DNA of 64,000 bases. Source: an uncultured Planctomycetia bacterium. GTDB lineage: Bacteria > Omnitrophota > Gorgyraeia > Pluralincolimonadales > Pluralincolimonadaceae. The translations under genes and the position numbers were made by a program. This document shows, piece by piece, positions 1-64,000 of this stretch; position 1 is the stretch's first letter, and every line of letters begins with the position of its first letter. The notes beneath the pieces are model-generated. The model made no database searches. It saw nothing but the letters and a program-made list of their open reading frames with translations, and was not told the DNA's origin. The DNA lies in NCBI GenBank assembly GCA_964650515.1, contig CAZYUB010000009.1, positions 25,093-89,092 on the forward strand, read 5' to 3'.

Positions 1-310
1 CTGCAGGACGGTCAAGATATACGATGTCGGCGTCGCCGGCCTGCACAGGATCGTCGGGAATATCCCCTTGATAAAGAGGTCTAAGGTCATAATCGTCGTC
101 GCCGGCATGGAAGGGGCCCTCGCATCGATAATCGGCGGCCTCGCCGCCTGCCCCGTCATCGCGGTGCCGACATCGGTCGGATACGGCGCTTCTTTCGCGG
201 GGCTCTCGCCGCTGCTGACGATGTTGAACTCATGCGCGCCCGGCGTATGCGTTATGAATATAGATAACGGGTTCGGCGCAGGTTATTTTGCGGGGCTCAT
301 AAACAGATGA
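1..310 (+). CDS. larB: Nickel-pincer cofactor biosynthesis protein LarB, C-terminal part (PurE/AIR-carboxylase-like), 5' partial
   Basis: The frame is open from position 2; translation ...[74 protein letters not shown]... matches the PurE-like C-terminus of LarB. Lies immediately upstream of larC. Confidence 0.6.
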
Positions 311-1530
311 AGATACTCCGCCTTGATTGCCAGAGCGGCATAAGCGGCGACATGTTCATAGGCGCGCTGGCAGGATGCGGCCTCGACATGGGGCGGCTCG
401 CGTCGGGACTGCGTAAGATGAAGATAGGGAAGTACCGCATATCCGCCCGCAAGGTCAGGCGTTCCGGTATAGCGGGCGTCAAGTTCGACGTGGAATATGA
501 GAAGCACCACGGCCATGAACACACGCAGGAGAAGACCTTCGCGGGCATCTCGCGCGCGATAAGGGCTTCAGGGCTTTCCGCCCGCGTGAAGGATATGTCT
601 ATTGCGGTATTTACGAACCTCGCGAAAGCCGAGGCGAAAGCGCATGGCACAATCCCCGCAAAGGTCCACTTCCACGAGGTCGGGGATATCGATTCCGTGG
701 TCGATATTGTCGGCGCGTGCATAGGCATGGAAGCGCTCGGTATCGAGCGCGTATTCGCGTCCAATATCGTTTCGGGGTCGGGTACCGTCCTCGTGCACGG
801 AGCGGTATTCCCGAACCCCGCTCCTGCTACCGCGTACCTGCTGGAAGGGTTCGATATAACCATAGAGGACCTTCCTTTTGAACTCATAACGCCCACGGGA
901 GCCGCGATACTCAAGACGTTCTCCGCAGCGCGGGTTTCCGGGAATATCCCCGGATGCCGGATACTGAGGTCGGGTTACGGCGCCGGGTCTCTCGAGATAC
1001 CGGGGCACGCTAACCTGCTGAGGGCGATGCTGTGCGAGACGGCGGCAGAAGACATCGCAGGCGGGCCTCGCGACGCGTGCGTTGCAGTGCTCGAGACGAA
1101 CATTGACGACATGAACCCGCAGGTATATGGCTACCTTATGGATAAGCTTCTCGATGCCGGCGCGCTCGACGTATACGCGACGCCCGTCATAATGAAAAAA
1201 TCACGCCCCGGATGCGTGCTTACCGTCATCGCTGAAAAAAACAAAGCGCAACGTTTATCGGAAATTATATTCGAAGAAACGCCGACATTCGGCATCAGGC
1301 GCCACGATGCCGAAAGGACCGTACTCGGCCGTAAAATAGTTGAAGTAAACACAAAATATGGTAATATAAGGGTGAAGCTTGGCTTCAGCAACAGGAAGCT
1401 AATAACGGTTTCTCCGGAATTTGACGATTGCGCAAAAGCCGCAAAAAAGGCGAAGGTGCCGTTCGCGCGCGTAAGGCGCGAGGCCTTCGACGCGGCGCGA
1501 AAAGATAAGGGGGAGAAAGTCGGGCTTTGA
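307..1530 (+). CDS. larC: Nickel insertion protein LarC (pyridinium-3,5-bisthiocarboxylate mononucleotide nickel chelatase, DUF111 family)
   Basis: 407 aa. N-terminus [16 protein letters not shown] is the typical LarC/DUF111 start; expected length; overlaps larB by 4 nt. Confidence 0.8.
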
Positions 1531-3236
1531 TCAATAGAAGCAGGCTAATAGGCGAATACCTCAGGTCGATCGGGATACTCGACGAATCGCAGCTGAAGAG
1601 CGTCCTGAAATCCCAGTTGGAATCCGGCAGCCGCCTTTCCGAAGTCCTGAGCGGCATTGGCTTCATGCAGACCGAACAGCTTAGGGACCTCATCGTCCAG
1701 GAATTCTCCCTGGTCCGCGCGCCTATCTTCGACATGGAGATACCGTTCGATATCCTCTCAAAGATAAAACCAGCGGTAGCATACCGCCATAAGATGATCC
1801 CGCTGAAATTCGAGAACGGTATTCTGACCGTAGCCACCGATGACCCGCTCAACCTTCTTGCCCAGGACAACCTCGAATCATTTACCGGCGTGAAGCTCGA
1901 TTTCATCCTGAGTTCGGAGACGAACGTCAATATAGCGCTCGAAAAACATTACGGCGGCAGCAAGAACATCCTCGACGCGGTCGCGCAGAAGCAGGACGAT
2001 TCCGCCTCGGTCTCCTTCAAGGGAGTGGCAGGCGAGGTCGTAAAGGAAGAGCAGAAGGACGAAGCGCCGATAATCAAGCTTGTTACCCAGATAATATCGG
2101 AAGCCGTCAAGAACCGCGCGTCGGATATCCACGTTGAGCCGCTCGAAGACAAGTTCCGCGTGAGGTACAGGATAGACGGTGTATTGCACGAAGTGCCGGG
2201 CCCGCCTAAACAGCTGCAGCCTTCGATACTCAGCCGCCTGAAGATCATGGCCGGCATGAACATCGCCGAGAAGAGGCTGCCGCAGGACGGAAGGATAAGG
2301 ATCCAGGGCATGGGCAAGGACCTCGACTTGCGCGTCTCGACGCTGCCGGCGCTGTATGGCGAGAGCATCGTCATGAGGATCCTCGATAAGTCGAGCTTCA
2401 TGCTCGGCCTCGCGGAGTTGGGTTTTCTCCATGAGGACGCCGACACATTCGAGAAGCTCATCCATCTCCCTTACGGGATGTTGCTTATCACCGGCCCAAC
2501 CGGAAGCGGCAAGACGACTACGCTCTATGCCGCGCTGAGTTATATTAATAAGCCGAACAAGAAACTCATCACAGTCGAGGACCCGGTCGAGTACCAGATA
2601 TCCGGCATCAACCAGGTCCATGTGCGGCCGTCGATCGGGCTCACTTTCGCTTCCGGCCTCAGGACGATGCTCAGGCAGGCGCCCGACGTCATAATGGTCG
2701 GTGAGATCCGTGACTTCGAGACCGGTTCCATCGCGATCCAGGCCGCCCTTACCGGCCATCTGCTCTTCTCCACCCTGCATACGAATGATGCTGCCGGCGC
2801 GTTCACGCGCCTTATAGATATGGGAGTCAAATCATACCTTGTCAGTTCCACGGTCCAGGCGGTCATGGCGCAAAGGCTCGTGCGAAAGATCTGCCAAAAC
2901 TGCAAGGAGCCGTATAAGCCGACGATCGAGGAATTGTATGTGCTCGGATATAAGCCGGGAGACCCGAAGGCGGAAGAGCTCCAACTGTCCAAGGGCAAAG
3001 GATGCAAGATGTGCAACTATACCGGATATAAGGGAAGGATAGGGATATTCGAGCTCCTCGTCAACAATGACGAGATACGCGAGATGGTCGTCAAGAGGCT
3101 CTCCTCATACGAAATACGCGACGCCGCTCGCAGGAACGGCATGAAGCTGTTAAGGGAAGACGGCCTCAACAAGGTCAGGGAAGGCATTACTACGATATCC
3201 GAGGTCGTGCGCATCACGCACGGTTACGAGGAATAG
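1527..3236 (+). CDS. gspE: Type II secretion/type IV pilus assembly ATPase (GspE/PilB family) with N-terminal GSPII_E_N domain, paralog 1
   Basis: 569 aa. Walker A GPTGSGKTTT, Asp box, His box LHTNDAAG, tetracysteine CQNC...CKMC zinc motif, N1 domain present. Confidence 0.9.
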   Translation: MINRSRLIGEYLRSIGILDESQLKSVLKSQLESGSRLSEVLSGIGFMQTEQLRDLIVQEFSLVRAPIFDMEIPFDILSKIKPAVAYRHKMIPLKFENGILTVATDDPLNLLAQDNLESFTGVKLDFILSSETNVNIALEKHYGGSKNILDAVAQKQDDSASVSFKGVAGEVVKEEQKDEAPIIKLVTQIISEAVKNRASDIHVEPLEDKFRVRYRIDGVLHEVPGPPKQLQPSILSRLKIMAGMNIAEKRLPQDGRIRIQGMGKDLDLRVSTLPALYGESIVMRILDKSSFMLGLAELGFLHEDADTFEKLIHLPYGMLLITGPTGSGKTTTLYAALSYINKPNKKLITVEDPVEYQISGINQVHVRPSIGLTFASGLRTMLRQAPDVIMVGEIRDFETGSIAIQAALTGHLLFSTLHTNDAAGAFTRLIDMGVKSYLVSSTVQAVMAQRLVRKICQNCKEPYKPTIEELYVLGYKPGDPKAEELQLSKGKGCKMCNYTGYKGRIGIFELLVNNDEIREMVVKRLSSYEIRDAARRNGMKLLREDGLNKVREGITTISEVVRITHGYEE

Positions 3237-3238
3237 GT

Positions 3239-4972
3239 ATGGCTACCGAAAAAGACCAGCCGAAGCAGGAAAAATACAAGAGGATAGGGCAGCTGCTGCT
3301 CGACAAGAAGATGATAAATGAGCACCAGCTCGAGCAGGCACTCGAAGAGCAGAAGCTTACCGGAAAGCTGCTCGGAAGGATCTTCGTCGACATGGGCGTC
3401 GTGAAGGAGGACGATATCCTGCAGTTGCTCGGCGCGAGGTCGGGCTTCTCGGTCATAAAGCTCAAGGACATGAAGATCCCGAGGGAGGTCATCGATAAGG
3501 TCCCGGCTTCCGTCGCGAAGATATACACCATAATGCCGATCTCGGTTGAAGGCAACCAGCTCTCTATCGCGATAGCCGATCCGCTCAACGTCGCCGCGTT
3601 CGACGACCTGAGGTTCACGCTCGGCATGAACATAAAAGGCGTCGTCGCCAGCGACGAAGAGATAAAAGAGCAGATACAGAGGTATTACGGTTCCGAGGGC
3701 GAGACGATACAGGACGTGCTCGGTGTCTTCGGTGAGAAGATGGAGCTTGTCCCGGTCGGCGAAGAGGTTAACGACATCGCGACACTTCAGGAACTCGCGT
3801 CGCGCGCGCCCGTCATAAAACTCCTGAACATGATACTGCTTCAGGGCGTCAAGGAGAAGGCATCCGACATCCATTTCGAGCCGTTCGAACAGGATTACCG
3901 CATAAGGTATAGGGTCGACGGAGTGCTTTACGAAGTCGCGCGCCCTCCTAAAAATTTGAGTTTAGGCCTCTCATCCAGGATAAAAGTCATGGCGAACCTC
4001 GATATAGCCGAAAGGCGCCTGCCGCAGGATGGCCGTATAATGGTCACGATAGAAGGCAAGAGCGTCGACCTGCGTATCTCGACGCTGCCGACGATATTCG
4101 GCGAAAGCGTCGTCATGAGGGTCCTCGACAGGACTACCGTCAGTTTGTCGATAGATGAGGTCGGCATGCTCGACGACACAAAAAAGAAGATTCGTTCGAT
4201 AATACAGAAGCCAAACGGCATTTTCCTGGCGACGGGGCCGACCGGCTGCGGCAAGACGACGACGCTCTACGGGTGCATGAAAGAGATAAACAAGATAGAA
4301 TATAAGGTTATCACTACAGAAGACCCCGTAGAGTACGACCTGAAGGGCGTCATTCAGGTGCCTATCAACGCGAAGATAGGCCTCACGTTCGCGTCTTCAC
4401 TGCGCCATATATTGAGGCAGGACCCGGATATAATCATGGTCGGTGAGATAAGGGACGCCGAGACCGCGCAGATCGCGATACAAGCGTCGCTGACGGGCCA
4501 TCTCGTATTTTCCACCCTGCACACGAACGACGCCGCGGGAACGATAACGAGGCTTGTCGACATGGGCGTGGAGCCGTTCCTCGTAACATCCACGCTTGAG
4601 GCGGTCCTCGCGCAGAGGCTTGTCAGGAAGATATGCGCGTTCTGCAAGGAAGAGTATACGCCCGAGCCGGAGATCATCGCGGACCTCGGCATCAAGCCCG
4701 AAGAGGTAAAGTCGTATAAATTTTATAAGGGGGCCGGATGTGTGAAGTGCAACAATTCGGGATACAAAGGGAGGACCGGCATATACGAGCTCCTGATATT
4801 GAACGAGAAGATCCGCCAGCTTGTCATAGAAAGGGCGCATACCGCCCTTATAAAGAATGCCGCCATAGAGAGCGGCATGAAGACCCTGCTGCAAGACGGG
4901 CTTGATAAGATCAACGCGGGGATCACTAGCGTCGAGGAGGTATTGAAGGAAGCCCAGACCTCGATATTGTAG
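3239..4972 (+). CDS. gspE: Second tandem GspE/PilB-family secretion ATPase, paralog 2 (full length, with N1 domain)
   Basis: 577 aa. GPTGCGKTTT Walker A, LHTNDAAG, CAFC...CVKC tetracysteine motif. ~45% identical to paralog 1 by eye. Confidence 0.9.
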   Translation: MATEKDQPKQEKYKRIGQLLLDKKMINEHQLEQALEEQKLTGKLLGRIFVDMGVVKEDDILQLLGARSGFSVIKLKDMKIPREVIDKVPASVAKIYTIMPISVEGNQLSIAIADPLNVAAFDDLRFTLGMNIKGVVASDEEIKEQIQRYYGSEGETIQDVLGVFGEKMELVPVGEEVNDIATLQELASRAPVIKLLNMILLQGVKEKASDIHFEPFEQDYRIRYRVDGVLYEVARPPKNLSLGLSSRIKVMANLDIAERRLPQDGRIMVTIEGKSVDLRISTLPTIFGESVVMRVLDRTTVSLSIDEVGMLDDTKKKIRSIIQKPNGIFLATGPTGCGKTTTLYGCMKEINKIEYKVITTEDPVEYDLKGVIQVPINAKIGLTFASSLRHILRQDPDIIMVGEIRDAETAQIAIQASLTGHLVFSTLHTNDAAGTITRLVDMGVEPFLVTSTLEAVLAQRLVRKICAFCKEEYTPEPEIIADLGIKPEEVKSYKFYKGAGCVKCNNSGYKGRTGIYELLILNEKIRQLVIERAHTALIKNAAIESGMKTLLQDGLDKINAGITSVEEVLKEAQTSIL

Positions 4973-4979
4973 TTTTTTG

Positions 4980-5000
4980 CGCCTTTGACAAAGGCGTTTT
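4980..5000 (+). terminator. Weak intrinsic-terminator-like hairpin (6 bp stem cgcctt/aaggcg, 5 nt loop) followed by TTTT
   Basis: Read directly in the gspE2-gspF intergenic region; also preceded by a T6 tract. Confidence 0.3.
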
Positions 5001-5013
5001 CATAGGGTATATT
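4985..5013 (+). promoter_or_regulatory. Sigma70-like promoter TTGACA-N17-TATATT upstream of gspF
   Basis: TTGACA at 4985-4990, 17 nt spacer, TATATT at 5008-5013, 28 nt before the gspF ATG. The -35 hexamer sits in the loop of the hairpin. Confidence 0.35.
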
Positions 5014-5041
5014 TATATTATAGATTAAGGGAGAACAGGTT

Positions 5042-6307
5042 ATGGCAATATTCAACTACGTCGCTATAGACAAGGACGGCAAGGAGACAAAAGGCAGGCT
5101 CGAGGTAGCCGGGAACCAGGAAGCTATGGACCAGATCCGGCAGAAGGGCCTATACCCTATTAGCATAACCGAGGAGAAGTCGAAGTCGGATATGCCCTCC
5201 TCGAGGGGAAGGGAGGGGTCGGCGGACGTGAAACCCGCAAGGTCCGGCATGACGATCTCATTCGGCAGGGTCAGCGCGAAGCAGGTGACGATATTCACAA
5301 GGCAGCTGGCAACGCTTATAGGGTCCGGCCTGCCGCTCGTCCGCGCGCTATATGTCCTTGAAAGGCAGGAAAAAGCCGGACTGTTGAAGGCGACGATACG
5401 CGGCCTCGCAGAGCAGGTAGAGGGAGGAAGCTCGTTCTCAGAAGCGCTTTCAAAGTTCCCGAGGGCGTTCGAGCCGTTGTATGTCAATACCGTGAAAGCG
5501 GGCGAAGCGGGCGGCGTCCTTGAGGTCGTATTGACGCGACTCGCTGAGTTCGCGGAGAAATCCCAGAGGTTGGAAGGCAGGATCAAATCCGCGATGATAT
5601 ACCCCGCGCTCGTTCTCACCATGGCTTTATCGGTCCTTGGCTTCCTTATAACGTTCATCGTCCCGAAGTTCCTGCAGATATTCAAGGAAATGAACGTGGA
5701 GTTGCCCGTTATGACAAAAGTGCTCCTCGTCGTCAGCGATTTCGCGAAGAGCAAATGGTATATAGGCCTCGCATTGATAGGATTGGGCATAATGCTCTTT
5801 AATATACTGTACAGGCTGCCCGCGACGAAACTTCTGATAGACAAGGCCAAGCTTGAGATACCCGTTATGGGCCAACTCGTAAGGAAGATAGCCATAGCGC
5901 GTTTCTCGAGGACCCTCGGCACGCTGCTCTCCAGCGGCGTCCCGATATTGCAATCGCTCATGGTCGCCAAGGATACGACAGGCAACGAAGCGATGGCGCG
6001 CTCGATCGTAGTTGTCCATGACGCGGTAAGGGAAGGCGAGACGGTCGCGAAGCCGCTGCTGAAGGCAGGGCTCTTCCCCGCGATGGCGGTAAATATGATC
6101 TCGGTAGGCGAGGAGACGGGCGCCCTGGACCAGATGCTCCTCAAAGTCGCAGACGTATATGATGAAGAGGTCGATGTCACCGTAACCGGCCTCATGTCCA
6201 TACTTGAACCGTTCTTGATCATCGGGCTGGGCCTCATAGTAGGTTTCATAGTCATCGCTATGTTCCTGCCGCTGTTCCAGCTCGTAACCGCGCTAGGAGG
6301 TGGTTAA
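5042..6307 (+). CDS. gspF: Type II secretion inner-membrane platform protein GspF/PilC
   Basis: 421 aa. Two T2SSF repeats (…LATLIGSGLPLVRAL…/…LGTLLSSGVPILQSL…) and three TM segments. Confidence 0.9.
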   Translation: MAIFNYVAIDKDGKETKGRLEVAGNQEAMDQIRQKGLYPISITEEKSKSDMPSSRGREGSADVKPARSGMTISFGRVSAKQVTIFTRQLATLIGSGLPLVRALYVLERQEKAGLLKATIRGLAEQVEGGSSFSEALSKFPRAFEPLYVNTVKAGEAGGVLEVVLTRLAEFAEKSQRLEGRIKSAMIYPALVLTMALSVLGFLITFIVPKFLQIFKEMNVELPVMTKVLLVVSDFAKSKWYIGLALIGLGIMLFNILYRLPATKLLIDKAKLEIPVMGQLVRKIAIARFSRTLGTLLSSGVPILQSLMVAKDTTGNEAMARSIVVVHDAVREGETVAKPLLKAGLFPAMAVNMISVGEETGALDQMLLKVADVYDEEVDVTVTGLMSILEPFLIIGLGLIVGFIVIAMFLPLFQLVTALGGG

Positions 6308-6308
6308 A

Positions 6309-6797
6309 ATGAGGAAGGGTAAAAAGGGATTTACGATAATAGAACTCATAGTCGTCATGACGATAATAATGATGCTCGCGGGGCTTGTCGCGGCGGCCGC
6401 GTCTACGGCGAGGCAGCGCGCGTTGATAGCGCGCACACGCGCAATGATAGCGGGCATCGAGACGGGGATAGGCATGTTCCAGTCGGACCTGGGAGGCTAT
6501 CCGTCCGACTCTGCTAATACAGACTTGTATAATTGCCTCATGACAAGCACCAGCGGTAGCTATGAGATCGGGACCCGCACTTTAGCGGTCTCTACCAACA
6601 CGAACTGGGCAGGGCCGTACATGACATTCAAGGATAACGACCTTACGGGCGGCAATAGAGTAATAGACGCGTGGGGGACGGTATTTTTATATACAAATCC
6701 CGACACGTCGCACGGCGGCTCGTATGTCGACATAAGGTCTGCCGGGCCCGACAGGACTTACGGCAACACCGACGACATAACGAACTGGACGAGATAA
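6309..6797 (+). CDS. gspG: T2SS major pseudopilin GspG
   Basis: Prepilin signal KKG|FTIIELIVV with Glu+5. C-terminal DAWG…Y…DIRSAGPDRTYGNTDDITNW matches the GspG Ca-site region (DPWG…DIFSLGPDG…DDI.NW). RBS AGGAGG 8 nt before the ATG at 6309; the upstream GTG at 6300 is rejected. Confidence 0.85.
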   Translation: MRKGKKGFTIIELIVVMTIIMMLAGLVAAAASTARQRALIARTRAMIAGIETGIGMFQSDLGGYPSDSANTDLYNCLMTSTSGSYEIGTRTLAVSTNTNWAGPYMTFKDNDLTGGNRVIDAWGTVFLYTNPDTSHGGSYVDIRSAGPDRTYGNTDDITNWTR

Positions 6798-6821
6798 TAA
6801 GGTCTTAGCAGGGGGGATGAG

Positions 6822-7175
6822 ATGAAAAGGAGCGGTTTCACCCTCATTGAGATCGTCATCGCGCTGGCCATCCTGGCTGTCGGCCTCGTGGGGATCCTTT
6901 CACTCTTTCCCATCGGTTTTGATTCCGCGAGAAGGTCCGTCAGCGCGACGCAGGCGACCATATTCGCGAACGAACATCTCGACGAGCTGAAGAACAGCGG
7001 CTTTCCCGCGCTCGGCTCCACCTCCGGCACATTCGCAGACCCCGCATATTCATGGACCCAGACGATATCGACGACCACGGTAAACGACCTCAGGCAGGTC
7101 ATCTGCACCGTAAGCTGGGGCCAGGGCAACAGGACATTCCAGAGGGCATTCACTACAAATGTCGCTAACAGGTAG
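6822..7175 (+). CDS. Minor pseudopilin, GspI-like size (117 aa)
   Basis: Class III signal peptide MKRSG|FTLIEIVIAL with Glu+5; small size typical of GspI. Confidence 0.65.
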   Translation: MKRSGFTLIEIVIALAILAVGLVGILSLFPIGFDSARRSVSATQATIFANEHLDELKNSGFPALGSTSGTFADPAYSWTQTISTTTVNDLRQVICTVSWGQGNRTFQRAFTTNVANR

Positions 7176-7914
7176 AAGGCGCATAACCGGCAGGGCCGGG
7201 CTCACTCTCGTCGAGATACTCGTCGTCGCGGTGATATTCACTATCCTGGTCCTCGCGCTTTTTACCGTCTTCAGGGGCGCGCTTGATTCATGGCGCAAGT
7301 CCGAGACGCTCCTCGACATGTACCAGAACACGAGGTTTACTTTCGAGCTTATGCGCAAGGAGATACCGGCATCGGTGCTCTACCAGGGGTCCAACAACAC
7401 CGCCTACTGGACGAAGTTCGAGGGCAACGACAGCGGGAGCGCCGCGATAATAAAGACAAATTCGGTAGGCGACGAACTTTTCTTCGTCGCGCCGGTCGCC
7501 GGCAACCCCGGGGACCAGGACCTCTGCGAGGTCGGGTATTGGTTGCGCAACGATAACTGCCTCATGAGACATTTCGAATATTACGACGGCAGCACGGTGC
7601 CGGTGGCCTACGATTTCGCCGTCAATAACGCCGGCACGACGTCGGCCGATGTAATCGCGCGCAACGTATCGGCGATCAGTTTTGTTTACTATTACAGGAA
7701 CGCCGTGGGCGCGGTGCCGTCGGCAACGGCAACGAGCTGGGACTCAAGCACCGACACGCTGACCGGCGGTAACCAGAATATTGATTCCTCCGGCAACGCG
7801 CTCATACCGGACGGTTTGCCCGAAGCGGTAGAGGTCTCCCTGACCGTCCAGAGCAGGGACGGCCTTCAGCAGAAGACGTTCACGGATTTCATCCTAATTC
7901 CGGGTGCAAGATGA
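7159..7914 (+). CDS. Minor pseudopilin, GspJ/GspH-like (251 aa)
   Basis: Prepilin-type N-terminus …GRAG|LTLVEILVVAVIFTIL with Glu+5, preceded by a basic leader. Confidence 0.6.
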   Translation: MSLTGRRRITGRAGLTLVEILVVAVIFTILVLALFTVFRGALDSWRKSETLLDMYQNTRFTFELMRKEIPASVLYQGSNNTAYWTKFEGNDSGSAAIIKTNSVGDELFFVAPVAGNPGDQDLCEVGYWLRNDNCLMRHFEYYDGSTVPVAYDFAVNNAGTTSADVIARNVSAISFVYYYRNAVGAVPSATATSWDSSTDTLTGGNQNIDSSGNALIPDGLPEAVEVSLTVQSRDGLQQKTFTDFILIPGAR

Positions 7915-15619: not shown

Positions 15620-18220
15620 ATGAACAAGAGAAGAAAGAAGGGCGTCGCGCTTATCATTACGGTAGGGATCCTCGCGCTGCTGGCCATGATCGCTACCTCT
15701 TTCGCCTACAACATGATGTTCGACCTAAAGGGCGCCGCAAATTATGTATTGAAGATGAAGGCGAAGAACGCGGCTGAGGCGGGAATAAATATGTCTATCG
15801 CCTACCTGCGGCAGCTTGCCGCGAGCGACTTCAACGCGGTGCCTACAAGCGCGTGCGATTGGGCATATACAAGCGCCACGCAGCCGTCGTTTGACGGGCG
15901 TGACGGGGCGGCAGGCAATTCAACGAGCGGACTGCTCGGAGATGTCGGCAGGGGCCATATCGCCGTATGCTCATTGAGGGTGACCGACACAAATTCGCAG
16001 ATAAACATCAACGACACAAACCCGAACCTGAATGTCATCCTGGGAAACCTCGGGACCATATTGTCCATACCGGGATGGGCCCAGGCAAATGCGGACAGCA
16101 TGATATCCGGGAGGCCTGCTGGCGGTTATGCGACCAAAGAAGGGATAGTCGAATTTATGCCGGGTGCCGACCTGACGGCAAAGAGGGTTAATTACGCCCT
16201 TATAAGGGATTTCGTGACCGCCAACAGCTATATCGACCAGTACAGCGAGGACGCGACGGCGCCGATGCCTACCAGCAACAACTACCAAAGCAAGTCGCCG
16301 GTAAACATCAATACCGCAAGGAGAGAGGTGTTGCGCGCGGTCCTGCGCCCTCTTGTCAGCACTGACGCGAATGCGTCGCAGGTAGCCGGCGCGATCATTA
16401 CGGCGAGGACTATGGTATCGCCGTTCCGGAGCTGGAACGGGGCCGCGTCGGCGGGCGGCTTTAATTCCTTTATCGACAATATCAACCCTACAATATTGAC
16501 CAATCCCCAGAAAGACGCCATCAAGAACAACTTCAATCCCAATAAGGTCAAGCAGGGCGCGTATACTACGGATTTCTGTTTCCATCCGGGAGGTTTCTAC
16601 GAGATCATCTCGACCGGCACAGTCGGAATAGATAATAATTCGGACGGGGCGGTCGAGGATGCAAAAGCAAGGCAGGAGCTTACCGCTATCGCAAGGATAT
16701 ACAGTATCCTTAATTATACGGCAAAAGAGCAGTTCCGCGGCGAGGACGCGAACTACAACGGCATCCTGGACGCGGGCGAGGACGCGAATGGGAATGGTGC
16801 GATCGATAGCCCTACGTTCCAGAACGTGACATGGATGAACTCATGCCCGGTGGTCTCGACGGAAGGCGACGGCGTGAAATACCCTGCGGTTGGAGGCTAC
16901 ACGACCGTGCCTAATTCGCTGAAGCTAGGAGTGTGGGATAATTTCGACGAGGATAATTATGACACGAACGGCGACGGGAAGGCCGAGACGGGTTTCAGCC
17001 TGTGGGCATGGTCGAATGAATCCGGCGCCGGGTCTAAGATGGAATTCAAGGAGTGCGATGGTGACGGAGATTGGGAGATGTATGGAGAAGGCGTCTATTT
17101 TGGTTCTCCGTGGATATTCCCGAAGTTCGTGTTAAGGTCTGATTGGGTGTTCGGGAATAGGTTCTCTTTGAGGGGTTTTACGTGCCCGATACCAGCTGGT
17201 GACGGCACCGAGGATGGCGGGCGTATACAATTTACCAATTCAAACGGCAGCACAACATATGGGCAGTTTATGCTGCGGAGATGGGGATTCGACTATTGGT
17301 CCGGCGTCAGAGATATAACAAGGCCCCCGACCGTGGCGCAGCCCATAGGTACAGTGAAATGGGATGACCAGGCGACGGCAGATTCCCACGCAAAAAAGGG
17401 CAAGGATTTTTCAGATACAACCGTATATTTGAGATTAAACGGCAGCAATCACCGCGTATACAGGTTGGGAGACCTGTACGGATATACGGACCAATTTACG
17501 GACCATTACAATTTTTGTACCGATCCCTCATCAGTCCCCGTCACATTTTACGAAGAGGGTATCGATAGGTATCACGGTGTCATGCCGGAGATATATGCCC
17601 TCAAACTTGCGGTAAGCCCAGACCTATCGCCGAACTATAGGGCATGGATTGCAGTAGGCAATATTAATATTGCCGAGCTTTATGATTATAATGCAGGGAC
17701 GTATTCCGGGTTTACTCCATGTGTTGCGCCGTCCTCGAATTTCATGGCCGTACCGCTGCATGCAAGCTCTCAACCTTCTTATGACAGGTACGGATGCGAT
17801 AAGAGCCCGTGTTCGAGTAACACGTGGAGTATCAATACGTGGTATTTGACGCTGTTTTTGAATCACAGCGATGGTTTCTGGGAAGAAATAAGGGTCCTGT
17901 CAAATACCGGTTTTTATCAATCACCTGTTTTTGCGGGATCCTTATTTAATGGCGGGAATCCTGTAGTATGGGGCACCGGTTCATGGACACTGAGTATCCC
18001 CTCGACAGCCGACCCGGCAAAAGAAACATGCATCGTGCAGTTCAACACCGGAAGCGGATTGACTGCGGCGACGTTTAACGGCGCTATAGGCGGGGTCTCA
18101 AATTCAATTATATACAGGATTAATTTGGCATCTACCGATACCGATTGCAGTGAGACGCCGGTCTTTGAGGATTTGACCATAACTTACTTGCCGAGGGCAA
18201 GTGTTGTCTACCAGAGGTGA
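15620..18220 (+). CDS. Giant GspK-like pseudopilin paralog 3 (~866 aa) with tandem EF-hand-like loops
   Basis: N-terminus KKG|VALIITVGILALLAMIATSFA. ~75% protein identity to paralog 2 over the first ~150 aa. DANYNGILDAGE-DANGNGAID loops. Motifs SLKLGVWDNFDEDNYD and WMNSCP. The ATG at 15620 has a GAGG RBS; the upstream ATG at 15530 overlaps the -10 box and is rejected. Confidence 0.7.
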   Translation: MNKRRKKGVALIITVGILALLAMIATSFAYNMMFDLKGAANYVLKMKAKNAAEAGINMSIAYLRQLAASDFNAVPTSACDWAYTSATQPSFDGRDGAAGNSTSGLLGDVGRGHIAVCSLRVTDTNSQININDTNPNLNVILGNLGTILSIPGWAQANADSMISGRPAGGYATKEGIVEFMPGADLTAKRVNYALIRDFVTANSYIDQYSEDATAPMPTSNNYQSKSPVNINTARREVLRAVLRPLVSTDANASQVAGAIITARTMVSPFRSWNGAASAGGFNSFIDNINPTILTNPQKDAIKNNFNPNKVKQGAYTTDFCFHPGGFYEIISTGTVGIDNNSDGAVEDAKARQELTAIARIYSILNYTAKEQFRGEDANYNGILDAGEDANGNGAIDSPTFQNVTWMNSCPVVSTEGDGVKYPAVGGYTTVPNSLKLGVWDNFDEDNYDTNGDGKAETGFSLWAWSNESGAGSKMEFKECDGDGDWEMYGEGVYFGSPWIFPKFVLRSDWVFGNRFSLRGFTCPIPAGDGTEDGGRIQFTNSNGSTTYGQFMLRRWGFDYWSGVRDITRPPTVAQPIGTVKWDDQATADSHAKKGKDFSDTTVYLRLNGSNHRVYRLGDLYGYTDQFTDHYNFCTDPSSVPVTFYEEGIDRYHGVMPEIYALKLAVSPDLSPNYRAWIAVGNINIAELYDYNAGTYSGFTPCVAPSSNFMAVPLHASSQPSYDRYGCDKSPCSSNTWSINTWYLTLFLNHSDGFWEEIRVLSNTGFYQSPVFAGSLFNGGNPVVWGTGSWTLSIPSTADPAKETCIVQFNTGSGLTAATFNGAIGGVSNSIIYRINLASTDTDCSETPVFEDLTITYLPRASVVYQR

Positions 18221-19425
18221 AGTGGGCCATGAGTAAGGGTATTATATATATTGCAATCATATTGTTGGCTACGATTTTTTCTGCTATAAGGTTTGCGCAT
18301 GCCGATGACATTATCCTGAAGGAAAGCGGTAGGGTAATTGTCGGGAAGGTCCTTGAAGAGAAGGACGGCATGCTTACGATTAAGCTGTCAAAAGGCGGTT
18401 CTTGTATAATGCCGAGAGATTGGGTAAATAGGATAATAAAGAAGGACCTATCCGACGAAGAACTTTTTACCAAGGGTGATATATATCAGCAAAAATTGAA
18501 GGCCATAAATCCTAAATCAGCAGAAGACCATCTCGCACTTGCCGATTGGTGTTTTAATAACGGTACCCCGGAGAACGGTATGCTCTTTGCGGCGGAGTCA
18601 CATCTAAATATTGCTATGCAACTGGACCCAGGTTCTGCCAAACGCGCTCCTGAAGCACTACTTAGGGTAAGGGAGAAGACCGCCGAAAAGGTTTTCTCAA
18701 AAGCTGAGCTGGAATACGAAAACGGGGAGTATATAAGATCGGAGCAGGAAGCTTTGTCTATAATCTTCGCCTACGGTGAAACGAAATACGCGTCAAAAGC
18801 CAAAGGCCTGCTGACAAAAATATGGGGAAAAGACAGGGTTTTGGTTCTTTTGGAGCCAAAAGAGGATCCATTACCCGGTGTTGCTTATTCAAGGGAAGAC
18901 CTCGAGTCGGTTCTTTATAGTCTTAGTAATGACGAGCAAAAAGAATTGTATTTTTTAAAGTGTATAGATAAAGCTAAGGATTATGTGCAGAGGAGCCAGG
19001 AAGTCCCGGCTAACAGAAAGGCTAATTATTACAGGATCGCCATAGACTGCTACAGGAACGCGTTGTCGAGTGAAAAGTCGGAAGTCAGGGCTGTTGCTGA
19101 TTCAAATATTCAGGATCTTCTCAGGAAATATTTTGCGGACCTTTCCGCGCCTTACAATGATTACAGCTTTTCGTTGATTTCAAATCTTATGTTGATGATC
19201 AATGACGAGAAACTCATCCAGGACATAAGCGCGCAATACTCGAAGATGGGCGACGACCTGCTTAAGAAAGCCAGGCGGCTCAAGCAACCTGATAAGGGCA
19301 AAGAGGCCGCCGCAGCATATTTCAGTTATTCTATAGCGAATAATTTCTCCAAAGACGGCAAGATAAGGGAGAATGCGATAGAAAACATGATCGAATGCCA
19401 GCGCCTGGAGAGAGCACGCAAGTAG
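18217..19425 (+). CDS. Secreted partner protein A' (paralog of 14273-15466; identical last 12 aa IECQRLERARK), AT-rich codon usage
   Basis: 402 aa with a signal/TM N-terminus. ~35-40% identical to A overall, but the last ~40 nt and the downstream promoter are ~95% identical at DNA level. Confidence 0.55.
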   Translation: MKWAMSKGIIYIAIILLATIFSAIRFAHADDIILKESGRVIVGKVLEEKDGMLTIKLSKGGSCIMPRDWVNRIIKKDLSDEELFTKGDIYQQKLKAINPKSAEDHLALADWCFNNGTPENGMLFAAESHLNIAMQLDPGSAKRAPEALLRVREKTAEKVFSKAELEYENGEYIRSEQEALSIIFAYGETKYASKAKGLLTKIWGKDRVLVLLEPKEDPLPGVAYSREDLESVLYSLSNDEQKELYFLKCIDKAKDYVQRSQEVPANRKANYYRIAIDCYRNALSSEKSEVRAVADSNIQDLLRKYFADLSAPYNDYSFSLISNLMLMINDEKLIQDISAQYSKMGDDLLKKARRLKQPDKGKEAAAAYFSYSIANNFSKDGKIRENAIENMIECQRLERARK

Positions 19426-19459
19426 CGGTGTCAAAATCTTGCTTTAGAAAAAGAAATAA

Positions 19460-19488
19460 TTGACAACCGGGTGCTAATTTTATAGAAT
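19460..19488 (+). promoter_or_regulatory. Duplicated sigma70-like promoter TTGACA-N17-TAGAAT upstream of the gspL-like gene
   Basis: TTGACA at 19460-19465, 17 nt spacer, TAGAAT at 19483-19488. The predicted transcription start is only ~6-8 nt before the ATG at 19502. Confidence 0.45.
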
Positions 19489-19501
19489 ATACGCAAGCCA
19501 T

Positions 19502-21100
19502 ATGGGAAAACGTGCTCTTGGAATCGATATAGGCGCAGGCTCAGTCAAGCTCGTAGAGCTTGAAAAGACATCCGAAGGCGTGCAACTCCTCCGGGCAAAG
19601 TTTTTTGACCTCACACAGCACCCAGACCAGGAGAAACGCGAGGCCCTCGTAAGGGAGGGGCTCGAGGGGCTCCTCAAGACAGAAAAGATAAGAAGCGGCA
19701 ATACCGCAATATCCCTCTCAGGCCAGTCGGTCTTCATAAGGTTCCTGAAACTCCCCAAGATACAAAAAGGCAAAGTAGACAAGATAATAAAGTACGAGGC
19801 CCAGCAGCAGGTCCCGTTCCCCCTCGATAAGATAACCTGGGACCACCAGATATTCCACAGCGGCGCCGGCCCGGAAGAGGACGTGCTGTTTGTCGCCGCC
19901 AAGAAGGAGCTCGTCGAGGCCACGCTGCTGAATTTCTCAAGGACAGGCCTTGATGTAGAATCCGTCGACGTAAGCCCTCTCTCGCTGCTCAACGCGATCA
20001 CCTATAATGAGCCGCTCGCGAAAGGCGTAATAATAGATATAGGCGCGAAGGCGACAAACCTGATAGTCCTCGACGCGAAGGGCTTCTGGGTACGCTCGGT
20101 GCTCATCGCCGGCGATGAGATGACGCACGCGATAGCTTCTAAGATGAACATCCCGTTCGACAAGGCTGAAGAGCTCAAGCGCAAGGAGGGCATGGTCGTC
20201 CCGTCGGACAGTTTGGTGCCCTCGAACATAAGCTCCACGGGCCAGGAACTCGTAAGTATCCTCAATACCGTCGTATCCGACATGGTCTCGTCTATAATAC
20301 AATCCCTCGAATTCTATAAGTCGAAGCACGGCAGGGATATGGTCTTCGGCGAGGTCATACTTTCCGGCGGCGGCTCCAAGCTGAAGGGAATAGAGGATTA
20401 CCTCGCGAAAGGCCTCGGGATGCAGATAAGGCGCGCCAACCTCGGCCAGAAGATAAAATGCCCTTCGAACCTCAGGGTGGACATAGATTTCCAGTCGAGG
20501 TTCGGCGCCGCGATAGGCCTCGGGCTGCGCCTGCTGCAGAGATGCCCGACGAATATCGACCTGCTTCCGGCCGAAAGGAAAGAGGACAGGGATTTCAGGA
20601 AGGAAAGGATTTGGATAATCGCCGCGGGGGTCATGCTGTCGCTTATACCTTTCACTATAGCCATGAACATATGGTTCCAGTCCGGCGCTTTAAGGAAACA
20701 GATATTATTCCTCGATGATATATTGGCCCAGTATGACGACGTGAAAGCGAAGATAGCGACGCTTAAGGATGACATCAAGAAGGGCGAGCAGAGGATAAAA
20801 CCGCTTGAGAACGTTGCCGTCAGGAGGTCCCTGCTGCTGGAGGCGCTGCTTGAGGTTGAGAAGCTGCTGCCGAAAGAGACGTGGCTTACCTCGTTAAGCG
20901 AAGAGAAGGATTGGATCTCCATAGAAGGCAGGACCTCTGAGAACCTCCTTACGATAACGGAGTTCAAGAACAAGCTCTCGGCATCCCCGTTATTCGAATC
21001 GGTAGAGATAATCTACGCGAGCCTCCCGAAGGATTCAGAGGAAGGCATGGGCCAGTTGAGGGACTTTTCTATTAAGTTCAAGCTGAAGGCAGGGAAATAA
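19502..21100 (+). CDS. GspL-like assembly protein = PilM (actin-like ATPase fold) fused to PilN (TM + periplasmic)
   Basis: N-terminal GIDIGAGSVKLVEL and …ILSGGGSKLKGIEDYL… are PilM motifs. After a TM segment (IWIIAAGVMLSLIPFTIAM) there is a coiled-coil/PilN-like periplasmic domain. Confidence 0.8.
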   Translation: MGKRALGIDIGAGSVKLVELEKTSEGVQLLRAKFFDLTQHPDQEKREALVREGLEGLLKTEKIRSGNTAISLSGQSVFIRFLKLPKIQKGKVDKIIKYEAQQQVPFPLDKITWDHQIFHSGAGPEEDVLFVAAKKELVEATLLNFSRTGLDVESVDVSPLSLLNAITYNEPLAKGVIIDIGAKATNLIVLDAKGFWVRSVLIAGDEMTHAIASKMNIPFDKAEELKRKEGMVVPSDSLVPSNISSTGQELVSILNTVVSDMVSSIIQSLEFYKSKHGRDMVFGEVILSGGGSKLKGIEDYLAKGLGMQIRRANLGQKIKCPSNLRVDIDFQSRFGAAIGLGLRLLQRCPTNIDLLPAERKEDRDFRKERIWIIAAGVMLSLIPFTIAMNIWFQSGALRKQILFLDDILAQYDDVKAKIATLKDDIKKGEQRIKPLENVAVRRSLLLEALLEVEKLLPKETWLTSLSEEKDWISIEGRTSENLLTITEFKNKLSASPLFESVEIIYASLPKDSEEGMGQLRDFSIKFKLKAGK

Positions 21101-21102
21101 AT

Positions 21103-21867
21103 ATGGCAAAGGGCATTAAGCCGCATGTGATGACGAAGCTTGTGCTGGGGCTCGTATTCCTGGGGTCCCTTTGCGTCGCCATATTTGTCGGCTACGACAG
21201 GTCTTCCTTAGAGAAGTCCATACAGGACAAGACAGGAGAGCTCGAAAGCTATGAGGACCAGGGGCTTTCCGTCCTTAACAGGGAGCGGCTGAAGCTTGAA
21301 AAACAGCTTAAATCCCTGAAAGACGTGAATGACCAGCTGAATACCGGCCTTTTCACCAGCCCGAAGGCCAGGATGCCTAAGGAAGCCGGCGACGCCCTGA
21401 AGTTCAAGGAAGAGCTTTACAGGGTCCAGAACAAGATAAAGGAAGAAGGGGTGCCGATAGATTTCCAGTTCCCGTTCTGGCTCGGTTTCGAAAGATACGA
21501 GCATGATATTCCCGTTTCTGCCGACCTTCCCGTCAGGGCCAAGCAGCTCGAGATAATAAAAGAGATCATGGACCTGATGCTTCAGGCGAAGGTCCCCGAG
21601 GTATCGTCCGTAGAATTCCTCGAGTCGAAGAACATTACCTATGACGGCGGCAAGGAGCCGATGTTCAGGGAGTTCCCTGTGAGGATATCGTTTAAGTGCA
21701 AGAACGATAACCTTCTCGGTTTCCTGTATAAGGTCTATGTTTCCGGGATACCTTTCAGGGTAGACGTACTCAAGATCAAGGTACTTAACGAAGAGACCGG
21801 CGAAAAGGGCGAACTTAAAGTGGAAGCCGTGATAGTGGCTGCCATACAGCAGGCGGAAAAGATATGA
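21103..21867 (+). CDS. PilO/GspM-like bitopic inner-membrane assembly protein
   Basis: Single N-terminal TM (LVLGLVFLGSLCVAIFVGY), coiled coil, ~250 aa, positioned after the PilMN fusion. Confidence 0.55.
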   Translation: MAKGIKPHVMTKLVLGLVFLGSLCVAIFVGYDRSSLEKSIQDKTGELESYEDQGLSVLNRERLKLEKQLKSLKDVNDQLNTGLFTSPKARMPKEAGDALKFKEELYRVQNKIKEEGVPIDFQFPFWLGFERYEHDIPVSADLPVRAKQLEIIKEIMDLMLQAKVPEVSSVEFLESKNITYDGGKEPMFREFPVRISFKCKNDNLLGFLYKVYVSGIPFRVDVLKIKVLNEETGEKGELKVEAVIVAAIQQAEKI

Positions 21868-22535
21868 AAGGCATATATAAGATCGCCGCGATAGCGCTGT
21901 TCGTATTATGGTTCATATTGCTATGGTCGGCGCCGTCTTTATTCACGCCGAAGGATTTCTCCGTCCCGACGGGCGAAGATAATATCGTTAAGCCAGACGA
22001 TACAGCAGTTGACGCGTCTGACGTTTATTCAGCCCTTATAGAAAGCGTTAAATCGCCGTTTGCCGCTGCGAGATACCAGCAGCTCCTCGACAGGAACCTG
22101 TTCATGAGGCCGGAAGCGCCCCCGGTCGTTTTCACGCCGGACAAGCTTAAGGTCGTGTCTATCGGGGCCACGAACCTGCCCTTCATGTATACCGGTTTCA
22201 TACAGAAGCAGGACGGCACGATGATAGGCCAGATTAACTGGTCGGGGAAGACATATTTCGCTAAGAAAGGCGAAAAATTCAAGGATTATAAGGTTATCGA
22301 GATAAATTCGAAACAGATAAGGGCCGAGAACAAGGACGGGCAGCTTACAATGGAGTTCAAGAAGCCCGTAAAGAGCAAGGAACTGATCGGAAAGCTCTAC
22401 AGCTCTATGGACGATAAGACCTTTGAAGTGAAAAAGGGAGATGAGATAAACGGTTATAAAGTTCTTGACATTAAGGCCGATAGTGTGATACTATACGGCC
22501 AGGATCAAGAGTGGGTCATTAAAAAGGGGAGATGA
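21864..22535 (+). CDS. PilP/GspC-like protein (TM anchor + two beta-sandwich HR-like modules)
   Basis: N-terminal TM; …KLKVVSIGATNLP…GQINWSGKTYFAKKGEKFKDYKVIEINSKQIRAENKDGQLTMEF resembles the PilP/GspC HR fold; the position in the operon fits. Confidence 0.45.
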   Translation: MKGIYKIAAIALFVLWFILLWSAPSLFTPKDFSVPTGEDNIVKPDDTAVDASDVYSALIESVKSPFAAARYQQLLDRNLFMRPEAPPVVFTPDKLKVVSIGATNLPFMYTGFIQKQDGTMIGQINWSGKTYFAKKGEKFKDYKVIEINSKQIRAENKDGQLTMEFKKPVKSKELIGKLYSSMDDKTFEVKKGDEINGYKVLDIKADSVILYGQDQEWVIKKGR

Positions 22536-22540
22536 TATAA

Positions 22541-23659
22541 ATGGATATTACCAATGGGGTTAAAAGAACGGTTCTGCCGTTTTTTTGTATCTTTCTGACT
22601 TTCAATTTATTCTTTATTATCTCATTGTATTATTTTGCCGGAGGCGAAGCCCACGCTGCCACGGGGAGTGGTTATTCTAATGATTCCCTGGAGGCAAAGA
22701 TTATCGCCGAAGACCTGGCAAAGCAGAAAAAAGTAGAAAAAAAATCCCTCGTTTCAGACCTCTTTAAGCAGGCAAAGGCCTCATATGACGCGAAAGATTA
22801 CGAGACCTCCCAGAAGATATTCGAAAGAGTCGTCCAATTAGACCCGAAGAACAAGCAGGCCTCCCATTATATAGAATTATGCAAGGAAGGCATGGCTAAG
22901 GATGTCCCCGCGTCTATATCGGGCACCCTTATGAAGAGGGGTAAAGCGAATTACGCGAACAAGCAGTATGCGGCCGCGATAGCGGACTTTGAGACGGCGT
23001 TGGCAGCGAACCCGAGCGACTCGGAGGCCAGGTTGTGGCTTGAGAAGGCGCGCAGGGGGGAGGAGCTGTACTCAAGGGAGAAATCCACAAAAGAAGAACG
23101 TAAAGATATAGTAAACGACAGGAAGGTCCTGAAGGAAGAGAAGGACACTGCGGAGCAGGCGGCCCTGCGCGATGTCGACAAGGGTTGGCTGCCCCCGGCC
23201 GCTCCGGTTAAGGAAGAGTTACAGGTCGAGGAGGTCATATCGGAATCCGAGAGGGCCGAACAGGAAGCCAAGAAGGCGCTTATCGACAAGATGCGCAGCG
23301 TAATGGTCCCCGCGATCTCGGTCACTGACGCGGATATCCAGGACCTGATACGCCAGCTCATGGAGATGACCGGCGTCACGATAGTCGTGGATGAAAGGGA
23401 GCTTGCGGCCCTTACGAAAGACGCTCCCATAAAGATATCATTGAGCACCGCTACCCCGATGCCGTTGCTGGACGTGCTCGATATAGCGTTCAAGACGACG
23501 CAGTTGGGTTATAAGGTAGAGCCGAATTACGTATACGTAACGAGCAAGCGCATGAGGGACATTGAAGACCTCGTGACAAGGACATACAAGCTTAAATACC
23601 CGGAGCGCAAGACGAGGGAAGTCAAACTGAAGGAATTTGAGGCCAAAGAGGCGGAATAA
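22541..23659 (+). CDS. Membrane-anchored TPR-repeat protein with C-terminal secretin N0/STN-like domain
   Basis: N-terminal TM, TPR-like helical repeats, and a charged coiled-coil linker. C-terminal …VPAISVTDADIQDLIRQLMEMTGVTIVVDE…PLLDVLDIAFKTTQLGYKVEPNYVYVTS matches the N0/STN fold pattern found at PilQ/GspD N-termini. Confidence 0.5.
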   Translation: MDITNGVKRTVLPFFCIFLTFNLFFIISLYYFAGGEAHAATGSGYSNDSLEAKIIAEDLAKQKKVEKKSLVSDLFKQAKASYDAKDYETSQKIFERVVQLDPKNKQASHYIELCKEGMAKDVPASISGTLMKRGKANYANKQYAAAIADFETALAANPSDSEARLWLEKARRGEELYSREKSTKEERKDIVNDRKVLKEEKDTAEQAALRDVDKGWLPPAAPVKEELQVEEVISESERAEQEAKKALIDKMRSVMVPAISVTDADIQDLIRQLMEMTGVTIVVDERELAALTKDAPIKISLSTATPMPLLDVLDIAFKTTQLGYKVEPNYVYVTSKRMRDIEDLVTRTYKLKYPERKTREVKLKEFEAKEAE

Positions 23660-23661
23660 AC

Positions 23662-24777
23662 ATGGGAAAAAATCTCTGTCTTTTCGCGCTGGCGTCCCTT
23701 CTCATACTCCCCCGCATGGTGTCCGCAGAGGACATCAATGTCGCGAATTACCTGAAGGACAGCCTTCCTCCGCAGGAAGGCAGGAAGATAACGTATAACC
23801 AGGCATCGAAGCTCCTGACCGTCACAGACACCAAGTCGAACCATAACCTGATAAAAAACCTTATCAAGCAGTTCGAGATAGGCCCGAAACAGGTCATGAT
23901 CGAGACGAGGTTCGTGGAAGTCGACGTTACCGACCTCATGGAAATCGGTATTGAATGGGACTTCTACAAGCAGGGGCATCCGAGCGGCAAGGGTTTCAGG
24001 GGCATGCGCTGGGGTGATGCTACTTATGGCGCCGATTACCAGGGTGTCCACTGGAATAATGACCTTGAATCCACGTTCCCTATAACCGGGAATTTTGCCG
24101 GCCAGTTAGCGCTCTATAAAGTGCTTGAATCAGGCGATTATATAGTATCGAACCTCAGGGCCTTGGCGGAACAGGGTAAAGTGAACCTGCTGTCGTCCCC
24201 GAAGATCACGACGGTAGCCGGCCAGATGGCGAATATCCAGGTAGTCAGGACCCAGCCGTATGTTTCGGACTTTACGCTTGAGAATATCGGTACGGCGGAA
24301 GACCCTATATGGAGCTATAAGTTGACCCTCGCGGAGAAGCCGATAGGCATATTCCTCGAGGCCACTCCTTACGTTACCGAGGGTTCGAACACGATAACGC
24401 TTGACCTCCATCCTGAAGTCAGCATTATGCGCGACCAGGTAAGGATCTCGACACTTACGACAAGCGGCGAGACCGGCGAGCTCGGCAACGTTACGGCTGA
24501 CGATTCGGTGCCGCTCATTCCGGAAGACCTCGGATGGCCCGTGGTGGACGTCAGGACTACGCAGACCAGCGTCGTCGTCGACAGCGGACAGACGATAGTC
24601 CTCGGCGGTATGATCAAGGATGAAGAGCAGGTCATCAAGAGGAAGGTCCCGGTATTGGGGGATATACCGCTCCTGGGAAAGGCCTTCCAGTATGATTACA
24701 AAGAACAGCGCAAGAAGAACCTCCTTATATTCATCACGGCGAGTATCATCAATGCCAGAGGGGAGGTAATAAGGTGA
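23662..24777 (+). CDS. gspD: Short secretin 1 (signal peptide + one N-ring domain + secretin domain; lacks N0)
   Basis: …VMIETRFVEVDVTDL… (Secretin_N); …LRALAEQGKVNLLSSPKITTVAGQMANIQVV…TSVVVDSGQTIVLGGMI…KVPVLGDIPLLGKAF…KNLLIFITASII is the secretin C-domain signature. Only 371 aa. Confidence 0.85.
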   Translation: MGKNLCLFALASLLILPRMVSAEDINVANYLKDSLPPQEGRKITYNQASKLLTVTDTKSNHNLIKNLIKQFEIGPKQVMIETRFVEVDVTDLMEIGIEWDFYKQGHPSGKGFRGMRWGDATYGADYQGVHWNNDLESTFPITGNFAGQLALYKVLESGDYIVSNLRALAEQGKVNLLSSPKITTVAGQMANIQVVRTQPYVSDFTLENIGTAEDPIWSYKLTLAEKPIGIFLEATPYVTEGSNTITLDLHPEVSIMRDQVRISTLTTSGETGELGNVTADDSVPLIPEDLGWPVVDVRTTQTSVVVDSGQTIVLGGMIKDEEQVIKRKVPVLGDIPLLGKAFQYDYKEQRKKNLLIFITASIINARGEVIR

Positions 24778-25895
24778 AAAATATGATAAGAGCGTTCTTA
24801 TATACACTGGTAATATCTGTGATAGCCGTGACGTCAGCTTGTATCCCGTTGTGCTATGCGCAGGAAGTAGGCGAGGCGGCTGCCGAGACATCCGTGTCGG
24901 CTGCGGAAGCATCTACGATAAAGGAATACCTGCAGCAGGCGCTTCCTGATAATCCCGAGAGGAAGATAGTCCTGGACGAGGTAACGGGCGTGCTTACGGT
25001 TACGGATACGCCGAGCAACCAGGCGCTGGCAAAGGACCTCATAATGCTTTGGGACACGGGCCCGAGCCAGGTAAAGATCCAGGCGAGATTTGTCGAGATA
25101 GAGATGACGGACGTCGAGGAACTCGGCGTTGAGTGGTGGTGGGCAAGGGAGGACAGGCATTCGGAAAAGAACGGCCGTTTTAGCAATATGGGCGTGAACA
25201 TGTTCTCACCGTCGATAAGTGAAAATGCCGACGATGCCGCGATATTCGGTATGGCCAACGAAACATCAGGCCTTGGCCTTAAGCTGGGCAGGTTCACCCA
25301 GGCCGGCAGCGTCATACAGGTATACTTGAAGGCGCTGCAGGAAGAGGGGAAGGCGAACCTGTTGTCGTCGCCTACGGTAACGACCCTTTCAGGGCAGATG
25401 GCGAACATACAGCTGGCAAATATAGTCCCCTACGCGTCGGATTTCACGAGGACGAATATAGGCAGCCCGGAGTTCCCGGTAATGGTCGAGGTCTATAAGG
25501 TGGCCGAGAAGGTCACCGGGATAATGCTCGAGGTCACTCCTACGGTCGCCGGCGACAGCCAGGTGGTCACGATGGATATACATCCCGAGGTAAGCGTTCT
25601 TGTGGACCAGCTTCCGATAACGGCTTCTACCGAGTTCCCGGACGGCCTAGGATACCCGGTCATAGACACGAGGACGGCGCAGACATCGGTAGTAATAAAG
25701 AGCGGCGAGACGGTCGTGGTCGGAGGCCTTATCAGGGAAGACGAGAATGTGACGAAGAAGAAGGTCCCGTTCCTCGGCGATGTCCCGCTGGTCGGCAACC
25801 TTTTCAAGACGCACCATACGAACAGCGTAAAGAAGAATCTTGTGATATTCCTCACGGCGACGGTACTTAACTCAAGAGGAGAGCCGGTGCTATGA
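24774..25895 (+). CDS. gspD: Short secretin 2 (tandem paralog; 373 aa)
   Basis: …VKIQARFVEIEMTDV…; …LKALQEEGKANLLSSPTVTTLSGQMANIQL…TSVVIKSGETVVVGGLI…KVPFLGDVPLVGNLF…KNLVIFLTATVL. Start overlaps the stop of secretin 1 by 4 nt. Confidence 0.85.
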   Translation: MKNMIRAFLYTLVISVIAVTSACIPLCYAQEVGEAAAETSVSAAEASTIKEYLQQALPDNPERKIVLDEVTGVLTVTDTPSNQALAKDLIMLWDTGPSQVKIQARFVEIEMTDVEELGVEWWWAREDRHSEKNGRFSNMGVNMFSPSISENADDAAIFGMANETSGLGLKLGRFTQAGSVIQVYLKALQEEGKANLLSSPTVTTLSGQMANIQLANIVPYASDFTRTNIGSPEFPVMVEVYKVAEKVTGIMLEVTPTVAGDSQVVTMDIHPEVSVLVDQLPITASTEFPDGLGYPVIDTRTAQTSVVIKSGETVVVGGLIREDENVTKKKVPFLGDVPLVGNLFKTHHTNSVKKNLVIFLTATVLNSRGEPVL

Positions 25896-26215
25896 AACGC
25901 AAGCTTATAGCCATGTCGGTGGTATTGGCCGCGGCTGTTGCCGCTTCGACGGTATTCGCGCAGGTCATAACGAAAACAAAATCCTCGGCCGGCAAACAGA
26001 AGGACATTGTACTTACGACGGCTGACATGAAGGACTCCTATAAGGTCGTCGGGATCGTGTCGGCCCGCGGTGGAGAAGTAAATCTGGACGGTTTGAATGC
26101 AAAATTGAAGGATGCGGCCAGGGACCTGGGAGCCGATTGCGTCATAGGCATCAATTACTTCAACTATAGCGGCTACGTCTATGCTTATGGCACGGCAATA
26201 AAGCTCAAGGAATAG
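25892..26215 (+). CDS. Small secreted protein (107 aa), weak UPF0145/YbjQ-like similarity; last gene of the secretion operon
   Basis: Signal peptide MKRKLIAMSVVLAAAVAASTVFAQ. …LGADCVIGINYFNYSGYVYAYGTAIKL loosely resembles the YbjQ family (…GANAVIGVDIDYE…GTAVKV). Confidence 0.35.
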   Translation: MKRKLIAMSVVLAAAVAASTVFAQVITKTKSSAGKQKDIVLTTADMKDSYKVVGIVSARGGEVNLDGLNAKLKDAARDLGADCVIGINYFNYSGYVYAYGTAIKLKE

Positions 26216-26315
26216 AGCAACCAGTCTTGTTTGGGTTTCACGCCTGTTTGTTTTTCCCGCACATTGCCTACACCGGAAATGTACCCATTAAAAAGTAGAA
26301 ATTTCATATAAAGAT

Positions 26316-28982
26316 ATGTCCGATAAAAGGCGCCTATTCCTTATTGACGGCAATTCGTTCTGCTACAGGGCTTTCTATGCCATACGCGCCCTCTCTAACT
26401 CGAAGGGCCAGCCGACGAACGCGATATACGGCTTCATAACGATGATAAACAAGATCATAAAGGATGAGAAGCCGGGCTATCTCGCAATAGCATTTGACCT
26501 GAAAGGGCCCACGTTCAGGCACAAGAAATTCGAACAGTATAAGATACACCGCAAGCCGATGCCGGACGAGCTCGTAGACCAGATGCCTATAATAAAGGAC
26601 GTGGTCAGGGCGTACAATATACCGGTCTTTGAAATGCAGGGATACGAGGCGGATGACATACTCGCGACGCTTACGAAGTCGGCAGTGGCAGCCGGGTATG
26701 AGGTCTATATTGTTACGGGCGACAAGGATATGCTCCAGCTCGTCGGGCCCAATGTAAGGGTATACAACGTCCATAAGGAGGGGCTTGTATACGATAAGGA
26801 AGCCGTAAAGGAGCGCTACGGCGTCCCCCCCGAGGGCATAGTCGACCTTATAGCGCTTATGGGCGACGCTTCGGACAACATACCGGGCGTCACGGGCATC
26901 GGGGAGGTCACCGCGAAGAAGCTTATGGAAGATTTCGGCAGCCTCGACAGGGTGATCGCGGGAGCCGGCAAGATCAAGTCCGAATCGCTGCGCAGGAAGA
27001 TAGTCGAGCATAAGGAACAGGCGTTGATGAGCAGGGACCTCGCGACAGTCGACTCCGGAGTGCCTATAGATGTAGACCTCGAAAAATTGCGTTTTGCCGA
27101 ACCGGACAAGGAGAAGCTCTACGGGATCTATTCGGAGCTTGAGTTCAGGAGCCTGTTAAAGGATTATTCTGCCCCCGGAAAGCAGATATCGGGCAAATAC
27201 GAGCTTGTGGAAGGCGACGCAGCCCTTAAGCGGCTGATAAAAGAACTATCGGGCCAGAAAGAGTTCGCGCTTGATTTCGAGACGACCGGGACCGACCCGA
27301 TGTCGTGCGAGCCGGTCGGAATATCATTCTGCTGGAAAGAGGGCAGCGCTCATTATGTGCCGATAGGGGACGTAAAAGGCGGGTTCGACAAGGCCGAATT
27401 CCTCGGGGCCATAAAGCATGTGCTTGAGGACAGGAATATAGCCAAGATCGGCCAGAACATCAAATACGAGAAGTTGCTGCTGGCCGTAAACGGCGTAGAT
27501 ATAAAAGGCGAGCTCTTTGACACGATGGTCGCATCTTACGTGTTGAACCCGTCAAAATCGAACCATAACCTCGAAGACATAACGCTTGAATATCTCGACC
27601 TGAAGAAGACGCCGATAACTGAACTTATAGGCGAAGGCAAGAAGAAGATAACGATGAAAGAGGTCGAGGTAGGCAGGGTAAAGGATTACTGCTGCCAGGA
27701 TTCGGACGCGACGTTCAGGCTCAAGAAAGTGCTCGACGGCCAGCTCGAGGAGAAGGGCATGGGCAAGCTCTTCCATGAAGTCGAAATGCCTCTTATCGAT
27801 TGCCTCACGGATATGGAGCTGTGCGGCGTCGCGATAGATACCGCATATCTCGGCGCGATGTCAAAGGAGATGGAAAAGCAGGTCGAGAAGATAACCGCGG
27901 AGATATATGAGGCGGCGGGCGCCGAATTCAACATAAATTCGCCGAAGCAACTGGCTGAGATATTGTTCGTCAAGCTGAAGCTCCCGGCCGTGAAGAAGAC
28001 GAAGACCGGGCAGTCGACCGACGTGGACGTGCTCGAGGCGCTTTCCGGTTCGCATAAGCTGCCGGCGCTGCTGCTGAAGTACCGCGAGATACAGAAACTG
28101 AAATCGACGTATGTCGATGCGCTGCCGGAGCTGGTCAACCCGAGGACGGGCCGTGTGCATACTTCGTTCAACCAGACGGTCACCGCTACGGGAAGGCTGA
28201 GCTCCTCCGACCCGAACTTCCAGAATATCCCGGTCAAGACGGAGATGGGAAGGAAGATACGCAAGGCGTTCATAGCGGGCCGCGAGGGCTGGTCAGTCCT
28301 GGCAGCGGACTATTCGCAGATAGAGCTCAGGATACTCGCGCATTTCTCGGCAGACCCGGAACTGCTGAAGGCGTTCGAGAGCGGCCGCGATATCCATACG
28401 CATACCGCATCGCTTATATTCGACGTGAAAGAAAGCGACGTGACGCCGGAGATGCGCTCTATAGCGAAAACGGTTAATTTCGGGATCATTTACGGAATGA
28501 GCCCTTTCGGGCTCTCGAAGGAACTGAAGATAGAGATATCGAAAGCGAAGGATTTTATAGACGCGTATTTCGAAAAATACGGAAAGGTCAGGGCATTCCT
28601 CGGCGACCTTGTCGAGGAGGCGCGCAATGACGGTTACGTCACGACCATCCTCAACCGCCGTAGGTACCTGCCCGAGATAAACAGCAGGAACAACTCGGTA
28701 AGGCAGTTTGCCGAGCGCGCCGCGATAAACGCGCCGATACAGGGATCGGCAGCGGACCTTATAAAGATAGCGATGATAAATATATATAACGTGATGAACG
28801 AGAAGAAACTGAAATCGAAGATGCTGCTGCAGGTACACGACGAACTCATATTCGAAGTGCCGCCGGAGGAAGTGAAGCTGATGCGCGAGCTTGTGAAGGA
28901 GAGGATGGAGCAGGTGGTAAAGATGAACGTCCCCGTAAAGGTTCAGGTCAAGGTAGGCGATAACTGGCTGGAGGCCGCCTGA
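26316..28982 (+). CDS. polA: DNA polymerase I (5'-3' exonuclease, 3'-5' exonuclease and polymerase domains)
   Basis: 888 aa. LFLIDGNSFCYRAFYA (5' nuclease), LDFETTG exo motif, DYSQIELRILAH motif A, QVHDELIFE motif C. Confidence 0.95.
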   Translation: MSDKRRLFLIDGNSFCYRAFYAIRALSNSKGQPTNAIYGFITMINKIIKDEKPGYLAIAFDLKGPTFRHKKFEQYKIHRKPMPDELVDQMPIIKDVVRAYNIPVFEMQGYEADDILATLTKSAVAAGYEVYIVTGDKDMLQLVGPNVRVYNVHKEGLVYDKEAVKERYGVPPEGIVDLIALMGDASDNIPGVTGIGEVTAKKLMEDFGSLDRVIAGAGKIKSESLRRKIVEHKEQALMSRDLATVDSGVPIDVDLEKLRFAEPDKEKLYGIYSELEFRSLLKDYSAPGKQISGKYELVEGDAALKRLIKELSGQKEFALDFETTGTDPMSCEPVGISFCWKEGSAHYVPIGDVKGGFDKAEFLGAIKHVLEDRNIAKIGQNIKYEKLLLAVNGVDIKGELFDTMVASYVLNPSKSNHNLEDITLEYLDLKKTPITELIGEGKKKITMKEVEVGRVKDYCCQDSDATFRLKKVLDGQLEEKGMGKLFHEVEMPLIDCLTDMELCGVAIDTAYLGAMSKEMEKQVEKITAEIYEAAGAEFNINSPKQLAEILFVKLKLPAVKKTKTGQSTDVDVLEALSGSHKLPALLLKYREIQKLKSTYVDALPELVNPRTGRVHTSFNQTVTATGRLSSSDPNFQNIPVKTEMGRKIRKAFIAGREGWSVLAADYSQIELRILAHFSADPELLKAFESGRDIHTHTASLIFDVKESDVTPEMRSIAKTVNFGIIYGMSPFGLSKELKIEISKAKDFIDAYFEKYGKVRAFLGDLVEEARNDGYVTTILNRRRYLPEINSRNNSVRQFAERAAINAPIQGSAADLIKIAMINIYNVMNEKKLKSKMLLQVHDELIFEVPPEEVKLMRELVKERMEQVVKMNVPVKVQVKVGDNWLEAA

Positions 28983-28983
28983 T

Positions 28984-30336
28984 ATGGCGAGCAGGAAGAA
29001 ACTAAAGATACTTTTCGCGTCAAGCGAAGTGGAACCGTTCTCGAAGACGGGCGGGCTGGCGGATGTGGCCGGCAGCCTCCCGGTAGCGCTGCAGAAGGCG
29101 GGCGCGGATGTCAGGGTCATCACGCCGAAATATAAATGCGTGAAAGCCAGGGGCAAGAAGGCGTTACTCGCGGGTAAAGTTCCGGTATATTTTGTGGAGA
29201 ACGACGGGTATTTCATGAGGGACAACCTTTACGCCGAGAAGTCCGGAGATTACGGCGACAACCTCGACAGGTTCGTATTCTTCTCAAAGCGCGTCCTCGC
29301 GATGGCGAAGGAGATGAAGTTCAAGCCCGACGTCATCCACTGCAACGACTGGCAGACGGCGCTCATTCCCGTGTACCTCAAGGAAGAACTTATGGGGAGG
29401 GACAGGTTCTATAAGGGCATCAAGACGGTCCTGACCGTGCACAACATGGGCTATCAGGGTATATTCCCGAAGGAGCAGTTCGAGAAAATAGGGCTCGGAT
29501 GGGAATACTTCACGATGCACCGGCTCGAATTTTACGACATGGTGAATATACTCAAGGGCGGCCTCGTCTTTACCGACATTATAACGACCGTATCCCCGAC
29601 ATACGCAAGGGAGATACAGCAGCCGGAGTTCGGCTACGGGCTTGACCCGCTGCTGAGGGAGCGCAGGGATTCCCTGTTCGGGATACTGAACGGCATAGAT
29701 TACGGGGAGTGGGTCCCGGGGACCGCGGGAAAACGCAGGGACAAGGCGCTTCTCCAGAAAGAGAGCGGGCTTGTGCAGGACGCCGACATGCCGCTTATAG
29801 GCGTGATATCGAGGCTCGCGGACCAGAAAGGCCTCGACCTGATCGCGCAGATGATAAACCAGATGCTGGACCTCGACGTGCAGTTCATTCTGCTCGGGAC
29901 GGGCGAGGAGAAATACCACCGGCTATTCGAGGATATAAGCAGGAGGATACCGCATAAGGCGTCGATCAACCTGAAATTCGATGAGGCGCTCGCGAAGAAG
30001 ATATACGCCGGATGCGATATGTTCCTTATGCCGTCGAGGTACGAGCCCTGCGGACTCGGGCAGATCATATCGCTCAGGTACGGCACGATACCGGTGGTCA
30101 GGAATACGGGCGGCCTCGCAGATACGATAAAGGAATTTGACGCGAATACGGGCTCGGGAAACGGCTTCCTGTTCGAGGGGTATGACGCATGGGAACTCTT
30201 CGATGCCGTAAAACGCGCGATAGGCGTCTATAAGCAGAAGAAGCTTTGGTCGAAACTGGTCTCGAACGCGAAGAGATGCGATTTTTCCTGGGATAAGTCG
30301 GCAAAAGAATACCTGGAATTATACGGGAAGAAGTAA
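28984..30336 (+). CDS. glgA: Glycogen/starch synthase (ADP-glucose type)
   Basis: N-terminal KILFASSEVEPFSKTGGLADV (KTGGL motif); 450 aa GT5 architecture. Confidence 0.9.
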   Translation: MASRKKLKILFASSEVEPFSKTGGLADVAGSLPVALQKAGADVRVITPKYKCVKARGKKALLAGKVPVYFVENDGYFMRDNLYAEKSGDYGDNLDRFVFFSKRVLAMAKEMKFKPDVIHCNDWQTALIPVYLKEELMGRDRFYKGIKTVLTVHNMGYQGIFPKEQFEKIGLGWEYFTMHRLEFYDMVNILKGGLVFTDIITTVSPTYAREIQQPEFGYGLDPLLRERRDSLFGILNGIDYGEWVPGTAGKRRDKALLQKESGLVQDADMPLIGVISRLADQKGLDLIAQMINQMLDLDVQFILLGTGEEKYHRLFEDISRRIPHKASINLKFDEALAKKIYAGCDMFLMPSRYEPCGLGQIISLRYGTIPVVRNTGGLADTIKEFDANTGSGNGFLFEGYDAWELFDAVKRAIGVYKQKKLWSKLVSNAKRCDFSWDKSAKEYLELYGKK

Positions 30337-30341
30337 AGCAG

Positions 30342-30941
30342 ATGCTCATAATCGGCGTCACGGGCAGTATAGGGACGGGAAAGACGACGGTGGCAAAAAT
30401 GCTCCGTCGGCTCGGCGCTACGGTAGTGGACGCCGACGATATATCGCATCGCGTAATGGAGCCCGGGAATCCGGCGTGGAAGAAGATAGTCGCGCGCTTC
30501 GGCAGGAAGGTATTGCGCCGTGACGGTTATATAGACAGGCAGGTGCTCGGGGCAGAAGTATTCTCGGACAGGGAGAAGCTCAGGAAGCTGTGCGCAATAC
30601 TGCATCCGGAGGTCTATAAACGGATGCGCGCGATAGCCAACAGGACGAGGAGGGCCGATAGTTCGGCCGTAGTGGTCCTAGATGTCCCGCTCCTGCTCGA
30701 GACAGGCGGGCGAAAGTACATTGACAAGCTTATCGTGGTCTCGGCGCCAAGGGAGGTGCAGGTCCGAAGGGCATGCAGGAAGTTCGGCCTGAGCCGCGCC
30801 CAGATAACCAAGAGGATAAGGATGCAGATGCCCTTAAGCAGGAAGGTAAAGGCGGCGGATTTTGTGGTAGATAACGGCGGAAGCATGGTATCGACGGAGA
30901 AACAGGTAAGGGCCATATGGAAGAAGCTGGCGGGGGCGTAA
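30342..30941 (+). CDS. coaE: Dephospho-CoA kinase
   Basis: MLIIGVTGSIGTGKTTV P-loop, 199 aa, typical CoaE. Confidence 0.9.
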   Translation: MLIIGVTGSIGTGKTTVAKMLRRLGATVVDADDISHRVMEPGNPAWKKIVARFGRKVLRRDGYIDRQVLGAEVFSDREKLRKLCAILHPEVYKRMRAIANRTRRADSSAVVVLDVPLLLETGGRKYIDKLIVVSAPREVQVRRACRKFGLSRAQITKRIRMQMPLSRKVKAADFVVDNGGSMVSTEKQVRAIWKKLAGA

Positions 30942-31435
30942 ACTGTCCCCATAAGATCGAGGATATCCTCGCGATACTCGGCGGGGAGATATCCGGCTCG
31001 AAGGATAAAAGGCTGCTTCCACCCGTCGTATTGCTTCTGATTGACATAGATAACTTAGAGAGGGTGAACCGCTGGTACGGCAGGAACACCGGCGATGATG
31101 TCCTTGCGGCGGTATCCCGGACGATCGGGGACAACATAACCGGCAGCGACCTGCTCGCAAGGTTCGGCGGGGATGAGTTTCTTGTCCTGCTGCGCGGCGT
31201 TACGCTGAAGGAAGCGAAACAGCGCAGCGCGCGGATACTGGAGGCGCTCAGTTCGCTCGATCTCGCCTCCGCGAAGCTGAAGGTCTCGGCATCCATCGGG
31301 ATAGCGCACTATTTTTCGTTCGCTTTCTCCGGTGAGGAGCTGCTGGGATGCGCTGTGGAGGCATTAGCATCGGCTCAAAAAGAGGGAGGAACTTTTAAAG
31401 TGTTCATGGAAGAGGAGGAATGGAATGAAAAGTAG
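30917..31435 (+). CDS. Stand-alone GGDEF-domain protein (putative diguanylate cyclase, no sensor domain, no RxxD I-site)
   Basis: …[25 protein letters not shown]…[12 protein letters not shown]… has an intact GGDEF motif. Only 172 aa. An in-frame stop at 30872-30874 rules out a longer N-terminus. Overlaps the coaE 3' end by 25 nt. Confidence 0.7.
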
Positions 31436-32762
31436 CGGCGAAGAGACAAACGGAAAACAGTCAGCCAAAGAGGCGAAGGAGGCCGAGCCCAAGGAGTCGT
31501 CCGGGCCGGTGCTCAATATCGCCAAACTGAAGAAGATGACGATACAGGAGCTCACCAAGGCCTCGAAGGACCTCGGCATAAACTCCGTCAGCGGGCTTAA
31601 GAAACAGGACCTCATATTCAAGATACTTCAGGCGCAGGCCGAGAAGGAAGGGTTCATGTTCGGCGAAGGCGTGCTCGAGATACTGCCGGACGGGTTCGGC
31701 TTCCTGCGTTCTTCAAACTATAATTACCTGCCGTCGCCCGATGACATTTACGTGTCACCGAGCCAGATACGCAGGTTCGACCTCAGGACCGGCGATACCG
31801 TCAGCGGCCAGATACGCCCGCCGAAGGAAGGCGAGCGCTATTTCGCGCTTCTGAAGGTAGAGGTCGTCAACATGGAACACCCGGAATCGATGAAGGAGAG
31901 GACATTGTTTGATAATCTGACGCCGCTTTACGCGAATGAAAGGTATGTGCTCGAGACCGAGCCCGGCGAGATATCCATGAGGATAATGGATATGCTTACG
32001 CCCATCGGGAAAGGGCAGAGAGGCCTTATCGTCGCGCAGCCTTACAGCGGCAAGACGATACTTCTGCAGAAGATCTCGAACTCGATAATGAAGAATTATC
32101 CGGACGTGGTCCTGATAGTCCTGCTTATCGACGAGCGCCCGGAGGAAGTCACCGATATGCAGCGTTCGGTCAAGGGCGAGGTTGTGAGCTCCACGTTCGA
32201 TGAGCCCGCCGAAAGGCATATACAGGTAGCAGAGATAGTCCTCGAGAAAGCGAAGAGGCTCGTCGAGAACAAGAAGGACGTGGTAGTCCTGCTCGACTCG
32301 ATAACGCGCCTCGCGCGCGCCTACAACACGGTCGCCCCGCACAGCGGAAAGATACTTTCCGGCGGCGTCGACTCGAGCGCGCTGCACAAGCCGAAGAGGT
32401 TCTTCGGGGCGGCGAGGGCGGTCGAGGAAGGCGGTTCGCTGACGATAATCGCGACGGCCCTCGTGGATACGGGAAGCCGCATGGACGAGGTCATCTTCGA
32501 GGAGTTCAAGGGCACCGGCAACATGGAACTCCAGCTCGACAGGAACATGTTCCAGAAGAGGATCTATCCGGCCATCGACATCAAGCGGTCGAATACGAGG
32601 AAGGAAGACCTTCTGCTGAAAGAGGATGAGCTGAAGCGCATCTGGATACTCAGGAAGGTGCTCAACGAGATGAATTCGGACGAGGCGATGGAGCTGCTCG
32701 TAGACAGGCTCAGCAAGACCAAGACGAACGCCGAATTCCTCATGAACATGCAGCAGAAATAA
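31425..32762 (+). CDS. rho: Transcription termination factor Rho (with N-terminal charged extension)
   Basis: …[23 protein letters not shown]…(N-terminal domain), FGFLRS, P-loop AQPYSGKT, RecA-like body, 445 aa. Confidence 0.95.
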
Positions 32763-32790
32763 CGCACGCAAAATAAAAAAGGAGAACAAG

Positions 32791-32991
32791 ATGAAGGAAA
32801 AGATCCATCCGAAATACGAACCGACGACGATAACATGCGCATGCGGTGAAGTGATACATACGCGTTCGGTAAAGCCGAACATAAAGGTAGAGATCTGCTC
32901 GAAGTGCCATCCGTTCTTTACCGGCACGACGAAGATCATGGATACCGCCGGCAGGGTCGAGAAGTTCAAGAAAAAATACGGGAAGAAGTAA
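32791..32991 (+). CDS. rpmE: 50S ribosomal protein L31
   Basis: [21 protein letters not shown]…[10 protein letters not shown]; 66 aa, CxxC…CxxC zinc ribbon. Confidence 0.95.
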
Positions 32992-33000
32992 CGGCATCCT

Positions 33001-34077
33001 ATGCTGATGTTCGAAGCGTTAGAGACGAGGCTCAGGCGTTACGAGGAGCTTGAGCGGCTTATCACCGACCCGAAGGTGATATCCGATTCCTCCTCGTACC
33101 AGAAGTTCACGAAGGAGCTTGCCTCGCTTCGGGGCATCGTCTCGAAATACAGGGAATACAAGAAGGCGGGTTCAGAGATCGAGGAGCTTGAAGGCGTCCT
33201 CGCGAAGAAGTCGCACGACGCCGATTTCGCGGAACTCGCGAAAGAGGAGCTGCTGGGCCTCAGGAAGAAGATGCCGGCCCTCGAGAAGGAGATAGAGGAG
33301 ATGCTCCTCGAGGACGACCCCGACGCCGACAAGAACATCATCGTCGAGATACGCGCCGGGACCGGCGGCCAGGAGGCCTCTTTATTCGCTTCTGACCTCT
33401 TCAGGATGTATTCGAAATACGCGGCGGGCCAGGGCTGGTCCGCCGAGATGCTCGGTTCGAGCATATCGGAGGCCGGCGGTTTCAAGGAAGTCGTCTTCGG
33501 CATAAACGGGAACGGCGTCTACCGGAAGATGAAATTCGAGTCGGGCGTCCACAGGGTGCAGAGGGTGCCTGCCACGGAAGCGTCCGGCAGGATACATACG
33601 TCGACGGTATCGGTCGCGGTGCTCCCCGAGGCGGAGGATGTCGACATCAAGATAGATACAAAAGACCTCAGGGTCGACGTCTTCAGGTCCTCCGGCGCCG
33701 GGGGGCAGTCGGTCAATACGGCCGATTCGGCGGTCAGGATAACGCATGTCCCTACGGGCATCGTCGTGCAGTGCCAGGACGAACGCTCGCAGCTGAAGAA
33801 CAAGAACAAGGCGATGAAAGTGCTTCGCGCGCGCCTGCTCGACAAGGCCGTAAGCGAACAGCACGCCAAGATAGCGAGGGAACGCAAGACGCAGATAGGC
33901 ACCGGGGAACGCAGCGAGAAGATACGGACGTATAATTATCCGGACAGGCGCGTGACCGACCACAGGATAGGCCTCACGGTGCATAACCTCGAGAACGTGC
34001 TCGAAGGAGATCTCGAGGAGATAATAATGGAATTACTGAAGCAGGAGAAGGACCTGAAGCTTAAAGAGGCAAAATAA
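33001..34077 (+). CDS. prfA: Peptide chain release factor 1
   Basis: GGQ motif (SSGAGGQSVNT), PAT tripeptide (RVPATEASGRIHTS) diagnostic of RF1, 358 aa. Confidence 0.95.
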   Translation: MLMFEALETRLRRYEELERLITDPKVISDSSSYQKFTKELASLRGIVSKYREYKKAGSEIEELEGVLAKKSHDADFAELAKEELLGLRKKMPALEKEIEEMLLEDDPDADKNIIVEIRAGTGGQEASLFASDLFRMYSKYAAGQGWSAEMLGSSISEAGGFKEVVFGINGNGVYRKMKFESGVHRVQRVPATEASGRIHTSTVSVAVLPEAEDVDIKIDTKDLRVDVFRSSGAGGQSVNTADSAVRITHVPTGIVVQCQDERSQLKNKNKAMKVLRARLLDKAVSEQHAKIARERKTQIGTGERSEKIRTYNYPDRRVTDHRIGLTVHNLENVLEGDLEEIIMELLKQEKDLKLKEAK

Positions 34078-34079
34078 AT

Positions 34080-34865
34080 ATGGATTCACTTGAGCAGCTT
34101 GCGTGCTGGGCGTTCAATTGCGACCGCGCGCAGTTATATACCGGCGATTACGAGGCCGATGACGAGAAGATAGAGGCCTTCCATGAGGCGCTCGATTCTT
34201 ACGCTCGCGGCATCCCGGTCCAGTACATAACGGGGCTCGCGGAGTTCATGGGATTCGAGTTCGACGTCAACAGCTCGGTTCTTATACCGAGGCCGGAGAC
34301 GGAGATACTCGTCGAGAGGATCCTAACGCTTATCGAGAGGGAAGGCATCGAAAAGCCGCGGATCCTGGACCTCGGCACCGGTTCGGGCGCGATAGCTGTC
34401 AGTTTGACAAAATTGAGCCCGTCCTGTAAAATAATGGCTTCCGACGTGTCCGAGGAAGCCCTGGAAGTGGCGCGAGGCAATTCGGCGGCCAACGGCATCA
34501 TCGAGGGAATAGAATTCGTCAACTCGGACCTCTTCAGGGGGATCCCGGCAAAAGAAAGGTTCGATATTATAATATCGAACCCGCCGTATATCCCGAGTGA
34601 GGATTATGATTCCCTGCCTCTGGAAGTCAAAAGTGAGCCGCGGCTCGCGCTTGACGGCGGGACCAAGGGCCTGGATTTCTACTCAAGGATAATACCGGAG
34701 GCCGCGGGCCGGCTCAGGCGCGGAGGTTTCCTCGCGCTCGAGATAGGTTTCGGGCAGTCCGGGGCGGTAAAGGGGATAATATCGGGATGCGGTTCCTATT
34801 CGCATGTCGAGGTCATAAAGGATTATAACGATATAGACAGGATCGTCATAGCAAAAAGGCGCTAA
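34080..34865 (+). CDS. prmC: Release factor glutamine N5-methyltransferase PrmC/HemK
   Basis: NPPY motif (IISNPPYIP), SAM-binding LDLGTGSGAIAV, immediately downstream of prfA. Confidence 0.85.
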   Translation: MDSLEQLACWAFNCDRAQLYTGDYEADDEKIEAFHEALDSYARGIPVQYITGLAEFMGFEFDVNSSVLIPRPETEILVERILTLIEREGIEKPRILDLGTGSGAIAVSLTKLSPSCKIMASDVSEEALEVARGNSAANGIIEGIEFVNSDLFRGIPAKERFDIIISNPPYIPSEDYDSLPLEVKSEPRLALDGGTKGLDFYSRIIPEAAGRLRRGGFLALEIGFGQSGAVKGIISGCGSYSHVEVIKDYNDIDRIVIAKRR

Positions 34866-34871
34866 ACCCGA

Positions 34872-36137
34872 ATGGACAAGATAGTAATAGAAGGGCCCAC
34901 GAAATTAAAAGGCGAGGTCGAAGTAAGCGGCGCGAAGAACTCCGCGCTGCCGATAATGGCGGCCACTCTGCTGACGGACGAGAAGTGCGTGATAAAGAGG
35001 GTCCCGCCGCTGCGCGACGTGAATACGATGGTCAAGATACTGCGCAACCTCGGCGTCAGGGTCCATTTCGAGGGCGGGCGCGCCGTAATAGAGCCGAGGG
35101 GATACAAGAGCCATATAGCGCCGTATAAATACGTCAAGGAGATGCGCGCGTCGTTCTGCGTGCTCGGGCCCATACTCGCGAAGCACAGGATAGCGCAGGT
35201 TTCGTACCCGGGCGGATGCGCTATAGGCAACAGGCCCGTGGACCTGCACCTTAAAGGCATAAAGGCGCTCGGCGCCGAAATAAGGATAGAGCACGGGTAT
35301 GTCATAGCGCAGGCGAAGCAGTTGAAAGGCGCGCATATATTTCTCGGCGGCGCGTTCGGCTCTTCGGTGCTCGCGACGGATAACGTCATGATGGCGGCCA
35401 CGCTCGCGAAAGGCAGGACGGTAATAGAGAATGCCGCTTGCGAGCCGGAAGTAGTAGACCTCGCGGATTTCCTCATGAAGATGGGCGCTAAGATAAAGGG
35501 CGCGGGGACGCCTTTGCTGGAGATAGAGGGCGTAAGGCGGCTCGGAGGAGCGGAATACGAGGTGATACCCGACAGGATAGAGGCAGGGACGTTCATGATA
35601 GCGGCCGCGATAACGAAGGGCGACCTGCTGATCAAGGGAGCGAGGTACGACCATCTCGGCGCGGTCGTGGACAAGCTTATCGACGCGGGCGTTACGATAA
35701 CGAGGCACGGAAAGGATATCAGGGTGCGCGTCAGGAGGCAACTGAAGCCCGTAGACATAACCACGCTTCCGTACCCGGGTTTCCCGACAGACCTTCAGGC
35801 GCAGATGATGTCGCTCGTGTCCGTGATAAACGGCATAAGCGTGATAACGGAGAAGATATATCCCGACAGGTATATGCATGTCAGCGAACTTGCGAGGATG
35901 GGTGCGCAGATAAAACTGGAGGGCGATTCCGCGATAGTCAAGGGCATAAAGCAGCTAAGCGGAGCCCCGGTTATGGCGTCGGACCTGCGCGCATCGGCAG
36001 CGTTGGTGCTTGCCGGTATGGCCGCGAAGGGGAGGACCGACGTATCAAGGGTCTACCATTTGGACAGGGGTTATGATAGGATAGAACTCAAACTGTCCGA
36101 CGTGGGAGCCAATATCAGAAGAGAAAAGGAGGAGTAG
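34872..36137 (+). CDS. murA: UDP-N-acetylglucosamine 1-carboxyvinyltransferase
   Basis: MDKIVIEGPTKLKGEVEVSGAKNSALPIMAA… canonical MurA N-terminus, 421 aa. Confidence 0.95.
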   Translation: MDKIVIEGPTKLKGEVEVSGAKNSALPIMAATLLTDEKCVIKRVPPLRDVNTMVKILRNLGVRVHFEGGRAVIEPRGYKSHIAPYKYVKEMRASFCVLGPILAKHRIAQVSYPGGCAIGNRPVDLHLKGIKALGAEIRIEHGYVIAQAKQLKGAHIFLGGAFGSSVLATDNVMMAATLAKGRTVIENAACEPEVVDLADFLMKMGAKIKGAGTPLLEIEGVRRLGGAEYEVIPDRIEAGTFMIAAAITKGDLLIKGARYDHLGAVVDKLIDAGVTITRHGKDIRVRVRRQLKPVDITTLPYPGFPTDLQAQMMSLVSVINGISVITEKIYPDRYMHVSELARMGAQIKLEGDSAIVKGIKQLSGAPVMASDLRASAALVLAGMAAKGRTDVSRVYHLDRGYDRIELKLSDVGANIRREKEE

Positions 36138-36140
36138 TTA

Positions 36141-36383
36141 ATGGCAGCGGTAATAAGGTTGAAGAGGTTAGGGACTAAGAAGTCGCCCAACCAGAGGATC
36201 ATAGTCATCGATTCTCACAGGGGCCGTGATATGAAGGCGATAGAGGAGCTCGGGTTCTACGATCCGACCAAGAGGCCGGCATACGGGAACCTGAAGAAGG
36301 AGAGGATACTGCACTGGATGAAAGTCGGCGCGAAGCCCTCTGTGGCCGTATCGCATATACTGAAGAAATCCGGCATTATCTGA
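36141..36383 (+). CDS. rpsP: 30S ribosomal protein S16
   Basis: MAAVIRLKRLGTKKSPNQRIIVIDSHRGRD…; 80 aa. Confidence 0.95.
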   Translation: MAAVIRLKRLGTKKSPNQRIIVIDSHRGRDMKAIEELGFYDPTKRPAYGNLKKERILHWMKVGAKPSVAVSHILKKSGII

Positions 36384-36384
36384 C

Positions 36385-37104
36385 ATGCGGATAGATATCC
36401 TGACCCTCTTTCCCGGCATGTTTGAGGGCGCGCTTGAGGAATCGATAATAAAGCGCGCGAGGAAAGGCGGGAAAGCGGATATCCGCGTGCATAACCTGCG
36501 CGACTGGACCGACGACAAGCACCGCAAGGTCGACGATAAGCCGTTCGGCGGCGGGCCCGGCATGGTCATAAAGCCGCAGCCGCTTTTTGACGCGGTGAAG
36601 GCCCTGCGCAGCAGGGCCGCAAGGATAGTATTGATGACGCCGCAGGGCAGGAAGCTCGACCAGGCGGCCGCCAGGAAACTGGCGAAAGCCCGGCATATCA
36701 TAATCGTCTGCGGGCATTACGAGGGCATAGACGAGAGGTTCAGGAGCAGATGCGTTACCGACGAGATATCGCTCGGGGATTTTGTGCTTACGGGCGGCGA
36801 GATACCCGCGATGGCGCTCGTAGATTGCGTGGTGAGGCTTCTGCCGGGGGTCGTAGGGGACAAGGAATCGCTGGAATTCGAATCATTTTCCGCGGGGCTT
36901 CTCGAATACCCGCATTACACGAGGCCGGCCGATTTCAGGGGACTGAAGGTACCGAAGGTACTGCTGTCGGGAGACCATAAAAAGATAGACGCATGGCGAA
37001 GAGAGATGGCATTGAAAAGAACGAAGAAGATGCGCCCTGATATGTTGAGCCCCGTATCCGGGGCGAAATCCCGCATTTGGGGCATACATAAGGAGAAGAG
37101 ATGA
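36385..37104 (+). CDS. trmD: tRNA (guanine37-N1)-methyltransferase
   Basis: MRIDILTLFPGMFEG…PFGGGPGMV; SPOUT knot motifs; 239 aa. Confidence 0.95.
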   Translation: MRIDILTLFPGMFEGALEESIIKRARKGGKADIRVHNLRDWTDDKHRKVDDKPFGGGPGMVIKPQPLFDAVKALRSRAARIVLMTPQGRKLDQAAARKLAKARHIIIVCGHYEGIDERFRSRCVTDEISLGDFVLTGGEIPAMALVDCVVRLLPGVVGDKESLEFESFSAGLLEYPHYTRPADFRGLKVPKVLLSGDHKKIDAWRREMALKRTKKMRPDMLSPVSGAKSRIWGIHKEKR

Positions 37105-37439
37105 TGGGTAAGGTAGCGGTAATTGAAAAGGGTTACGAGAAGAAGGACGTCCCCGTTTTCAAGGTGGGCGATACCGTCAAAGTCGCGGTAAAGATCAGGG
37201 AAGAGGACAAGTTCCGCATCCAGATGTTCGAGGGAGTCGTGTTAAAGAAGAGGGGCTCCGGCATCTCGTCATCGTTCACGGTCCGCCGCGTATCATACGG
37301 CGAGGGCATAGAGAGGACGTTCCCGCTCCATTCGCCTTCGATAGACAAGGTCACGGTCGTGAAGTCCTCGAAGCCGAAGAGGGCGAAGCTCTATTACATG
37401 CGTAAGAAGGTCGGCAAGAAGGCTGATGTTGTATCATGA
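37101..37439 (+). CDS. rplS: 50S ribosomal protein L19
   Basis: …FKVGDTVKVAVKIREEDKFRIQMFEGVV…; 112 aa. Confidence 0.95.
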   Translation: MMGKVAVIEKGYEKKDVPVFKVGDTVKVAVKIREEDKFRIQMFEGVVLKKRGSGISSSFTVRRVSYGEGIERTFPLHSPSIDKVTVVKSSKPKRAKLYYMRKKVGKKADVVS

Positions 37440-38013
37440 GAGAAAGCTTATAAGGCAGGGAAAGAGAAATATCGCGGGCATAGATGAAGCCGGCCGCGGC
37501 CCGTTAGCCGGGCCGGTCGTCGCCGCCGCGGTGATATTGAAGGAATTCAGTTTCAGCAACAGGATAGCCGACTCCAAGAAGCTTACGGGGCCGTCCCGCG
37601 AAAGGGCGTACGCGGAGATAATGGGCAAAGCGCACGTAGGCATAGGGATAGTAGGCGAAAAAGAGATAGACGACATAAATATCCTCAGGGCCACCCTCAA
37701 GGCGATGAGGATGGCAGTCCTGGACCTGCGCTCAAGGCCGGATTACCTCCTCATAGACGGCAACTCCACGCCGCCGGGCATCAGGTGCCCGAAGACACTT
37801 ATCATAAACGGGGAAGCACATTCACTTTCCATCGCCTGCGCTTCTATAATAGCGAAGGTGACAAGGGATCTCATCATGTCGTATTATGACGCCGTTTACC
37901 CGGAATACGGGTTCGGCAGGCACAAGGGATACGGGACGACGCGACATTTTGGCGCGTTGAGGGAATTCGGCCCGTCACCCATACACAGGCGCACTTTCAC
38001 TCTGGTAAAATGA
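37426..38013 (+). CDS. rnhB: Ribonuclease HII
   Basis: GIDEAGRGPLAGPVV motif, 195 aa, follows rplS as in many genomes. Confidence 0.9.
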   Translation: MLYHERKLIRQGKRNIAGIDEAGRGPLAGPVVAAAVILKEFSFSNRIADSKKLTGPSRERAYAEIMGKAHVGIGIVGEKEIDDINILRATLKAMRMAVLDLRSRPDYLLIDGNSTPPGIRCPKTLIINGEAHSLSIACASIIAKVTRDLIMSYYDAVYPEYGFGRHKGYGTTRHFGALREFGPSPIHRRTFTLVK

Positions 38014-38621
38014 ACGTATTCATAATAAGGCACGGCGAATCGGTATGGAACAGGGAGCAGAGGGTCCAGGGGAGGAAAGACCCGGGCCTCAGCGCCGCGG
38101 GGCGCAGGCAGGCAAGGGCCGCGGCTGAACGCCTTAAGAGGGAAGGCATAAAGACCGTCTATTCGAGCGACCTGAAGCGCGCCGCGCAGACCGCGAAGAT
38201 AATCGCGGGCGCGACGCGCGCGAAACTCGTTCTCCTGCCTGAGCTTGAAGAGATGATACTCGGCGCATGGCAGGGCATGACAATCGACGACGTCAAGAAG
38301 CGCTTCCCGAAATCGTACGCGGCCTGGAAGAAGGCGCCTTCGAAGGCGAGGATACCGGGATGGGAAGGCGTCGCCAATTTCACGGTGAGGGTCAGGCGCA
38401 CGTTCAAGTCGATCATAGGCAAAGGCGCCGCTTCGCATGATGTCTGCATCGTCGCGCACTGGGGTGTCATAGCGGCCTACTTCTCGTTGGTCATGAAGAC
38501 GGATTTCGACAGGTTCTTCAAATCGGTCAGGATAGACAACTGCAGCATAAACAAGGTATCCTACAAAGACGGAAAGGCGGTAATACAATGCATAAACGAC
38601 ACCTTGCACTTGCCGTCGTAA
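38010..38621 (+). CDS. Histidine phosphatase family protein (phosphoglycerate mutase-like)
   Basis: IIRHGESVWN (RHG catalytic motif), 203 aa. Confidence 0.8.
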   Translation: MNVFIIRHGESVWNREQRVQGRKDPGLSAAGRRQARAAAERLKREGIKTVYSSDLKRAAQTAKIIAGATRAKLVLLPELEEMILGAWQGMTIDDVKKRFPKSYAAWKKAPSKARIPGWEGVANFTVRVRRTFKSIIGKGAASHDVCIVAHWGVIAAYFSLVMKTDFDRFFKSVRIDNCSINKVSYKDGKAVIQCINDTLHLPS

Positions 38622-39886
38622 TTCTGTTGTCGGCGGCCGTTTCGCCGCTGTGCGGCGCCCAGCAGGAAGGGCAGGGCAGTATCGTGAAGGTAACCGGGCA
38701 AAAAGGAAGTTGGGCGCTCGAGGTCAACGGAAAGCCCTTCTACATAAAAGGCGTGGGCCTCGGCAATATGAAAGGAAAAGGCGGCGAGGATTACATGAAG
38801 ATGGCCCAGGAGCTCGGCGCGAATGCCGTGCGCACTTGGGGCACCGACCAGGGCACGCAGGAGTATTTCGACGCGGCGCAGGAGTACGGCCTCATGGTCG
38901 ACGCGGGCATCTGGCTCAATTACGCGGAAAAAGACGGCAAATACACGTATATGGGCGATAACGACCTCAAGAAGCAGAAGAGGAAAGAGATAGAGGACTA
39001 TGTAAACAGGTTCAAATGCCACCCGGCGCTGCTGATGTGGAACGTCGGAAACGAGGCGATATTCTTCACGAAGGACGAGGAACAAAGGATAGAGCTCTCG
39101 AAGTTCCTCGAGGAGATGGTCCAACTCGTGCATAAGCTGGACCCAAACCATCCCGTCATCTATACGTCGGCCGATACGACCGCGCTGCCGTATATCATCA
39201 AATATGTCCCGAGTTTGGACATCTTCGGGATGAACATCTACGGAAGCGTCCGGATGTCGCACAGCAAATGGGACAAGTCCGGGCTCAATATACCGTATTG
39301 CGTGACCGAATACGGCCCGCACGGCCCGTGGGACGTGAAGAAGGACGCTAACGGCGCGTCGCAGGACGAGCCGGACCAGGGCAAGGCGGCTTTATACAGG
39401 AACATGACGAACGATATAATCGGGTTCAAGGGCTATAACATAGGAGGTTTCGTATTCCATCTCGGCGAGACGACGCAGGAGTCGCTTACCTGGTGGAACC
39501 TGAATTACAAGCTTTTCAAGCGCGGCGCGTTCTGGGAAGTATACAAGATTTACACGGGGAGCAAGCCGTCGAACCTTCCTCCGCGGATCACAACCTTTAA
39601 ACTGGGAAAGACGAAAGGCATTGCGCCCGGAGAGACGGTGGATATAACCGCGGAGGCGTCGGACAACGACAGCAACCCGCTCGATTACCAGTTCCTTGTC
39701 TCAACGGCGAAGGAGGGCGTGCTCGCCTATTACGTGAACAAGGAAATCCCGGTGGAATTCACATGCGAGGGCACGGTCTTCCGCATGAAGGCCCCGGGCA
39801 AAAAGGGGTTATACAGGGTGTACCTGATCGTGAACGACGGGTACGGCAACGTCGCCGTGGCCAACAGGTCGTTCAAAGTGGAGTGA
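38588..39886 (+). CDS. Secreted glycoside hydrolase, clan GH-A TIM barrel (GH5/GH26-like) with C-terminal beta-sandwich
   Basis: Signal peptide MHKRHLALAVVILLSAAVSPLCGAQ; …NAVRTWG…; MWNVGNE (NE acid/base signature of clan GH-A); 432 aa. Confidence 0.55.
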   Translation: MHKRHLALAVVILLSAAVSPLCGAQQEGQGSIVKVTGQKGSWALEVNGKPFYIKGVGLGNMKGKGGEDYMKMAQELGANAVRTWGTDQGTQEYFDAAQEYGLMVDAGIWLNYAEKDGKYTYMGDNDLKKQKRKEIEDYVNRFKCHPALLMWNVGNEAIFFTKDEEQRIELSKFLEEMVQLVHKLDPNHPVIYTSADTTALPYIIKYVPSLDIFGMNIYGSVRMSHSKWDKSGLNIPYCVTEYGPHGPWDVKKDANGASQDEPDQGKAALYRNMTNDIIGFKGYNIGGFVFHLGETTQESLTWWNLNYKLFKRGAFWEVYKIYTGSKPSNLPPRITTFKLGKTKGIAPGETVDITAEASDNDSNPLDYQFLVSTAKEGVLAYYVNKEIPVEFTCEGTVFRMKAPGKKGLYRVYLIVNDGYGNVAVANRSFKVE

Positions 39887-40962
39887 TGATGCCGGAAAAG
39901 AAGGAAGACATAAAAGACCTTTCGCTCGCGCAGCTCTACGCGAAGTTCAAGAGTTTGAACGAGCCGGCTTACAGGGCCGAACAGGTCTTCGAGTGGATAT
40001 ACAAGAAGGGCGCGAATTCCTTTGCCGACATGACGGACCTGCCGGCGAAACTGCGCGACTACCTGTCGAATAAATACGTGATATCGGGAGTGGCCCTTGT
40101 CAGCGACCGGATGTCGAGATCGGATGGGACGAGCAAATACCTTTTTGCGCTTCCCGACGGCGAGACGGTCGAGTCGGTATTAATCCCCGCTAAAGACCCG
40201 GCGGGCGGGCCGGGCAGGCAGACGGTATGCCTTTCGTCGCAGGCCGGCTGCGCGTACGGTTGCTATTTTTGCGCGAGCGGGCTAGCGGGATTCAAGAGGG
40301 ACCTTACCTGCGGCGAGATACTCTCGCAGGCGCTTGCGATACAGGACGTCCTCATGAGCAAAGGCAAAAGGATAACGAATGTGGTCATGATGGGCACAGG
40401 AGAGACGCTCTCGAATTACGACAATGTCATAAAGGCCGTCGAGATAATGAACTCCGAGCACGGCCTTGGGATAGGCGCGAGGAAGATAACGGTGTCTACT
40501 GCGGGCCATATACCCGGGATCCGGAGGTATATGCGGGAGAAGGAGCAGTTCGAGCTTTCCGTGTCGCTGCACGCCGCCGACGACAAGACCCGCTCAAAAC
40601 TCATGCCCATCAATAACGTCTACCCGCTCGGGAAACTGATGACAGTATGCAAGGAATACACAAGGGAAAAAGGAAGGATAATAACCTTCGAATATATACT
40701 GATAAAGGACGTGAACGCCTCGCTGACCGACGCGCAAAACCTCGTGAAGCTGCTTAAAGGGCTGAATTGCAAGGTCAACCTGATACCTTTCAACCCGGTG
40801 GCGGATTTCAAATTTTCCCCGCCGTCGATGAGGGAGGCGAAGGCGTTCCAGGAAGCGCTGGATAAGGGCGGCATAAGCTCGACGATCAGGTCACAGCGCG
40901 GGGCGGATATCGACGCGGCATGCGGCCAGCTGCGGTTACGGGAGGCGGCGAAGGGAAAATGA
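39886..40962 (+). CDS. rlmN: 23S rRNA (adenine2503-C2)-methyltransferase RlmN (radical SAM)
   Basis: MMPEKKEDIKDLSLAQLYAKFKSLNEPAYRAEQVFEWIYKK…CLSSQAGCAYGCYFCASG (CxxxCxxC). The ATG overlaps the upstream stop; the longer ORF start at 39763 is rejected. Confidence 0.9.
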   Translation: MMPEKKEDIKDLSLAQLYAKFKSLNEPAYRAEQVFEWIYKKGANSFADMTDLPAKLRDYLSNKYVISGVALVSDRMSRSDGTSKYLFALPDGETVESVLIPAKDPAGGPGRQTVCLSSQAGCAYGCYFCASGLAGFKRDLTCGEILSQALAIQDVLMSKGKRITNVVMMGTGETLSNYDNVIKAVEIMNSEHGLGIGARKITVSTAGHIPGIRRYMREKEQFELSVSLHAADDKTRSKLMPINNVYPLGKLMTVCKEYTREKGRIITFEYILIKDVNASLTDAQNLVKLLKGLNCKVNLIPFNPVADFKFSPPSMREAKAFQEALDKGGISSTIRSQRGADIDAACGQLRLREAAKGK

Positions 40963-42989
40963 CGAATATGACGAAAGCCGCAGCGCTGGCATTTACCGTT
41001 ACCATGATGTTCGTATGCGGGATATGCCCTGCGGAAGAGGGCGGGAAATGGGAGCCGTACTATTTCGGCGCGGCGACGCAAGGCGGCATCGTATCCGAGA
41101 ACGACGAGGGTGTCTCGATCTCGCTCGACAGGGTGGGCGTATTCGGGATATATAACCCGAGCAAATTCGGCGGGAATTTCGACGCGCAGGCGGAATTTAA
41201 GCCGCTCGACGGGACCTGCGGGATAATGCTCTTCAGGGACAAGGACGGCAAACCCGACCCTTCGAATTTCGTCGGGATAGAGCGCAAGCAGGACAAGCGC
41301 GGCGATAAGACCGTAAGGGTATTTGCGATAAGGGACGGGCAGGACCTCGTCAAACAGGAATCGAAATGGAACCCGAGGTTTGAATTCGTGCTGAACAACG
41401 ATTCCTTCGGGCATGATGCGAAAGCGTTCAGGATAGTAAGGGATGAGAAGGCGGAGTGCCTGCATTTCTATTATAAATACGAAAGGGATGTGGACGGGAA
41501 ACGGCTTGAGGGCTGGATGGAATTCTCAACGCTGCCGGACCCGGGCAATGGCGCGTATTATTTCTACCCGTACGTCAAATCCGACGGGCACGCGAAGGCC
41601 ATAGCGACCTTCATGCGGCCGATGGTCGTCCTGACGCCGTCGGACGATAAGTCCGACAGGGATACGGGGTTCGGCGCGGTCAGGAGGGATTATGTATTCT
41701 CGGGTTTTTCCGGGGATGCCGTAGTCGTGACGTTCGACAGGGAATTCCCGTTCTATGAGAAGTCGAAGTTCGTATTCTGGAGCGAGGCCGAATATATCCC
41801 GTGGTGGCATATAGACGATAAATGCGCGGTCTATTACGAGTTCGTCGAGATATGGGGCGGCGGGACCGAGGGCTGCTGCGAGCCGATGGGCGACAGGCTG
41901 CTGCGATGGTCAAGTGTCGATATAGTCGAATCGAACAAGGCGCGCGTGATAGTGCACTGGAGGTACCTGCTCGCTGACCTCGAGTATAAATGGTGGGGGC
42001 TCGACCCGGTAGACAGGCCTTATGTGGACGAATGGTATACTTACTACCCGGACGGCGTCGGGGTCCGCAAGGTCACCTATACGCCGGTCATAACGACAAA
42101 ATACGAGCCCGACTGGAACGAGATATCGGAACTCGCGGTTGTAAAGCGCGGAGGCATAAAGCCGTCGGAGGTGATAGACCAGAAGGCGATATCGATGATG
42201 AACATCCAGGGGGACAAGATAGATTACGCCTGGTACCTTAATAAGCAGACGCCCCCGTCTAAACTCGACGAGACGCCGAATAACTGGACCGAAGCGATTT
42301 GCCGCGTGAACCTTAAGAACAGGCCGGCGGCGTTCGAGGTCTTCGCGCAGGGCGAGGATGTCTCCGACATGACGTTCCCTGTGCCGTTCAAGAAATGGTG
42401 GGGGCATTACGGCGAGAACTGGGCGTTCGAGCTCAGGGGCGGCGGAGAGTACGAGGGGGATTTCTTCGTCTTCTCGCATTGGCCCATAAGCAAGATGCCG
42501 TATGAGGAGCCGGGCAAGAGCAACGGCAAGTACATACGCGAGCCCGGGCACGTCTCGCTGCTGCCTGTCGCGGGGCATCCGAAGGCGCAGGGGCCGGTCA
42601 CGTGGGCTATGCTCGTCGGGCTCTCGAAGGCATGGGACGATAAGGATATCCGCGACAGGGCCGCGTCATGGATAAACCCGAGCGACGTGAACATGATATC
42701 CGACAGCGCGAGGTTCATAAAGAACGACCTGCACCAAAGGGCGCTTATATTCGAGACGGATAGCCTGAGGCACGGCTGCGAGTTCACGCTCTTCCCGAAG
42801 ATCGTCTCGTCAGTGGCCGTGAACCCGGTCTTCATAATAAAGAACTGGGGCAAATACCCGGTCTCTGTCAGGATGAACGGCAAAAACCTTAAAGAGGACG
42901 CCGACTTCCGCTACGCCATAGAAGGAGAGGACGCGGTCATCTGGGTAAAAGCGAAATTCACCACGATCGCGTCGTTCGCCATCAAGTAA
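40959..42989 (+). CDS. Large secreted hypothetical protein (~677 aa), no recognised family
   Basis: Signal peptide MTNMTKAAALAFTVTMMFVCGICPA|EEG. Trp/Tyr-rich, probably a beta-rich fold. ATGA start/stop overlap with rlmN. Confidence 0.5.
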   Translation: MTNMTKAAALAFTVTMMFVCGICPAEEGGKWEPYYFGAATQGGIVSENDEGVSISLDRVGVFGIYNPSKFGGNFDAQAEFKPLDGTCGIMLFRDKDGKPDPSNFVGIERKQDKRGDKTVRVFAIRDGQDLVKQESKWNPRFEFVLNNDSFGHDAKAFRIVRDEKAECLHFYYKYERDVDGKRLEGWMEFSTLPDPGNGAYYFYPYVKSDGHAKAIATFMRPMVVLTPSDDKSDRDTGFGAVRRDYVFSGFSGDAVVVTFDREFPFYEKSKFVFWSEAEYIPWWHIDDKCAVYYEFVEIWGGGTEGCCEPMGDRLLRWSSVDIVESNKARVIVHWRYLLADLEYKWWGLDPVDRPYVDEWYTYYPDGVGVRKVTYTPVITTKYEPDWNEISELAVVKRGGIKPSEVIDQKAISMMNIQGDKIDYAWYLNKQTPPSKLDETPNNWTEAICRVNLKNRPAAFEVFAQGEDVSDMTFPVPFKKWWGHYGENWAFELRGGGEYEGDFFVFSHWPISKMPYEEPGKSNGKYIREPGHVSLLPVAGHPKAQGPVTWAMLVGLSKAWDDKDIRDRAASWINPSDVNMISDSARFIKNDLHQRALIFETDSLRHGCEFTLFPKIVSSVAVNPVFIIKNWGKYPVSVRMNGKNLKEDADFRYAIEGEDAVIWVKAKFTTIASFAIK

Positions 42990-42995
42990 ATACTG

Positions 42996-43024
42996 TTGCA
43001 AAAACAAAGTTATTTCCCTATAAT
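42996..43024 (+). promoter_or_regulatory. Sigma70 promoter TTGCAA-N17-TATAAT upstream of the fhs operon
   Basis: TTGCAA at 42996-43001, 17 nt spacer, perfect TATAAT at 43019-43024. The fhs ATG at 43035 is only ~10 nt after the -10 box. Confidence 0.5.
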
Positions 43025-43034
43025 AAATACCACT

Positions 43035-44714
43035 ATGTTCGCTAAAAAACCGCATTCCACATCAGAGATCGCGAAGCTTACGCATCCCAAGCAAATTGTT
43101 GGGGTTGCGACAAAAATCGGCCTTAACGCCGATGAGCTGGAATTCTACGGCAATTTTAAAGCAAAAGTGGTCCTTGGCGTCCTCCAGAGGTTGAAAGCGC
43201 GGCCGGACGGCAAACTCGTCCTCGTTACCGCGATAACGCCGACAAAACACGGCGAGGGCAAGACCTGCATATCAATAGGGCTTACGCAAGCGCTCGGCCG
43301 CCTGAAGAAACGCGTGATATTATGCTTGCGCGAGCCGTCATTGGGCCCGGCGCTCGGCCTCAAGGGCGGCGGCTGCGGCGGAGGGTACGCGCAGGTCCTG
43401 CCGATGGAGGATATAAACCTGCATTTTACCGGAGACATCGCGGCGGTAGCGGCGGCGCATAACCTGCTTAGCGCGATAATAGATAACCATATCGCCAGGG
43501 GAAATGAGCTTAAGATAGACCCGAAGCGGATCGTCTGGCGCAGGACCATAGACCTTTGCGACAAAAGTTTGCGTGAGATACAGGTAGGAATTGCCGAGGG
43601 CTCCGTAAAAAGGCGCGACGGTTTCGATATTACGGCGGCGTCGGAGATAATGGCGTGCCTCGCGCTGACCACCGGGTACAAAGACCTGAAGGAACGCCTC
43701 GGAAAGATGATAATAGGGTTCACGAACAAGGGGCGCCCGGTCGCCGCAGCGGAATTGAAAGTCGTCGGAGCGATGGCCGCTATCCTGAAGGAAGCGGTGA
43801 AACCGAATATCGCGCAGACGCTTGAAGGGCAGCCCGCGTTCATACATATGGGCCCGTTCGGAAATATCGCCCACGGGACGAACAGCATACTCGCGACTCA
43901 AATGGCGCTGAAACTCGCGGACTACGCGGTCGTCGAGACCGGTTTCGGGACCGACCTCGGTTTCGAGAAGTTCTGCGATGTCGTCACGAGGCAGGGCAAG
44001 TTCAGGCCGGATTGCGCGGTCGTCGTAGTAAGCGCGAGGGCGTTGAAATCGCACGGCGGCGTCGCGGATGACCAACTCGAAAAAGAGGATCTCGGCGCGC
44101 TTAACAACGGCCTGTGCAACCTCGAGAGGCACATCGAGAACGTAAAGAAATTCGGCATCTGGCCGGTCGTCGCGATAAACAGGTTCCCGGGCGACACAGA
44201 TAACGAGCTGACGAGGATAAAAGAATCATGCAGGAGCAAGGGCGTGCTCGCTGAGGTCGCCGAGGTCGTCGCGAAAGGCGGCGAGGGCGGCGAGAAACTC
44301 GCGCAGGCGGTCATAACGACTATGCAGGAGCACCCTTCGAAGTTCATGCCGTTATACGAACTGGGCCTGTCGATAAAAGAGAAGATAGAGAAGATAGCGA
44401 CCGAGATCTACGGCGCGGAAGGCGTCGTATATGTCGGGACTTCGGAAGATGACATAAATTTCCTTACGGAGAACGGCTACGACGAATTGCCGGTCAATAT
44501 GGCAAGGACGCACCTTTCGTTAACCGACGACCCGAAGGTCAAGGGCGCGCCGTCCGGCTGGCGGCTGAAGGTCAAGGAAGTGAAGGTCTCCGCCGGCGCT
44601 GGATTCCTCGTTGCGCTGACAGGCGAGATGAACCTCATGCCAGGCATGCCGAAGGTGCCGCTCGCTGAGCGCGTGGATATAGATAACGACGGCAATATAT
44701 CGGGGTTATTTTAA
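43035..44714 (+). CDS. fhs: Formate--tetrahydrofolate ligase
   Basis: …LVLVTAITPTKHGEGKT… and downstream FTHFS motifs. The start at 43035 is chosen because the earlier ORF start at 42996 lies inside the promoter. Confidence 0.9.
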   Translation: MFAKKPHSTSEIAKLTHPKQIVGVATKIGLNADELEFYGNFKAKVVLGVLQRLKARPDGKLVLVTAITPTKHGEGKTCISIGLTQALGRLKKRVILCLREPSLGPALGLKGGGCGGGYAQVLPMEDINLHFTGDIAAVAAAHNLLSAIIDNHIARGNELKIDPKRIVWRRTIDLCDKSLREIQVGIAEGSVKRRDGFDITAASEIMACLALTTGYKDLKERLGKMIIGFTNKGRPVAAAELKVVGAMAAILKEAVKPNIAQTLEGQPAFIHMGPFGNIAHGTNSILATQMALKLADYAVVETGFGTDLGFEKFCDVVTRQGKFRPDCAVVVVSARALKSHGGVADDQLEKEDLGALNNGLCNLERHIENVKKFGIWPVVAINRFPGDTDNELTRIKESCRSKGVLAEVAEVVAKGGEGGEKLAQAVITTMQEHPSKFMPLYELGLSIKEKIEKIATEIYGAEGVVYVGTSEDDINFLTENGYDELPVNMARTHLSLTDDPKVKGAPSGWRLKVKEVKVSAGAGFLVALTGEMNLMPGMPKVPLAERVDIDNDGNISGLF

Positions 44715-45196
44715 TGAAGATATCCGACAGGAACAGGATAGACAGTTTCATGAAGGCGATCGGTCAGAAGAAGCCGGTCCCCGGAGGCGGCGCTGCGGCG
44801 GCTTTGGCGGGCGCGCTCGGGGCCGCGTTATTGATGAAGGTAGCGAATTTCACTATCGGAAGGAAGAAGTACAGGATATACGAGAAGGACGCGAAGACGA
44901 TACTTGGTAAGGCGGGTACTCTGACGAAGAGGCTCAGCTCCTATATCGAAAAGGACGCCAGGGCGTACGACGAATACGCGAGGACGAGGAGCGCCGCGTC
45001 TATGAGGAAGGCCACGCTGTGCGTGTCCGAGATCGCGAAGATGTCCTCGGCCGCGCTGAAGCTCTGCCCGCGGCTTGGTAGGATAGGCAACAGGAACCTC
45101 AAGGGCGACCTGTATGCCGCGGAAGCGTTGTTAAAGGCGTCGGCGCAGTCGGCGGGAAACCTCGTGAAACTTAACAGGAAACGGACGGGAAGATAA
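44714..45196 (+). CDS. fchA: Methenyltetrahydrofolate cyclohydrolase / formiminotransferase-cyclodeaminase-like (FTCD_C domain)
   Basis: …PVPGGGAAAALAGALGAALLMKV… is the typical FTCD_C glycine-rich helix. 160 aa, between fhs and folD. Confidence 0.75.
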   Translation: MKISDRNRIDSFMKAIGQKKPVPGGGAAAALAGALGAALLMKVANFTIGRKKYRIYEKDAKTILGKAGTLTKRLSSYIEKDARAYDEYARTRSAASMRKATLCVSEIAKMSSAALKLCPRLGRIGNRNLKGDLYAAEALLKASAQSAGNLVKLNRKRTGR

Positions 45197-46012
45197 ATGG
45201 CCGCAAAGATACTTAACGGAAAAGTGCTCGCATCGAGGCTCAAGGCGCAGATAAAGCGCGAGGTCTCCGCCATAAGGAAGAAATACGGCAGGGCGCCGAT
45301 GCTTTCCGTTATCCAGATAGGCAGGCATAAGCCGGCCACGATATACATAAATTCGCAGCAGAAGCTCGCGAAGGAACTCGGGATAAGATACAGGAAGATA
45401 TGCCTGGGTAATTCCGTATCGCAGGACGAACTCGTTCGGGTGATAAAGAAACTGAACAGGGACAAGGCGACGACCGCGATAATGTTAGGCCTGCCTGTAC
45501 CGAAGACGATAAACCTGAAGCAGGCGATATATTATATCGACCCGGCGAAGAACGTCGAGAGGGTCAACCCGACCGCGTCGGCGGTAATGGAGATGATCAG
45601 GTCGACCGGCATAAGCTTATTCGGAAGGGAAGCGGTCGTGGTCGGCCACGGCGAACTCGTCGGAAAGCCCATAGCGATGTTCCTCCTAGACAAGCTCTCG
45701 ACCGTGACGGTCTGCCACATAGGGACGGCGACGCGCGGGAAGCTGAAGGAACATATCGCGCGGGCGGAGATACTCGTCGTCGCGGTAGGAAAGCCCGGCC
45801 TCATAAAGGGCGGATGGATAAAACGCGGCGCGGTGGTCGTGGATGTAGGGATAACGAAGGTCGGCGACAGGATAGTCGGGGACGTTGAATTCGAGCACGC
45901 GAAAAAACGCGCCGGGTTCATAACGCCCGTCCCGGGCGGCGTCGGCCCGCTGACCGTTATAATGTCGATGTGCAATTGCATCGCGCTCTTCAGGGAGCAG
46001 GTGAAAAAATGA
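45197..46012 (+). CDS. folD: Bifunctional 5,10-methylene-THF dehydrogenase / 5,10-methenyl-THF cyclohydrolase
   Basis: MAAKILNGKVLASRLKAQIKREV… canonical FolD N-terminus; Rossmann GxGxxVG region; 271 aa. Confidence 0.95.
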   Translation: MAAKILNGKVLASRLKAQIKREVSAIRKKYGRAPMLSVIQIGRHKPATIYINSQQKLAKELGIRYRKICLGNSVSQDELVRVIKKLNRDKATTAIMLGLPVPKTINLKQAIYYIDPAKNVERVNPTASAVMEMIRSTGISLFGREAVVVGHGELVGKPIAMFLLDKLSTVTVCHIGTATRGKLKEHIARAEILVVAVGKPGLIKGGWIKRGAVVVDVGITKVGDRIVGDVEFEHAKKRAGFITPVPGGVGPLTVIMSMCNCIALFREQVKK

Positions 46013-46671
46013 TAATAACAAAACAGAAACCCCTGGACAATATATTGAAGTCGCTTGAAAAAGCCGGGAAGGTATATATTGTGGGCTGCACGCAGTGCGC
46101 GACGGTATGCAAGACAGGCGGCGAGGAAGAGGTAAAGAAGATGAAGGAGTTCCTCGTTTCGGAAGGCAAGGAGGTGGCCGCGGCCGAGGTCTGGGATACG
46201 CCCTGCAACCTGCTCGAAGTGAAGAAGCGCCTGCGCGACAATAAAGGCGCGCTCGAGGGGTCCGAAGCGCTGCTGCTGATGAGCTGCGGCGACGGAGCGC
46301 ATACGGTATTTGTCGGAACGGGCATGAACGTCGTCCCTGCCAACGATACGCTCTTCCTCGGCCAGTCGGAGAGGGCAGGGAAATTCAACGAGGTATGCGC
46401 GCTCTGCGGGGACTGCACATTATTCGTCACGGGCGGTTACTGCCCGAACGCGTTGTGCCCGAAGGGGCTTCAGAACGGCCCCTGCGGAGGCGCGAAGGAC
46501 GGCAAATGCGAGGTAAGCCCCGAGATAGATTGCGGATGGCTGCTGATATATAACAGTTTAAAAAATACCGGGAGGCTCGATAACATGAAAAAGATCCTTC
46601 CGCCTAAGGACCATTCGAAGTCGGTGAAACCGCGAAGGATCACCGTGGACGCGGTCAGGAAGAGGCAATGA
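46009..46671 (+). CDS. metV: Cys-rich zinc-ribbon protein, MetV-like small subunit associated with acetogen-type MTHFR
   Basis: MIITKQKPLD…; multiple CxxC clusters (CTQCATVC, CALCGDC, CPNALCPKGLQNGPCGG). ATGA overlap with folD and 4 nt overlap with metF. Confidence 0.65.
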   Translation: MIITKQKPLDNILKSLEKAGKVYIVGCTQCATVCKTGGEEEVKKMKEFLVSEGKEVAAAEVWDTPCNLLEVKKRLRDNKGALEGSEALLLMSCGDGAHTVFVGTGMNVVPANDTLFLGQSERAGKFNEVCALCGDCTLFVTGGYCPNALCPKGLQNGPCGGAKDGKCEVSPEIDCGWLLIYNSLKNTGRLDNMKKILPPKDHSKSVKPRRITVDAVRKRQ

Positions 46672-47537
46672 TGACCTTAAAAGAAAAGATAAAGAACGGG
46701 AAATTCATTATAACGGCCGAGATCGGCCCGCCGAAGGGCATAGACGTGCAGTCACAGCTTCAGGAGGCGGGCATGCTGAAATCCCGGGTCGACGCGATAA
46801 ACGTGACGGATTCGCAGAGCGCTGTCATGAGGCTGGGTTCACTCGCCGTATCGTCTCTCCTGCAGAGGGAGGGGATCGAGCCGGTGTACCAGCTTACGTG
46901 CCGCGACCGCAACAGGATAGCGCTGCAGTCGGACGCGCTCTCCGCCGCGGCGCTGGGCATAGAGAACATCCTCGTGCTCACCGGCGACCACCCGATGCGC
47001 GGCGACCATCCGGAAGCGAAGCCGGTATTCGACCTGGATTCCGTGCAGCTTATCGGGGCGTTGCGCATGCTTGAAGCGGGCAGGGACCTGGCAGGCAAGG
47101 AGCTCAAGGGCGCGCCGAGATTTTGCATTGGCGCCGTCGTAAATCCCGGATCGGACCCTATCGAGCCGGAGCTGATAAAATTCGAGAAGAAGATAAGCGC
47201 GGGCGCGGAATTCTTCCAGACCCAGGGCGTATATGACGCCGGCGCGTTCGCTAAATTCGTCGACAGGGTAAAGGGCTTCAATACGTGTATCATCGCGGGG
47301 ATAATACTTATTAAGTCGCCCGAGATGGCGCGGTTCATGAATAAGAATGTCGCCGGGATATACGTCCCGGACAACCTTATCGCGGAGATAGAAGGCGCCT
47401 CCGACAGGCAGCAGAAGGCAGTCGAGATCGCCGCGCGCACCATAAAAGAATTGAAGGGCCTGGCCGGCGGCGTGCATATCATGTCGTTGGGCTGGAACAA
47501 GCTTATCCCGCAGATACTGGATAAGGCCGGGCTCTAG
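46668..47537 (+). CDS. metF: 5,10-methylenetetrahydrofolate reductase
   Basis: …IITAEIGPPKG…VDAINVTDSQSAVMR…YQLTCRDRN…LVLTGDHP… MTHFR TIM-barrel motifs; 289 aa. Confidence 0.9.
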   Translation: MMTLKEKIKNGKFIITAEIGPPKGIDVQSQLQEAGMLKSRVDAINVTDSQSAVMRLGSLAVSSLLQREGIEPVYQLTCRDRNRIALQSDALSAAALGIENILVLTGDHPMRGDHPEAKPVFDLDSVQLIGALRMLEAGRDLAGKELKGAPRFCIGAVVNPGSDPIEPELIKFEKKISAGAEFFQTQGVYDAGAFAKFVDRVKGFNTCIIAGIILIKSPEMARFMNKNVAGIYVPDNLIAEIEGASDRQQKAVEIAARTIKELKGLAGGVHIMSLGWNKLIPQILDKAGL

Positions 47538-47667
47538 GAGGCCTGAGATCGTCTTTCTGAAGAACATCCCGATAAAAATACCCTCGGACCTTGTCCTTTC
47601 GCGCCTGAAGTACGCGAAATACAGGACAAAGGCGGACGGCAGGATACTCTCCTTCATCACGGGCAAA

Positions 47668-48213
47668 ATGGACGAGGGGTATTCGTTGGTCGAAACAAAG
47701 GCCGTCTTCGCGGTATTCGATATTACGGTAAAGGGCGGCTCAGTCAGGTTCGGTTCGTCGGGGCTGCGCATAAAGAGCGCGTCCCTCTCGAAACACCTGA
47801 AGGGAGCGGCGAAAGCCGCGCTGTTCGCCTGCACGATAGGCAAAGGGCTCGGAGAGAAGGTCAACGATTACGTGAAGAGGGGCGAGATAGCGTCCGCGAC
47901 CGTCCTCGACGCCGTCGGCTCGGAAGCGGCGGAAGCGCTTGCCGACGAGATAGACCGCGTCGTGACGAAGAACGCGTGCTCCGAAGGGTTCTCGACGGTC
48001 ACGCGTTTCAGCCCCGGATACGGCGACTGGCCGGTCTTCGACCAGGGGAAGGTATTGAAGGCGCTGAAGGCCTCGAAGATAGGCATAAAGGCAACGAAGA
48101 GCTATATAATGGTGCCGGAGAAATCGGTGACCGCCTGCATCGGGCTTATCAGGAGCGGCGCGAAGCCGGTAAGGAAGGTTTATGAAGGGAATACTCGCAC
48201 GGCTAAAAAATGA
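47668..48213 (+). CDS. Stand-alone methionine synthase reactivation (AdoMet-binding activation) domain-like protein
   Basis: …RFSPGYGDWPVFDQ… resembles the RxxxGYxxxP motif of the MetH C-terminal activation domain. Sits directly upstream of a metH that lacks that domain. The frame is open upstream to ~47539 with no canonical start codon. Confidence 0.5.
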   Translation: MDEGYSLVETKAVFAVFDITVKGGSVRFGSSGLRIKSASLSKHLKGAAKAALFACTIGKGLGEKVNDYVKRGEIASATVLDAVGSEAAEALADEIDRVVTKNACSEGFSTVTRFSPGYGDWPVFDQGKVLKALKASKIGIKATKSYIMVPEKSVTACIGLIRSGAKPVRKVYEGNTRTAKK

Positions 48214-50614
48214 GATATTGATATTCGACGGCGCGTTCGGCACGGTCCTGCAGGAGTCCGGAGCGCTGAAGGCGGGAGCCTGCCCGGAAGAATTGAACAT
48301 ATCGAATCCCGGGATAGTCAAGAAGATACACAGGGATTACATAAATGCCGGCGCGGATGTCATCGAGACGAACTCATTCGGGGCAAGTAAACTGAAGCTT
48401 GCCGCGTACGGCCTCGAGAAGGACGCCGACAGGATAAACTATGAGGCCGCGCGCATCGCGCGCTCGGCCGCCTCGGTATGCGCTTCAAGGAAGATTTACG
48501 TCGCCGGCTCTGTAGGCCCCCTCGACAGGCAGATAACCCCGCTGGGCGACCTGTCGTTCGATGAGGCGATCAAGGCGTTCGAGGACCAGATAAGGAAGCT
48601 TAAGGAAGGCGGATGCGACCTCATCATCCTCGAGACGTTCGCCGATATAAAAGAGCTCAAGGCGGCGGTAATAGCGGCGAAGGAGATCGGCGGCCTGCCC
48701 ATACAGGCGCAGATGACTTTCGAGGGCGGCGAGCGCAGCACTTACGGCACGACACCGGCGGCGTTCGCGGTCCTGCTGAATTCGCTCGGCGCGGATATAA
48801 TCGGAACGAACTGCTCTACCGGCCCGAGGGAGCTTATAAACGTCATAAAGGAGATATCCCCGAGGACCGACAGGTTCATATCGTGCCAGCCGAACGCCGG
48901 GCTGCCGGAACTTCGCTCGGGCAAGACATATTTCCCTGAGACGCCGAAGTCGTTCGCGAAATATGCCGTTACGTTCGCAAAACTGGGCGTCAACGTCATA
49001 GGCGGGTGCTGCGGCACCACGCCCGAACACATAAAAGAGGTAAGGTCCGCGCTGAAGAAGCGAAAGCCAGCGAAGAGGGTATATGTGCCCGCCTTCAGGT
49101 TATCGTCGAGGACGAAGGTGGTGGAGCTCGGCGCGAAGACGAGGCCGCTCATAATAGGCGAGAGGATAAACCCGACAGGAAAGAAAGACCTGCAGGAGGA
49201 GATAAGGCAGGGAAAGAATATAATCATTAGGCGCGAAGCGATAGAGCAGGCGAGGAAAGGCGCGGACATACTCGACGTGAATGTCGGCGTGCCCGGGACG
49301 CGGGAGCAGGAGACGATAGCGCCCGCCGTTGAGGCGGTCCAGGCGGTAAGCGAGGCGCCCGTATCGATAGACAGCGCAAATCCTTTTGCTGTGGAAGCGG
49401 CGCTTAAGGAGGCCGCGGGCAAGCCGCTCATCAACTCGGTCAACGGCGAGAGGGAGAAGATCGATTCTATCCTGCCGCTTGCGAAAAAATACGGCGCCGC
49501 GGTCCTCGTGCTGGCGCTGGACAGCCGCGGCATCCCTAAGGACTGCGCCGCGCGCATGAAGATCGCCGAAGGCGTCATCAGGAAAGCCGTTTCGCTGGGC
49601 ATACGCAAAGAGGATATAATAGTCGACCCGCTTACGCTAGCGATATCGGCGAAGCCGGAGCAGGTAAAAGAGACGCTGAAGGCGATAAAGGCGCTGAAGA
49701 AGAAGGGCTTTTCGTCGTCGCTCGGCGTAAGCAACATCTCGTTCGGCCTTCCGAACAGGAGGAAGATAAACGCGGACTTTTTCGGCCTTGCTTTAGCGTT
49801 TGGCCTGGACCTCGCGATAATCAACCCGAGCGACGATAACATGTTCTGGGTCGCGAAGCAAAAGAAGAAGGGCCTGCGGGCACCCGATGCCGGGATAAAT
49901 AAATTCCTTAAGGACGCATTGAGCCCGGCGGCGGAGGCATCGAAGAAAGGCATAGCCGCGTCCTGCAAGGATACGCCCAAGGACGTCAGGGGCCGGCTGA
50001 AGGAAGCGGTCCTCTACGGGGACAAGGACAACATCTCCTCCTACGTCGAAGAGGCGCTCGCGCAGGGCATTGGCCCGGCCGAGATAAACAGCGATATCCT
50101 TATACCTGCGCTCGAGATAGTCGGCGAGAAGTTCGGCAAGAGGGAATATTTCCTGCCGCAGGTAATACTCTCGGCGGAATCCGTCCAGCGCGCGTTCGGC
50201 CGCCTGAAGAAGGAGATCAAGCCGGGCGAGCAGGAGGACAAGGGCACCATAGTCATAGCGACCGTGGAGGGAGATATACACGATATCGGCAAGAACATCG
50301 TGATAGCTGTCCTCGAGAACCACGGCTATAAAATATACGACCTCGGCAGGGGCGTCACGTCCGATGTGATAATAAAAGAAGCGGTGAGGAAGAAGGCGGA
50401 TATAATCGGCCTCAGCGCGCTGATGACTACGACGATGATACAGATGGAGCGCGTCATAAAGGAACTGAAGAAGAAGGGCCTTAATTTCAAGACGATAGTC
50501 GGCGGCGCGGTCGTGACCGAGGCGTTCGCGAAGGAGATAGGCGCGTCGGCATACGCGCGCGACGCGATCGAGGCGGTCAGTATCGTGAAATCGCTGATGA
50601 AAGAAAGGTCGTGA
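48182..50614 (+). CDS. metH: Cobalamin-dependent methionine synthase core (Hcy-binding + pterin-binding + B12-binding domains; no activation domain)
   Basis: Hcy S-methyltransferase N-terminus (…FDGAFGT…GGCCGTTPEHI…), pterin-binding barrel, B12 motif GDIHDIGKN (DxHxxG). 810 aa against ~1230 for full-length MetH. Confidence 0.9.
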   Translation: MKGILARLKNEILIFDGAFGTVLQESGALKAGACPEELNISNPGIVKKIHRDYINAGADVIETNSFGASKLKLAAYGLEKDADRINYEAARIARSAASVCASRKIYVAGSVGPLDRQITPLGDLSFDEAIKAFEDQIRKLKEGGCDLIILETFADIKELKAAVIAAKEIGGLPIQAQMTFEGGERSTYGTTPAAFAVLLNSLGADIIGTNCSTGPRELINVIKEISPRTDRFISCQPNAGLPELRSGKTYFPETPKSFAKYAVTFAKLGVNVIGGCCGTTPEHIKEVRSALKKRKPAKRVYVPAFRLSSRTKVVELGAKTRPLIIGERINPTGKKDLQEEIRQGKNIIIRREAIEQARKGADILDVNVGVPGTREQETIAPAVEAVQAVSEAPVSIDSANPFAVEAALKEAAGKPLINSVNGEREKIDSILPLAKKYGAAVLVLALDSRGIPKDCAARMKIAEGVIRKAVSLGIRKEDIIVDPLTLAISAKPEQVKETLKAIKALKKKGFSSSLGVSNISFGLPNRRKINADFFGLALAFGLDLAIINPSDDNMFWVAKQKKKGLRAPDAGINKFLKDALSPAAEASKKGIAASCKDTPKDVRGRLKEAVLYGDKDNISSYVEEALAQGIGPAEINSDILIPALEIVGEKFGKREYFLPQVILSAESVQRAFGRLKKEIKPGEQEDKGTIVIATVEGDIHDIGKNIVIAVLENHGYKIYDLGRGVTSDVIIKEAVRKKADIIGLSALMTTTMIQMERVIKELKKKGLNFKTIVGGAVVTEAFAKEIGASAYARDAIEAVSIVKSLMKERS

Positions 50615-51474
50615 TGCGAATGGAGCGCAGGAAGGTCACAATACCCGATATCAGGAAGAAGAAGCTCGAAGGCAGGAAGATAACGATGCTTACCGCCTAC
50701 GATTACCCGTCCGGCCGGCTCATAGACGAGGCGGGCATGGATATGATCCTCGTCGGGGATTCGCTCGCTATGACCGTCCTCGGGTACGAGTCGACGATAC
50801 CCGTTACTATGGACGAGATGGTGCACCATTCGAAGGCAGCGAGGCGCGGCATCAAATACGCGCTTCTCATCGGAGACATGCCTTTCATGACCTACAATAT
50901 CGGAGAGAAAGAGACGATACGCAATGCCGGCAGGTTCATAAAGGAAGGCGGGTGCGGCGCGGTCAAGATAGAAGGCGGCTCTGAGATGTCGGGAACGGTT
51001 AAGGCCCTCGTGAGGTCCGGCATACCGGTCCTCGGGCATATAGGCCTCACGCCGCAGACGGCGACGCAGCTCGGAGGGTTCAAGGTCCAGGGCAAGGACG
51101 CGAAAAGCGCGCGCCGGCTCATCGATTCGGCCGTCGCGCTCGAGAAGGCCGGATGTTTCGCGCTCGTGCTCGAATGCGTGCCGGACAAGCTCGCCGAACT
51201 CATAACATCAAAGCTGGAGATACCGACGATAGGCATCGGCGCGGGCCCGTATTGCGACGGCCAGGTCCTCGTGACGAACGACATGATAGGCATGTACGAC
51301 AGGTTCACGCCGAAGTTCGTGAAGAAATACGCCGACCTGTGGCCGCAGCTGACGAACGCGTTCAGGAGATACAGGGAAGACGTCGAAGGCGGGAAGTTCC
51401 CGTCGAAGGAGCACTGTTTCGAAATGAACAAGTCCGAGCTCAGGAAACTGAAGACGAACAGGAGAGCCAAATGA
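50611..51474 (+). CDS. panB: 3-methyl-2-oxobutanoate hydroxymethyltransferase
   Basis: …ITMLTAYDYPSGRLIDEAGMDMILVGDSLAMTVLGY… canonical PanB; 287 aa. Confidence 0.95.
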   Translation: MMRMERRKVTIPDIRKKKLEGRKITMLTAYDYPSGRLIDEAGMDMILVGDSLAMTVLGYESTIPVTMDEMVHHSKAARRGIKYALLIGDMPFMTYNIGEKETIRNAGRFIKEGGCGAVKIEGGSEMSGTVKALVRSGIPVLGHIGLTPQTATQLGGFKVQGKDAKSARRLIDSAVALEKAGCFALVLECVPDKLAELITSKLEIPTIGIGAGPYCDGQVLVTNDMIGMYDRFTPKFVKKYADLWPQLTNAFRRYREDVEGGKFPSKEHCFEMNKSELRKLKTNRRAK

Positions 51475-52436
51475 AGATAACGGTGATAGGCCCCGGAGCG
51501 CTTGGTTGTCTCGTTGCCGCTTCTTTGGTAAAGTCCGGCGAGGATGTATGGCTGCTCGATAAGGTCCAGGAGCGCGCGAAGAAGATCAACAAGGACGGCG
51601 TAAAGGTCGAGGGGACAGGCGAATTCAGCGCGAAAGTCCGGGCTACCTGCGACGCGAAGGATATAGGCGTCTCCGAACTGGTTATCGTCTGCGTGAAATC
51701 ATACGATACGGAAGACGCGATAAAAGAGGCGAAGGCGGTAATAGGCGATAACACCCTCGTGCTGACGTTGCAGAACGGCCTCGGCAACGAGGAGGCGATA
51801 GCGGAGACCATAGGCCAGGAGAAGGTCATAGGCGGCGTCACGATGCACGGCTCGACATACCTTTCCGACGGCCGCATCCGGCACTCCGGCAAGGGCGAGA
51901 CGATAATAGGCAGATGGTATACCCCCGCGCCGCGCAAGGACGTCAAGAAATGGTATATACCGCGCCGTCGGCTTGAAGAGGTCGCGGCAGTGTTAAAAAA
52001 AGCGAATTTCGAGACGAAGATATCCGACGGCATAAAGGACGTGATCTGGTCGAAGCTTATAATCAACGTAGGCATAAACGCGCTCGGCGCTGTCACGCGC
52101 CTCAAGAACGGCGACCTGTTCCAGTACGAGTGGACGAGGAACATCATGAAGCAGGCTGTGACGGAGGCGGTGAAGGTCGCGAAGAGGCGCCGGATAAACC
52201 TGCAATATACCGATCCCGTGAAGAAGATAGAATCGGTATGTTCCGCCTGCGGCAATAACATATGTTCGATGCTGCAGGACGTGCTCGACGGGCAGAAGAC
52301 AGAGATAGATTACATAAACGGCGCGATAGCGGCCGAAGGCGCGGGCCTCGGTATCGCCACGCCGGTGAATTCCGTATTGACGGACCTGGTGAAGACGCTG
52401 GAAGCGGGCGGTAAAAAACAAATCAACAAGGAGTGA
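51471..52436 (+). CDS. panE: 2-dehydropantoate 2-reductase
   Basis: MKITVIGPGALGCLVAASL… Rossmann N-terminus, ApbA/PanE family, ATGA overlap with panB. The longer ORF start at 51153 overlaps panB and is rejected. Confidence 0.85.
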   Translation: MKITVIGPGALGCLVAASLVKSGEDVWLLDKVQERAKKINKDGVKVEGTGEFSAKVRATCDAKDIGVSELVIVCVKSYDTEDAIKEAKAVIGDNTLVLTLQNGLGNEEAIAETIGQEKVIGGVTMHGSTYLSDGRIRHSGKGETIIGRWYTPAPRKDVKKWYIPRRRLEEVAAVLKKANFETKISDGIKDVIWSKLIINVGINALGAVTRLKNGDLFQYEWTRNIMKQAVTEAVKVAKRRRINLQYTDPVKKIESVCSACGNNICSMLQDVLDGQKTEIDYINGAIAAEGAGLGIATPVNSVLTDLVKTLEAGGKKQINKE

Positions 52437-52442
52437 CATTAG

Positions 52443-53255
52443 ATGCATAAGGTTGTGGAAAAGAAGGTTTTAGCCAGCACCATAACCCTCCTCAAAGTCG
52501 AGGCGCCGATGGTTGTGCGCGAGGCAAAACCCGGGCAGTTCGTTATCGTGAGGTTGAACGAGTTCGCGGAAAGGATCCCGCTCACGATATGTGATATCGA
52601 CAGGGCAAAGGGGCACCTGACGATGATAATACAGGAACTCGGCAGGTCAACGAAGGACCTTTGCGCTATAAAGGAAGGCGGGGCGATACAGGATATACTC
52701 GGCCCGCTCGGCAACCCGAGCGAAATAGAGAAGTTCGGTACGGTCGTGATGATAGGCGGTGGCGTCGGCTCGGCGGAGCTTCTTACCGTCGTGAAGGCGC
52801 TTAAAGATAAAGGCAACAAGGTAATAACGGTCCTCGGCGCGAGGAACAAGGAACTAATAATACTCGAGGATGTCTTCAGGAAGCTTGCCGACGAGGTCAT
52901 GGTGACGACAGACGATGGCAGCTACGGTGAGAAGGGGCTCGTTACCGATGCGCTCAAGAAGCTCTTTGCGCGCGGCGAAAAGGTCGACCGCATCATCTGC
53001 TGCGGCCCGATACCGATGATGAGGGCCGTGGTCGAGACCGCGAGGCCGACCGGGATACCCGCGATAGTAAGCTTAAACGCGATACTGCTCGACGGCACGG
53101 GAATGTGCGGGTCGTGCCGATGCACTATCGAGGGCAAGACACGCTTCTCGTGCGTCGACGGGCCCGAGTTCGACGGCTACAAGGTCGACTTCAACGAGCT
53201 TACTATGAGGAATAAGAGGTTTCTCGCCGAGGAAAGGAGCGCGCTCGAGTCCTAA
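52443..53255 (+). CDS. nfnA: NfnA-like ferredoxin-NADP+ reductase subunit (PyrK-like FAD/[2Fe-2S] protein)
   Basis: FAD-binding beta-barrel + Rossmann, C-terminal …GMCGSCRCTIEG…FSCVDGPEF [2Fe-2S] motif; paired with a GltD-like gene. Confidence 0.8.
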   Translation: MHKVVEKKVLASTITLLKVEAPMVVREAKPGQFVIVRLNEFAERIPLTICDIDRAKGHLTMIIQELGRSTKDLCAIKEGGAIQDILGPLGNPSEIEKFGTVVMIGGGVGSAELLTVVKALKDKGNKVITVLGARNKELIILEDVFRKLADEVMVTTDDGSYGEKGLVTDALKKLFARGEKVDRIICCGPIPMMRAVVETARPTGIPAIVSLNAILLDGTGMCGSCRCTIEGKTRFSCVDGPEFDGYKVDFNELTMRNKRFLAEERSALES

Positions 53256-53256
53256 A

Positions 53257-54648
53257 ATGGCTAAAACACCACGTCAGGTATTAGGATGCAGGGAACCGAA
53301 CGACAGGAACAGGGATTTTAAGGAAGTCGCGCTCGGCTTCACCGAAGAGCAGGCGGTCCTCGAAGCGCAGCGCTGCATAGCGTGCAAGAAGAAGCCGTGC
53401 TGCAACGGATGCCCGGTAGAGGTGGATATCCCCGAGTTCATAAAGCTTATCGCCAAGAAGGACTTCAGGGGCGCGATAAAGAAGATAAAGGAAAAGAACA
53501 ACCTCCCGGCCATCTGCGGCCGCGTCTGCCCGCAGGAGACGCAGTGCGAGGCGCTTTGCACGCTCATCGCGAAGAAGGAGCCCATCGCGATCGGCGCGCT
53601 CGAGCGGTTCGTCGCGGACTGGGAAGCGTCGAACCCCGAGCCGAAGGAAGCGCCTGCCGCGCAGGAAAAGAAAAATATCAAGGTCGCCGTCGTAGGCGCC
53701 GGCCCGGCCGGGCTTACGGCCGCGGCGGACCTCGCGAGATACGGCTACAAGGTCACGCTCTTCGAGTCGCTGAGCAACAGCGGCGGCGTGCTCAGGTACG
53801 GTATCCCGGAATTCCGCCTCCCGAAGGTCATACTCGACAGGGAGACGGAGTATATAAGGTCGCTCGGCGTCGAGATCAACTATAACATACTCGTCGGCAG
53901 GACGATAACTATCGACGACCTCTTCAAGGACGGTTATAAGGCGGTATTCGTCGGTTCGGGCGCCGGATTGCCGTATTTCCTCGGCATACCGGGCGAGAAC
54001 CTCAACGGCGTATACTCGGCGAACGAGTTCCTCACGCGCGTGAACCTCATGCACGCTTACGAATTCCCGAAATATAAGACGCCGGTAAAGATAGGCGAGC
54101 GCGTCGCGGTCGTCGGCGCGGGCAACACCGCGATGGACTGCGTTCGCGTGGCCAAGCGTCTCGGCGCGAAGGAAGCGATGATAGTATACAGGCGCAGCGA
54201 GCACGAGGCGCCCGCGAGGCGTGCGGAGGTCGAGCACGCGAAGGAAGAAGGCATAGAGTTCCGCTTCCTGACGGCCCCGCTTTCGATAGAGGGCAACGAG
54301 AAGGGCGAGGTCAAGAGCATGACATGCATAAAGATGGAGCTCGGCGAGCCGGACGCGAGCGGCCGCAGGCGCCCGGTGCCGGTAAAGGGCTCGGAGTATA
54401 CGATGCCGGTCGATACGGTCGTGATAGCCGTCGGACAGGGCCCGAACCCGCTGATACCGCGCACGTCCAAGGGGATCGCGGTCGACCAGAAGAGCGGGGA
54501 GCTTATCATAGACGAGAATTGCATGACCTCGATAAAAGGCGTCTTTGCCGGGGGCGATATAACCACCGGCGAAGGCACGGTCATCGCCGCGATGGGCGCG
54601 GGCAAGAAGGCCGCGGCCGCGATGGACAGGTTCCTCAAAGGAGTTTAA
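53257..54648 (+). CDS. nfnB: NfnB / glutamate synthase small-subunit-like NADPH-dependent oxidoreductase
   Basis: Two N-terminal [4Fe-4S] Cys clusters (CIACKKKPCCNGCP; CGRVCPQETQCEALC), VAVVGAGPAGLTAA FAD fold, second Rossmann VAVVGAGNTAMDC. Confidence 0.85.
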   Translation: MAKTPRQVLGCREPNDRNRDFKEVALGFTEEQAVLEAQRCIACKKKPCCNGCPVEVDIPEFIKLIAKKDFRGAIKKIKEKNNLPAICGRVCPQETQCEALCTLIAKKEPIAIGALERFVADWEASNPEPKEAPAAQEKKNIKVAVVGAGPAGLTAAADLARYGYKVTLFESLSNSGGVLRYGIPEFRLPKVILDRETEYIRSLGVEINYNILVGRTITIDDLFKDGYKAVFVGSGAGLPYFLGIPGENLNGVYSANEFLTRVNLMHAYEFPKYKTPVKIGERVAVVGAGNTAMDCVRVAKRLGAKEAMIVYRRSEHEAPARRAEVEHAKEEGIEFRFLTAPLSIEGNEKGEVKSMTCIKMELGEPDASGRRRPVPVKGSEYTMPVDTVVIAVGQGPNPLIPRTSKGIAVDQKSGELIIDENCMTSIKGVFAGGDITTGEGTVIAAMGAGKKAAAAMDRFLKGV

Positions 54649-55727
54649 TGAAGAAGGCGTTAATAGCTTTCCTTCTGCTGGCTGCCGCTACAGCCATGAG
54701 CGGATGCTTCATCGATATCTCGGCCGTCTCGAAGATCAACAACGACGGGTCGGGTTTCAGGATAACGACCTATACGGCGGACGGCGCGAGCGAAAAGGAA
54801 GAGCTGCTGAAATATTATATCCTGCCCGGAGGCGGAAGCTGGAAGCTCGACAGCTATGTCGAGGGCAAGCCGCCGCTACATGTCTACGAGGTGAAGAGGG
54901 GATTCAGGGAGATAAAAGACCTCTCGCCCGACTACGTAAGGAAGGGCGCGGACCCGTCGAACATCTCAGGCAACGAATGCTCCCTCAATATACGCAAGGG
55001 CATGGTCTTCACGACATACAGGTACGAGGAAGTATACAGGGACTGCGCGGACGAGGCGAAGATCCGCAAGTTCTGTGAGGGATGGTACGGTTCGGCGCTC
55101 GATGTGATGTCGGATGAGGTCGCGAAGGCATTCCCGCGCTCCGTGACGAAGGACGGGGTAAGGTCATTCCTAGACGGCAGGCTCAGGCCGTATTACGACT
55201 ACTTCGTAAAGGAATTCCTTACGAGCGGGCGCAAGTCGTTAGAGGGCAACGACGGCGCCGCGGGCAAGGCGAAGATGTCGGAGTTCGAAGCGCAGTACGA
55301 GGAGACGGCCTTCGCAGGGTATATGGCCGACTATATCGTCTCGGTTGATAAGGGCCAGGACAGGAGACGCGTTTACGATAAGCTCCTCGCCTTGCATAAG
55401 AAGATAGATGAGAAACTTTCGGCCATGAGCGAGTCGCTCAACGAGAGCAATTACGGCGACGCGTTCGGTGTATACGGCTGGCCGCTATTCATGGGCTACT
55501 CGTTCAAGGTCTCCGTAACGCTGCCGGGGCAGATAGTCGAGGCGAACACGAACGACATCAAGTCCGGCACCGTCACGTGGAAATTCAACAGCGATGATTT
55601 CCAGATGAGCGAACACAGGCTGACGGCGGTATCCAGCAGGTTCAACCCGGCGGGCGCGGTGGTGATCGCCGTGGTGATTGCCCTGGCCGTATACCTTACC
55701 CATAAGGGGAATAATAAGAAGAAGTGA
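54648..55727 (+). CDS. Lipoprotein of unknown function with C-terminal TM anchor
   Basis: MKKALIAFLLLAAATAMSGC lipobox; C-terminal AGAVVIAVVIALAVYLTHKGNNKKK anchor. The TAATG start overlaps the nfnB stop; the longer ORF start at 54324 is rejected. Confidence 0.5.
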   Translation: MKKALIAFLLLAAATAMSGCFIDISAVSKINNDGSGFRITTYTADGASEKEELLKYYILPGGGSWKLDSYVEGKPPLHVYEVKRGFREIKDLSPDYVRKGADPSNISGNECSLNIRKGMVFTTYRYEEVYRDCADEAKIRKFCEGWYGSALDVMSDEVAKAFPRSVTKDGVRSFLDGRLRPYYDYFVKEFLTSGRKSLEGNDGAAGKAKMSEFEAQYEETAFAGYMADYIVSVDKGQDRRRVYDKLLALHKKIDEKLSAMSESLNESNYGDAFGVYGWPLFMGYSFKVSVTLPGQIVEANTNDIKSGTVTWKFNSDDFQMSEHRLTAVSSRFNPAGAVVIAVVIALAVYLTHKGNNKKK

Positions 55728-56758
55728 AAAGGGTCGTTGTCGCAATGAGCGGCGGCGTGGATTCATCGGTCGCCGCTTTTTTATTGAAAAAGCAGGGCTG
55801 CGAGGTCATCGGGCTCACGATGCGGTTGTGGGCGGATAACCGTCATGCTGTCGCGGACGCTAAACGCGTCGCGAAAAAAATAGGCATTCCGCACCTGGTC
55901 ATAGATCTCCGCAGGCAATTCGAGCGCGATGTCATAAAATATTTTTGCTCCGAATACGGGAAGGGGAGGACACCGAACCCGTGCGTCGTATGTAACAGGA
56001 AGATAAAATTCGGGAAACTGCTCGAAAAGGCGAAAGCCCTCGGCGCGGACTTTCTCGCCACGGGCCATTACGCGCGTATTGGCCGCGACGCCGCATCCGG
56101 GCGGTATTTCATAAAAGAGGCGGCCGACAGAACGAAGGACCAGTCGTACTTTCTATTTGAGCTGGGCCAGCGCCAACTCAAGAGAGTGCTTTTTCCGCTC
56201 GGCGGCCTCACGAAAGGCGAAGTAAGGGAGATCGCGAAGTCCGCGGGTTTCGCGCGGATAAACGAGAAGCCGGAGAGCCAGGACATATGTTTTATCAAAG
56301 GAAAAGGTTACAGGGAGTTCATCAGCGGCAGGGTAAAAGGCATAAGGCCCGGCAAGGTCGTCGATGCGCGCGGGAAATGCCTGGGTACGCATAAGGGCAT
56401 CGCGTTCTATACGATCGGGCAAAGGGAAGGGCTCGGTATAGCGGCGGGAAAGCCGATCTATGTAGTCAAACTGGACCCGCGCAGGAACGAGGTCGTTGTG
56501 GGAGGCGCCGACGAGGTAAAAGGCGGGCGGCTCACGGCGAATAATGTCCGCTGGATGTGCAAGGCCAGCCTTTCAAAACCGGCACGCGCGCAGGCGAAGA
56601 TCAGGTACAACCACCGGAAGTCGGCATGCAGGGTGATACCTTTATCGGCGCGCAGGGTAAAAGCGGTTTTTGATGAGCCGCAGTATGCGGTAACCCCGGG
56701 GCAGGCGCTGGTGATATACGACGGGGAGAAAGTATTGGGCGGCGGATGGATAGAGTAG
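55724..56758 (+). CDS. mnmA: tRNA-specific 2-thiouridylase
   Basis: VVVAMSGGVDSSVAA PP-loop, …NPCVVCN… zinc/Cys region, 344 aa. Confidence 0.9.
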   Translation: MKRVVVAMSGGVDSSVAAFLLKKQGCEVIGLTMRLWADNRHAVADAKRVAKKIGIPHLVIDLRRQFERDVIKYFCSEYGKGRTPNPCVVCNRKIKFGKLLEKAKALGADFLATGHYARIGRDAASGRYFIKEAADRTKDQSYFLFELGQRQLKRVLFPLGGLTKGEVREIAKSAGFARINEKPESQDICFIKGKGYREFISGRVKGIRPGKVVDARGKCLGTHKGIAFYTIGQREGLGIAAGKPIYVVKLDPRRNEVVVGGADEVKGGRLTANNVRWMCKASLSKPARAQAKIRYNHRKSACRVIPLSARRVKAVFDEPQYAVTPGQALVIYDGEKVLGGGWIE

Positions 56759-57477
56759 CGGTCGCTTTCTCGGGAGGGGCGGATTCGGCCCTGCTGCTTA
56801 AGTTGATGAAAGACGCGTTGGGGCGGGAGAACGTCCTCGCGGTGACGGTCCGCTCCGAGTTCATGGGCATCGCCGAAGCCGCAGAGTCAAGGAAGCTGGC
56901 GACGCGCATCGGCACCCGGCACCTCACCATAAATACGAAGATGCTCGGCGACCGCATGATCAAGGCGAACACCGCGCTGCGCTGTTATTACTGCAAGAAG
57001 AAGATATTTTCGCTGATAAAGAAGGAAGCCCTGAAGAGGGGGTACGGCACGGTCATCGACGCGAGCAACCTCGACGACAGGAAGGACTACAGGCCCGGGC
57101 GCCTCGCGCTGAAGCAGCTCGGGATACTGAGCCCGCTCGAGGAAGCCGGGATGACAAAAGCGCGCATACGCGCCCTGTCGAAAAAGGCCGGGCTCCCGAC
57201 CTGGGACAAGCCGGCGAACGCTTGCCTCGCGACAAGGGTCCCGTACGGGGAGACGATAACCTCCGCGAAGCTCAGGATGATAGAAGCGGCGGAGACGGTG
57301 CTGCGAAGGGACGCGGGGCTCGGCCTCGTCCGCGTCCGCTGCCACGGGAATATCGCGAGGATAGAGGTCCCGCGCGCCGATATGAAACAACTGCTTGAAG
57401 CGGCCCCCGGCATCGCCGGAAAGATGAGGCGGCTGGGTTTTAAATATATAACCGTAGACCTGGAGGGGTATAGATGA
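56746..57477 (+). CDS. larE: LarE-like ATP-dependent sacrificial sulfur transferase (PP-loop ATPase)
   Basis: AVAFSGGADSALL PP-loop; conserved Cys in …LRCYYCKKK…; ~243 aa typical of LarE. Assignment by family resemblance only. Confidence 0.7.
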   Translation: MDRVAVAFSGGADSALLLKLMKDALGRENVLAVTVRSEFMGIAEAAESRKLATRIGTRHLTINTKMLGDRMIKANTALRCYYCKKKIFSLIKKEALKRGYGTVIDASNLDDRKDYRPGRLALKQLGILSPLEEAGMTKARIRALSKKAGLPTWDKPANACLATRVPYGETITSAKLRMIEAAETVLRRDAGLGLVRVRCHGNIARIEVPRADMKQLLEAAPGIAGKMRRLGFKYITVDLEGYR

Positions 57478-58142
57478 AGAAGAAAGTGATATTCTCATGG
57501 AGCGGCGGCAAGGACAGCGCGCTCGCGCTTTACGAGCTGGTCCAAAGCGGCGAATACGATATATCCGCGCTGCTGACATCCGTAACTAAGGATTACGACA
57601 GGATCAGCATGCACGGCGTAAGGACCGCCCTGCTCGAGAAACAGGCCTCCGCGCTGGGCATAAAACTCGAGAAGGCGCTCATGAAGAAGGGCGCGACGAT
57701 AGAGGAGAACGAGTCGAAGATCCGCGAGGTCATGGAAAGGTATTACGGCAACGGCGTCCTGCTTAACGCCGCGGGCGATATCGCGCTTGAGGACGTCAAG
57801 AAATACAAGGACGACAACCTCGCGCGCATAGGCATGGAAGGCGTATACCCGTTATGGAAACGCGGAAGCGCTGAACTCGCGCGCAGGTTTATCAAGCTCG
57901 GTTTCAAGGCCGTGATAACCTGCGTGGACTCGACCCTGCTGGACAAAAGCTTTGTCGGCAGGGAGTTCGACGCATCGTTCCTCGCGGACCTGCCTGCCAG
58001 TGTAGACCCGTGCGGCGAAAACGGCGAGTTCCATTCGTTCGTATACGACGGGCCGATATTCCGCGAAAAGGTCTCTATCGCCAAGGGCGAGATCGTCCTG
58101 AGGGACAATCGCTATTACTTCTGCGACTTATTGCCAAACTGA
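57474..58142 (+). CDS. PP-loop ATP pyrophosphatase of the Dph6/MJ0570 (diphthine-ammonia ligase-like) family
   Basis: VIFSWSGGKDSALALYEL PP-loop and the …EGVYPLW…GFKAVITCVD… pattern of PF01902-type proteins. Confidence 0.65.
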   Translation: MKKKVIFSWSGGKDSALALYELVQSGEYDISALLTSVTKDYDRISMHGVRTALLEKQASALGIKLEKALMKKGATIEENESKIREVMERYYGNGVLLNAAGDIALEDVKKYKDDNLARIGMEGVYPLWKRGSAELARRFIKLGFKAVITCVDSTLLDKSFVGREFDASFLADLPASVDPCGENGEFHSFVYDGPIFREKVSIAKGEIVLRDNRYYFCDLLPN

Positions 58143-58150
58143 AGTATTTG

Positions 58151-58162
58151 TGATAATATAAT
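58151..58162 (+). promoter_or_regulatory. Possible extended -10 promoter (TGnTAATAT/TATAAT) for the tRNA
   Basis: tgataatataat lies 27 nt upstream of the tRNA 5' end; no good -35. Confidence 0.25.
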
Positions 58163-58188
58163 CATCCTTATCCCGCACAAAATATGAT

Positions 58189-58265
58189 GGCGGCGTAGCT
58201 CAGATGGTTAGAGCGAGCGGCTCATACCCGCTATGTCATCCGTTCAATTCGGATCGCCGCCACCA
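58189..58265 (+). tRNA. tRNA with anticodon CAT (elongator Met or lysidine-modified Ile2), CCA encoded
   Basis: Hand-folded cloverleaf: 7 bp acceptor GGCGGCG/CGCCGCC, D stem GCTC/GAGC, anticodon stem AGCGG/CCGCT with loop CTCATAC, T stem ATCCG/CGGAT with TTCAATT loop, discriminator A, CCA. The G1-C72 pair argues against an initiator. Confidence 0.85.
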
Positions 58266-58300
58266 AATTCATCCATAGAAGGCCCAAAAAGGAGGTACCC

Positions 58301-58900
58301 GTGAAGAAGCTCTTGCTTTGCCTGCTGGCGCTCTCCGTCGTGTCTTCCGCGCACGCGCAGGTCATGAAGAAGGTGTCCCCGTCTGGCAGCATGAAGCCCG
58401 CCAAGAAGGTCACCGTCTACGAGGAAGGAAAAGGCGTCTTCGCTCCGAGCGGCTGGATGGGCGACGTCAGCTGCATAAAAGCAGACCCGAACTGCACGGA
58501 GAAACCCAAGACCGGCAAGTTCTGCTCGAAATGGATATACGACAATTCCAAAGGGGCCTCGCAGGGATGGGCCGGCGTTTACTGGCTCTACCCGGAGAAC
58601 AACTGGGGCGGCAAGAAAGGAATGGACCTGTCGGGGCATAAGCGGCTCTCTTTCTGGATCCGCGGCGAAACCGGAAAGGAAGTCGTCAGCATCAAGATCG
58701 GCGGCGTGAAAGGCGATTATCCCGACACGGTCACGAAAGAACTGGCAGCGTTGAAACTCGGTTCGCAATGGAAGCAGTATTCGATAGACCTGACCGGCAG
58801 GGACCTCTCGAACATCTCAGGAGGGTTCTGCTGGACCGCCGACGGGAAATTGAACCCGAAGGGCTGCACGTTCTACCTCGACGAGATCGTCTACGAGTAA
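58301..58900 (+). CDS. Secreted hypothetical protein (199 aa), possibly a carbohydrate-binding beta-sandwich
   Basis: GTG start with AAGGAGG RBS. Signal peptide MKKLLLCLLALSVVSSAHA. Trp-rich (WAGVYWLYPENNWGG). No family assigned. Confidence 0.45.
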   Translation: MKKLLLCLLALSVVSSAHAQVMKKVSPSGSMKPAKKVTVYEEGKGVFAPSGWMGDVSCIKADPNCTEKPKTGKFCSKWIYDNSKGASQGWAGVYWLYPENNWGGKKGMDLSGHKRLSFWIRGETGKEVVSIKIGGVKGDYPDTVTKELAALKLGSQWKQYSIDLTGRDLSNISGGFCWTADGKLNPKGCTFYLDEIVYE

Positions 58901-58903
58901 CGG

Positions 58904-60298
58904 ATGTTCATAAACGGCGTCAGGGACACTATAAAGAAATACGGGCTGCTCGATAAGGGCGACGGGGTCATCGTCGCCGTGTCAGGCGGGCCGGATTCGA
59001 CCGCGTTGCTCTTTGCGCTCGACGCGCTCAAACGCGAATACGGGCTCAAGCTGCGCGTTGCGCATCTTGACCATATGTTCCGCGCCTCCGCGGAGGCGCT
59101 CAAGGACCGCGAATATGTAACCAAGCTCGCCCGGAAGTTCGGATTGCCGATGGTATTTAAAAGTATAGATGTCCCTGCGAGCGCGAAGGGGTCGGGAATG
59201 TCGCTCGAGGAAGCGGCGCGCGAAAAGAGATACGGCTTCCTGCTCGAGGCGGCGAAAGCGGCCGGCGCGAAGAAGGTCGCCTTGGGCCATACGCTCGACG
59301 ACCAGGCGGAGACGGTGCTGATGCGCCTCATACGCGGTTCGGGCACCGGCGGGCTCCGCGGGATACCGCCGAAGAGGCCGCTCGGCAACGCGACGGTGAT
59401 CAGGCCCCTGATCGAGCGCAGCAGGAAGGAAGTCGAAGCATACCTCTCGGGGCTGAAGGTCCGCGCGCGGCAGGACGCGACTAACAGGATGAAAAAATTC
59501 CTGAGGAACAGGGTCCGGCACGAGCTGATAGCGTACCTGAAAAAATACAACCCGAATATAAAAGAAGTGCTCGCGCGCAGCGCGCAGAACCTCACGCATG
59601 ATCACGAGGCGCTCTCAGCCGCGGTCGATAAGGCGTACCGCAAATGCGCGAGGATGAAAGGCGGCGCCGTCATCCTGGATATCGGCAGGATGTCGGGGAT
59701 GCCGGTAGGCATCAGCCGCGGGATACTGCGCAAGGCGGTAGGTTCCGCGAGAGGAGGCCTGCGCAACCTCGACTATTCGCATATCGAAGATATCGAAGGG
59801 CTGATGCGTCCGCGCGGGAAGCGCGCCGTGGACCTGCCGGGTAAAGCGAGGGCCGTCCGGTCCGGGAATTTTATCGTATTCTCTATGGTAAAGGACGAGC
59901 CGGTCCTGCCGGGCATTTACAGGCGGCTGCCTGTCCCCGGTTCGGCATACATACCTGAATTGGGGCTGAGGTTCAAGACGGAACGCGTGAAGTCGCGCGC
60001 ATCGGGGCCCGGCAAGCCGAAGACGCAGGAGTATATCGACCTCGACAGCGTGAGCGGCCCGTTATACATAAGGACCTGGGAGAAGGGCGACAGGTTCAGG
60101 CCTCTCGGAATGGCGAAGAGAAAGAAACTCCAGGACTTTTTCGTGGACATGAAAGTACCGAGGGAATCGAGGGCTTCGGTGCCTCTGCTCGTATGCGGCA
60201 GGCAGATAATATGGGTATGCGGGGCGCGCCTCTCCGACGAAGTGAAGGTCACGAAGGGCACGAAACGCGTGCTTAAGGTCTCGTATAAAAAGCCCTAA
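58904..60298 (+). CDS. tilS: tRNA(Ile)-lysidine synthetase
   Basis: VIVAVSGGPDSTALL PP-loop; C-terminal domain …YIRTWEKGDRFRPLGM…KKLQDFF. 464 aa. Confidence 0.9.
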   Translation: MFINGVRDTIKKYGLLDKGDGVIVAVSGGPDSTALLFALDALKREYGLKLRVAHLDHMFRASAEALKDREYVTKLARKFGLPMVFKSIDVPASAKGSGMSLEEAAREKRYGFLLEAAKAAGAKKVALGHTLDDQAETVLMRLIRGSGTGGLRGIPPKRPLGNATVIRPLIERSRKEVEAYLSGLKVRARQDATNRMKKFLRNRVRHELIAYLKKYNPNIKEVLARSAQNLTHDHEALSAAVDKAYRKCARMKGGAVILDIGRMSGMPVGISRGILRKAVGSARGGLRNLDYSHIEDIEGLMRPRGKRAVDLPGKARAVRSGNFIVFSMVKDEPVLPGIYRRLPVPGSAYIPELGLRFKTERVKSRASGPGKPKTQEYIDLDSVSGPLYIRTWEKGDRFRPLGMAKRKKLQDFFVDMKVPRESRASVPLLVCGRQIIWVCGARLSDEVKVTKGTKRVLKVSYKKP

Positions 60299-60356
60299 TT
60301 TGCTTGCCTTGTCCTGCGGCTTTCTGTTATAATCAAATCCCCAAAAAGGAAAACAC

Positions 60357-62201
60357 ATGGCAAACGGACACAAGAAGAAAAAGAACAATAACCAGATGCC
60401 GCCGGTAATGCAGCGCGTCGTTGTCGCGCTGATATTGCTGACGGTATTTTTCTACCTGTCGGGGCTGCTGAAGAACGAGCCGCTGATGATGCAGCAGCCG
60501 AAGGAGATAAGCTTGTCGGAGTTCACGGCGCTCGTCGCGGGCAAACAGGTCGAGACGGCCGTCAAGAAGGACTATGCCGTCCAGGGCAAGCTAAAGGACA
60601 ATTCGTTCTATAAGGTCTATGTTACTGACTTCGATCCCGAGCTCACGAAACTGATGCGCGACAACGTGAAGGATTTCAGGGTCAACGTCGCGAACCCGTT
60701 CTGGGCGAATTTTTTCTGGAGTTTCGTTCCCGTCCTGCTGCTTATAGGTTTCTGGATGTACCTCTCGCGCAGCGCGCAGGCGGGAGGCGGGAGGATAATG
60801 TCGTTCGGCAAGAGCCGCGCGCGCCAGTTCATGGGCGGGCAGGTCAAGATAACCTTCCATGACGTAGCGGGCGTGGACGAGGCGAAGGAAGAGCTCCAGG
60901 AGATAATCGAGTTTTTGAAAGACCCGCGCAAGTTCACGCGCCTCGGCGGCAAGATACCGAAGGGCGTGCTGCTGATAGGCCCGCCCGGCACCGGCAAGAC
61001 GCTGCTCGCGAAAGCGGTAGCGGGCGAGGCAGGTGTCCCGTTCTTCTCGATAAGCGGTTCCGATTTCGTCGAGATGTTCGTTGGGGTCGGCGCGTCGAGG
61101 GTGCGCGACCTCTTTGAGGAGGCGAAGCGCGCCGCGAAGATAGGCGGCAAGGGTTGCATAATCTTCGTAGATGAGATAGACGCGGTAGGCAGGCAGCGTT
61201 TCGCGGGCGTAGGCGGCGGTAACGATGAGCGCGAACAGACCTTGAACGCGCTGCTCGTCGAGATGGACGGCTTCGGTACGCAGGAAGGTGTCATAGTAAT
61301 CGCCGCGACGAACAGGCCCGACGTGCTCGACAGGGCGCTTTTGCGCCCGGGCAGGTTCGACAGGGTCGTATATATAACCGAGCCGGATATCGTCGGCAGG
61401 GAAGCGATACTGAAAGTCCACGCGAAGAACATAAAGCTCGCGCCGGAAGTCGACATGAAGGTGCTCGCGCAGAGGACCGTAGGGTTTTCGGGCGCGGACC
61501 TGGCCAACCTTGTCAACGAGGCGGCGCTGCTCGCGTCGCGCAGGAACAAGGAAGGTGTAACGATGGACGAGCTCGGCGAATCGATAGAGAGGGTCATAGC
61601 CGGCCCGGCCCGCAAGAGCCGTGTCATCAGCTCTCACGAGAAAGAGATAACCGCTTACCACGAGTCGGGGCACGCGCTGCTCTCGCTGCTGATACCGAAG
61701 GTCGAGCCGCTGCATAAGGTAACGATACTGCCGAGGGGAATGGCGGGCGGATACACGCTGACCGCTCCATCGGAAGACAAATATTATAAATCGAAGAACG
61801 AGCTGCTTGCCGAGATAACGATGGCGCTCGGCGGACGCGCGTCGGAGGAGATAATCTTCGGCGACGTCACGACAGGCGCGCGCAACGACATAAGGGTCGC
61901 GACGGAAATGGCGCGCCGCATGATAACCGAATTCGGCATGAGCGACAAGCTCGGCAACATGGCTTTCGGCAAGAGGCAGGAGCAGATATTCCTCGGCAGG
62001 GACCTCTACGAGGAGAAGAATTACAGCGACCAGACGGCCCTGCTGATCGACCAGGAAGAGAAGCGCATCGTGGATGAATGCTACAACCGCGCGAAACAGG
62101 CGCTCCTCGATAACAGGGATAAGCTGAAGGCGCTCGCCGAAAAACTGCTCGAGAAGGAAGTCCTCGACGTCAAAGAGATAAAAGAACTGCTGGGGCTTTA
62201 A
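60357..62201 (+). CDS. ftsH: ATP-dependent zinc metalloprotease FtsH
   Basis: Two N-terminal TM segments, AAA+ Walker [24 protein letters not shown] zinc motif; 614 aa. Confidence 0.95.
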
Positions 62202-63398
62202 ATGGAACTGCGCGTCCTGGACATAAGGGATACCGAGGAAGCCGCGCGCGAATTGCGCGCGCTCAATGTCCATAAGGGCGGCATAGAGATCATGGCGCCG
62301 AAGTCGGTATCGCGCGTCATAAAAATATCCGGGCTGAGTTCCGACGCGTTCAACATCCTCAAGCAGGAGATGCTCTCGGCCGGCGGCGATTGCGCCGTCG
62401 CGTGGGACGCTTTCATAAAGAGGAAGAAGGATACCGACGGCATTATCATCGGCTCCGCGGCGCAGATCGCGCGCCTCTGCGAAAAACTGAAAAAGCAACC
62501 GTTGGGCCTTGCGCCGTTCGGCAGGATGATATCGGCGCTCGAGAAGGGCCGCGGCGGCAAAGGCCGCGTCCTGAGGGCCGGGAAATATAAATTGAATCTC
62601 GGCAAGCGCGCGCATATAATGGGTGTATTGAACGTTACGCCGGATTCGTTCTCCGACGGCGGCATGTACTTTGACAGGGAATACGCGGTGGCCCGCGCGC
62701 TGAAGATGGCAGAGCAGGGCGCCGACATAATAGATATCGGCGGCGAATCGACGAGGCCCGGCGCGAAGCCGGTCTCCGCGAAGGAAGAATGCAGGCGCGT
62801 GATACCGGTCATAAAAAGCGTAGCAAAGAAAATAAGGATCCCGATATCCGTTGATACGACGAAAGCGGAAGTCGCGCGCGAAGCGCTCGGCGCGGGCGCC
62901 TCGATAGTCAACGACATCTCGGGGCTCCGGAAGGACCGCGGGATAGCGAAGATAGTAAGCCGGCACAAGGCGGCGATAGTGCTCATGCATATGAAGGGCA
63001 CGCCGGCGACGATGCAGGATGACCCGCAATACAAGGACCTTATCGGCGAGATATGCTCGAGCTTGAGGGAGAGCGCCGAAGCCGCGAAGGCCGCCGGAAT
63101 ACGGGATGACGGCATAGTGGTCGACCCCGGCATAGGGTTCGGAAAGACGGCCGCCCATAACTTGGCGATACTCAAGCGGCTGAGGGAGTTCAGGTCGCTT
63201 GGTTACGCGCTGATGGCGGGGCCTTCGCGCAAGTCGTTCATAGGCAAGATAACCGGCGCGCAGGAGGACGAGAGGCAATTCGGGACGGCGGCGTCGGTCG
63301 TCCTGTCGGTGCAGAACGGCGCCGATATAGTCAGGGTGCACGACGTAAAACAGATGAAACAGGCGTTACAGGTGACGGAAGCGATAATACATGGTTGA
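62202..63398 (+). CDS. folP: Dihydropteroate synthase with ~130 aa N-terminal extension of unknown function
   Basis: Pterin-binding core …IMGVLNVTPDSFSDGG…DIIDIGGESTRPG…SVDT…IVNDISG… The first ~130 aa (MELRVLDIRDTEEAARELRALNVHKGG…) are not part of canonical FolP. Confidence 0.85.
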   Translation: MELRVLDIRDTEEAARELRALNVHKGGIEIMAPKSVSRVIKISGLSSDAFNILKQEMLSAGGDCAVAWDAFIKRKKDTDGIIIGSAAQIARLCEKLKKQPLGLAPFGRMISALEKGRGGKGRVLRAGKYKLNLGKRAHIMGVLNVTPDSFSDGGMYFDREYAVARALKMAEQGADIIDIGGESTRPGAKPVSAKEECRRVIPVIKSVAKKIRIPISVDTTKAEVAREALGAGASIVNDISGLRKDRGIAKIVSRHKAAIVLMHMKGTPATMQDDPQYKDLIGEICSSLRESAEAAKAAGIRDDGIVVDPGIGFGKTAAHNLAILKRLREFRSLGYALMAGPSRKSFIGKITGAQEDERQFGTAASVVLSVQNGADIVRVHDVKQMKQALQVTEAIIHG

Positions 63399-64000
63399 CC
63401 TATTATTCGATTTCTCGCAGGCAAAGACACCGATGCAGCTTATCGTCGTGGTGTGGAAACCCATCATCGAGATAGGCATCATCTGGTATGTCATATATAA
63501 GCTGCTCGAGTTCATAAAGGGCACGCGGGCGGTGCAGGTATTGCGCGGCATCATAATCATCGCGGTGATATTCCTGCTCACGCAGCAGCTGCGCTTCGAC
63601 GTAATTAACTGGATATTCACGAAGCTCTTCGCGCTTTCCGTAATCGCGTTTTTGATCGTCTTCCAGCCCGAGCTCAGGAGCGGCCTGGCAAGGATAGGCA
63701 GGGAGAAGGTCTTCGGCAACATACTTACCGAAGAGAGGACGATCGAGGAGATCGCGAAATCGGTCTCGATACTCGCCCGCAAGAAGATAGGCGCGATTAT
63801 CGCGATCGAAAGGGAGGTCTCGCTCGAGCCGTATACGGAGAGCGGGGTAGCCCTCGACGGAAGCATCACGAGCGAATTGCTCAACACGATATTCATGCCC
63901 AACACGCCCCTTCATGACGGCGGCGTAGTGGTCCACGGAGACAGGATAGTCGCCGCGGGATGCCTCTTCCCGCTCTCGCAGAGCCCAGACATAAGCAAGC
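63391..64000 (+). CDS. cdaA: Diadenylate cyclase CdaA/DacA (c-di-AMP synthase), 3' partial
   Basis: Three N-terminal TM helices then a DAC domain with TPLHDGGVVV (DGA motif) and RHxxA-region context. The frame is open to the window end. Confidence 0.8.
   Translation, partial: MVDLLFDFSQAKTPMQLIVVVWKPIIEIGIIWYVIYKLLEFIKGTRAVQVLRGIIIIAVIFLLTQQLRFDVINWIFTKLFALSVIAFLIVFQPELRSGLARIGREKVFGNILTEERTIEEIAKSVSILARKKIGAIIAIEREVSLEPYTESGVALDGSITSELLNTIFMPNTPLHDGGVVVHGDRIVAAGCLFPLSQSPDISK

Follow-up and report, generated by a model that had tools for sequence, protein, structure and literature searches.

A conserved type IV filament-type gene cluster of Omnitrophota whose putative GspK tip subunits carry predicted sugar-binding heads

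Analysis of a 64-kb stretch of DNA (hereafter the window) shows a genuine gene cluster that is conserved throughout the uncultured phylum Omnitrophota and in which the putative GspK-type tip subunits carry predicted sugar-binding heads. We consider that it probably encodes a PVC-type type IV filament displaying alternative glycan-binding tips for attachment. The cluster occupies positions 1527-26215 and comprises 19 genes, all co-directional, with intergenic gaps of about 150 nt or less (Table 1). Profile searches against Pfam, NCBIfam and the PDB identified two GspE/PilB ATPases, GspF, a GspG-like pilin, I- and J-like minor pilins, three GspK homologues (831-986 aa), a beta-helix protein, two TPR-like partners, a PilM-PilN fusion, a PilO-like and a possible PilP-like protein and, distally, a TPR-N0 protein, two short secretins and a small exported protein. 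A sequence-only reading had placed T2SS/pilus-type parts in this interval, and every part that it named was found there (Pfam/NCBIfam). The synteny comparison that it proposed showed the locus order to recur in many Omnitrophota MAGs; the same gene order is kept in at least 15 other genomes, and the block is therefore not a chance pattern. Gene content, homology and synteny were obtained directly, as were the predicted folds of two proteins, g09 and g10. Two open reading frames probably open too early: that of the beta-helix gene at 10771 (likely start 10876 or 10882) and that of the third giant GspK homologue at 15530 (likely start 15620).

Table 1. Genes of the cluster, with positions in the window and principal matches
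Feature	Position	Strand	Evidence
ATPase 1, GspE/PilB type, 569 aa	1527..3236	+	Pfam T2SSE 2.5e-141; N-terminal MshEN 1.9e-14
ATPase 2, GspE/PilB type, 577 aa, MshEN domain	3239..4972	+	T2SSE 2.2e-142
GspF/PilC inner-membrane platform protein	5042..6307	+	T2SSF 1.1e-58, two stretches
GspG-like major (pseudo)pilin	6300..6797	+	T2SSG 1.6e-8; N_methyl 2.4e-7
GspI-like minor pilin	6822..7175	+	TIGR01707 gspI 1.6e-9, XpsI 1.4e-9 (both below cutoff); GFxxxE motif
GspJ-like minor pilin	7159..7914	+	T2SSJ 1.1e-4, 23 bits (below 28-bit cutoff); N_methyl
Giant GspK homologue 1 (g07), 986 aa	7911..10871	+	NF037980 T2SS_GspK 7.1e-13; PA14 3.4e-8
Exported right-handed beta-helix protein	10876..11766	+	Beta_helix 4.8e-10; pectate-lyase-like match 6e-6; signal peptide
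Giant GspK homologue 2 (g09), 831 aa	11769..14264	+	NF037980 5e-15; AlphaFold model
Partner 1 (g10), 397 aa	14273..15466	+	Signal peptide, small beta domain, TPR-like helical solenoid
Giant GspK homologue 3 (g11), 866 aa from likely start	15620..18220	+	NF037980 1.5e-12; PilX_N 8e-6; T2SSK 1.3e-4
Partner 2, 402 aa, paralogue of partner 1	18217..19425	+	43% identity to partner 1 over 376 aa
PilM-PilN fusion, Amuc_1101-like	19502..21100	+	PilM_2 7.3e-33; PilN 1.2e-9
Amuc_1100 homologue (g14), PilO-position protein	21103..21867	+	NF038287 Amuc_1100 family 1e-9
Putative PilP/GspC-HR-like protein	21864..22535	+	Faint C-terminal PilP (1e-3) and GspC (1e-2) matches only
TPR + N0-like protein	22541..23659	+	TPR_2 3.4e-10; weak N0, STN matches
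Short secretin 1	23662..24777	+	Secretin 2.5e-37; Secretin_N 2e-6
Short secretin 2	24774..25895	+	Secretin 3.1e-42; Secretin_N
Small exported protein, 107 aa, closes locus	25892..26215	+	Signal peptide; weak YbjQ-like match 6.7e-4

The two full-length tandem ATPases, already recognised from sequence, are 45% identical. ATPase 1 has intact Walker A, Walker B and tetracysteine motifs and scores slightly below cutoff with both PilB (632.7 bits) and GspE (620.6 bits) NCBIfam models; ATPase 2 exceeds the TIGR02533 GspE cutoff (655.3 versus 630.25 bits) and has a c-di-GMP-type MshEN motif (NF053729, 61.2 bits, cutoff 38). GspF is the top F-family match of the platform protein (TIGR02120, 412 bits versus a cutoff of 424). 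The GspG-like pilin has a G|FTIIE prepilin site with Glu5, and its C-terminus, DIRSAGPDRTYGNTDDITNW, aligns with the Ca-site region of PDB GspG 5wda, as the sequence-only reading had anticipated. The GspI-like pilin reaches 38.1 bits against the 44.35-bit gspI cutoff, and the GspJ-like gene, between the I and K genes, is kept in 27 loci. A prepilin peptidase gene is absent from the whole 64-kb window.

A genuine type II secretion system, in which a short pseudopilus in the periplasm works as a piston that drives folded exoproteins out through the secretin, would account for the GspG-like major pilin with its Ca-site motif, the GspE and GspF assignments and an I-J-K order as in T2SS. No PilT was found within the 64-kb window, an exported beta-helix protein is encoded within the locus, and a link between T2SS-like loci and exported proteins has been made in Omnitrophota (10.1101/2023.11.21.568195). 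The beta-helix protein or glycoside hydrolases might be among the substrates, and the enlarged K heads could recognise cargo or be released themselves. We nevertheless regard this explanation as unlikely. GspL and a GspC with HR and PDZ domains are missing from the locus and GspH from the entire 64-kb window; in their stead are PilM (TIGR01175, 145.7 bits, above the cutoff of 133) and PilN. The secretins score far under the GspD cutoff and are of Amuc_1098 type, and it is difficult to see why a piston would need several alternative K cassettes. One orthologous locus, L025, contains a true PilT (446 bits versus a cutoff of 319), and four others (L022, L023, L034 and L047) have a similar short ATPase in the same place, which points to a dynamic pilus. 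Relative to the nearest relative, L003, the ATPases, GspF and the PilM-PilN fusion are 96-98% identical, versus 77% for the GspG-like pilin, 62% for the PA14-type K and 57% for the beta-helix protein; the pilin and tip parts diverge much more quickly than the machine, as would be expected of exposed parts. With PilM-PilN in place of GspL and PilT in related loci, the evidence leans, as the earlier reading did, towards a pilus-like system rather than a classical T2SS.

The closest counterpart of the platform and secretin half is the 'pili-like' cluster Amuc_1098-Amuc_1102 of Akkermansia muciniphila, which, like the source organism, belongs to the PVC group. The PilM-PilN fusion matches the Amuc_1101 family (NF045709, 6.8e-81), and g14 matches both the Amuc_1100 family and, as a family profile, solved Amuc_1100 structures (6lad, 6kny; 2.2e-8), followed faintly by PilO (E 0.5-0.9). 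All Amuc-family scores are far below equivalog cutoffs, so these are distant homologues. The next gene is kept in 21 loci and is fused with the Amuc_1100-like gene in L013, L020 and L025; the GspC/PilP-like protein of the earlier reading stands here as a candidate, but by position and faint matches only. As described (PMC5332112), the Akkermansia cluster, itself uncharacterised as a machine, consists of five genes, none of them for an ATPase, a pilin or a giant K protein.

Unlike in Akkermansia, the secretin is divided between a TPR-N0 protein and two paralogous short secretins, which together cover the Amuc_1098 model. The TPR-N0 protein matches positions 158-370 of the 805 in this model (NF042912, 2.8e-13), separate from the part matched by the secretins (short secretin 1, 5.3e-42); short secretin 1 also matches GspD (1.5e-45), in its C-terminal half only. 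Two loci, L025 (707 aa) and L018 (711 aa), have TPR-N0 and secretin joined in a single open reading frame. A split secretin had been suspected from the sequence, and these comparisons confirm the TPR-N0 protein as the predicted split-off N-terminal half of an Amuc_1098-type secretin; where the earlier reading had put it in the inner membrane, its N-terminus may be a cleavable signal peptide, as in unsplit homologues. The two secretins are 42% identical, and at least 12 related loci keep the tandem pair.

The locus contains three giant GspK homologues. The sequence-only reading had described three oversized GspK-like proteins with adhesin-type domains, and this description holds: all three match NF037980, g07 contains PA14, and g09 and g11 have four DxNxNG Ca-loop motifs each (none in g07). 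A prepilin-like N-terminus, the absence of which would have undermined that description, is present in each (G|VALI, without Glu5), as are the GspK-type KININ and NINTA motifs. The AlphaFold model of g09 shows a GspK core followed by a C-terminal ConA-like lectin/glucanase domain, a layout that, from sequence comparison, appears to extend to g07 and g11: g07 aligns end to end with the g09 family (hhalign probability 100, E 7.8e-78, 709 columns), and g11 is 48% identical to g09 over its full length. The C-terminal module is common to all three giants. In g07, PA14 is inserted in the K core, where by hhalign it occupies the place of the second half of the g09 alpha-domain, which carries the NINTA segment. 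Compared with the GspI-GspJ-GspK tip of T2SS (ETEC 3CI0; P. aeruginosa XcpVWX 5VTM), these K proteins are 2.6-3 times longer, have a ConA-like domain at the C-terminus and, in addition, PA14 or Ca loops, and occur as three alternatives, every one paired with a companion gene; T2SS also has the GspH, GspL and GspC that are absent here.

Because glucanases and lyases are also found among ConA-like folds, the K head could be enzymatic. On this reading the ConA-like domain would have glucanase or lyase activity, the beta-helix companion, which matches pectate-lyase-like and NosD families, would be a polysaccharide lyase, and the filament would deliver both for an attack on polymers or on the cell walls of prey or hosts; a predatory way of life has been proposed for Omnitrophota (PMC10066038; 10.1101/2023.11.21.568195). 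This is improbable, given that none of the three K proteins has the GH16 ExDxxE catalytic motif, that the top matches are non-catalytic CBMs and lectins, and that the invariant residues of the K family lie mostly in the linker and core rather than in an obvious active site. More improbable still is a DNA-uptake (competence) pilus in which a helix-hairpin-helix region of K binds DNA. Pfam HHH_3 matches occur in g09 homologues, one of which is named ComE-like by one source, and the NINTA motif is conserved; but such helix-hairpin-helix motifs belong to the ordinary GspK alpha-domain, and the PA14-type K has PA14 in place of the half with the NINTA segment. The added K modules are of carbohydrate-binding type, and no ComEA, ComEC or DprA gene lies nearby in the 64-kb window.

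Each K gene is accompanied by a companion. The beta-helix gene, noted earlier among the giants, always follows the PA14-type K in related loci; the lectin-type K genes are followed by the partner proteins, which prove, as first read, to be two copies of one protein type. Partner 1 has no Pfam match, and its AF2 model (pLDDT 83) returned generic TPR, BamD and 14-3-3 fold matches only; a word-filtered search gave 14 homologues, and all three with a named organism are Omnitrophota. Related loci hold one to three K cassettes, and orphan K copies are found at other places in these genomes. K2/P1 and K3/P2 form separate orthologous lineages, differentially retained: a partner-2 orthologue persists in L009 and the partner-1 type in L004 and L005.

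We propose that the locus encodes one PVC-group-type type IV filament machine, intermediate between a T4a pilus and a T2SS. Two GspE/PilB-type ATPases, at least the second possibly under c-di-GMP regulation through its MshEN motif, would drive the GspF platform; the PilM-PilN fusion and the Amuc_1100/PilO-like and putative PilP-like proteins would connect it to an outer-membrane channel of two paralogous short secretins and the separate TPR-N0 protein. The GspG-like pilin would be polymerised under a priming tip composed of I, J and a single K subunit, the latter in three alternative versions with a ConA-like beta-sandwich plus PA14 or Ca-binding loops. With the enlarged K at the tip, the filament would therefore present a surface-exposed, carbohydrate-binding head of ~90-105 kDa. 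The companion is a beta-helix protein where K is of the PA14 type and an exported TPR-like protein where K is of the lectin type; it probably acts as a chaperone of the head, docks on it or complements its function. Glycan-directed attachment to other cells or polysaccharide surfaces is the likeliest role, and different tips would give it different specificities; Omnitrophota T4aP have been proposed to act in host attachment (PMC10066038).

The earlier reading knew of no described system with this architecture, a view that holds only in part. The platform and secretin half belongs to the Amuc_1098/1100/1101 'pili-like' family, for which NCBIfam models exist, lectin and PA14 modules have been catalogued before in modular pilins (PMC8179133), and Omnitrophota T4aP genes have been counted in nearly all genomes by Seymour et al. 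2023 (PMC10066038). The main text of that study does not mention minor pilins or PilY1, so the giant K proteins, companion genes and split secretin are not described there; it also reports that an F-type ATPase often adjoins T4aP clusters, whereas none is present in the 64-kb window. In Streptococcus sanguinis, PilC (lectin) is a characterised tip-located glycan binder (PMC9934059) and, with PilB (vWA), offers a similar plan, a pilin carrier with a ConA-like lectin module modelled at the filament tip. Here, in contrast, the carrier is a GspK-type subunit of a diderm PVC-type machine, and the predicted heads are much larger and come in paired K-plus-companion cassettes. PilY1/PilC-tipped T4a pili share a large adhesin on a minor-pilin priming complex (here putative), PilM, N, O, P and Q-type parts and, in related Omnitrophota loci, PilT; unlike them, the cluster lacks the PilY1 beta-propeller protein, the large head is built into the pilin, and the major pilin is GspG-like, not PilA-like. 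The system is thus built from known parts and is not an unknown kind of system; what looks new is the K-plus-companion cassettes, the twin secretins with a split-off N-terminal half, and the twin ATPases.

The Verru_Chthon cassette proteins A-D of Verrucomicrobia (TIGR02596-02600) likewise form a small prepilin-type cassette including a very large protein (the protein A model has 1296 positions), and the I-like, J-like and two K N-termini match models B, C and A. Membership was rejected: only the first ~60 residues match, at E 1e-4 to 1e-7 and far below cutoff, and the remainder of the proteins is unrelated, so the locus proteins are not members. The small exported protein that closes the cluster keeps the same position in 13 loci.

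The three giant proteins of the locus, g07, g09 and g11, genuinely derive from GspK and have heads of a carbohydrate-binding type. All three open with a GspK-type class III signal (KRG/VALII..., lacking Glu5), and the NCBIfam GspK model matches residues 1 to 130-200 of each, with E values between 7e-13 and 5e-15. The sequence-only reading had called them GspK-like pseudopilins, and this is borne out: a prepilin/GspK N-domain was looked for and is present in each. We aligned 33 family members and modelled g09 with AlphaFold2 (pLDDT 80.4, pTM 0.79). XcpX/GspK was the top-ranked Foldseek match of this model (E 8.5e-8, target TM 0.66), which combines a prepilin-like N-terminal helix without Glu5 with a pilin beta-sheet and an inserted alpha-domain, the defining features of the GspK family. 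In its predicted structure g09 also carries a ConA-like lectin/glucanase fold; g09 and g11 contain four DxNxNG loops each, and those at 370 and 382 of g09 directly precede the beta-sandwich. Sequence-only PDB searches with g09, and with the PilO-position protein g14, returned nothing significant. The PA14 domain of g07 (E 3.4e-8) occupies the position of the second half of the g09 alpha-domain, and g07 is homologous end to end to the g09 family (profile-profile comparison: probability 100, E 7.8e-78). Given a fold shared by lectins and glucanases, enzymatic tips deserve mention, and we consider them less likely; the GH16 catalytic motif was sought in the K proteins and none was found.

Such proteins have precedents. 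Raynaud et al. 2021 (PMC8179133) defined 'modular pilins' as an N-terminal pilin module joined to a module not specific to pilus biology, and found those with PA14 or lectin modules to be some of the most frequent; both g07, through its PA14 domain, and g09, through its ConA-like fold, are built in this way. In S. sanguinis the pilin PilC bears a lectin and binds glycans, and modelling locates it at the tip of the pilus (Shahin et al., PMC9934059). In the literature searched there was no description of giant GspK proteins in PVC bacteria, the group to which Omnitrophota are assigned (NCBI taxonomy). To call the architecture wholly undescribed, as was done earlier, is an overstatement. The locus varies known kinds, joining modular pilins to a pilus machine of PVC type; the features that are apparently new are the K-companion cassettes, the split and duplicated secretin, and the twin ATPases.

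Pfam and NCBIfam scans showed that the parts list drawn up for the locus was correct, its weakest calls being the 'GspC/PilP-like' protein g15, for which matches are faint, and the 'inner-membrane' site of the TPR-N0 protein. Two full-length GspE/PilB ATPases (T2SSE E ~1e-141 each) both have an MshEN N-domain and share 45% identity. With the GspE model TIGR02533, ATPase 2 scores 655.3 bits, over the 630.25 cutoff, and ATPase 1 scores 620.6 bits, under it; with the PilB model TIGR02538 the two reach 632.7 and 652.5 bits, slightly under its cutoff of 675.65. GspF/PilC is also encoded. The GspG-like pilin (165 aa, canonical G/FTIIE site) aligns at its C-terminus to the Ca-site segment of solved GspG, and scores above cutoff in Pfam (35 bits vs 21) and below it with TIGR01710 (59 bits vs 88.85). 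The I-like and J-like minor pilins have weak profile scores, and the locus contains no GspH gene, as the gap between the G and I genes is just 25 nt. There is no profile match to GspL or GspM in the locus, where a PilM-PilN fusion (its PilM part scores 145.7 bits and so exceeds the cutoff of 133) and the Amuc_1100/PilO-like protein g14 are found instead. Assignment of g14 to PilO is only via Amuc_1100, PDB PilO matches being faint, and g15 shows faint C-terminal matches only (GspC_delta E 1e-2, PilP E 1e-3), with no PDB match for its family profile. Pfam searches at E up to 10 gave nothing meaningful for g14, g15 or the K partners g10 and g12.

The best-supported reading is that the locus encodes a type IV filament of PVC type that stands between T4aP and T2SS. 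The possibility that it is a T2SS keeps real weight because its pilin is GspG-like, the best matches of the ATPase and platform are GspE and GspF, and no PilT retraction ATPase is encoded within the 64-kb window; should the tips prove to be ordinary secretion parts, the locus would be of interest only as a divergent T2SS. In an orthologous locus (L025), a bona fide PilT lies between the two GspE/PilB genes (TIGR01420, 446.5 bits vs a 319.1 cutoff), and a short ATPase occupies the same position, between two ATPase genes, in L022, L023, L034 and L047. DNA uptake as the function of the filament is less likely. The marine Omnitrophota locus L022 also has several tandem MshEN-type N-domains upstream of or within its first ATPase gene, recalling Thermus PilF.

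The secretin is unusual. Both short secretins have Secretin_N and Secretin domains (42% mutual identity), but against the GspD model they score 156 and 175 bits (cutoff 351) and cover only positions ~300-595, and against the PilQ model 138-167 bits (cutoff 284). Neither is a full-length GspD with N0-N3 and secretin domains; the N0-like part lies on a separate protein, which has TPRs and in which the N0 and STN signals are weak. In the Amuc_1098 secretin model, 805 positions long, this TPR-N0 protein aligns to positions 158-370 and the short secretins to the C-terminal part. Since both halves form a single ORF of 707-711 aa in two related loci, the split secretin of the sequence-only reading is confirmed. 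Homologues of g14 and g15 are likewise fused, in one ORF of ~410 aa, in three loci. Gene boundaries within the machine are fluid among Omnitrophota.

By its family and model matches, the half of the locus that encodes platform and secretin is distantly related to the 'pili-like' cluster Amuc_1098-1102 of Akkermansia. The PilM-PilN fusion matches the NCBIfam Amuc_1101 family (6.8e-81); g14 matches the Amuc_1100 family (1e-9), and a profile of its family retrieves solved structures of Amuc_1100 from the PDB (2.2e-8), then PilO faintly; the Amuc_1098 family matches the TPR-N0 protein (E 2.8e-13) and the secretins (5.3e-42 and 2.8e-35). All three families have homologues in this one locus, and because all scores fall below the equivalog cutoffs the relationship is one of distant homology rather than orthologue-level membership. 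Amuc_1100 is a heavily studied probiotic effector of Akkermansia, and the comparison assigns it the position of PilO in a pilus machine conserved in the PVC group; a literature search for a structural link between Amuc_1100 and PilO found no account. The proteins of the Akkermansia cluster are abundant in the cell envelope, and the function of the machine is uncharacterised (PMC5332112).

Two other candidate relatives were rejected. Membership of the Verru_Chthon cassette was rejected, since only N-terminal helices match: against the models of proteins A, B and C, the similarity is confined to the first ~40-60 residues and scores 20-32 bits, where the cutoffs are 51-332. Also set aside was a T2SS-like locus with rcpC and a rotamase, described upstream of giant genes by West-Roberts et al.; our locus has neither gene, and no giant (>20 kb) gene lies within the window. 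In their count, Seymour et al. (PMC10066038) found T4aP clusters in almost every Omnitrophota genome and suggested that they serve to attach to hosts; minor pilins and PilY1 go unmentioned in the main text of that paper.

The giant-K family is large but unstudied. When 1.84 billion representatives were searched in full with an HMM, 596 clusters matched at E <= 1e-30, and nearly all of the 150 matches listed are 550-1250 aa long. Named homologues of g09 come almost entirely from Candidatus Omnitrophota, and a scan of GTDB species genomes found 78 loci, nearly all from Omnitrophota MAGs, with matches in Auribacterota and Planctomycetota to the N-terminal part only. Giant K-like ORFs do occur in these sister phyla, and since they match the Omnitrophota family in the N-terminal GspK part only, enlarged K subunits that carry different heads may be more widespread in the PVC group.

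Gene order was compared by tblastn of all window proteins against the scanned loci. The order ATPase 1, ATPase 2, F, G, I, J, PA14-type K with its beta-helix gene, one or two K-partner pairs, PilM-PilN, g14, g15, TPR-N0, secretins 1 and 2, and g19 (a small exported protein) is kept in many species, and is identical in the nearest genome (JBAZJG01), both K-partner pairs included. Loci carry one, two or three K cassettes, and extra orphan K genes are found elsewhere in the same genomes. Because L004 and L005 retain the K2/P1 type (g09-g10) and L009 the K3/P2 type (g11-g12), these pairs are old paralogues rather than products of a recent duplication. Between the window and its closest relative, cytoplasmic and inner-membrane parts are 96-98% identical, in comparison with 77% for the major pilin, 62% for the PA14-type K and 57% for the beta-helix protein. 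Faster divergence of pilin, K and beta-helix protein than of the machine is the pattern expected of exposed parts, and lends supporting, but indirect, evidence that they may face the surroundings.

Each K type has its own companion. In the related loci PA14-type K genes are always followed by a beta-helix gene, and lectin-type K genes usually by a partner gene; a K-partner pair also occurs alone, apart from machine genes (L002). The partners g10 and g12 share 43% identity and belong to no Pfam family, and a word-filtered search found 14 homologues, of which the three with an organism name are from Omnitrophota. In a model of g10 (pLDDT 83) the signal peptide is accompanied by a small beta domain of five strands and by a solenoid resembling TPRs. 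Its fold matches are generic only (TPR, 14-3-3, BamD), with none in Foldseek below E 1e-3, and a specific pilotin or chaperone identity was therefore dropped as unproven. In three related loci the beta-helix protein itself opens with a small beta domain of the g10/g12 type (ADIIYLKxGGxxEGxII; blastp E 4e-15 to 1e-3); both companion types therefore share an N-terminal module.

We propose a filament that would be primed by I-J-K tips, the giant K forming a complex with the GspI/GspJ-like pilins, as the I-J-K gene order suggests, and bearing a large head predicted to bind glycans; alternative K-companion cassettes may confer different specificities. The adhesive tip envisaged from sequence is plausible, and the case for it is strengthened. 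Omnitrophota are widespread, mostly ultra-small and uncultured, and it is suspected that they live on other cells or prey on them. A phylum-wide locus with three lectin- or PA14-headed putative tip subunits, fast-evolving and variable in copy number, offers testable candidates for partner recognition, and two unusual features merit structural study: the pair of assembly ATPases, and the pair of secretin paralogues whose N-terminal half is detached. We speculate, as a rather unlikely extension, that ultra-small Omnitrophota recognise hosts or prey with this locus. The pilus, of PVC type and retractable, would owe its specificity to 'tip cartridges' of two genes that can be exchanged, one for a GspK head with lectin or PA14 and one for a cognate companion docking via the shared small N-terminal beta domain. 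Its way out would be a heteromeric secretin without precedent, made of two paralogues and a TPR-N0 ring detached from them, and widened or gated for a ~100 kDa head. If so, host range would be tracked by cartridge number and sequence.

ORF listing and translation of the window gave the locus as an unbroken gene series, with housekeeping genes in the remainder of the 64 kb (Table). The longest ORFs of the beta-helix gene (10771, overlapping the g07 3' end by 100 nt) and of the third K gene (15530) open too early; the real starts are likely 10876/10882, with a signal peptide, and 15620 (MNKRRKKG/VALI). A prepilin peptidase, further pilins and the 'symbiotic' F-type ATPase known beside Omnitrophota T4aP clusters were sought in the window and are absent.

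Table. Coordinates of features in the window and in related loci (L handles) from the GTDB scan
Feature	Position	Strand	Detail
LarC	307-1530		upstream of locus
Pilus/T2SS-type locus	1527-26215	+	unbroken gene series
PolA and glycogen synthase	26316 onward		downstream of locus
GGDEF (diguanylate cyclase) protein	30917-31435	+	small, stand-alone; 5 kb downstream of locus
ORF	40920-42989	+	689 aa; no Pfam match at E <= 1e-4
Wood-Ljungdahl methyl-branch and one-carbon cluster	42996-50614	+	formate-THF ligase, FTCD-like cyclodeaminase, FolD, MTHFR pair, MetH-like B12 methyltransferase
PilT	L025:3498-4577		between two GspE/PilB genes
Tandem MshEN-type N-domains	L022:1-1309		
TPR-N0 and secretin in one ORF	L025:15930-18050		
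TPR-N0 and secretin in one ORF	L018:6410-8542		
g14-g15 fusion	L025:14661-15890		
g14-g15 fusion	L013:7189-8421		
g14-g15 fusion	L020:6267-7496		
Giant K-like ORF	L053:9959-13024		Auribacterota, 1022 aa
Giant K-like ORF	L057:2103-4850		Planctomycetota, 916 aa
Beta-helix protein with shared beta domain	L077:2995-4326		
Beta-helix protein with shared beta domain	L061:3864-5015		
Beta-helix protein with shared beta domain	L062:10588-11763		

ATPase 2 exceeds the cutoff for the c-di-GMP MshEN motif, and a functional link between this motif and the GGDEF protein is possible, by which c-di-GMP might control the machine. The one-carbon cluster is consistent with the acetogenic metabolism reported for some Omnitrophota. 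Every assigned gene of the window (1-64000) lies on the + strand, and each 2 kb bin shows a positive skew for both GC and AT, a very strong strand bias with a purine-rich coding strand over the 64 kb.

Follow-up and report, generated by a model that had tools for sequence, protein, structure and literature searches.

The question raised by this locus is why the distal part of a giant putative tip pseudopilin gene and the partner gene behind it differ in composition from their surroundings. The DNA analysed is a stretch of 64 kb, which will be referred to as the window and which has a GC content of 55.3%. A first-pass annotation of this DNA had described an AT-rich island at positions 17100-19200 and had attributed it to recent acquisition or replacement of an adhesive head plus partner from a lower-GC donor. 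We consider it probable that a swappable specificity cassette in an Omnitrophota type-IV-filament locus accounts for the island, which would be its compositional footprint.

The locus and its genes

This Omnitrophota locus is a type II secretion / type IV pilus-like cluster and contains two GspE, GspF, GspG, GspI-like and GspJ-like genes, a PilM-N fusion, two secretins and three genes for giant GspK/PilX-like, putatively tip-located pseudopilins. These K genes are situated downstream of gspG, gspI and gspJ, in the same operon as the E/F ATPase-platform genes and the secretin, and K2 and K3 are each followed by a gene for a predicted secreted helical-repeat partner (A and A', respectively). About ten related loci, carried by Omnitrophota MAGs, were compared; in all relatives the locus is chromosomal and syntenic between gspJ and pilMN/polA. 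Nearly all Omnitrophota have type-4 pili, and host-cell attachment is the role proposed for them (PMC10066038).

Module 2, on the forward strand like K3, A', the pilM-pilN fusion gene and both junctions, spans 11769-15466 (K2 at 11769-14264, partner A at 14273-15466). Its composition is near normal (GC3 of 0.69 for K2 and 0.67 for A), and in comparison to relative L013 it shows 94-95% amino acid identity and a dS of 0.30-0.41, like core genes. Judged from these values, module 2 is inherited vertically among the relatives and can be used as an internal control. The pilM-pilN fusion gene (19502-21100; Pfam PilM_2 and PilN) is the first conserved gene 3' of the cassette, with a GC3 of 0.71 and 96-98% amino acid identity to relatives.

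In the case of K3 (15530-18220), the third GspK/PilX-like paralogue, similarity to K2 amounts to 48% amino acid identity over the full length. Translation probably begins at the ATG at 15620 (865 aa), as the orthologues, named GspK by NCBI, have 861-876 aa and the alignments begin at 15620. Pfam PilX_N is matched with 26.1 bits (cut-off 25.5), whereas for T2SSK (PF03934, cut-off 24.2) K3 stays under the cut-off with 22.7 bits and K2 is just over it with 24.3 bits. A helix-hairpin-helix-like stretch of K3 matches ComEA (8dfk, E = 4.6e-4). In the AF2 model (pLDDT 76), a long N-terminal helix (residues 36-99) and a mixed domain to about residue 400 are followed by a beta-rich part over residues 480-896. 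Two regions can be told apart along the gene: the conserved N-terminal two-thirds (15620-16799), with the pseudopilin helix and the GspK-like domain, and the variable C-terminal head (16800-18220), a predicted beta-sandwich of about 470 aa. The best Foldseek matches of this head were calreticulin, galectin-like and legume-lectin folds, at probabilities of 0.94-1.0 but with E-values of ~1e-3 to 1e-2 and target-normalised TM of 0.38-0.44. Among the 50 Foldseek matches listed for the whole K3 chain there was no GspK entry, the C-terminal head having dominated the search. The head may be located at the filament tip and bind there to a ligand exposed on host or prey cells.

Partner gene A' (18217-19425; NCBI start at ATG 18229, 398 aa) forms the second half of the cassette. 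The predicted product is secreted and combines a signal peptide and a small beta-barrel with a helical solenoid similar to TPR and 14-3-3 folds; no Pfam family matched. The AF2 model (pLDDT 78) is all-helical past residue 80. Foldseek returned YgdR-like small barrels (probability 1.0, TM 0.6-0.7) and, for the helical part, BamD (probability 0.96) and 14-3-3 (probability 0.6-0.8), with E-values above 0.03; a PDB profile search gave designed TPR proteins with a weak E = 0.08-0.1. A' is 43% identical to A in amino acids, and pairwise identities among all partner classes (A, A', A'' and the L010 type) are about 37-47%. A, A' and A'' are each linked to their own K head. A' could be a cognate chaperone or adaptor of the K3 head. 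This functional reading of head and partner builds on models of moderate confidence (pLDDT 76-78) and on weak Foldseek E-values.

Composition of the AT-rich patch

The island itself was confirmed. GC content of 17100-19200 is 46.1%, in comparison to 55.3% window-wide, and only 0.97% of the 2101-bp windows in the 64 kb are as low, all of them at the same place. The lowest 2.1-kb stretch is 17391-19491 (44.9%), and the next independent low is found at 20871-22971 (48.2%). The individual 60-mers cited by the first-pass annotation have the values given there (30.0% for 18241-18300, 31.7% for 18901-18960, 38.3% for 17401-17460, and 56.7% for 14341-14400 in the paralogous module), but the first three are picked local minima and do not represent the region, where the 35 consecutive 60-mers range from 30 to 60% with a mean near 46%. 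GC dips that are deeper than the patch and far shorter occur at 15300-15600 and 22200-22900.

Along the reading frames, GC3 is 0.65-0.77 over 15620-17000, 0.43-0.57 over 17060-18200 and 0.38-0.55 in A' up to about 19100, and then returns to 0.62-0.63. The core of the AT-rich, low-GC3 island lies at 17050-19110, with GC3 of 0.38-0.57 throughout versus 0.65-0.77 on either side. With a GC3 of 0.501, A' is the lowest of the 44 credible genes (mean 0.713, sd 0.059, z = -4.4). For 16800-19380, GC1/GC2/GC3 are 0.467/0.422/0.531, for the paralogous stretch of module 2 they are 0.506/0.422/0.669, and for the other genes of the window 0.553/0.387/0.732. Equal-sized codon windows in other genes have a GC3 of 0.731 (sd 0.031, minimum 0.650), so that the cassette (0.53 vs 0.73) is about 6.5 sd under them. 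The GC drop is mainly at third codon positions. The differing codon choice that had been reported is correct: AAT is used at 0.70 vs 0.30 and TTT at 0.59 vs 0.18, with further synonymous shifts for CAA (0.43 vs 0.11) and GGT (0.30 vs 0.08). The host's unusual preferences for ATA (Ile) and AGG (Arg) are kept in the patch.

Exchange of head and partner between relatives

Alignment with the related loci shows that 16800-19380 (K3 head and A', roughly 2.6 kb) is a replaceable cassette in related Omnitrophota. Relative to L013, core genes are 96-100% identical in amino acids (dS 0.23-0.41) and the flanking DNA agrees at 89% in the N-terminal part of K3 and at 95% in pilMN, whereas within 16799-19380 only 50-52% of the nucleotides agree. 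Breakpoints were placed by maximum chi-square. At the 5' end, nucleotide identity changes from 88.6% to 50.0% at 16799 (chi-square of 434); at the 3' end, it changes from 52.2% to 94.8% at 19380. Amino acid identity of K3 switches from 90-100% to 20-60% at about 16760-16800; pS is 0.2-0.6 in the N-terminal part and saturated in the head. Partner A' was replaced together with the head, the slot-3 partners of the window and L013 sharing 42% amino acid identity. Thus, of the earlier proposal of acquisition or replacement, the replacement part holds, and it occurs between very close relatives.

Different cassettes are also found in near-identical backgrounds: the pilMN genes of L001 and L018 are 98% identical in DNA (dS 0.07), and L001 has one module with A' whereas L018 has two modules with the different class A''. 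Block-wise identity matrices and per-gene dS show a cassette genealogy that is incongruent with the flanking genes. L004 matches L007 at 80% and the window at 68% in the head block 17051-17880; in pilMN this is reversed, with 88% to the window and 82% to L007. Divergence of the head from L001 and L005 is mosaic. Within A', GC3 is lowest (0.43) in block 18401-18950, which lies equally far (65-72% nucleotide identity) from all other A' alleles. In pairs with vertically inherited alleles, dS is core-like, with 0.56 for A'' in L013/L018 (omega 0.10) and 0.22 for A' in L007/L016. From these substitution ratios (dN/dS about 0.1), the cassette encodes a functional protein pair under purifying selection. 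The normal dS of vertical alleles together with this dN/dS argues against hypermutation as well as gene decay.

The 3' junction (19380-19620) is near-invariant in the window, L001, L013 and L004. It consists of the last 45 nt of the partner, the intergenic spacer and the first ~120 nt of pilMN, and its spacer holds a sigma-70-like promoter at 19460-19488 (TTGACA-17-TAGAAT, 11/12 positions matched). A second copy of the junction, at 15425-15527, comprises the 3' end of A and a spacer 5' of K3 in which the -35 box is the same and the -10 box reads TATACT; this promoter-like site (15499-15527) also matches at 11/12 positions. Compared to 19385-19470, the second copy is about 95% identical over about 85 nt, and the coding DNA upstream about 70%. 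It had been suggested that homogenised junctions bound the patch. Conserved junctions do bound the unit, but between the modules they agree at 72-74% over 200-300 nt, and about 95% is reached only in the ~85 nt of partner 3' end and -35 box. No integrase, transposase or mobility gene was found in the cassette region, all ORFs of 7000-26000 belonging to the pilus/secretion cluster. Neither flanking direct repeats nor a tRNA target are present at the cassette (the only tRNA of the window is at 58189), and a search of the 64 kb gave no inverted repeats there.

We propose that related genomes trade this cassette, i.e. the distal lectin-like beta-sandwich head of K3 and its cognate partner A' (about 16800-19380), through homologous recombination. 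One crossover would take place within the conserved 5' two-thirds of the K gene, which would act as 5' recombination anchor, and the other in the near-invariant, promoter-bearing junction of partner 3' end, spacer and pilMN 5' end. The cassette would thereby have had a different history from that of the core genome, as part of an accessory pool of alleles with more AT at synonymous sites, and because of this separate history it would stand out in GC3 and codon usage.

Origin of the AT-richness

Replacement is supported, but a recent donor of lower GC is unproven. Searches of about 5.8 billion proteins turned up neither a donor nor a near-identical allele, and genome and metagenome scans gave no allele closer than the best non-self matches of 80% (A') and 87% (K3) amino acid identity. 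Since neither was found, we infer rather than observe that the AT-richness stems from an AT-richer pool and not from decay in place. The word 'recent' is not borne out for this genome, as its A' allele is unlike every relative found (best 80% in amino acids) and the replaced lineage is unassignable. Nor is a lower-GC donor as such: besides the missing donor, host ATA and AGG preferences are kept and the slot is AT-shifted clade-wide, with partner GC3 of 0.45-0.58 for slot-3 alleles vs 0.64-0.70 in the core. The A' alleles of L007, L016 and L006 have a GC3 of 0.64-0.67, nearly at host level.

In-place AT drift is the alternative that survives best, and we regard it as rather unlikely. In two-module genomes, module 3 (K3 head and A') might be redundant or weakly expressed, the force holding GC3 high (selection or biased conversion) would be relaxed, and the universal GC-to-AT mutation bias would lower GC3; cassette swapping would still be real, yet would not cause the composition. 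Polarised changes in blocks of ancestry shared with L001 point in this direction, with 26 GC-to-AT vs 13 AT-to-GC changes on the window branch and the reverse (13 vs 23) on the branch of single-module L001 (Fisher p = 0.011). This is a better fit to continuing in-place AT drift than to passive amelioration, which would run the other way. Furthermore, the differences between window and L001 in block 17881-18400 are 24 with AT and 5 with GC in the window, and the GC3 of the partner minus that of the core is -0.14 to -0.25 for slot 3 in two-module genomes, -0.11 for L001 and -0.04 to -0.05 for both L007 and L016. The retained ATA and AGG preferences are host-typical, as drift would have it. However, L010 and L019, although single-module, are also at -0.14 to -0.15, and GC3 of A'' is equal (0.45) in L013 and L018 despite the dS of 0.56. 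An omega of only 0.10 speaks against relaxed selection on the protein. The GC3 step of L013 (0.68 to 0.55 to 0.45 at 16760-16820) coincides with the recombination breakpoint, the most AT-rich block is the one most divergent from all relatives, and an onset in the middle of a gene is hard to explain by expression level.

An assembly artefact, with co-occurring strains fused into one chimeric contig at conserved junctions, appears very unlikely. All genomes compared are metagenome assemblies, so that such a chimera is possible for any single contig, and assemblers would be expected to switch strains in conserved sequence such as that at the breakpoints. Nonetheless, the same architecture and the low GC3 of the slot recur in independent assemblies (NCBI MAGs, JGI, ENA, Logan), and L004, L008 and L012 are the same haplotype from separate assemblies. 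Even a chimera would show coexisting alternative AT-rich cassettes.

Hardly any credence is given to the idea that a diversity-generating retroelement or some local mutator produced both variability and AT skew by targeted hypermutation. Diversity-generating retroelements are common in small-celled uncultured lineages, and the variable part is a C-terminal ligand-binding-like domain as in their targets. Yet in the 64 kb no template/variable repeat pair involving 16800-19400 was detected save for the paralogue similarity, inverted repeats are absent, and dS is core-like where the same allele was inherited; the differences cover 2.6 kb and two genes with indels and are not adenine-specific in a tract of roughly 100 nt. 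Equally implausible is a protein-level constraint by which head and partner need more AT-codon residues (Lys, Asn, Ile, Phe, Tyr): GC1 is somewhat lower than in the module-2 counterpart (0.467 vs 0.506), but GC2 equals that of the paralogue (0.422), for which reason amino acid composition is not the cause of the patch, and the shift is one of synonymous choice within amino acid families (GC3 0.531 vs 0.669 and 0.732), which refutes composition as the main cause.

Comparison with known systems

Several known systems resemble the exchanged cassette. Pilin-accessory gene cassettes are known in Pseudomonas aeruginosa and were possibly acquired horizontally (PMC11841053). In this 'pilin island' (groups I-V pilA with tfpO/W/X/Y/Z), as in our case, a variable filament subunit gene precedes its cognate accessory gene, discrete allele classes occupy one chromosomal slot, and horizontal acquisition is considered. 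Unlike there, the variable subunit here is a giant GspK/PilX-like tip pseudopilin and not the major pilin, the 5' crossover is intragenic so that the C-terminal head alone is exchanged, and two modules can stand in tandem. The model of the partner points to a soluble, secreted protein of helical repeats and not to one that crosses the membrane several times; TfpO/W are glycosyltransferases and TfpX/Y/Z membrane proteins, and A', with no Pfam match, would be neither. The likeness to the Tfp partners is functional only.

Phage tail fibres are known for the modular exchange of their tips. Similar to a tail-fibre tip with its tfa-type chaperone, the locus combines a conserved N-terminal anchor with a hypervariable C-terminal binding domain, a downstream cognate helper gene is co-transferred, and intragenic recombination gives rise to mosaics. 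Here, however, the locus is chromosomal and encodes a secretion/pilus machine rather than a phage; no sequence homology to tail fibres was found, and Foldseek matches to phage baseplates or tails remained at probabilities < 0.3.

The tip location of GspK is established in known systems. K3 resembles the GspK/PilX/PilY1 tip complexes in its PilX_N helix, its weak T2SSK signal and its position after the G, I and J pseudopilins. In contrast to classical GspK, K3 (~865 aa) is about 2.5x the size and has an extra, predicted beta-sandwich head of ~470 aa; the locus also differs in having three paralogues and a TPR-like partner instead of a PilY1-like protein. With classical genomic islands, the cassette shares deviant composition, atypical codon usage and a patchy or incongruent spread among close relatives, but it comes without integrase, tRNA target, flanking direct repeat or mobility gene and would be an allelic replacement via homologous recombination at conserved flanks.

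As a tentative possibility, Omnitrophota nanobacteria may possess a two-slot, recombination-driven switch of host or prey recognition. The lectin-like head and its cognate periplasmic helical-repeat partner may together set which cell surface is bound by the filament, and discrete head-plus-partner classes may circulate in the lineage as an AT-rich accessory pool, plugged in between the intragenic anchor and the promoter-bearing junction. If true, the junction would also let modules stack in tandem or be lost, and the system would parallel, in cells, the exchange of tail-fibre/chaperone cassettes among phages.

K1 and a beta-helix gene form a second swapped cassette in the locus. This cassette is hardly AT-shifted (GC3 0.65), and variability alone is therefore no predictor of AT-richness.

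Gene content of the locus

The giant open reading frames, all on the plus strand, had suggested a phage tail-fibre locus, a reading that is ruled out by the Pfam assignments to a GspE/F/G/I/J/K-PilMN-secretin cluster. The locus is a chromosomal type II secretion/type IV pilus-like cluster and not a phage. In detail, Pfam identifies two GspE-type ATPases with MshEN domains together with GspF, a GspG-like major pseudopilin, GspI-like and GspJ-like minor pseudopilins, and three giant GspK/PilX-like paralogues, namely K1 with a PA14 domain (7911-10871), K2 (11769-14264) and K3 (15530-18220). A beta-helix protein gene (10771-11766) lies between K1 and K2, and K2 and K3 are each followed by a partner gene without Pfam match, A (14273-15466) and its paralogue A' (18217-19425). 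The same cluster contains a PilM-PilN fusion gene (pilMN), two small genes, a TPR/N0 protein and two secretins. Full-length identity between K2 and K3 is 48%, decreasing from about 65% over the N-terminal 450 residues to about 35% over the C-terminal third; A and A' are 43% identical. The nearest relatives of the locus are found in Omnitrophota MAGs; in this phylum type-4 pili are near-universal, with attachment to host cells as their proposed role (PMC10066038).

Some gene starts deserve comment. K3 is better started at ATG 15620 (865 aa, like its orthologues) than at 15530, because a promoter-like site occupies 15499-15527. The NCBI protein of A' (P0001, 398 aa) begins at ATG 18229 and not at GTG 18217, and therefore does not overlap the K3 stop codon. 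The longest beta-helix frame overlaps K1 by 100 nt (10771-10871), and its true start is probably near 10876, since the orthologues have 264-299 aa. Regarding the small gene at 21103-21867, its orthologues carry a precomputed Pfam match to PF28028 (Amuc_1100, the family of an Akkermansia pilus-associated outer-membrane protein), and a Pfam scan of the window gene itself gave none. The match in the orthologues suggests a filament cluster type common to the PVC group of phyla.

The AT-rich island

The first-pass annotation had described 17100-19200 as AT-rich on the basis of sampled 60-mers. Sliding-window GC and in-frame GC at third codon positions (GC3) confirmed this observation, and the cited values were exact (30.0, 31.7 and 38.3% GC, with 56.7% for the comparison 60-mer), the three low ones being local minima in a stretch whose consecutive 60-mers range from 30 to 60%. 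GC is 46.1% in 17100-19200 and 55.3% in the window; among sliding windows of 2101 bp over the 64 kb, less than 1% are as low, every one of them at this locality. The lowest lies at 17391-19491 (44.9%) and the next independent minimum at 20871-22971 (48.2%).

Most of the effect is at third codon positions. Read in frame, GC3 stays at 0.65-0.77 until about 17000 and is 0.43-0.57 from there to the end of K3; within A' it is 0.38-0.55 up to about 19100 and 0.62-0.63 thereafter. A' has the lowest GC3 among 44 credible genes (0.50 vs 0.71 ± 0.06, z = -4.4). For 16800-19380, which we refer to as the cassette (the C-terminal head of K3 plus A'), GC at the three codon positions is 0.467/0.422/0.531, compared with 0.506/0.422/0.669 in the paralogous stretch of module 2 (K2 and A) and 0.553/0.387/0.732 in all other genes, and GC3 of equal-sized codon windows elsewhere is never below 0.650 (sd 0.031). 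Amino-acid composition is rejected as the main cause of the AT-richness, GC2 being the same as in the module 2 paralogue. The claim of a different codon choice also holds: the cassette and the other genes differ in AAT (0.70 vs 0.30), TTT (0.59 vs 0.18), CAA (0.43 vs 0.11) and GGT (0.30 vs 0.08). The unusual preference of the host for ATA (Ile) and AGG (Arg) is kept. Taken alone, the compositional island is ordinary.

Another AT-rich dip (39-43.5% GC in 200-bp windows) is found at 22200-22900, where the gene at 21864-22535 ends and the TPR/N0 gene encodes its signal peptide. Two related Omnitrophota loci (L001 and L004) have this dip too, with amino acid identities of 97-99% for the TPR/N0 protein and 88-95% for the protein encoded upstream, and the dip therefore has no link to variability or transfer.

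Replacement of the cassette among related loci

About ten independent related loci were compared, all of which share the gene order from gspF/G through pilMN and the secretins to polA. Most have a single module of a K gene plus partner, which is of the A' type in L001, L002, L005, L006, L007 and L016, of the A type in L009, L017 and L020, and of a further type in L010 and L019. Two tandem modules are present in the window, in L004, L008 and L012, in L013 and in L018.

At the sequence level, the decisive comparison for cassette replacement is the one between the window and L013. Amino acid identity is 96-100% in core genes (dS 0.23-0.41) and 94-95% in K2 and A (dS 0.30-0.41). The slot-3 partner (following K3) is only 42% identical and therefore represents a third class, A''. 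Within K3, amino acid identity falls from 90-100% to 20-60% at about 16760-16800, and synonymous divergence is saturated from there through 19425; in pilMN, identity returns to 100% with a synonymous divergence (pS) of 0.07-0.19. Breakpoints were placed by maximum chi-square at 16799 (88.6% to 50.0% nucleotide identity) and at 19380 (52.2% to 94.8%).

The exchange can be rapid. L001 and L018 share 98% DNA identity in pilMN (dS 0.07), yet the former has one module (A') and the latter two (A and A''), so that gain, loss and replacement of modules take very little evolutionary time. Compared with L001, the cassette of the window is mosaic: the blocks 17881-18400 and 18951-19379 are at background divergence (86-90% nucleotide identity), and 17051-17880 (76%) and 18401-18950 (68%) are saturated. 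In the head block 17051-17880, L004 is nearer to L007 (80%) than to the window (68%), which reverses the core relationship.

In vertically inherited pairs of the same class (A'' of L013 and L018, A' of L007 and L016), dS is core-like and dN/dS about 0.1-0.17. The excess divergence is therefore due to allele replacement and not to hypermutation or loss of function, and a locally raised mutation rate is ruled out. A diversity-generating retroelement or shufflon is likewise rejected, as no template/variable or inverted repeats involving the cassette were found in the 64 kb; a search for tRNA and mobility genes at the cassette gave none. Altogether, these comparisons show that a 2.6-kb unit of K3 head and A', under purifying selection and with distinct codon usage, was swapped as a block between conserved anchors. 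Of the proposed recent replacement of head and partner from a lower-GC donor, the replacement between conserved junctions is thus supported; "recent" and "from a lower-GC donor" are not.

Junctions of the cassette

On the 3' side, hardly any position varies among the window, L001, L013 and L004 (core dS of L004 from the window 0.43-0.72) in a stretch made up of the terminal 45 nt of each partner allele, a 76-nt spacer and the initial ~120 nt of pilMN. The spacer contains a near-consensus promoter-like site, TTGACA-17-TAGAAT (19460-19488). Spacer and pilMN start (19426-19620) are almost invariant in the four genomes despite a core dS of 0.23-0.72 from the window, and represent either a strongly constrained regulatory element or flanking DNA made uniform by recurrent recombination. 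A copy of ~85 nt of this junction, comprising the partner 3' end and the -35 box, follows A at 15425-15510 with about 95% identity, and a TATACT -10 box lies at 15522-15527, upstream of K3. It is plausible that the 3' junction serves as a crossover site for cassette exchange and for stacking or loss of modules. No other short GC dip of the region is as deep as the one at 15425-15620 (38-40% GC in 200-bp windows).

On the 5' side, DNA similarity stops for paralogues and alleles alike at the WDNFDED motif, around 16900-16956. Within 16745-16800, the 5' breakpoint lies directly 3' of a conserved Asp/Asn/Gly-rich motif, GEDANYNGILDAGEDANGNG, which is similar to calcium-binding loops; the motif conserved after it, LKLGxWDNFDED, is common to all three K paralogues. 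The junctions had been described as homogenised, which applies to the short 3' junction but not to the 200-300-nt paralogue repeats, which are just 72-74% identical. Gene conversion between modules 2 and 3 is rejected, as the shared parts reach only 71-77% DNA identity outside the ~85-nt junction.

Origin of the AT-richness

Low partner GC3 is not private to the window genome. In the window, GC3 of A' is 0.50 against 0.70 in the core. Values of 0.45 were obtained for A'' of L013 and L018 (core 0.69-0.70), 0.51 and 0.50 for A' of L004 and L012 (core 0.64-0.66), 0.58 for A' of L001 (core 0.70), 0.54 for A' of L005, and 0.54 for the partners of L010 and L019 (core 0.69). The shift is smaller in A' of L007 and L016 (0.64, core 0.68-0.69); A-type partners stay within 0.02-0.05 of the core, and A' of L006 (0.67) lies within the range of its adjacent genes (0.65-0.74).

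Two observations favour a cassette pool with a separate, AT-richer ancestry. Firstly, the GC3 step in L013 falls at the same place as the recombination breakpoint. Secondly, 18401-18950, the window block most divergent from all relatives, is also the most AT-rich (GC3 0.43). Both speak against the serious rival, to which we give a rather low probability, that the AT-richness arose by drift in place under relaxed synonymous constraint. For such drift speak the host-like usage of ATA and AGG and the fact that the strongest GC3 shifts occur at slot 3 of two-module genomes. Polarised changes point the same way: in blocks sharing ancestry with L001 (outgroup L005), the window branch has 26 GC-to-AT and 13 AT-to-GC changes, and L001 has 13 and 23 (p = 0.011, small counts); polarisation by parsimony with L004 and L007, two distant outgroups, was underpowered and gave 31:11 vs 32:24 (p = 0.14). 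The search for closest relatives in protein, genome and metagenome databases returned few loci and no donor, the best being 80% (A') and 87% (K3) identical in amino acids. Separate ancestry and drift in place cannot be fully separated on the present evidence. A simple recent import that is now ameliorating is opposed by the same four points: donor absence, ATA/AGG usage, the GC-to-AT excess on the window branch and the slot-3 pattern.

Predicted structure and possible function

In the AlphaFold2 model of K3 (pLDDT 76), the pseudopilin helix at the N terminus is followed by a mixed domain, which ends near residue 400, and by a beta-sandwich region (residues 480-896). The top PDB matches of this region are weak and have calreticulin, galectin-like and legume-lectin folds (E ~1e-3 to 1e-2, probability 0.94-1.0, TM 0.38-0.44). 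In the PDB sequence search, only a ComEA-like helix-hairpin-helix stretch of K3 was matched, and nothing usable was obtained for the partner (E 0.08 or worse). For A', the model (pLDDT 78) has a small YgdR-like beta-barrel after the signal peptide and then a helical solenoid resembling TPR, 14-3-3 and BamD folds. Over its full length the partner belongs to a small family: among 1.84 billion representatives, only ~10 clusters at 50% identity matched with E ≤ 1e-30. About 500 proteins match in the N-terminal ~200 residues alone, which contain the small beta-barrel and first helical repeats, so that this part is an unannotated module of wider distribution.

By analogy with GspK, K-like proteins would cap the filament, and the lectin-like head predicted for K3 may provide an exposed binding surface. 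The partner could be a cognate periplasmic chaperone or adaptor that would necessarily be swapped along with the head. Alternative heads would then bind different cell surfaces, and tandem modules would confer two specificities.

Cassettes of a phage tail-fibre tip and its chaperone are one of the two closest functional analogues; this locus being chromosomal, we do not claim membership. The other is the pilin-accessory gene cassettes of Pseudomonas (PMC11841053), and again membership is not claimed, as the window partner has no homology to these Tfp accessory proteins. Allelic cassette exchange at a surface-filament locus is thus of an already known kind. New here is that, in Omnitrophota, the exchanged part is the intragenic head of a giant, putative tip pseudopilin, together with an undescribed partner family.

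These uncultured, mostly ultra-small bacteria are thought to be attached to or to prey on other cells, with type-4 filaments as the proposed attachment device (PMC10066038). A discrete, exchanged, purifying-selected and compositionally marked cassette of the putative filament tip is a concrete candidate determinant of their partner range, and the system revealed by the island is a useful lead on host recognition in an uncultured phylum. The class of head and partner is a sequence marker whose distribution across metagenomes could be compared with that of co-occurring hosts. Methodologically, a modest intragenic GC3 dip can pinpoint an intragenic recombination cassette. Were drift in place true, the locus would be a clean example of locally relaxed synonymous-site constraint in a duplicated module.

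K1 and the following beta-helix gene (7911-11766) look like a second swapped cassette. Compared with L013 and L012, K1 is 64% and the beta-helix protein 54-55% identical in amino acids with saturated pS, and the upstream-adjoining GspI and GspJ are 91-97% identical. GC3 is only mildly reduced in this pair (0.65 overall), the final third of K1 being at 0.52-0.60.

Follow-up and report, generated by a model that had tools for sequence, protein, structure and literature searches.

The solved secretins matched in the PDB are rings of a single protein, in which pore and periplasmic N domains belong to one polypeptide. In GspD the N0-N1-N2-N3 series, and in PilQ the AMIN-N0-N1 series, share a chain with the secretin domain, and N0 binds GspC or PilP. 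In the window analyzed here, i.e., a stretch of DNA of 64,000 nucleotides, an earlier note had described an N0-like domain on a TPR protein, followed by 2 tandem secretins with only one N-ring domain each. This raises the question of whether a single secretin has been divided among 3 genes and, if so, where the protein was cut and how its parts might come together again.

The operon and its three secretin genes

The locus belongs to a Candidatus Omnitrophota bacterium, with an Omnitrophota MAG providing the nearest related locus (JAGONY010000005.1), and the 3 genes end a 25-kb T2SS/type IV pilus-like operon of the Akkermansia Amuc_1098-1102 type, transcribed throughout from the plus strand. 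The operon starts with 2 tandem GspE/PilB-type ATPases of 569 and 577 aa (1527-4972), both with MshEN N-terminal domains (Pfam T2SSE, E=2.5e-141 and 2.2e-142; MshEN, E=1.9e-14 and 1.5e-20). These are followed by a GspF/PilC platform protein (5042-6307; Pfam T2SSF, E=1.1e-58), a GspG-type major pseudopilin (6300-6797; T2SSG, E=1.6e-08) and GspI-like and GspJ-like minor pseudopilins (6822-7175 and 7159-7914) with weak Pfam matches to T2SSI and T2SSJ, respectively; Pfam detected N_methyl motifs within this part of the operon (5042-7914). A large accessory block (7911-19425; Pfam PA14, Beta_helix, PilX_N, and T2SSK) encodes a PA14 protein of 986 aa and a beta-helix protein of 331 aa, together with a duplicated gene pair, in which a giant minor pseudopilin similar to GspK/PilX (831 and 896 aa; NCBIfam T2SS_GspK, E=1.7e-12) precedes a protein of 397 or 402 aa. 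Immediately upstream of the 3 genes, the operon partners of the Amuc_1098 family are also present, namely a 532-aa PilM-PilN fusion of the Amuc_1101 type (19502-21100; Pfam PilM_2, E=7.3e-33, and PilN, E=1.2e-09; NCBIfam Amuc_1101_fam, E=6.8e-81) and, in the PilO position, a 254-aa Amuc_1100-like protein (21103-21867; NCBIfam Amuc_1100_fam, E=1e-09), the orthologues of which have PF28028 Amuc_1100 on record. The 223-aa protein in the PilP position (21864-22535), which occupies the same place in the gene order in all loci examined, yielded weak NCBIfam matches of about 30 residues each to pilP_fam (E=0.0011) and GspC_delta (E=0.0098) and no match in a sequence search of the PDB; N0 is presumed to have its partner in this protein. 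The module closes with the gene for a small secreted protein of 107 aa (25892-26215), with only weak YbjQ/DUF1471 matches in Pfam and nothing meaningful in a sequence search of the PDB.

The 3 open reading frames lie where they had been placed, at 22541-23659, 23662-24777, and 24774-25895 on the plus strand, and encode proteins of 372, 371, and 373 aa, which we refer to as the TPR-N0 protein, secretin A, and secretin B. The TAA codon of the first gene is separated from the ATG of secretin A by a 2-nt spacer, whereas the secretin A and B genes overlap at their stop and start codons (GTGA), as do those of secretin B and the next gene (ATGA). All reading frames are intact, a Shine-Dalgarno-like sequence precedes each secretin gene, and both secretins begin with typical signal peptides (MGKNLCLFALASLLILPRMVSA followed by EDIN in secretin A, MKNMIRAFLYTLVISVIAVTSACIPLCYA followed by QEV in secretin B). 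With a signal peptide of its own on each secretin and the junctions as described, the separation of the genes is real and involves no frameshift.

As judged from Pfam, NCBIfam, the homologues, and AF2, the TPR-N0 protein begins with a hydrophobic segment, followed by TPR helices and a long helix; then come the N0 domain and a tail that includes a further strand, discussed below. The TPR region (residues 48-156, 22682-23008; Pfam TPR_2, E=3.4e-10) is predicted by AF2 to be helical across its length (pLDDT 74-92), with Pfam TPR matches spanning residues 74-167. The N0/STN-like domain (residues 255-335, 23303-23545) is predicted to follow the order beta-alpha-beta-alpha-beta-alpha-beta-beta (pLDDT about 76-79). 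For the window protein alone, the matches to STN (PF07660; residues 308-336, E=0.0029, 17.8 bits against a gathering cut-off of 28.4) and GspD_N0 (PF21305; residues 261-286, E=0.0038, 17.5 bits against 27) are below threshold. Across the family, STN was matched in 16 out of 17 members (best E=1.6e-6) and GspD_N0 in 13 out of 17, the only PDB matches of the family profile are GspD N0 chains (E=4e-4), and the N0 domain of PilQ (4ar0; E=5.6e-3, TM 0.49) is the only non-TPR match among the top 50 listed by Foldseek for the AF2 model. Profiles and fold match thus agree on an N0/STN-like domain, as had been proposed.

Two further readings of this protein in the earlier note fared less well. Its anchoring in the inner membrane is doubtful, given that the N-terminus of the family resembles a Sec signal peptide with a conserved x-Y-A motif at its end; the signal peptides of fused relatives are ordinary. 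A likeness of the TPR part to PilF/PilW-type pilotins found no support, and identity with them was rejected: no lipobox follows the hydrophobic segment, where the family consensus closes with x-Y-A, PilF/PilW models are absent from the NCBIfam matches at E<=0.1, and the TPR part resembles generic TPR proteins among the top 50 Foldseek matches listed. The PilF, PilW, and Tgl pilotins of T4aP are likewise TPR proteins that work with a secretin, but pilotins are outer-membrane lipoproteins with TPRs only, whereas the TPR-N0 protein lacks a lipobox and carries both N0 and a Secretin_N strand. Rather, the TPR region is the counterpart of the one built into Amuc_1098-type secretins.

Secretin A comprises a signal peptide, a Secretin_N domain devoid of strand 1 (about 23725-23916), and the secretin domain (24160-24750); secretin B has the same parts (Secretin_N, 24897-25070; secretin domain, 25332-25868), with a variable linker after the signal peptide. 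Both exceed the gathering cut-off of Pfam PF00263 (27.5 bits) and hence are members of the secretin superfamily (E=2.5e-37 and 128.5 bits for A; E=3.1e-42 and 144.5 bits for B). Besides this domain, Pfam finds in each a single partial Secretin_N, starting at profile position 9 in A and 7 in B, and nothing more. The Foldseek matches of secretin A are secretins, with GspD and PilQ at the top (E=2.8e-14), and in its PDB matches secretin B covers GspD/PilQ from N3 on. The 2 proteins are 42% identical across 349 residues (E=8e-94), close to the 40% estimated by eye. Their description as having one N-ring domain each holds for the number of domains but not for their completeness, as the first strand is missing from both, and no cryptic N0 domain was found in either by Pfam, alignment, or AF2, the mature chains opening with helix 1 of their only N domain. 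Neither of the 2 outcomes named in the earlier note as refuting its reading was thus observed.

Comparison with unsplit relatives bears out the split. The closest of these are proteins of 700-900 aa that hold TPR, STN/N0, Secretin_N, and Secretin on one chain; a fused homologue of 821 aa is located within an Amuc_1102/PilM/Amuc_1100 operon. In Akkermansia, Amuc_1098 is an outer-membrane protein of 907 aa that combines TPR and secretin regions (PMC4960237). The domain content and order of its family (NF042912; Akkermansia muciniphila 'PilQ'), i.e., signal peptide, TPR, N0/STN, Secretin_N, and secretin, are those seen here, but on a single polypeptide of 805-907 residues, whereas the Omnitrophota version occupies 3 genes, with the break inside Secretin_N and the secretin half duplicated. 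Accordingly, the 805-position NF042912 profile is matched piecewise, the TPR protein covering positions 158-370 and the secretins reaching 803, at scores (48.8 bits for TPR-N0, 143.8 for A, and 121.6 for B) that fall below the cut-off of 750. The secretins also remain below the cut-offs for GspD (TIGR02517; 155.8 bits for A and 175 for B against 351, with only profile positions 299-595 covered) and PilQ (TIGR02515; 138.5 and 167.2 bits against 284, with N0 in neither secretin). A secretin domain preceded by a ring-building N domain, and an N0 domain for the periplasmic entrance, are shared with GspD and PilQ. Unlike in those proteins, however, N0 resides on another protein, and the one N domain left lacks its strand 1.

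Conservation of the split and age of the secretin duplication

The TPR-N0 protein has 76 homologues, 69 of them 345-378 aa long, and those that are named come from Omnitrophota; the remainder are fragments of 206-254 aa and one protein of 463 aa. A check of related genomes, as had been suggested, revealed the same split throughout: in 31 out of 31 related loci that include downstream DNA, the order is TPR-N0 protein, secretin A, secretin B, and small protein, with both secretins retained. In neighbor-joining trees with midpoint rooting and no support values, A and B form 2 clades with matching branching, jointly sister to the fused proteins, from which we conclude that the A/B duplication is old. 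At locus L041, too, paralogous secretins of the same broad family lie next to each other, namely P0187 and a protein of 814 aa, which is also the length of P0188; there, however, the copies are unsplit, each with its own TPR and N0, and their position in the tree suggests that this duplication is independent of that in Omnitrophota.

The retention of 2 secretins could mean that A and B form separate homo-oligomeric pores with different jobs, e.g., one serving pilus exit and the other protein secretion or DNA uptake. This would fit the homo-oligomeric state of all solved secretins matched in the PDB and the presence, in the window, of 2 ATPases and a duplicated GspK-like module; yet the latter duplication is missing from other loci, which still contain both secretins. 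A and B also differ by about 18 residues, inserted ahead of the LGWPV motif. On the other hand, their genes are always adjacent and coupled through start and stop codons, are accompanied by only one TPR-N0 gene and one small downstream gene, and show loss of a secretin in 0 of the 31 loci. We regard 2 pores as a serious contender, albeit with a somewhat less than even chance of being correct. A hetero-oligomeric or double-ring pore, as put forward in the earlier note, is made plausible by these gene comparisons, in which neither paralogue is ever lost.

A break inside the Secretin_N domain

Neither secretin holds the complete beta-alpha-beta-beta-alpha unit of PF03958 on one chain. The comparisons below place the cut inside the Secretin_N domain, a position not reported in the earlier description of the locus. 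The missing strand 1 is assigned, by alignment, splice test, and conservation, to the C-terminal tail of the TPR-N0 protein (residues 343-353, DLVTRTYKLKY, 23567-23599, plus strand). There, LVTRTYKLKY aligns with the MxTRxYxL motif of the fused homologues, which in those without a linker sits 4-6 residues ahead of helix 1, and helix 1 is where the chain starts after the signal peptide in all 58 A and B sequences. No other segment of the TPR-N0 protein is as conserved as this strand (conservation 0.84; N0, 0.77; TPR region, 0.58). When spliced in silico before secretin A, it raised the Secretin_N score from 30.4 to 38.6 bits, and before secretin B from 35.4 to 50.3 bits; in both cases, the match widened to profile positions 1-69, a full match that arises only once the TPR-N0 tail is spliced on. 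Ten shuffled strands gained at most 4.0 bits and never reached profile position 1, and the same splice in 2 distant loci gained 5.3 to 7.5 bits. A second conserved element of the tail (residues 354-365, PERKTREVKLKE, 23600-23635, plus strand; conservation 0.72) is paired in the alignment with the G..x..F element that fused homologues possess; as a candidate for the missing strand it (EVKLKEFE) is ruled out, adding zero to the Secretin_N score.

We also modeled a virtual fusion of the TPR-N0 protein with mature secretin A by AF2, using an unpaired block alignment; with short pieces, MAFFT misaligned N0 in the block alignment (22-29% identity), whereas the full-length virtual fusion was aligned correctly. 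In the one model obtained, the N domain of secretin A is predicted as alpha-beta-beta-alpha (pLDDT 86-90), and the tail appears as low-confidence helices (pLDDT 38-53), with no strand placed on the N domain. The prediction lends strand donation no support, and its confidence is too low for a refutation.

The same model would suit a different role for the TPR-N0 protein, that of a free periplasmic adaptor or assembly factor, similar to a pilotin or GspC/PilP, which acts transiently and leaves the N domain as it is, the conserved tail being a relic or a motif that binds something else. Indeed, AF2 left the tail undocked on secretin A and modeled the N domain confidently without strand 1, and TPR modules are frequently chaperones or assembly factors. 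However, the tail is where the protein is most conserved, it fits precisely the missing part of the Secretin_N profile, where shuffled versions do not, and the fused relatives have the same strand and the N domain on one chain; the pilotin variant is further disfavored by the lack of a lipobox and of a PilF/PilW match. We therefore consider an adaptor improbable. That the split is merely an assembly or sequencing artefact, or reflects recent pseudogenization of one secretin gene, has nothing we could find in its favor, deserves virtually no credence given the intact frames and the signal peptide and Shine-Dalgarno-like sequence of each secretin, and is refuted by conservation across genomes, the same 3 genes recurring in assemblies made independently from numerous samples, with identities as low as about 32-35%.

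A possible assembly and its implications

A pore that is always encoded by 3 genes and cut within a small domain suggests non-identical parts joined non-covalently. The explanation that, as a whole, we find best and judge reasonably probable starts from these genes as encoding the outer-membrane end of a type IV filament machine in Omnitrophota, a hybrid of T2SS and type IV pilus. In a forebear of these Omnitrophota, the one-chain gene would have broken in the loop that connects strand 1 with helix 1 in Secretin_N, and the downstream half would have acquired a signal peptide and later duplicated to yield secretins A and B. The products would be a periplasmic TPR-N0 protein ending in the orphan strand 1 and 2 secretins opening at helix 1. 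The tail strand of the former would then enter a secretin subunit at its incomplete N domain, rebuilding the N0-N-secretin stack without a covalent link, while N0 would dock to the protein in the PilP position and thereby to the PilMN/PilO platform. Plausibly, both secretins are required and form one mixed ring.

Within this proposal, we infer from the splice test and tail conservation that Secretin_N is completed by strand donation between proteins, and the contact between N0 and PilP is inferred likewise, with PilP assigned from gene position and matches at E ~1e-3. In chaperone-usher pili, a strand from another polypeptide completes an incomplete beta-sheet domain; this donor-strand complementation provides an analogy only, the fold and the system being unrelated. 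With one donor strand for 2 acceptor secretins, strand donation leaves the stoichiometry unexplained. An obligate three-component pore, in which A and B form a mixed ring, the TPR-N0 protein donates its strand, and the N0 ring is clipped on non-covalently, is a bolder version that we advance tentatively, as a possibility.

A split three-gene secretin was not described in the literature searched on Omnitrophota secretins and on hetero-oligomeric, tandem, or split secretins. If the bolder version is true, no hetero-oligomeric secretin would precede this one, nor any with a detachable N0 ring, open to exchange or regulation. For the annotation of Omnitrophota genomes, a 'TPR repeat protein' encoded before 2 'GspD' genes should be read as a component of the secretin. 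Type IV filament systems are thought to be relevant to the proposed host-attached or predatory lifestyle of these very small cells, in an account that makes no mention of secretins (bioRxiv 10.64898/2026.06.07.730766). A lineage that has kept a cut within a domain together with 2 paralogous pore subunits represents a natural experiment, which bears on how pore and N0 ring are joined, on whether this ring can be a separate and possibly exchangeable part, and on whether secretin rings can be mixed.

The three genes and the N0 domain

The three genes lie on the forward strand, at the positions given in the earlier note: the TPR-N0 protein (22541-23659, 372 aa), followed by secretin A (23662-24777, 371 aa) and secretin B (24774-25895, 373 aa). 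The first two genes are 2 nt apart, the secretin genes share a GTGA overlap, and secretin B shares an ATGA overlap with the next gene. In Pfam searches, the TPR-N0 protein yields TPR matches and sub-threshold C-terminal matches to STN (E=0.0029) and GspD_N0 (E=0.0038), and each secretin carries a strong Secretin domain (E=2.5e-37 for A and 3.1e-42 for B) behind one partial Secretin_N match. The two secretins are 42% identical, and each has its own signal peptide.

The N0/STN-like nature proposed for the C-terminal domain of the TPR protein is borne out by profiles and fold matching combined. By itself, the window protein falls below the Pfam cut-offs for STN and GspD_N0; across the family, STN is matched by 16 of 17 members (best E=1.6e-6) and GspD_N0 by 13 of 17, and the PDB matches of a profile built on the last 133 residues are confined to GspD N0 chains (E=4e-4). 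With the AF2 model (mean pLDDT 75; N0 region ~76-79), the sole non-TPR match in the Foldseek top 50 is the Neisseria PilQ N0 domain (4ar0). On this combined evidence, the domain is an N0.

Two other attributions in the earlier note are not supported. Rather than a membrane anchor, the N-terminus of the TPR-N0 protein may be a Sec signal peptide: although its hydrophobic stretch is long in the window protein (~22 residues), family-wide it has the appearance of a Sec signal peptide with a conserved x-Y-A end motif, and unsplit relatives have ordinary signal peptides. As to the suggested likeness to PilF/PilW pilotins, there is no lipobox and no PilF/PilW match, and the fold matches are to generic TPR proteins only; the TPR region is the counterpart of the one built into Amuc_1098-type secretins.

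Fused relatives and the position of the break

A profile HMM search with N0 plus the following tail against 1.84 billion representative proteins retrieved 378 proteins. Among ten checked proteins of 700-900 aa, all contain a Secretin domain, nine have TPR matches, and most also match STN/N0 or Secretin_N, in the one-chain order TPR, STN/N0, Secretin_N, Secretin. One fused homologue is located in an Amuc_1102/PilM/Amuc_1100 operon, as in Akkermansia, where Amuc_1098, an outer-membrane protein of 907 residues, contains both TPR and secretin regions (PMC4960237). Whereas Amuc_1098-type secretins hold TPR, N0 and pore on one chain, Omnitrophota encode them in separate genes. Since the closest relatives are fused and the NCBIfam Amuc_1098 profile is covered piecewise by the window proteins, we consider the Omnitrophota arrangement a fission of the TPR-N0-secretin type. 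Four longer proteins from the same search (P0089, P0090, P0095 and P0097; 1381-1677 aa) match the profile in 6-8 separate stretches and appear to consist of tandem N0/STN-like domains.

After N0, the TPR-N0 protein continues with a short variable linker, the strand DLVTRTYKLKY (residues 343-353) and, as a second tail element, the likewise conserved EVKLKEFE. No other segment of the protein is as well conserved as the strand (mean frequency of the commonest residue 0.84, versus 0.77 for N0 and 0.58 for TPR), and LVTRTYKLKY aligns with MxTRxYxL of the fused relatives. In linker-free fused proteins such as P0187 (MQTRTYELPAGATHIVETLEASLP), this motif stands 4-6 residues before Secretin_N helix 1; in others, the two are set apart by a variable loop of low complexity, up to ~70 residues long. 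Helix 1 (tIkeYLeqaLP) starts the mature chain in 58/58 A and B secretins, after the signal peptide and, in secretin B, a non-conserved linker, and the Pfam Secretin_N match begins at profile position 9 in secretin A and 7 in secretin B.

We joined the strand or the second tail element in silico to the secretin N domains and rescored Secretin_N. Adding IEDLVTRTYKLKY raised secretin A from 30.4 bits (profile positions 14-69) to 38.6 bits (1-69), and secretin B from 35.4 bits (9-69) to 50.3 bits (1-69); the second tail element before secretin A gave 30.8 bits (13-69). Ten shuffled strands gained at most 4.0 bits, and none reached profile position 1. Repeated in two loci with TPR-N0 proteins ~35% identical to that of the window, the splice gained 5.3 to 7.5 bits and restored the full 1-69 match. 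Judged from these alignments and scores, the break falls inside the Secretin_N domain, between strand 1 and helix 1, which is the main new point of this analysis.

In the simplest reading, the gene would have broken within a loop that already linked strand 1 to helix 1. The tail strand of the TPR-N0 protein would be added to the secretin N domain, rebuilding the domain between proteins and tethering the N0 ring beneath the pore; N0 might then bind the PilP-position protein, a contact inferred from GspC-GspD and PilP-PilQ. An AF2 model of a virtual fusion of the TPR-N0 protein with mature secretin A, based on 69 sequences in an unpaired block alignment, gave the tail a helical form at low confidence (pLDDT 38-53) and lent strand donation no support. 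In the same model, the secretin A N domain is a confident alpha-beta-beta-alpha fold (pLDDT 86-90) lacking strand 1, the N region leaves no room for a hidden N0, and all Foldseek matches are secretins (down to E=2.8e-14).

Conservation and genomic setting

The TPR-N0 protein has 76 homologues (32-99% identity), 69 of them 345-378 aa long; the remainder comprise fragments (206-254 aa) and a single protein of 463 aa. The order PilMN, Amuc_1100-like, PilP-position, TPR-N0, secretin, secretin, small protein is found in all 31 related loci whose sequence includes the downstream DNA, and also around a more distant 485-aa TPR variant. The split is thus real and conserved. Source-named homologues belong to Candidatus Omnitrophota/Omnitrophica, and so do most of the 28 genomes retrieved as species representatives, the exceptions being labelled 'uncultured Planctomycetia'. 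Seven records so labelled (L010, L014, L019, L024, L025, L031 and L033) carry the Omnitrophota-type operon, with N0 regions 52-91% identical, and these labels are probably taxonomic mislabels.

In the window, the three genes end a ~25-kb forward-strand operon, which begins with two GspE/PilB-type ATPases (1527-4972), both with MshEN domains, a type known to bind c-di-GMP. GspF, a GspG-type pseudopilin and GspI-like and GspJ-like minor pseudopilins follow. Among the pseudopilin genes sit those for a 986-aa PA14 protein and a 331-aa right-handed beta-helix protein (7911-11766), a pair that recurs in related loci and may represent cargo or tip adhesins. Next comes a tandemly duplicated two-gene module (11769-19425), each copy encoding a giant GspK/PilX-like minor pseudopilin (831 and 896 aa) and a protein of 397 or 402 aa with an LA_0442/PTPDL-like N-terminus; one related Omnitrophota locus has a single copy. 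A PilM-PilN fusion (Amuc_1101 family, E=6.8e-81), an Amuc_1100-like protein and the PilP-position protein, with weak matches only, precede the TPR-N0 gene.

Between secretin B and polA lies a gene for a conserved 107-aa secreted protein (25892-26215, forward strand), with counterparts of 91-147 aa in every related locus. It shows weak YbjQ/DUF1471 matches only and none in a PDB sequence search, and may assist the secretins as an accessory or pilotin-like factor. Downstream of the secretin module come polA, coaE and rho, both in the window (26316-32762) and in 4/4 related loci (L001, L003, L005 and L038), a synteny kept across lineages with TPR-N0 proteins only ~35% identical; some loci also have a glycogen synthase-type glycosyltransferase and a GGDEF gene among these three. 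The window has a small GGDEF protein downstream of the operon (30917-31435), whose orthologue in related loci has a Pfam GGDEF match. The remainder of the window consists of housekeeping genes.

The paired secretins

A neighbour-joining tree of 58 secretins resolves clean first-position and second-position clades with matching internal branching, indicating that the A/B duplication predates the divergence of these lineages, none of which has lost either secretin. When fused proteins are included (neighbour-joining, midpoint root), the A and B secretins group together to the exclusion of the fused proteins; tentatively, fission may have come first, followed by duplication of the truncated half. 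Locus L041 (2174-6863), from a separate lineage, carries two unsplit TPR-STN-Secretin_N-Secretin genes in tandem (814 and 739 aa), so paired paralogous secretins are not confined to the split form and may be a recurring theme in the broader family. A rough tree places the L041 duplication apart from the A/B duplication of the Omnitrophota.

Redundancy of A and B is argued against by their constant retention side by side, with start/stop coupling, next to a single TPR-N0 gene and a single small gene downstream. An arrangement of both in a mixed ring would fit; each might also form a pore of its own, with a role of its own. The strand-donation model does not account for one donor strand facing two acceptor secretins. 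The literature searched contained no description of this three-gene arrangement. It represents a type IV filament secretin with a within-domain split and a duplicated pore subunit, kept in every related Omnitrophota locus examined.
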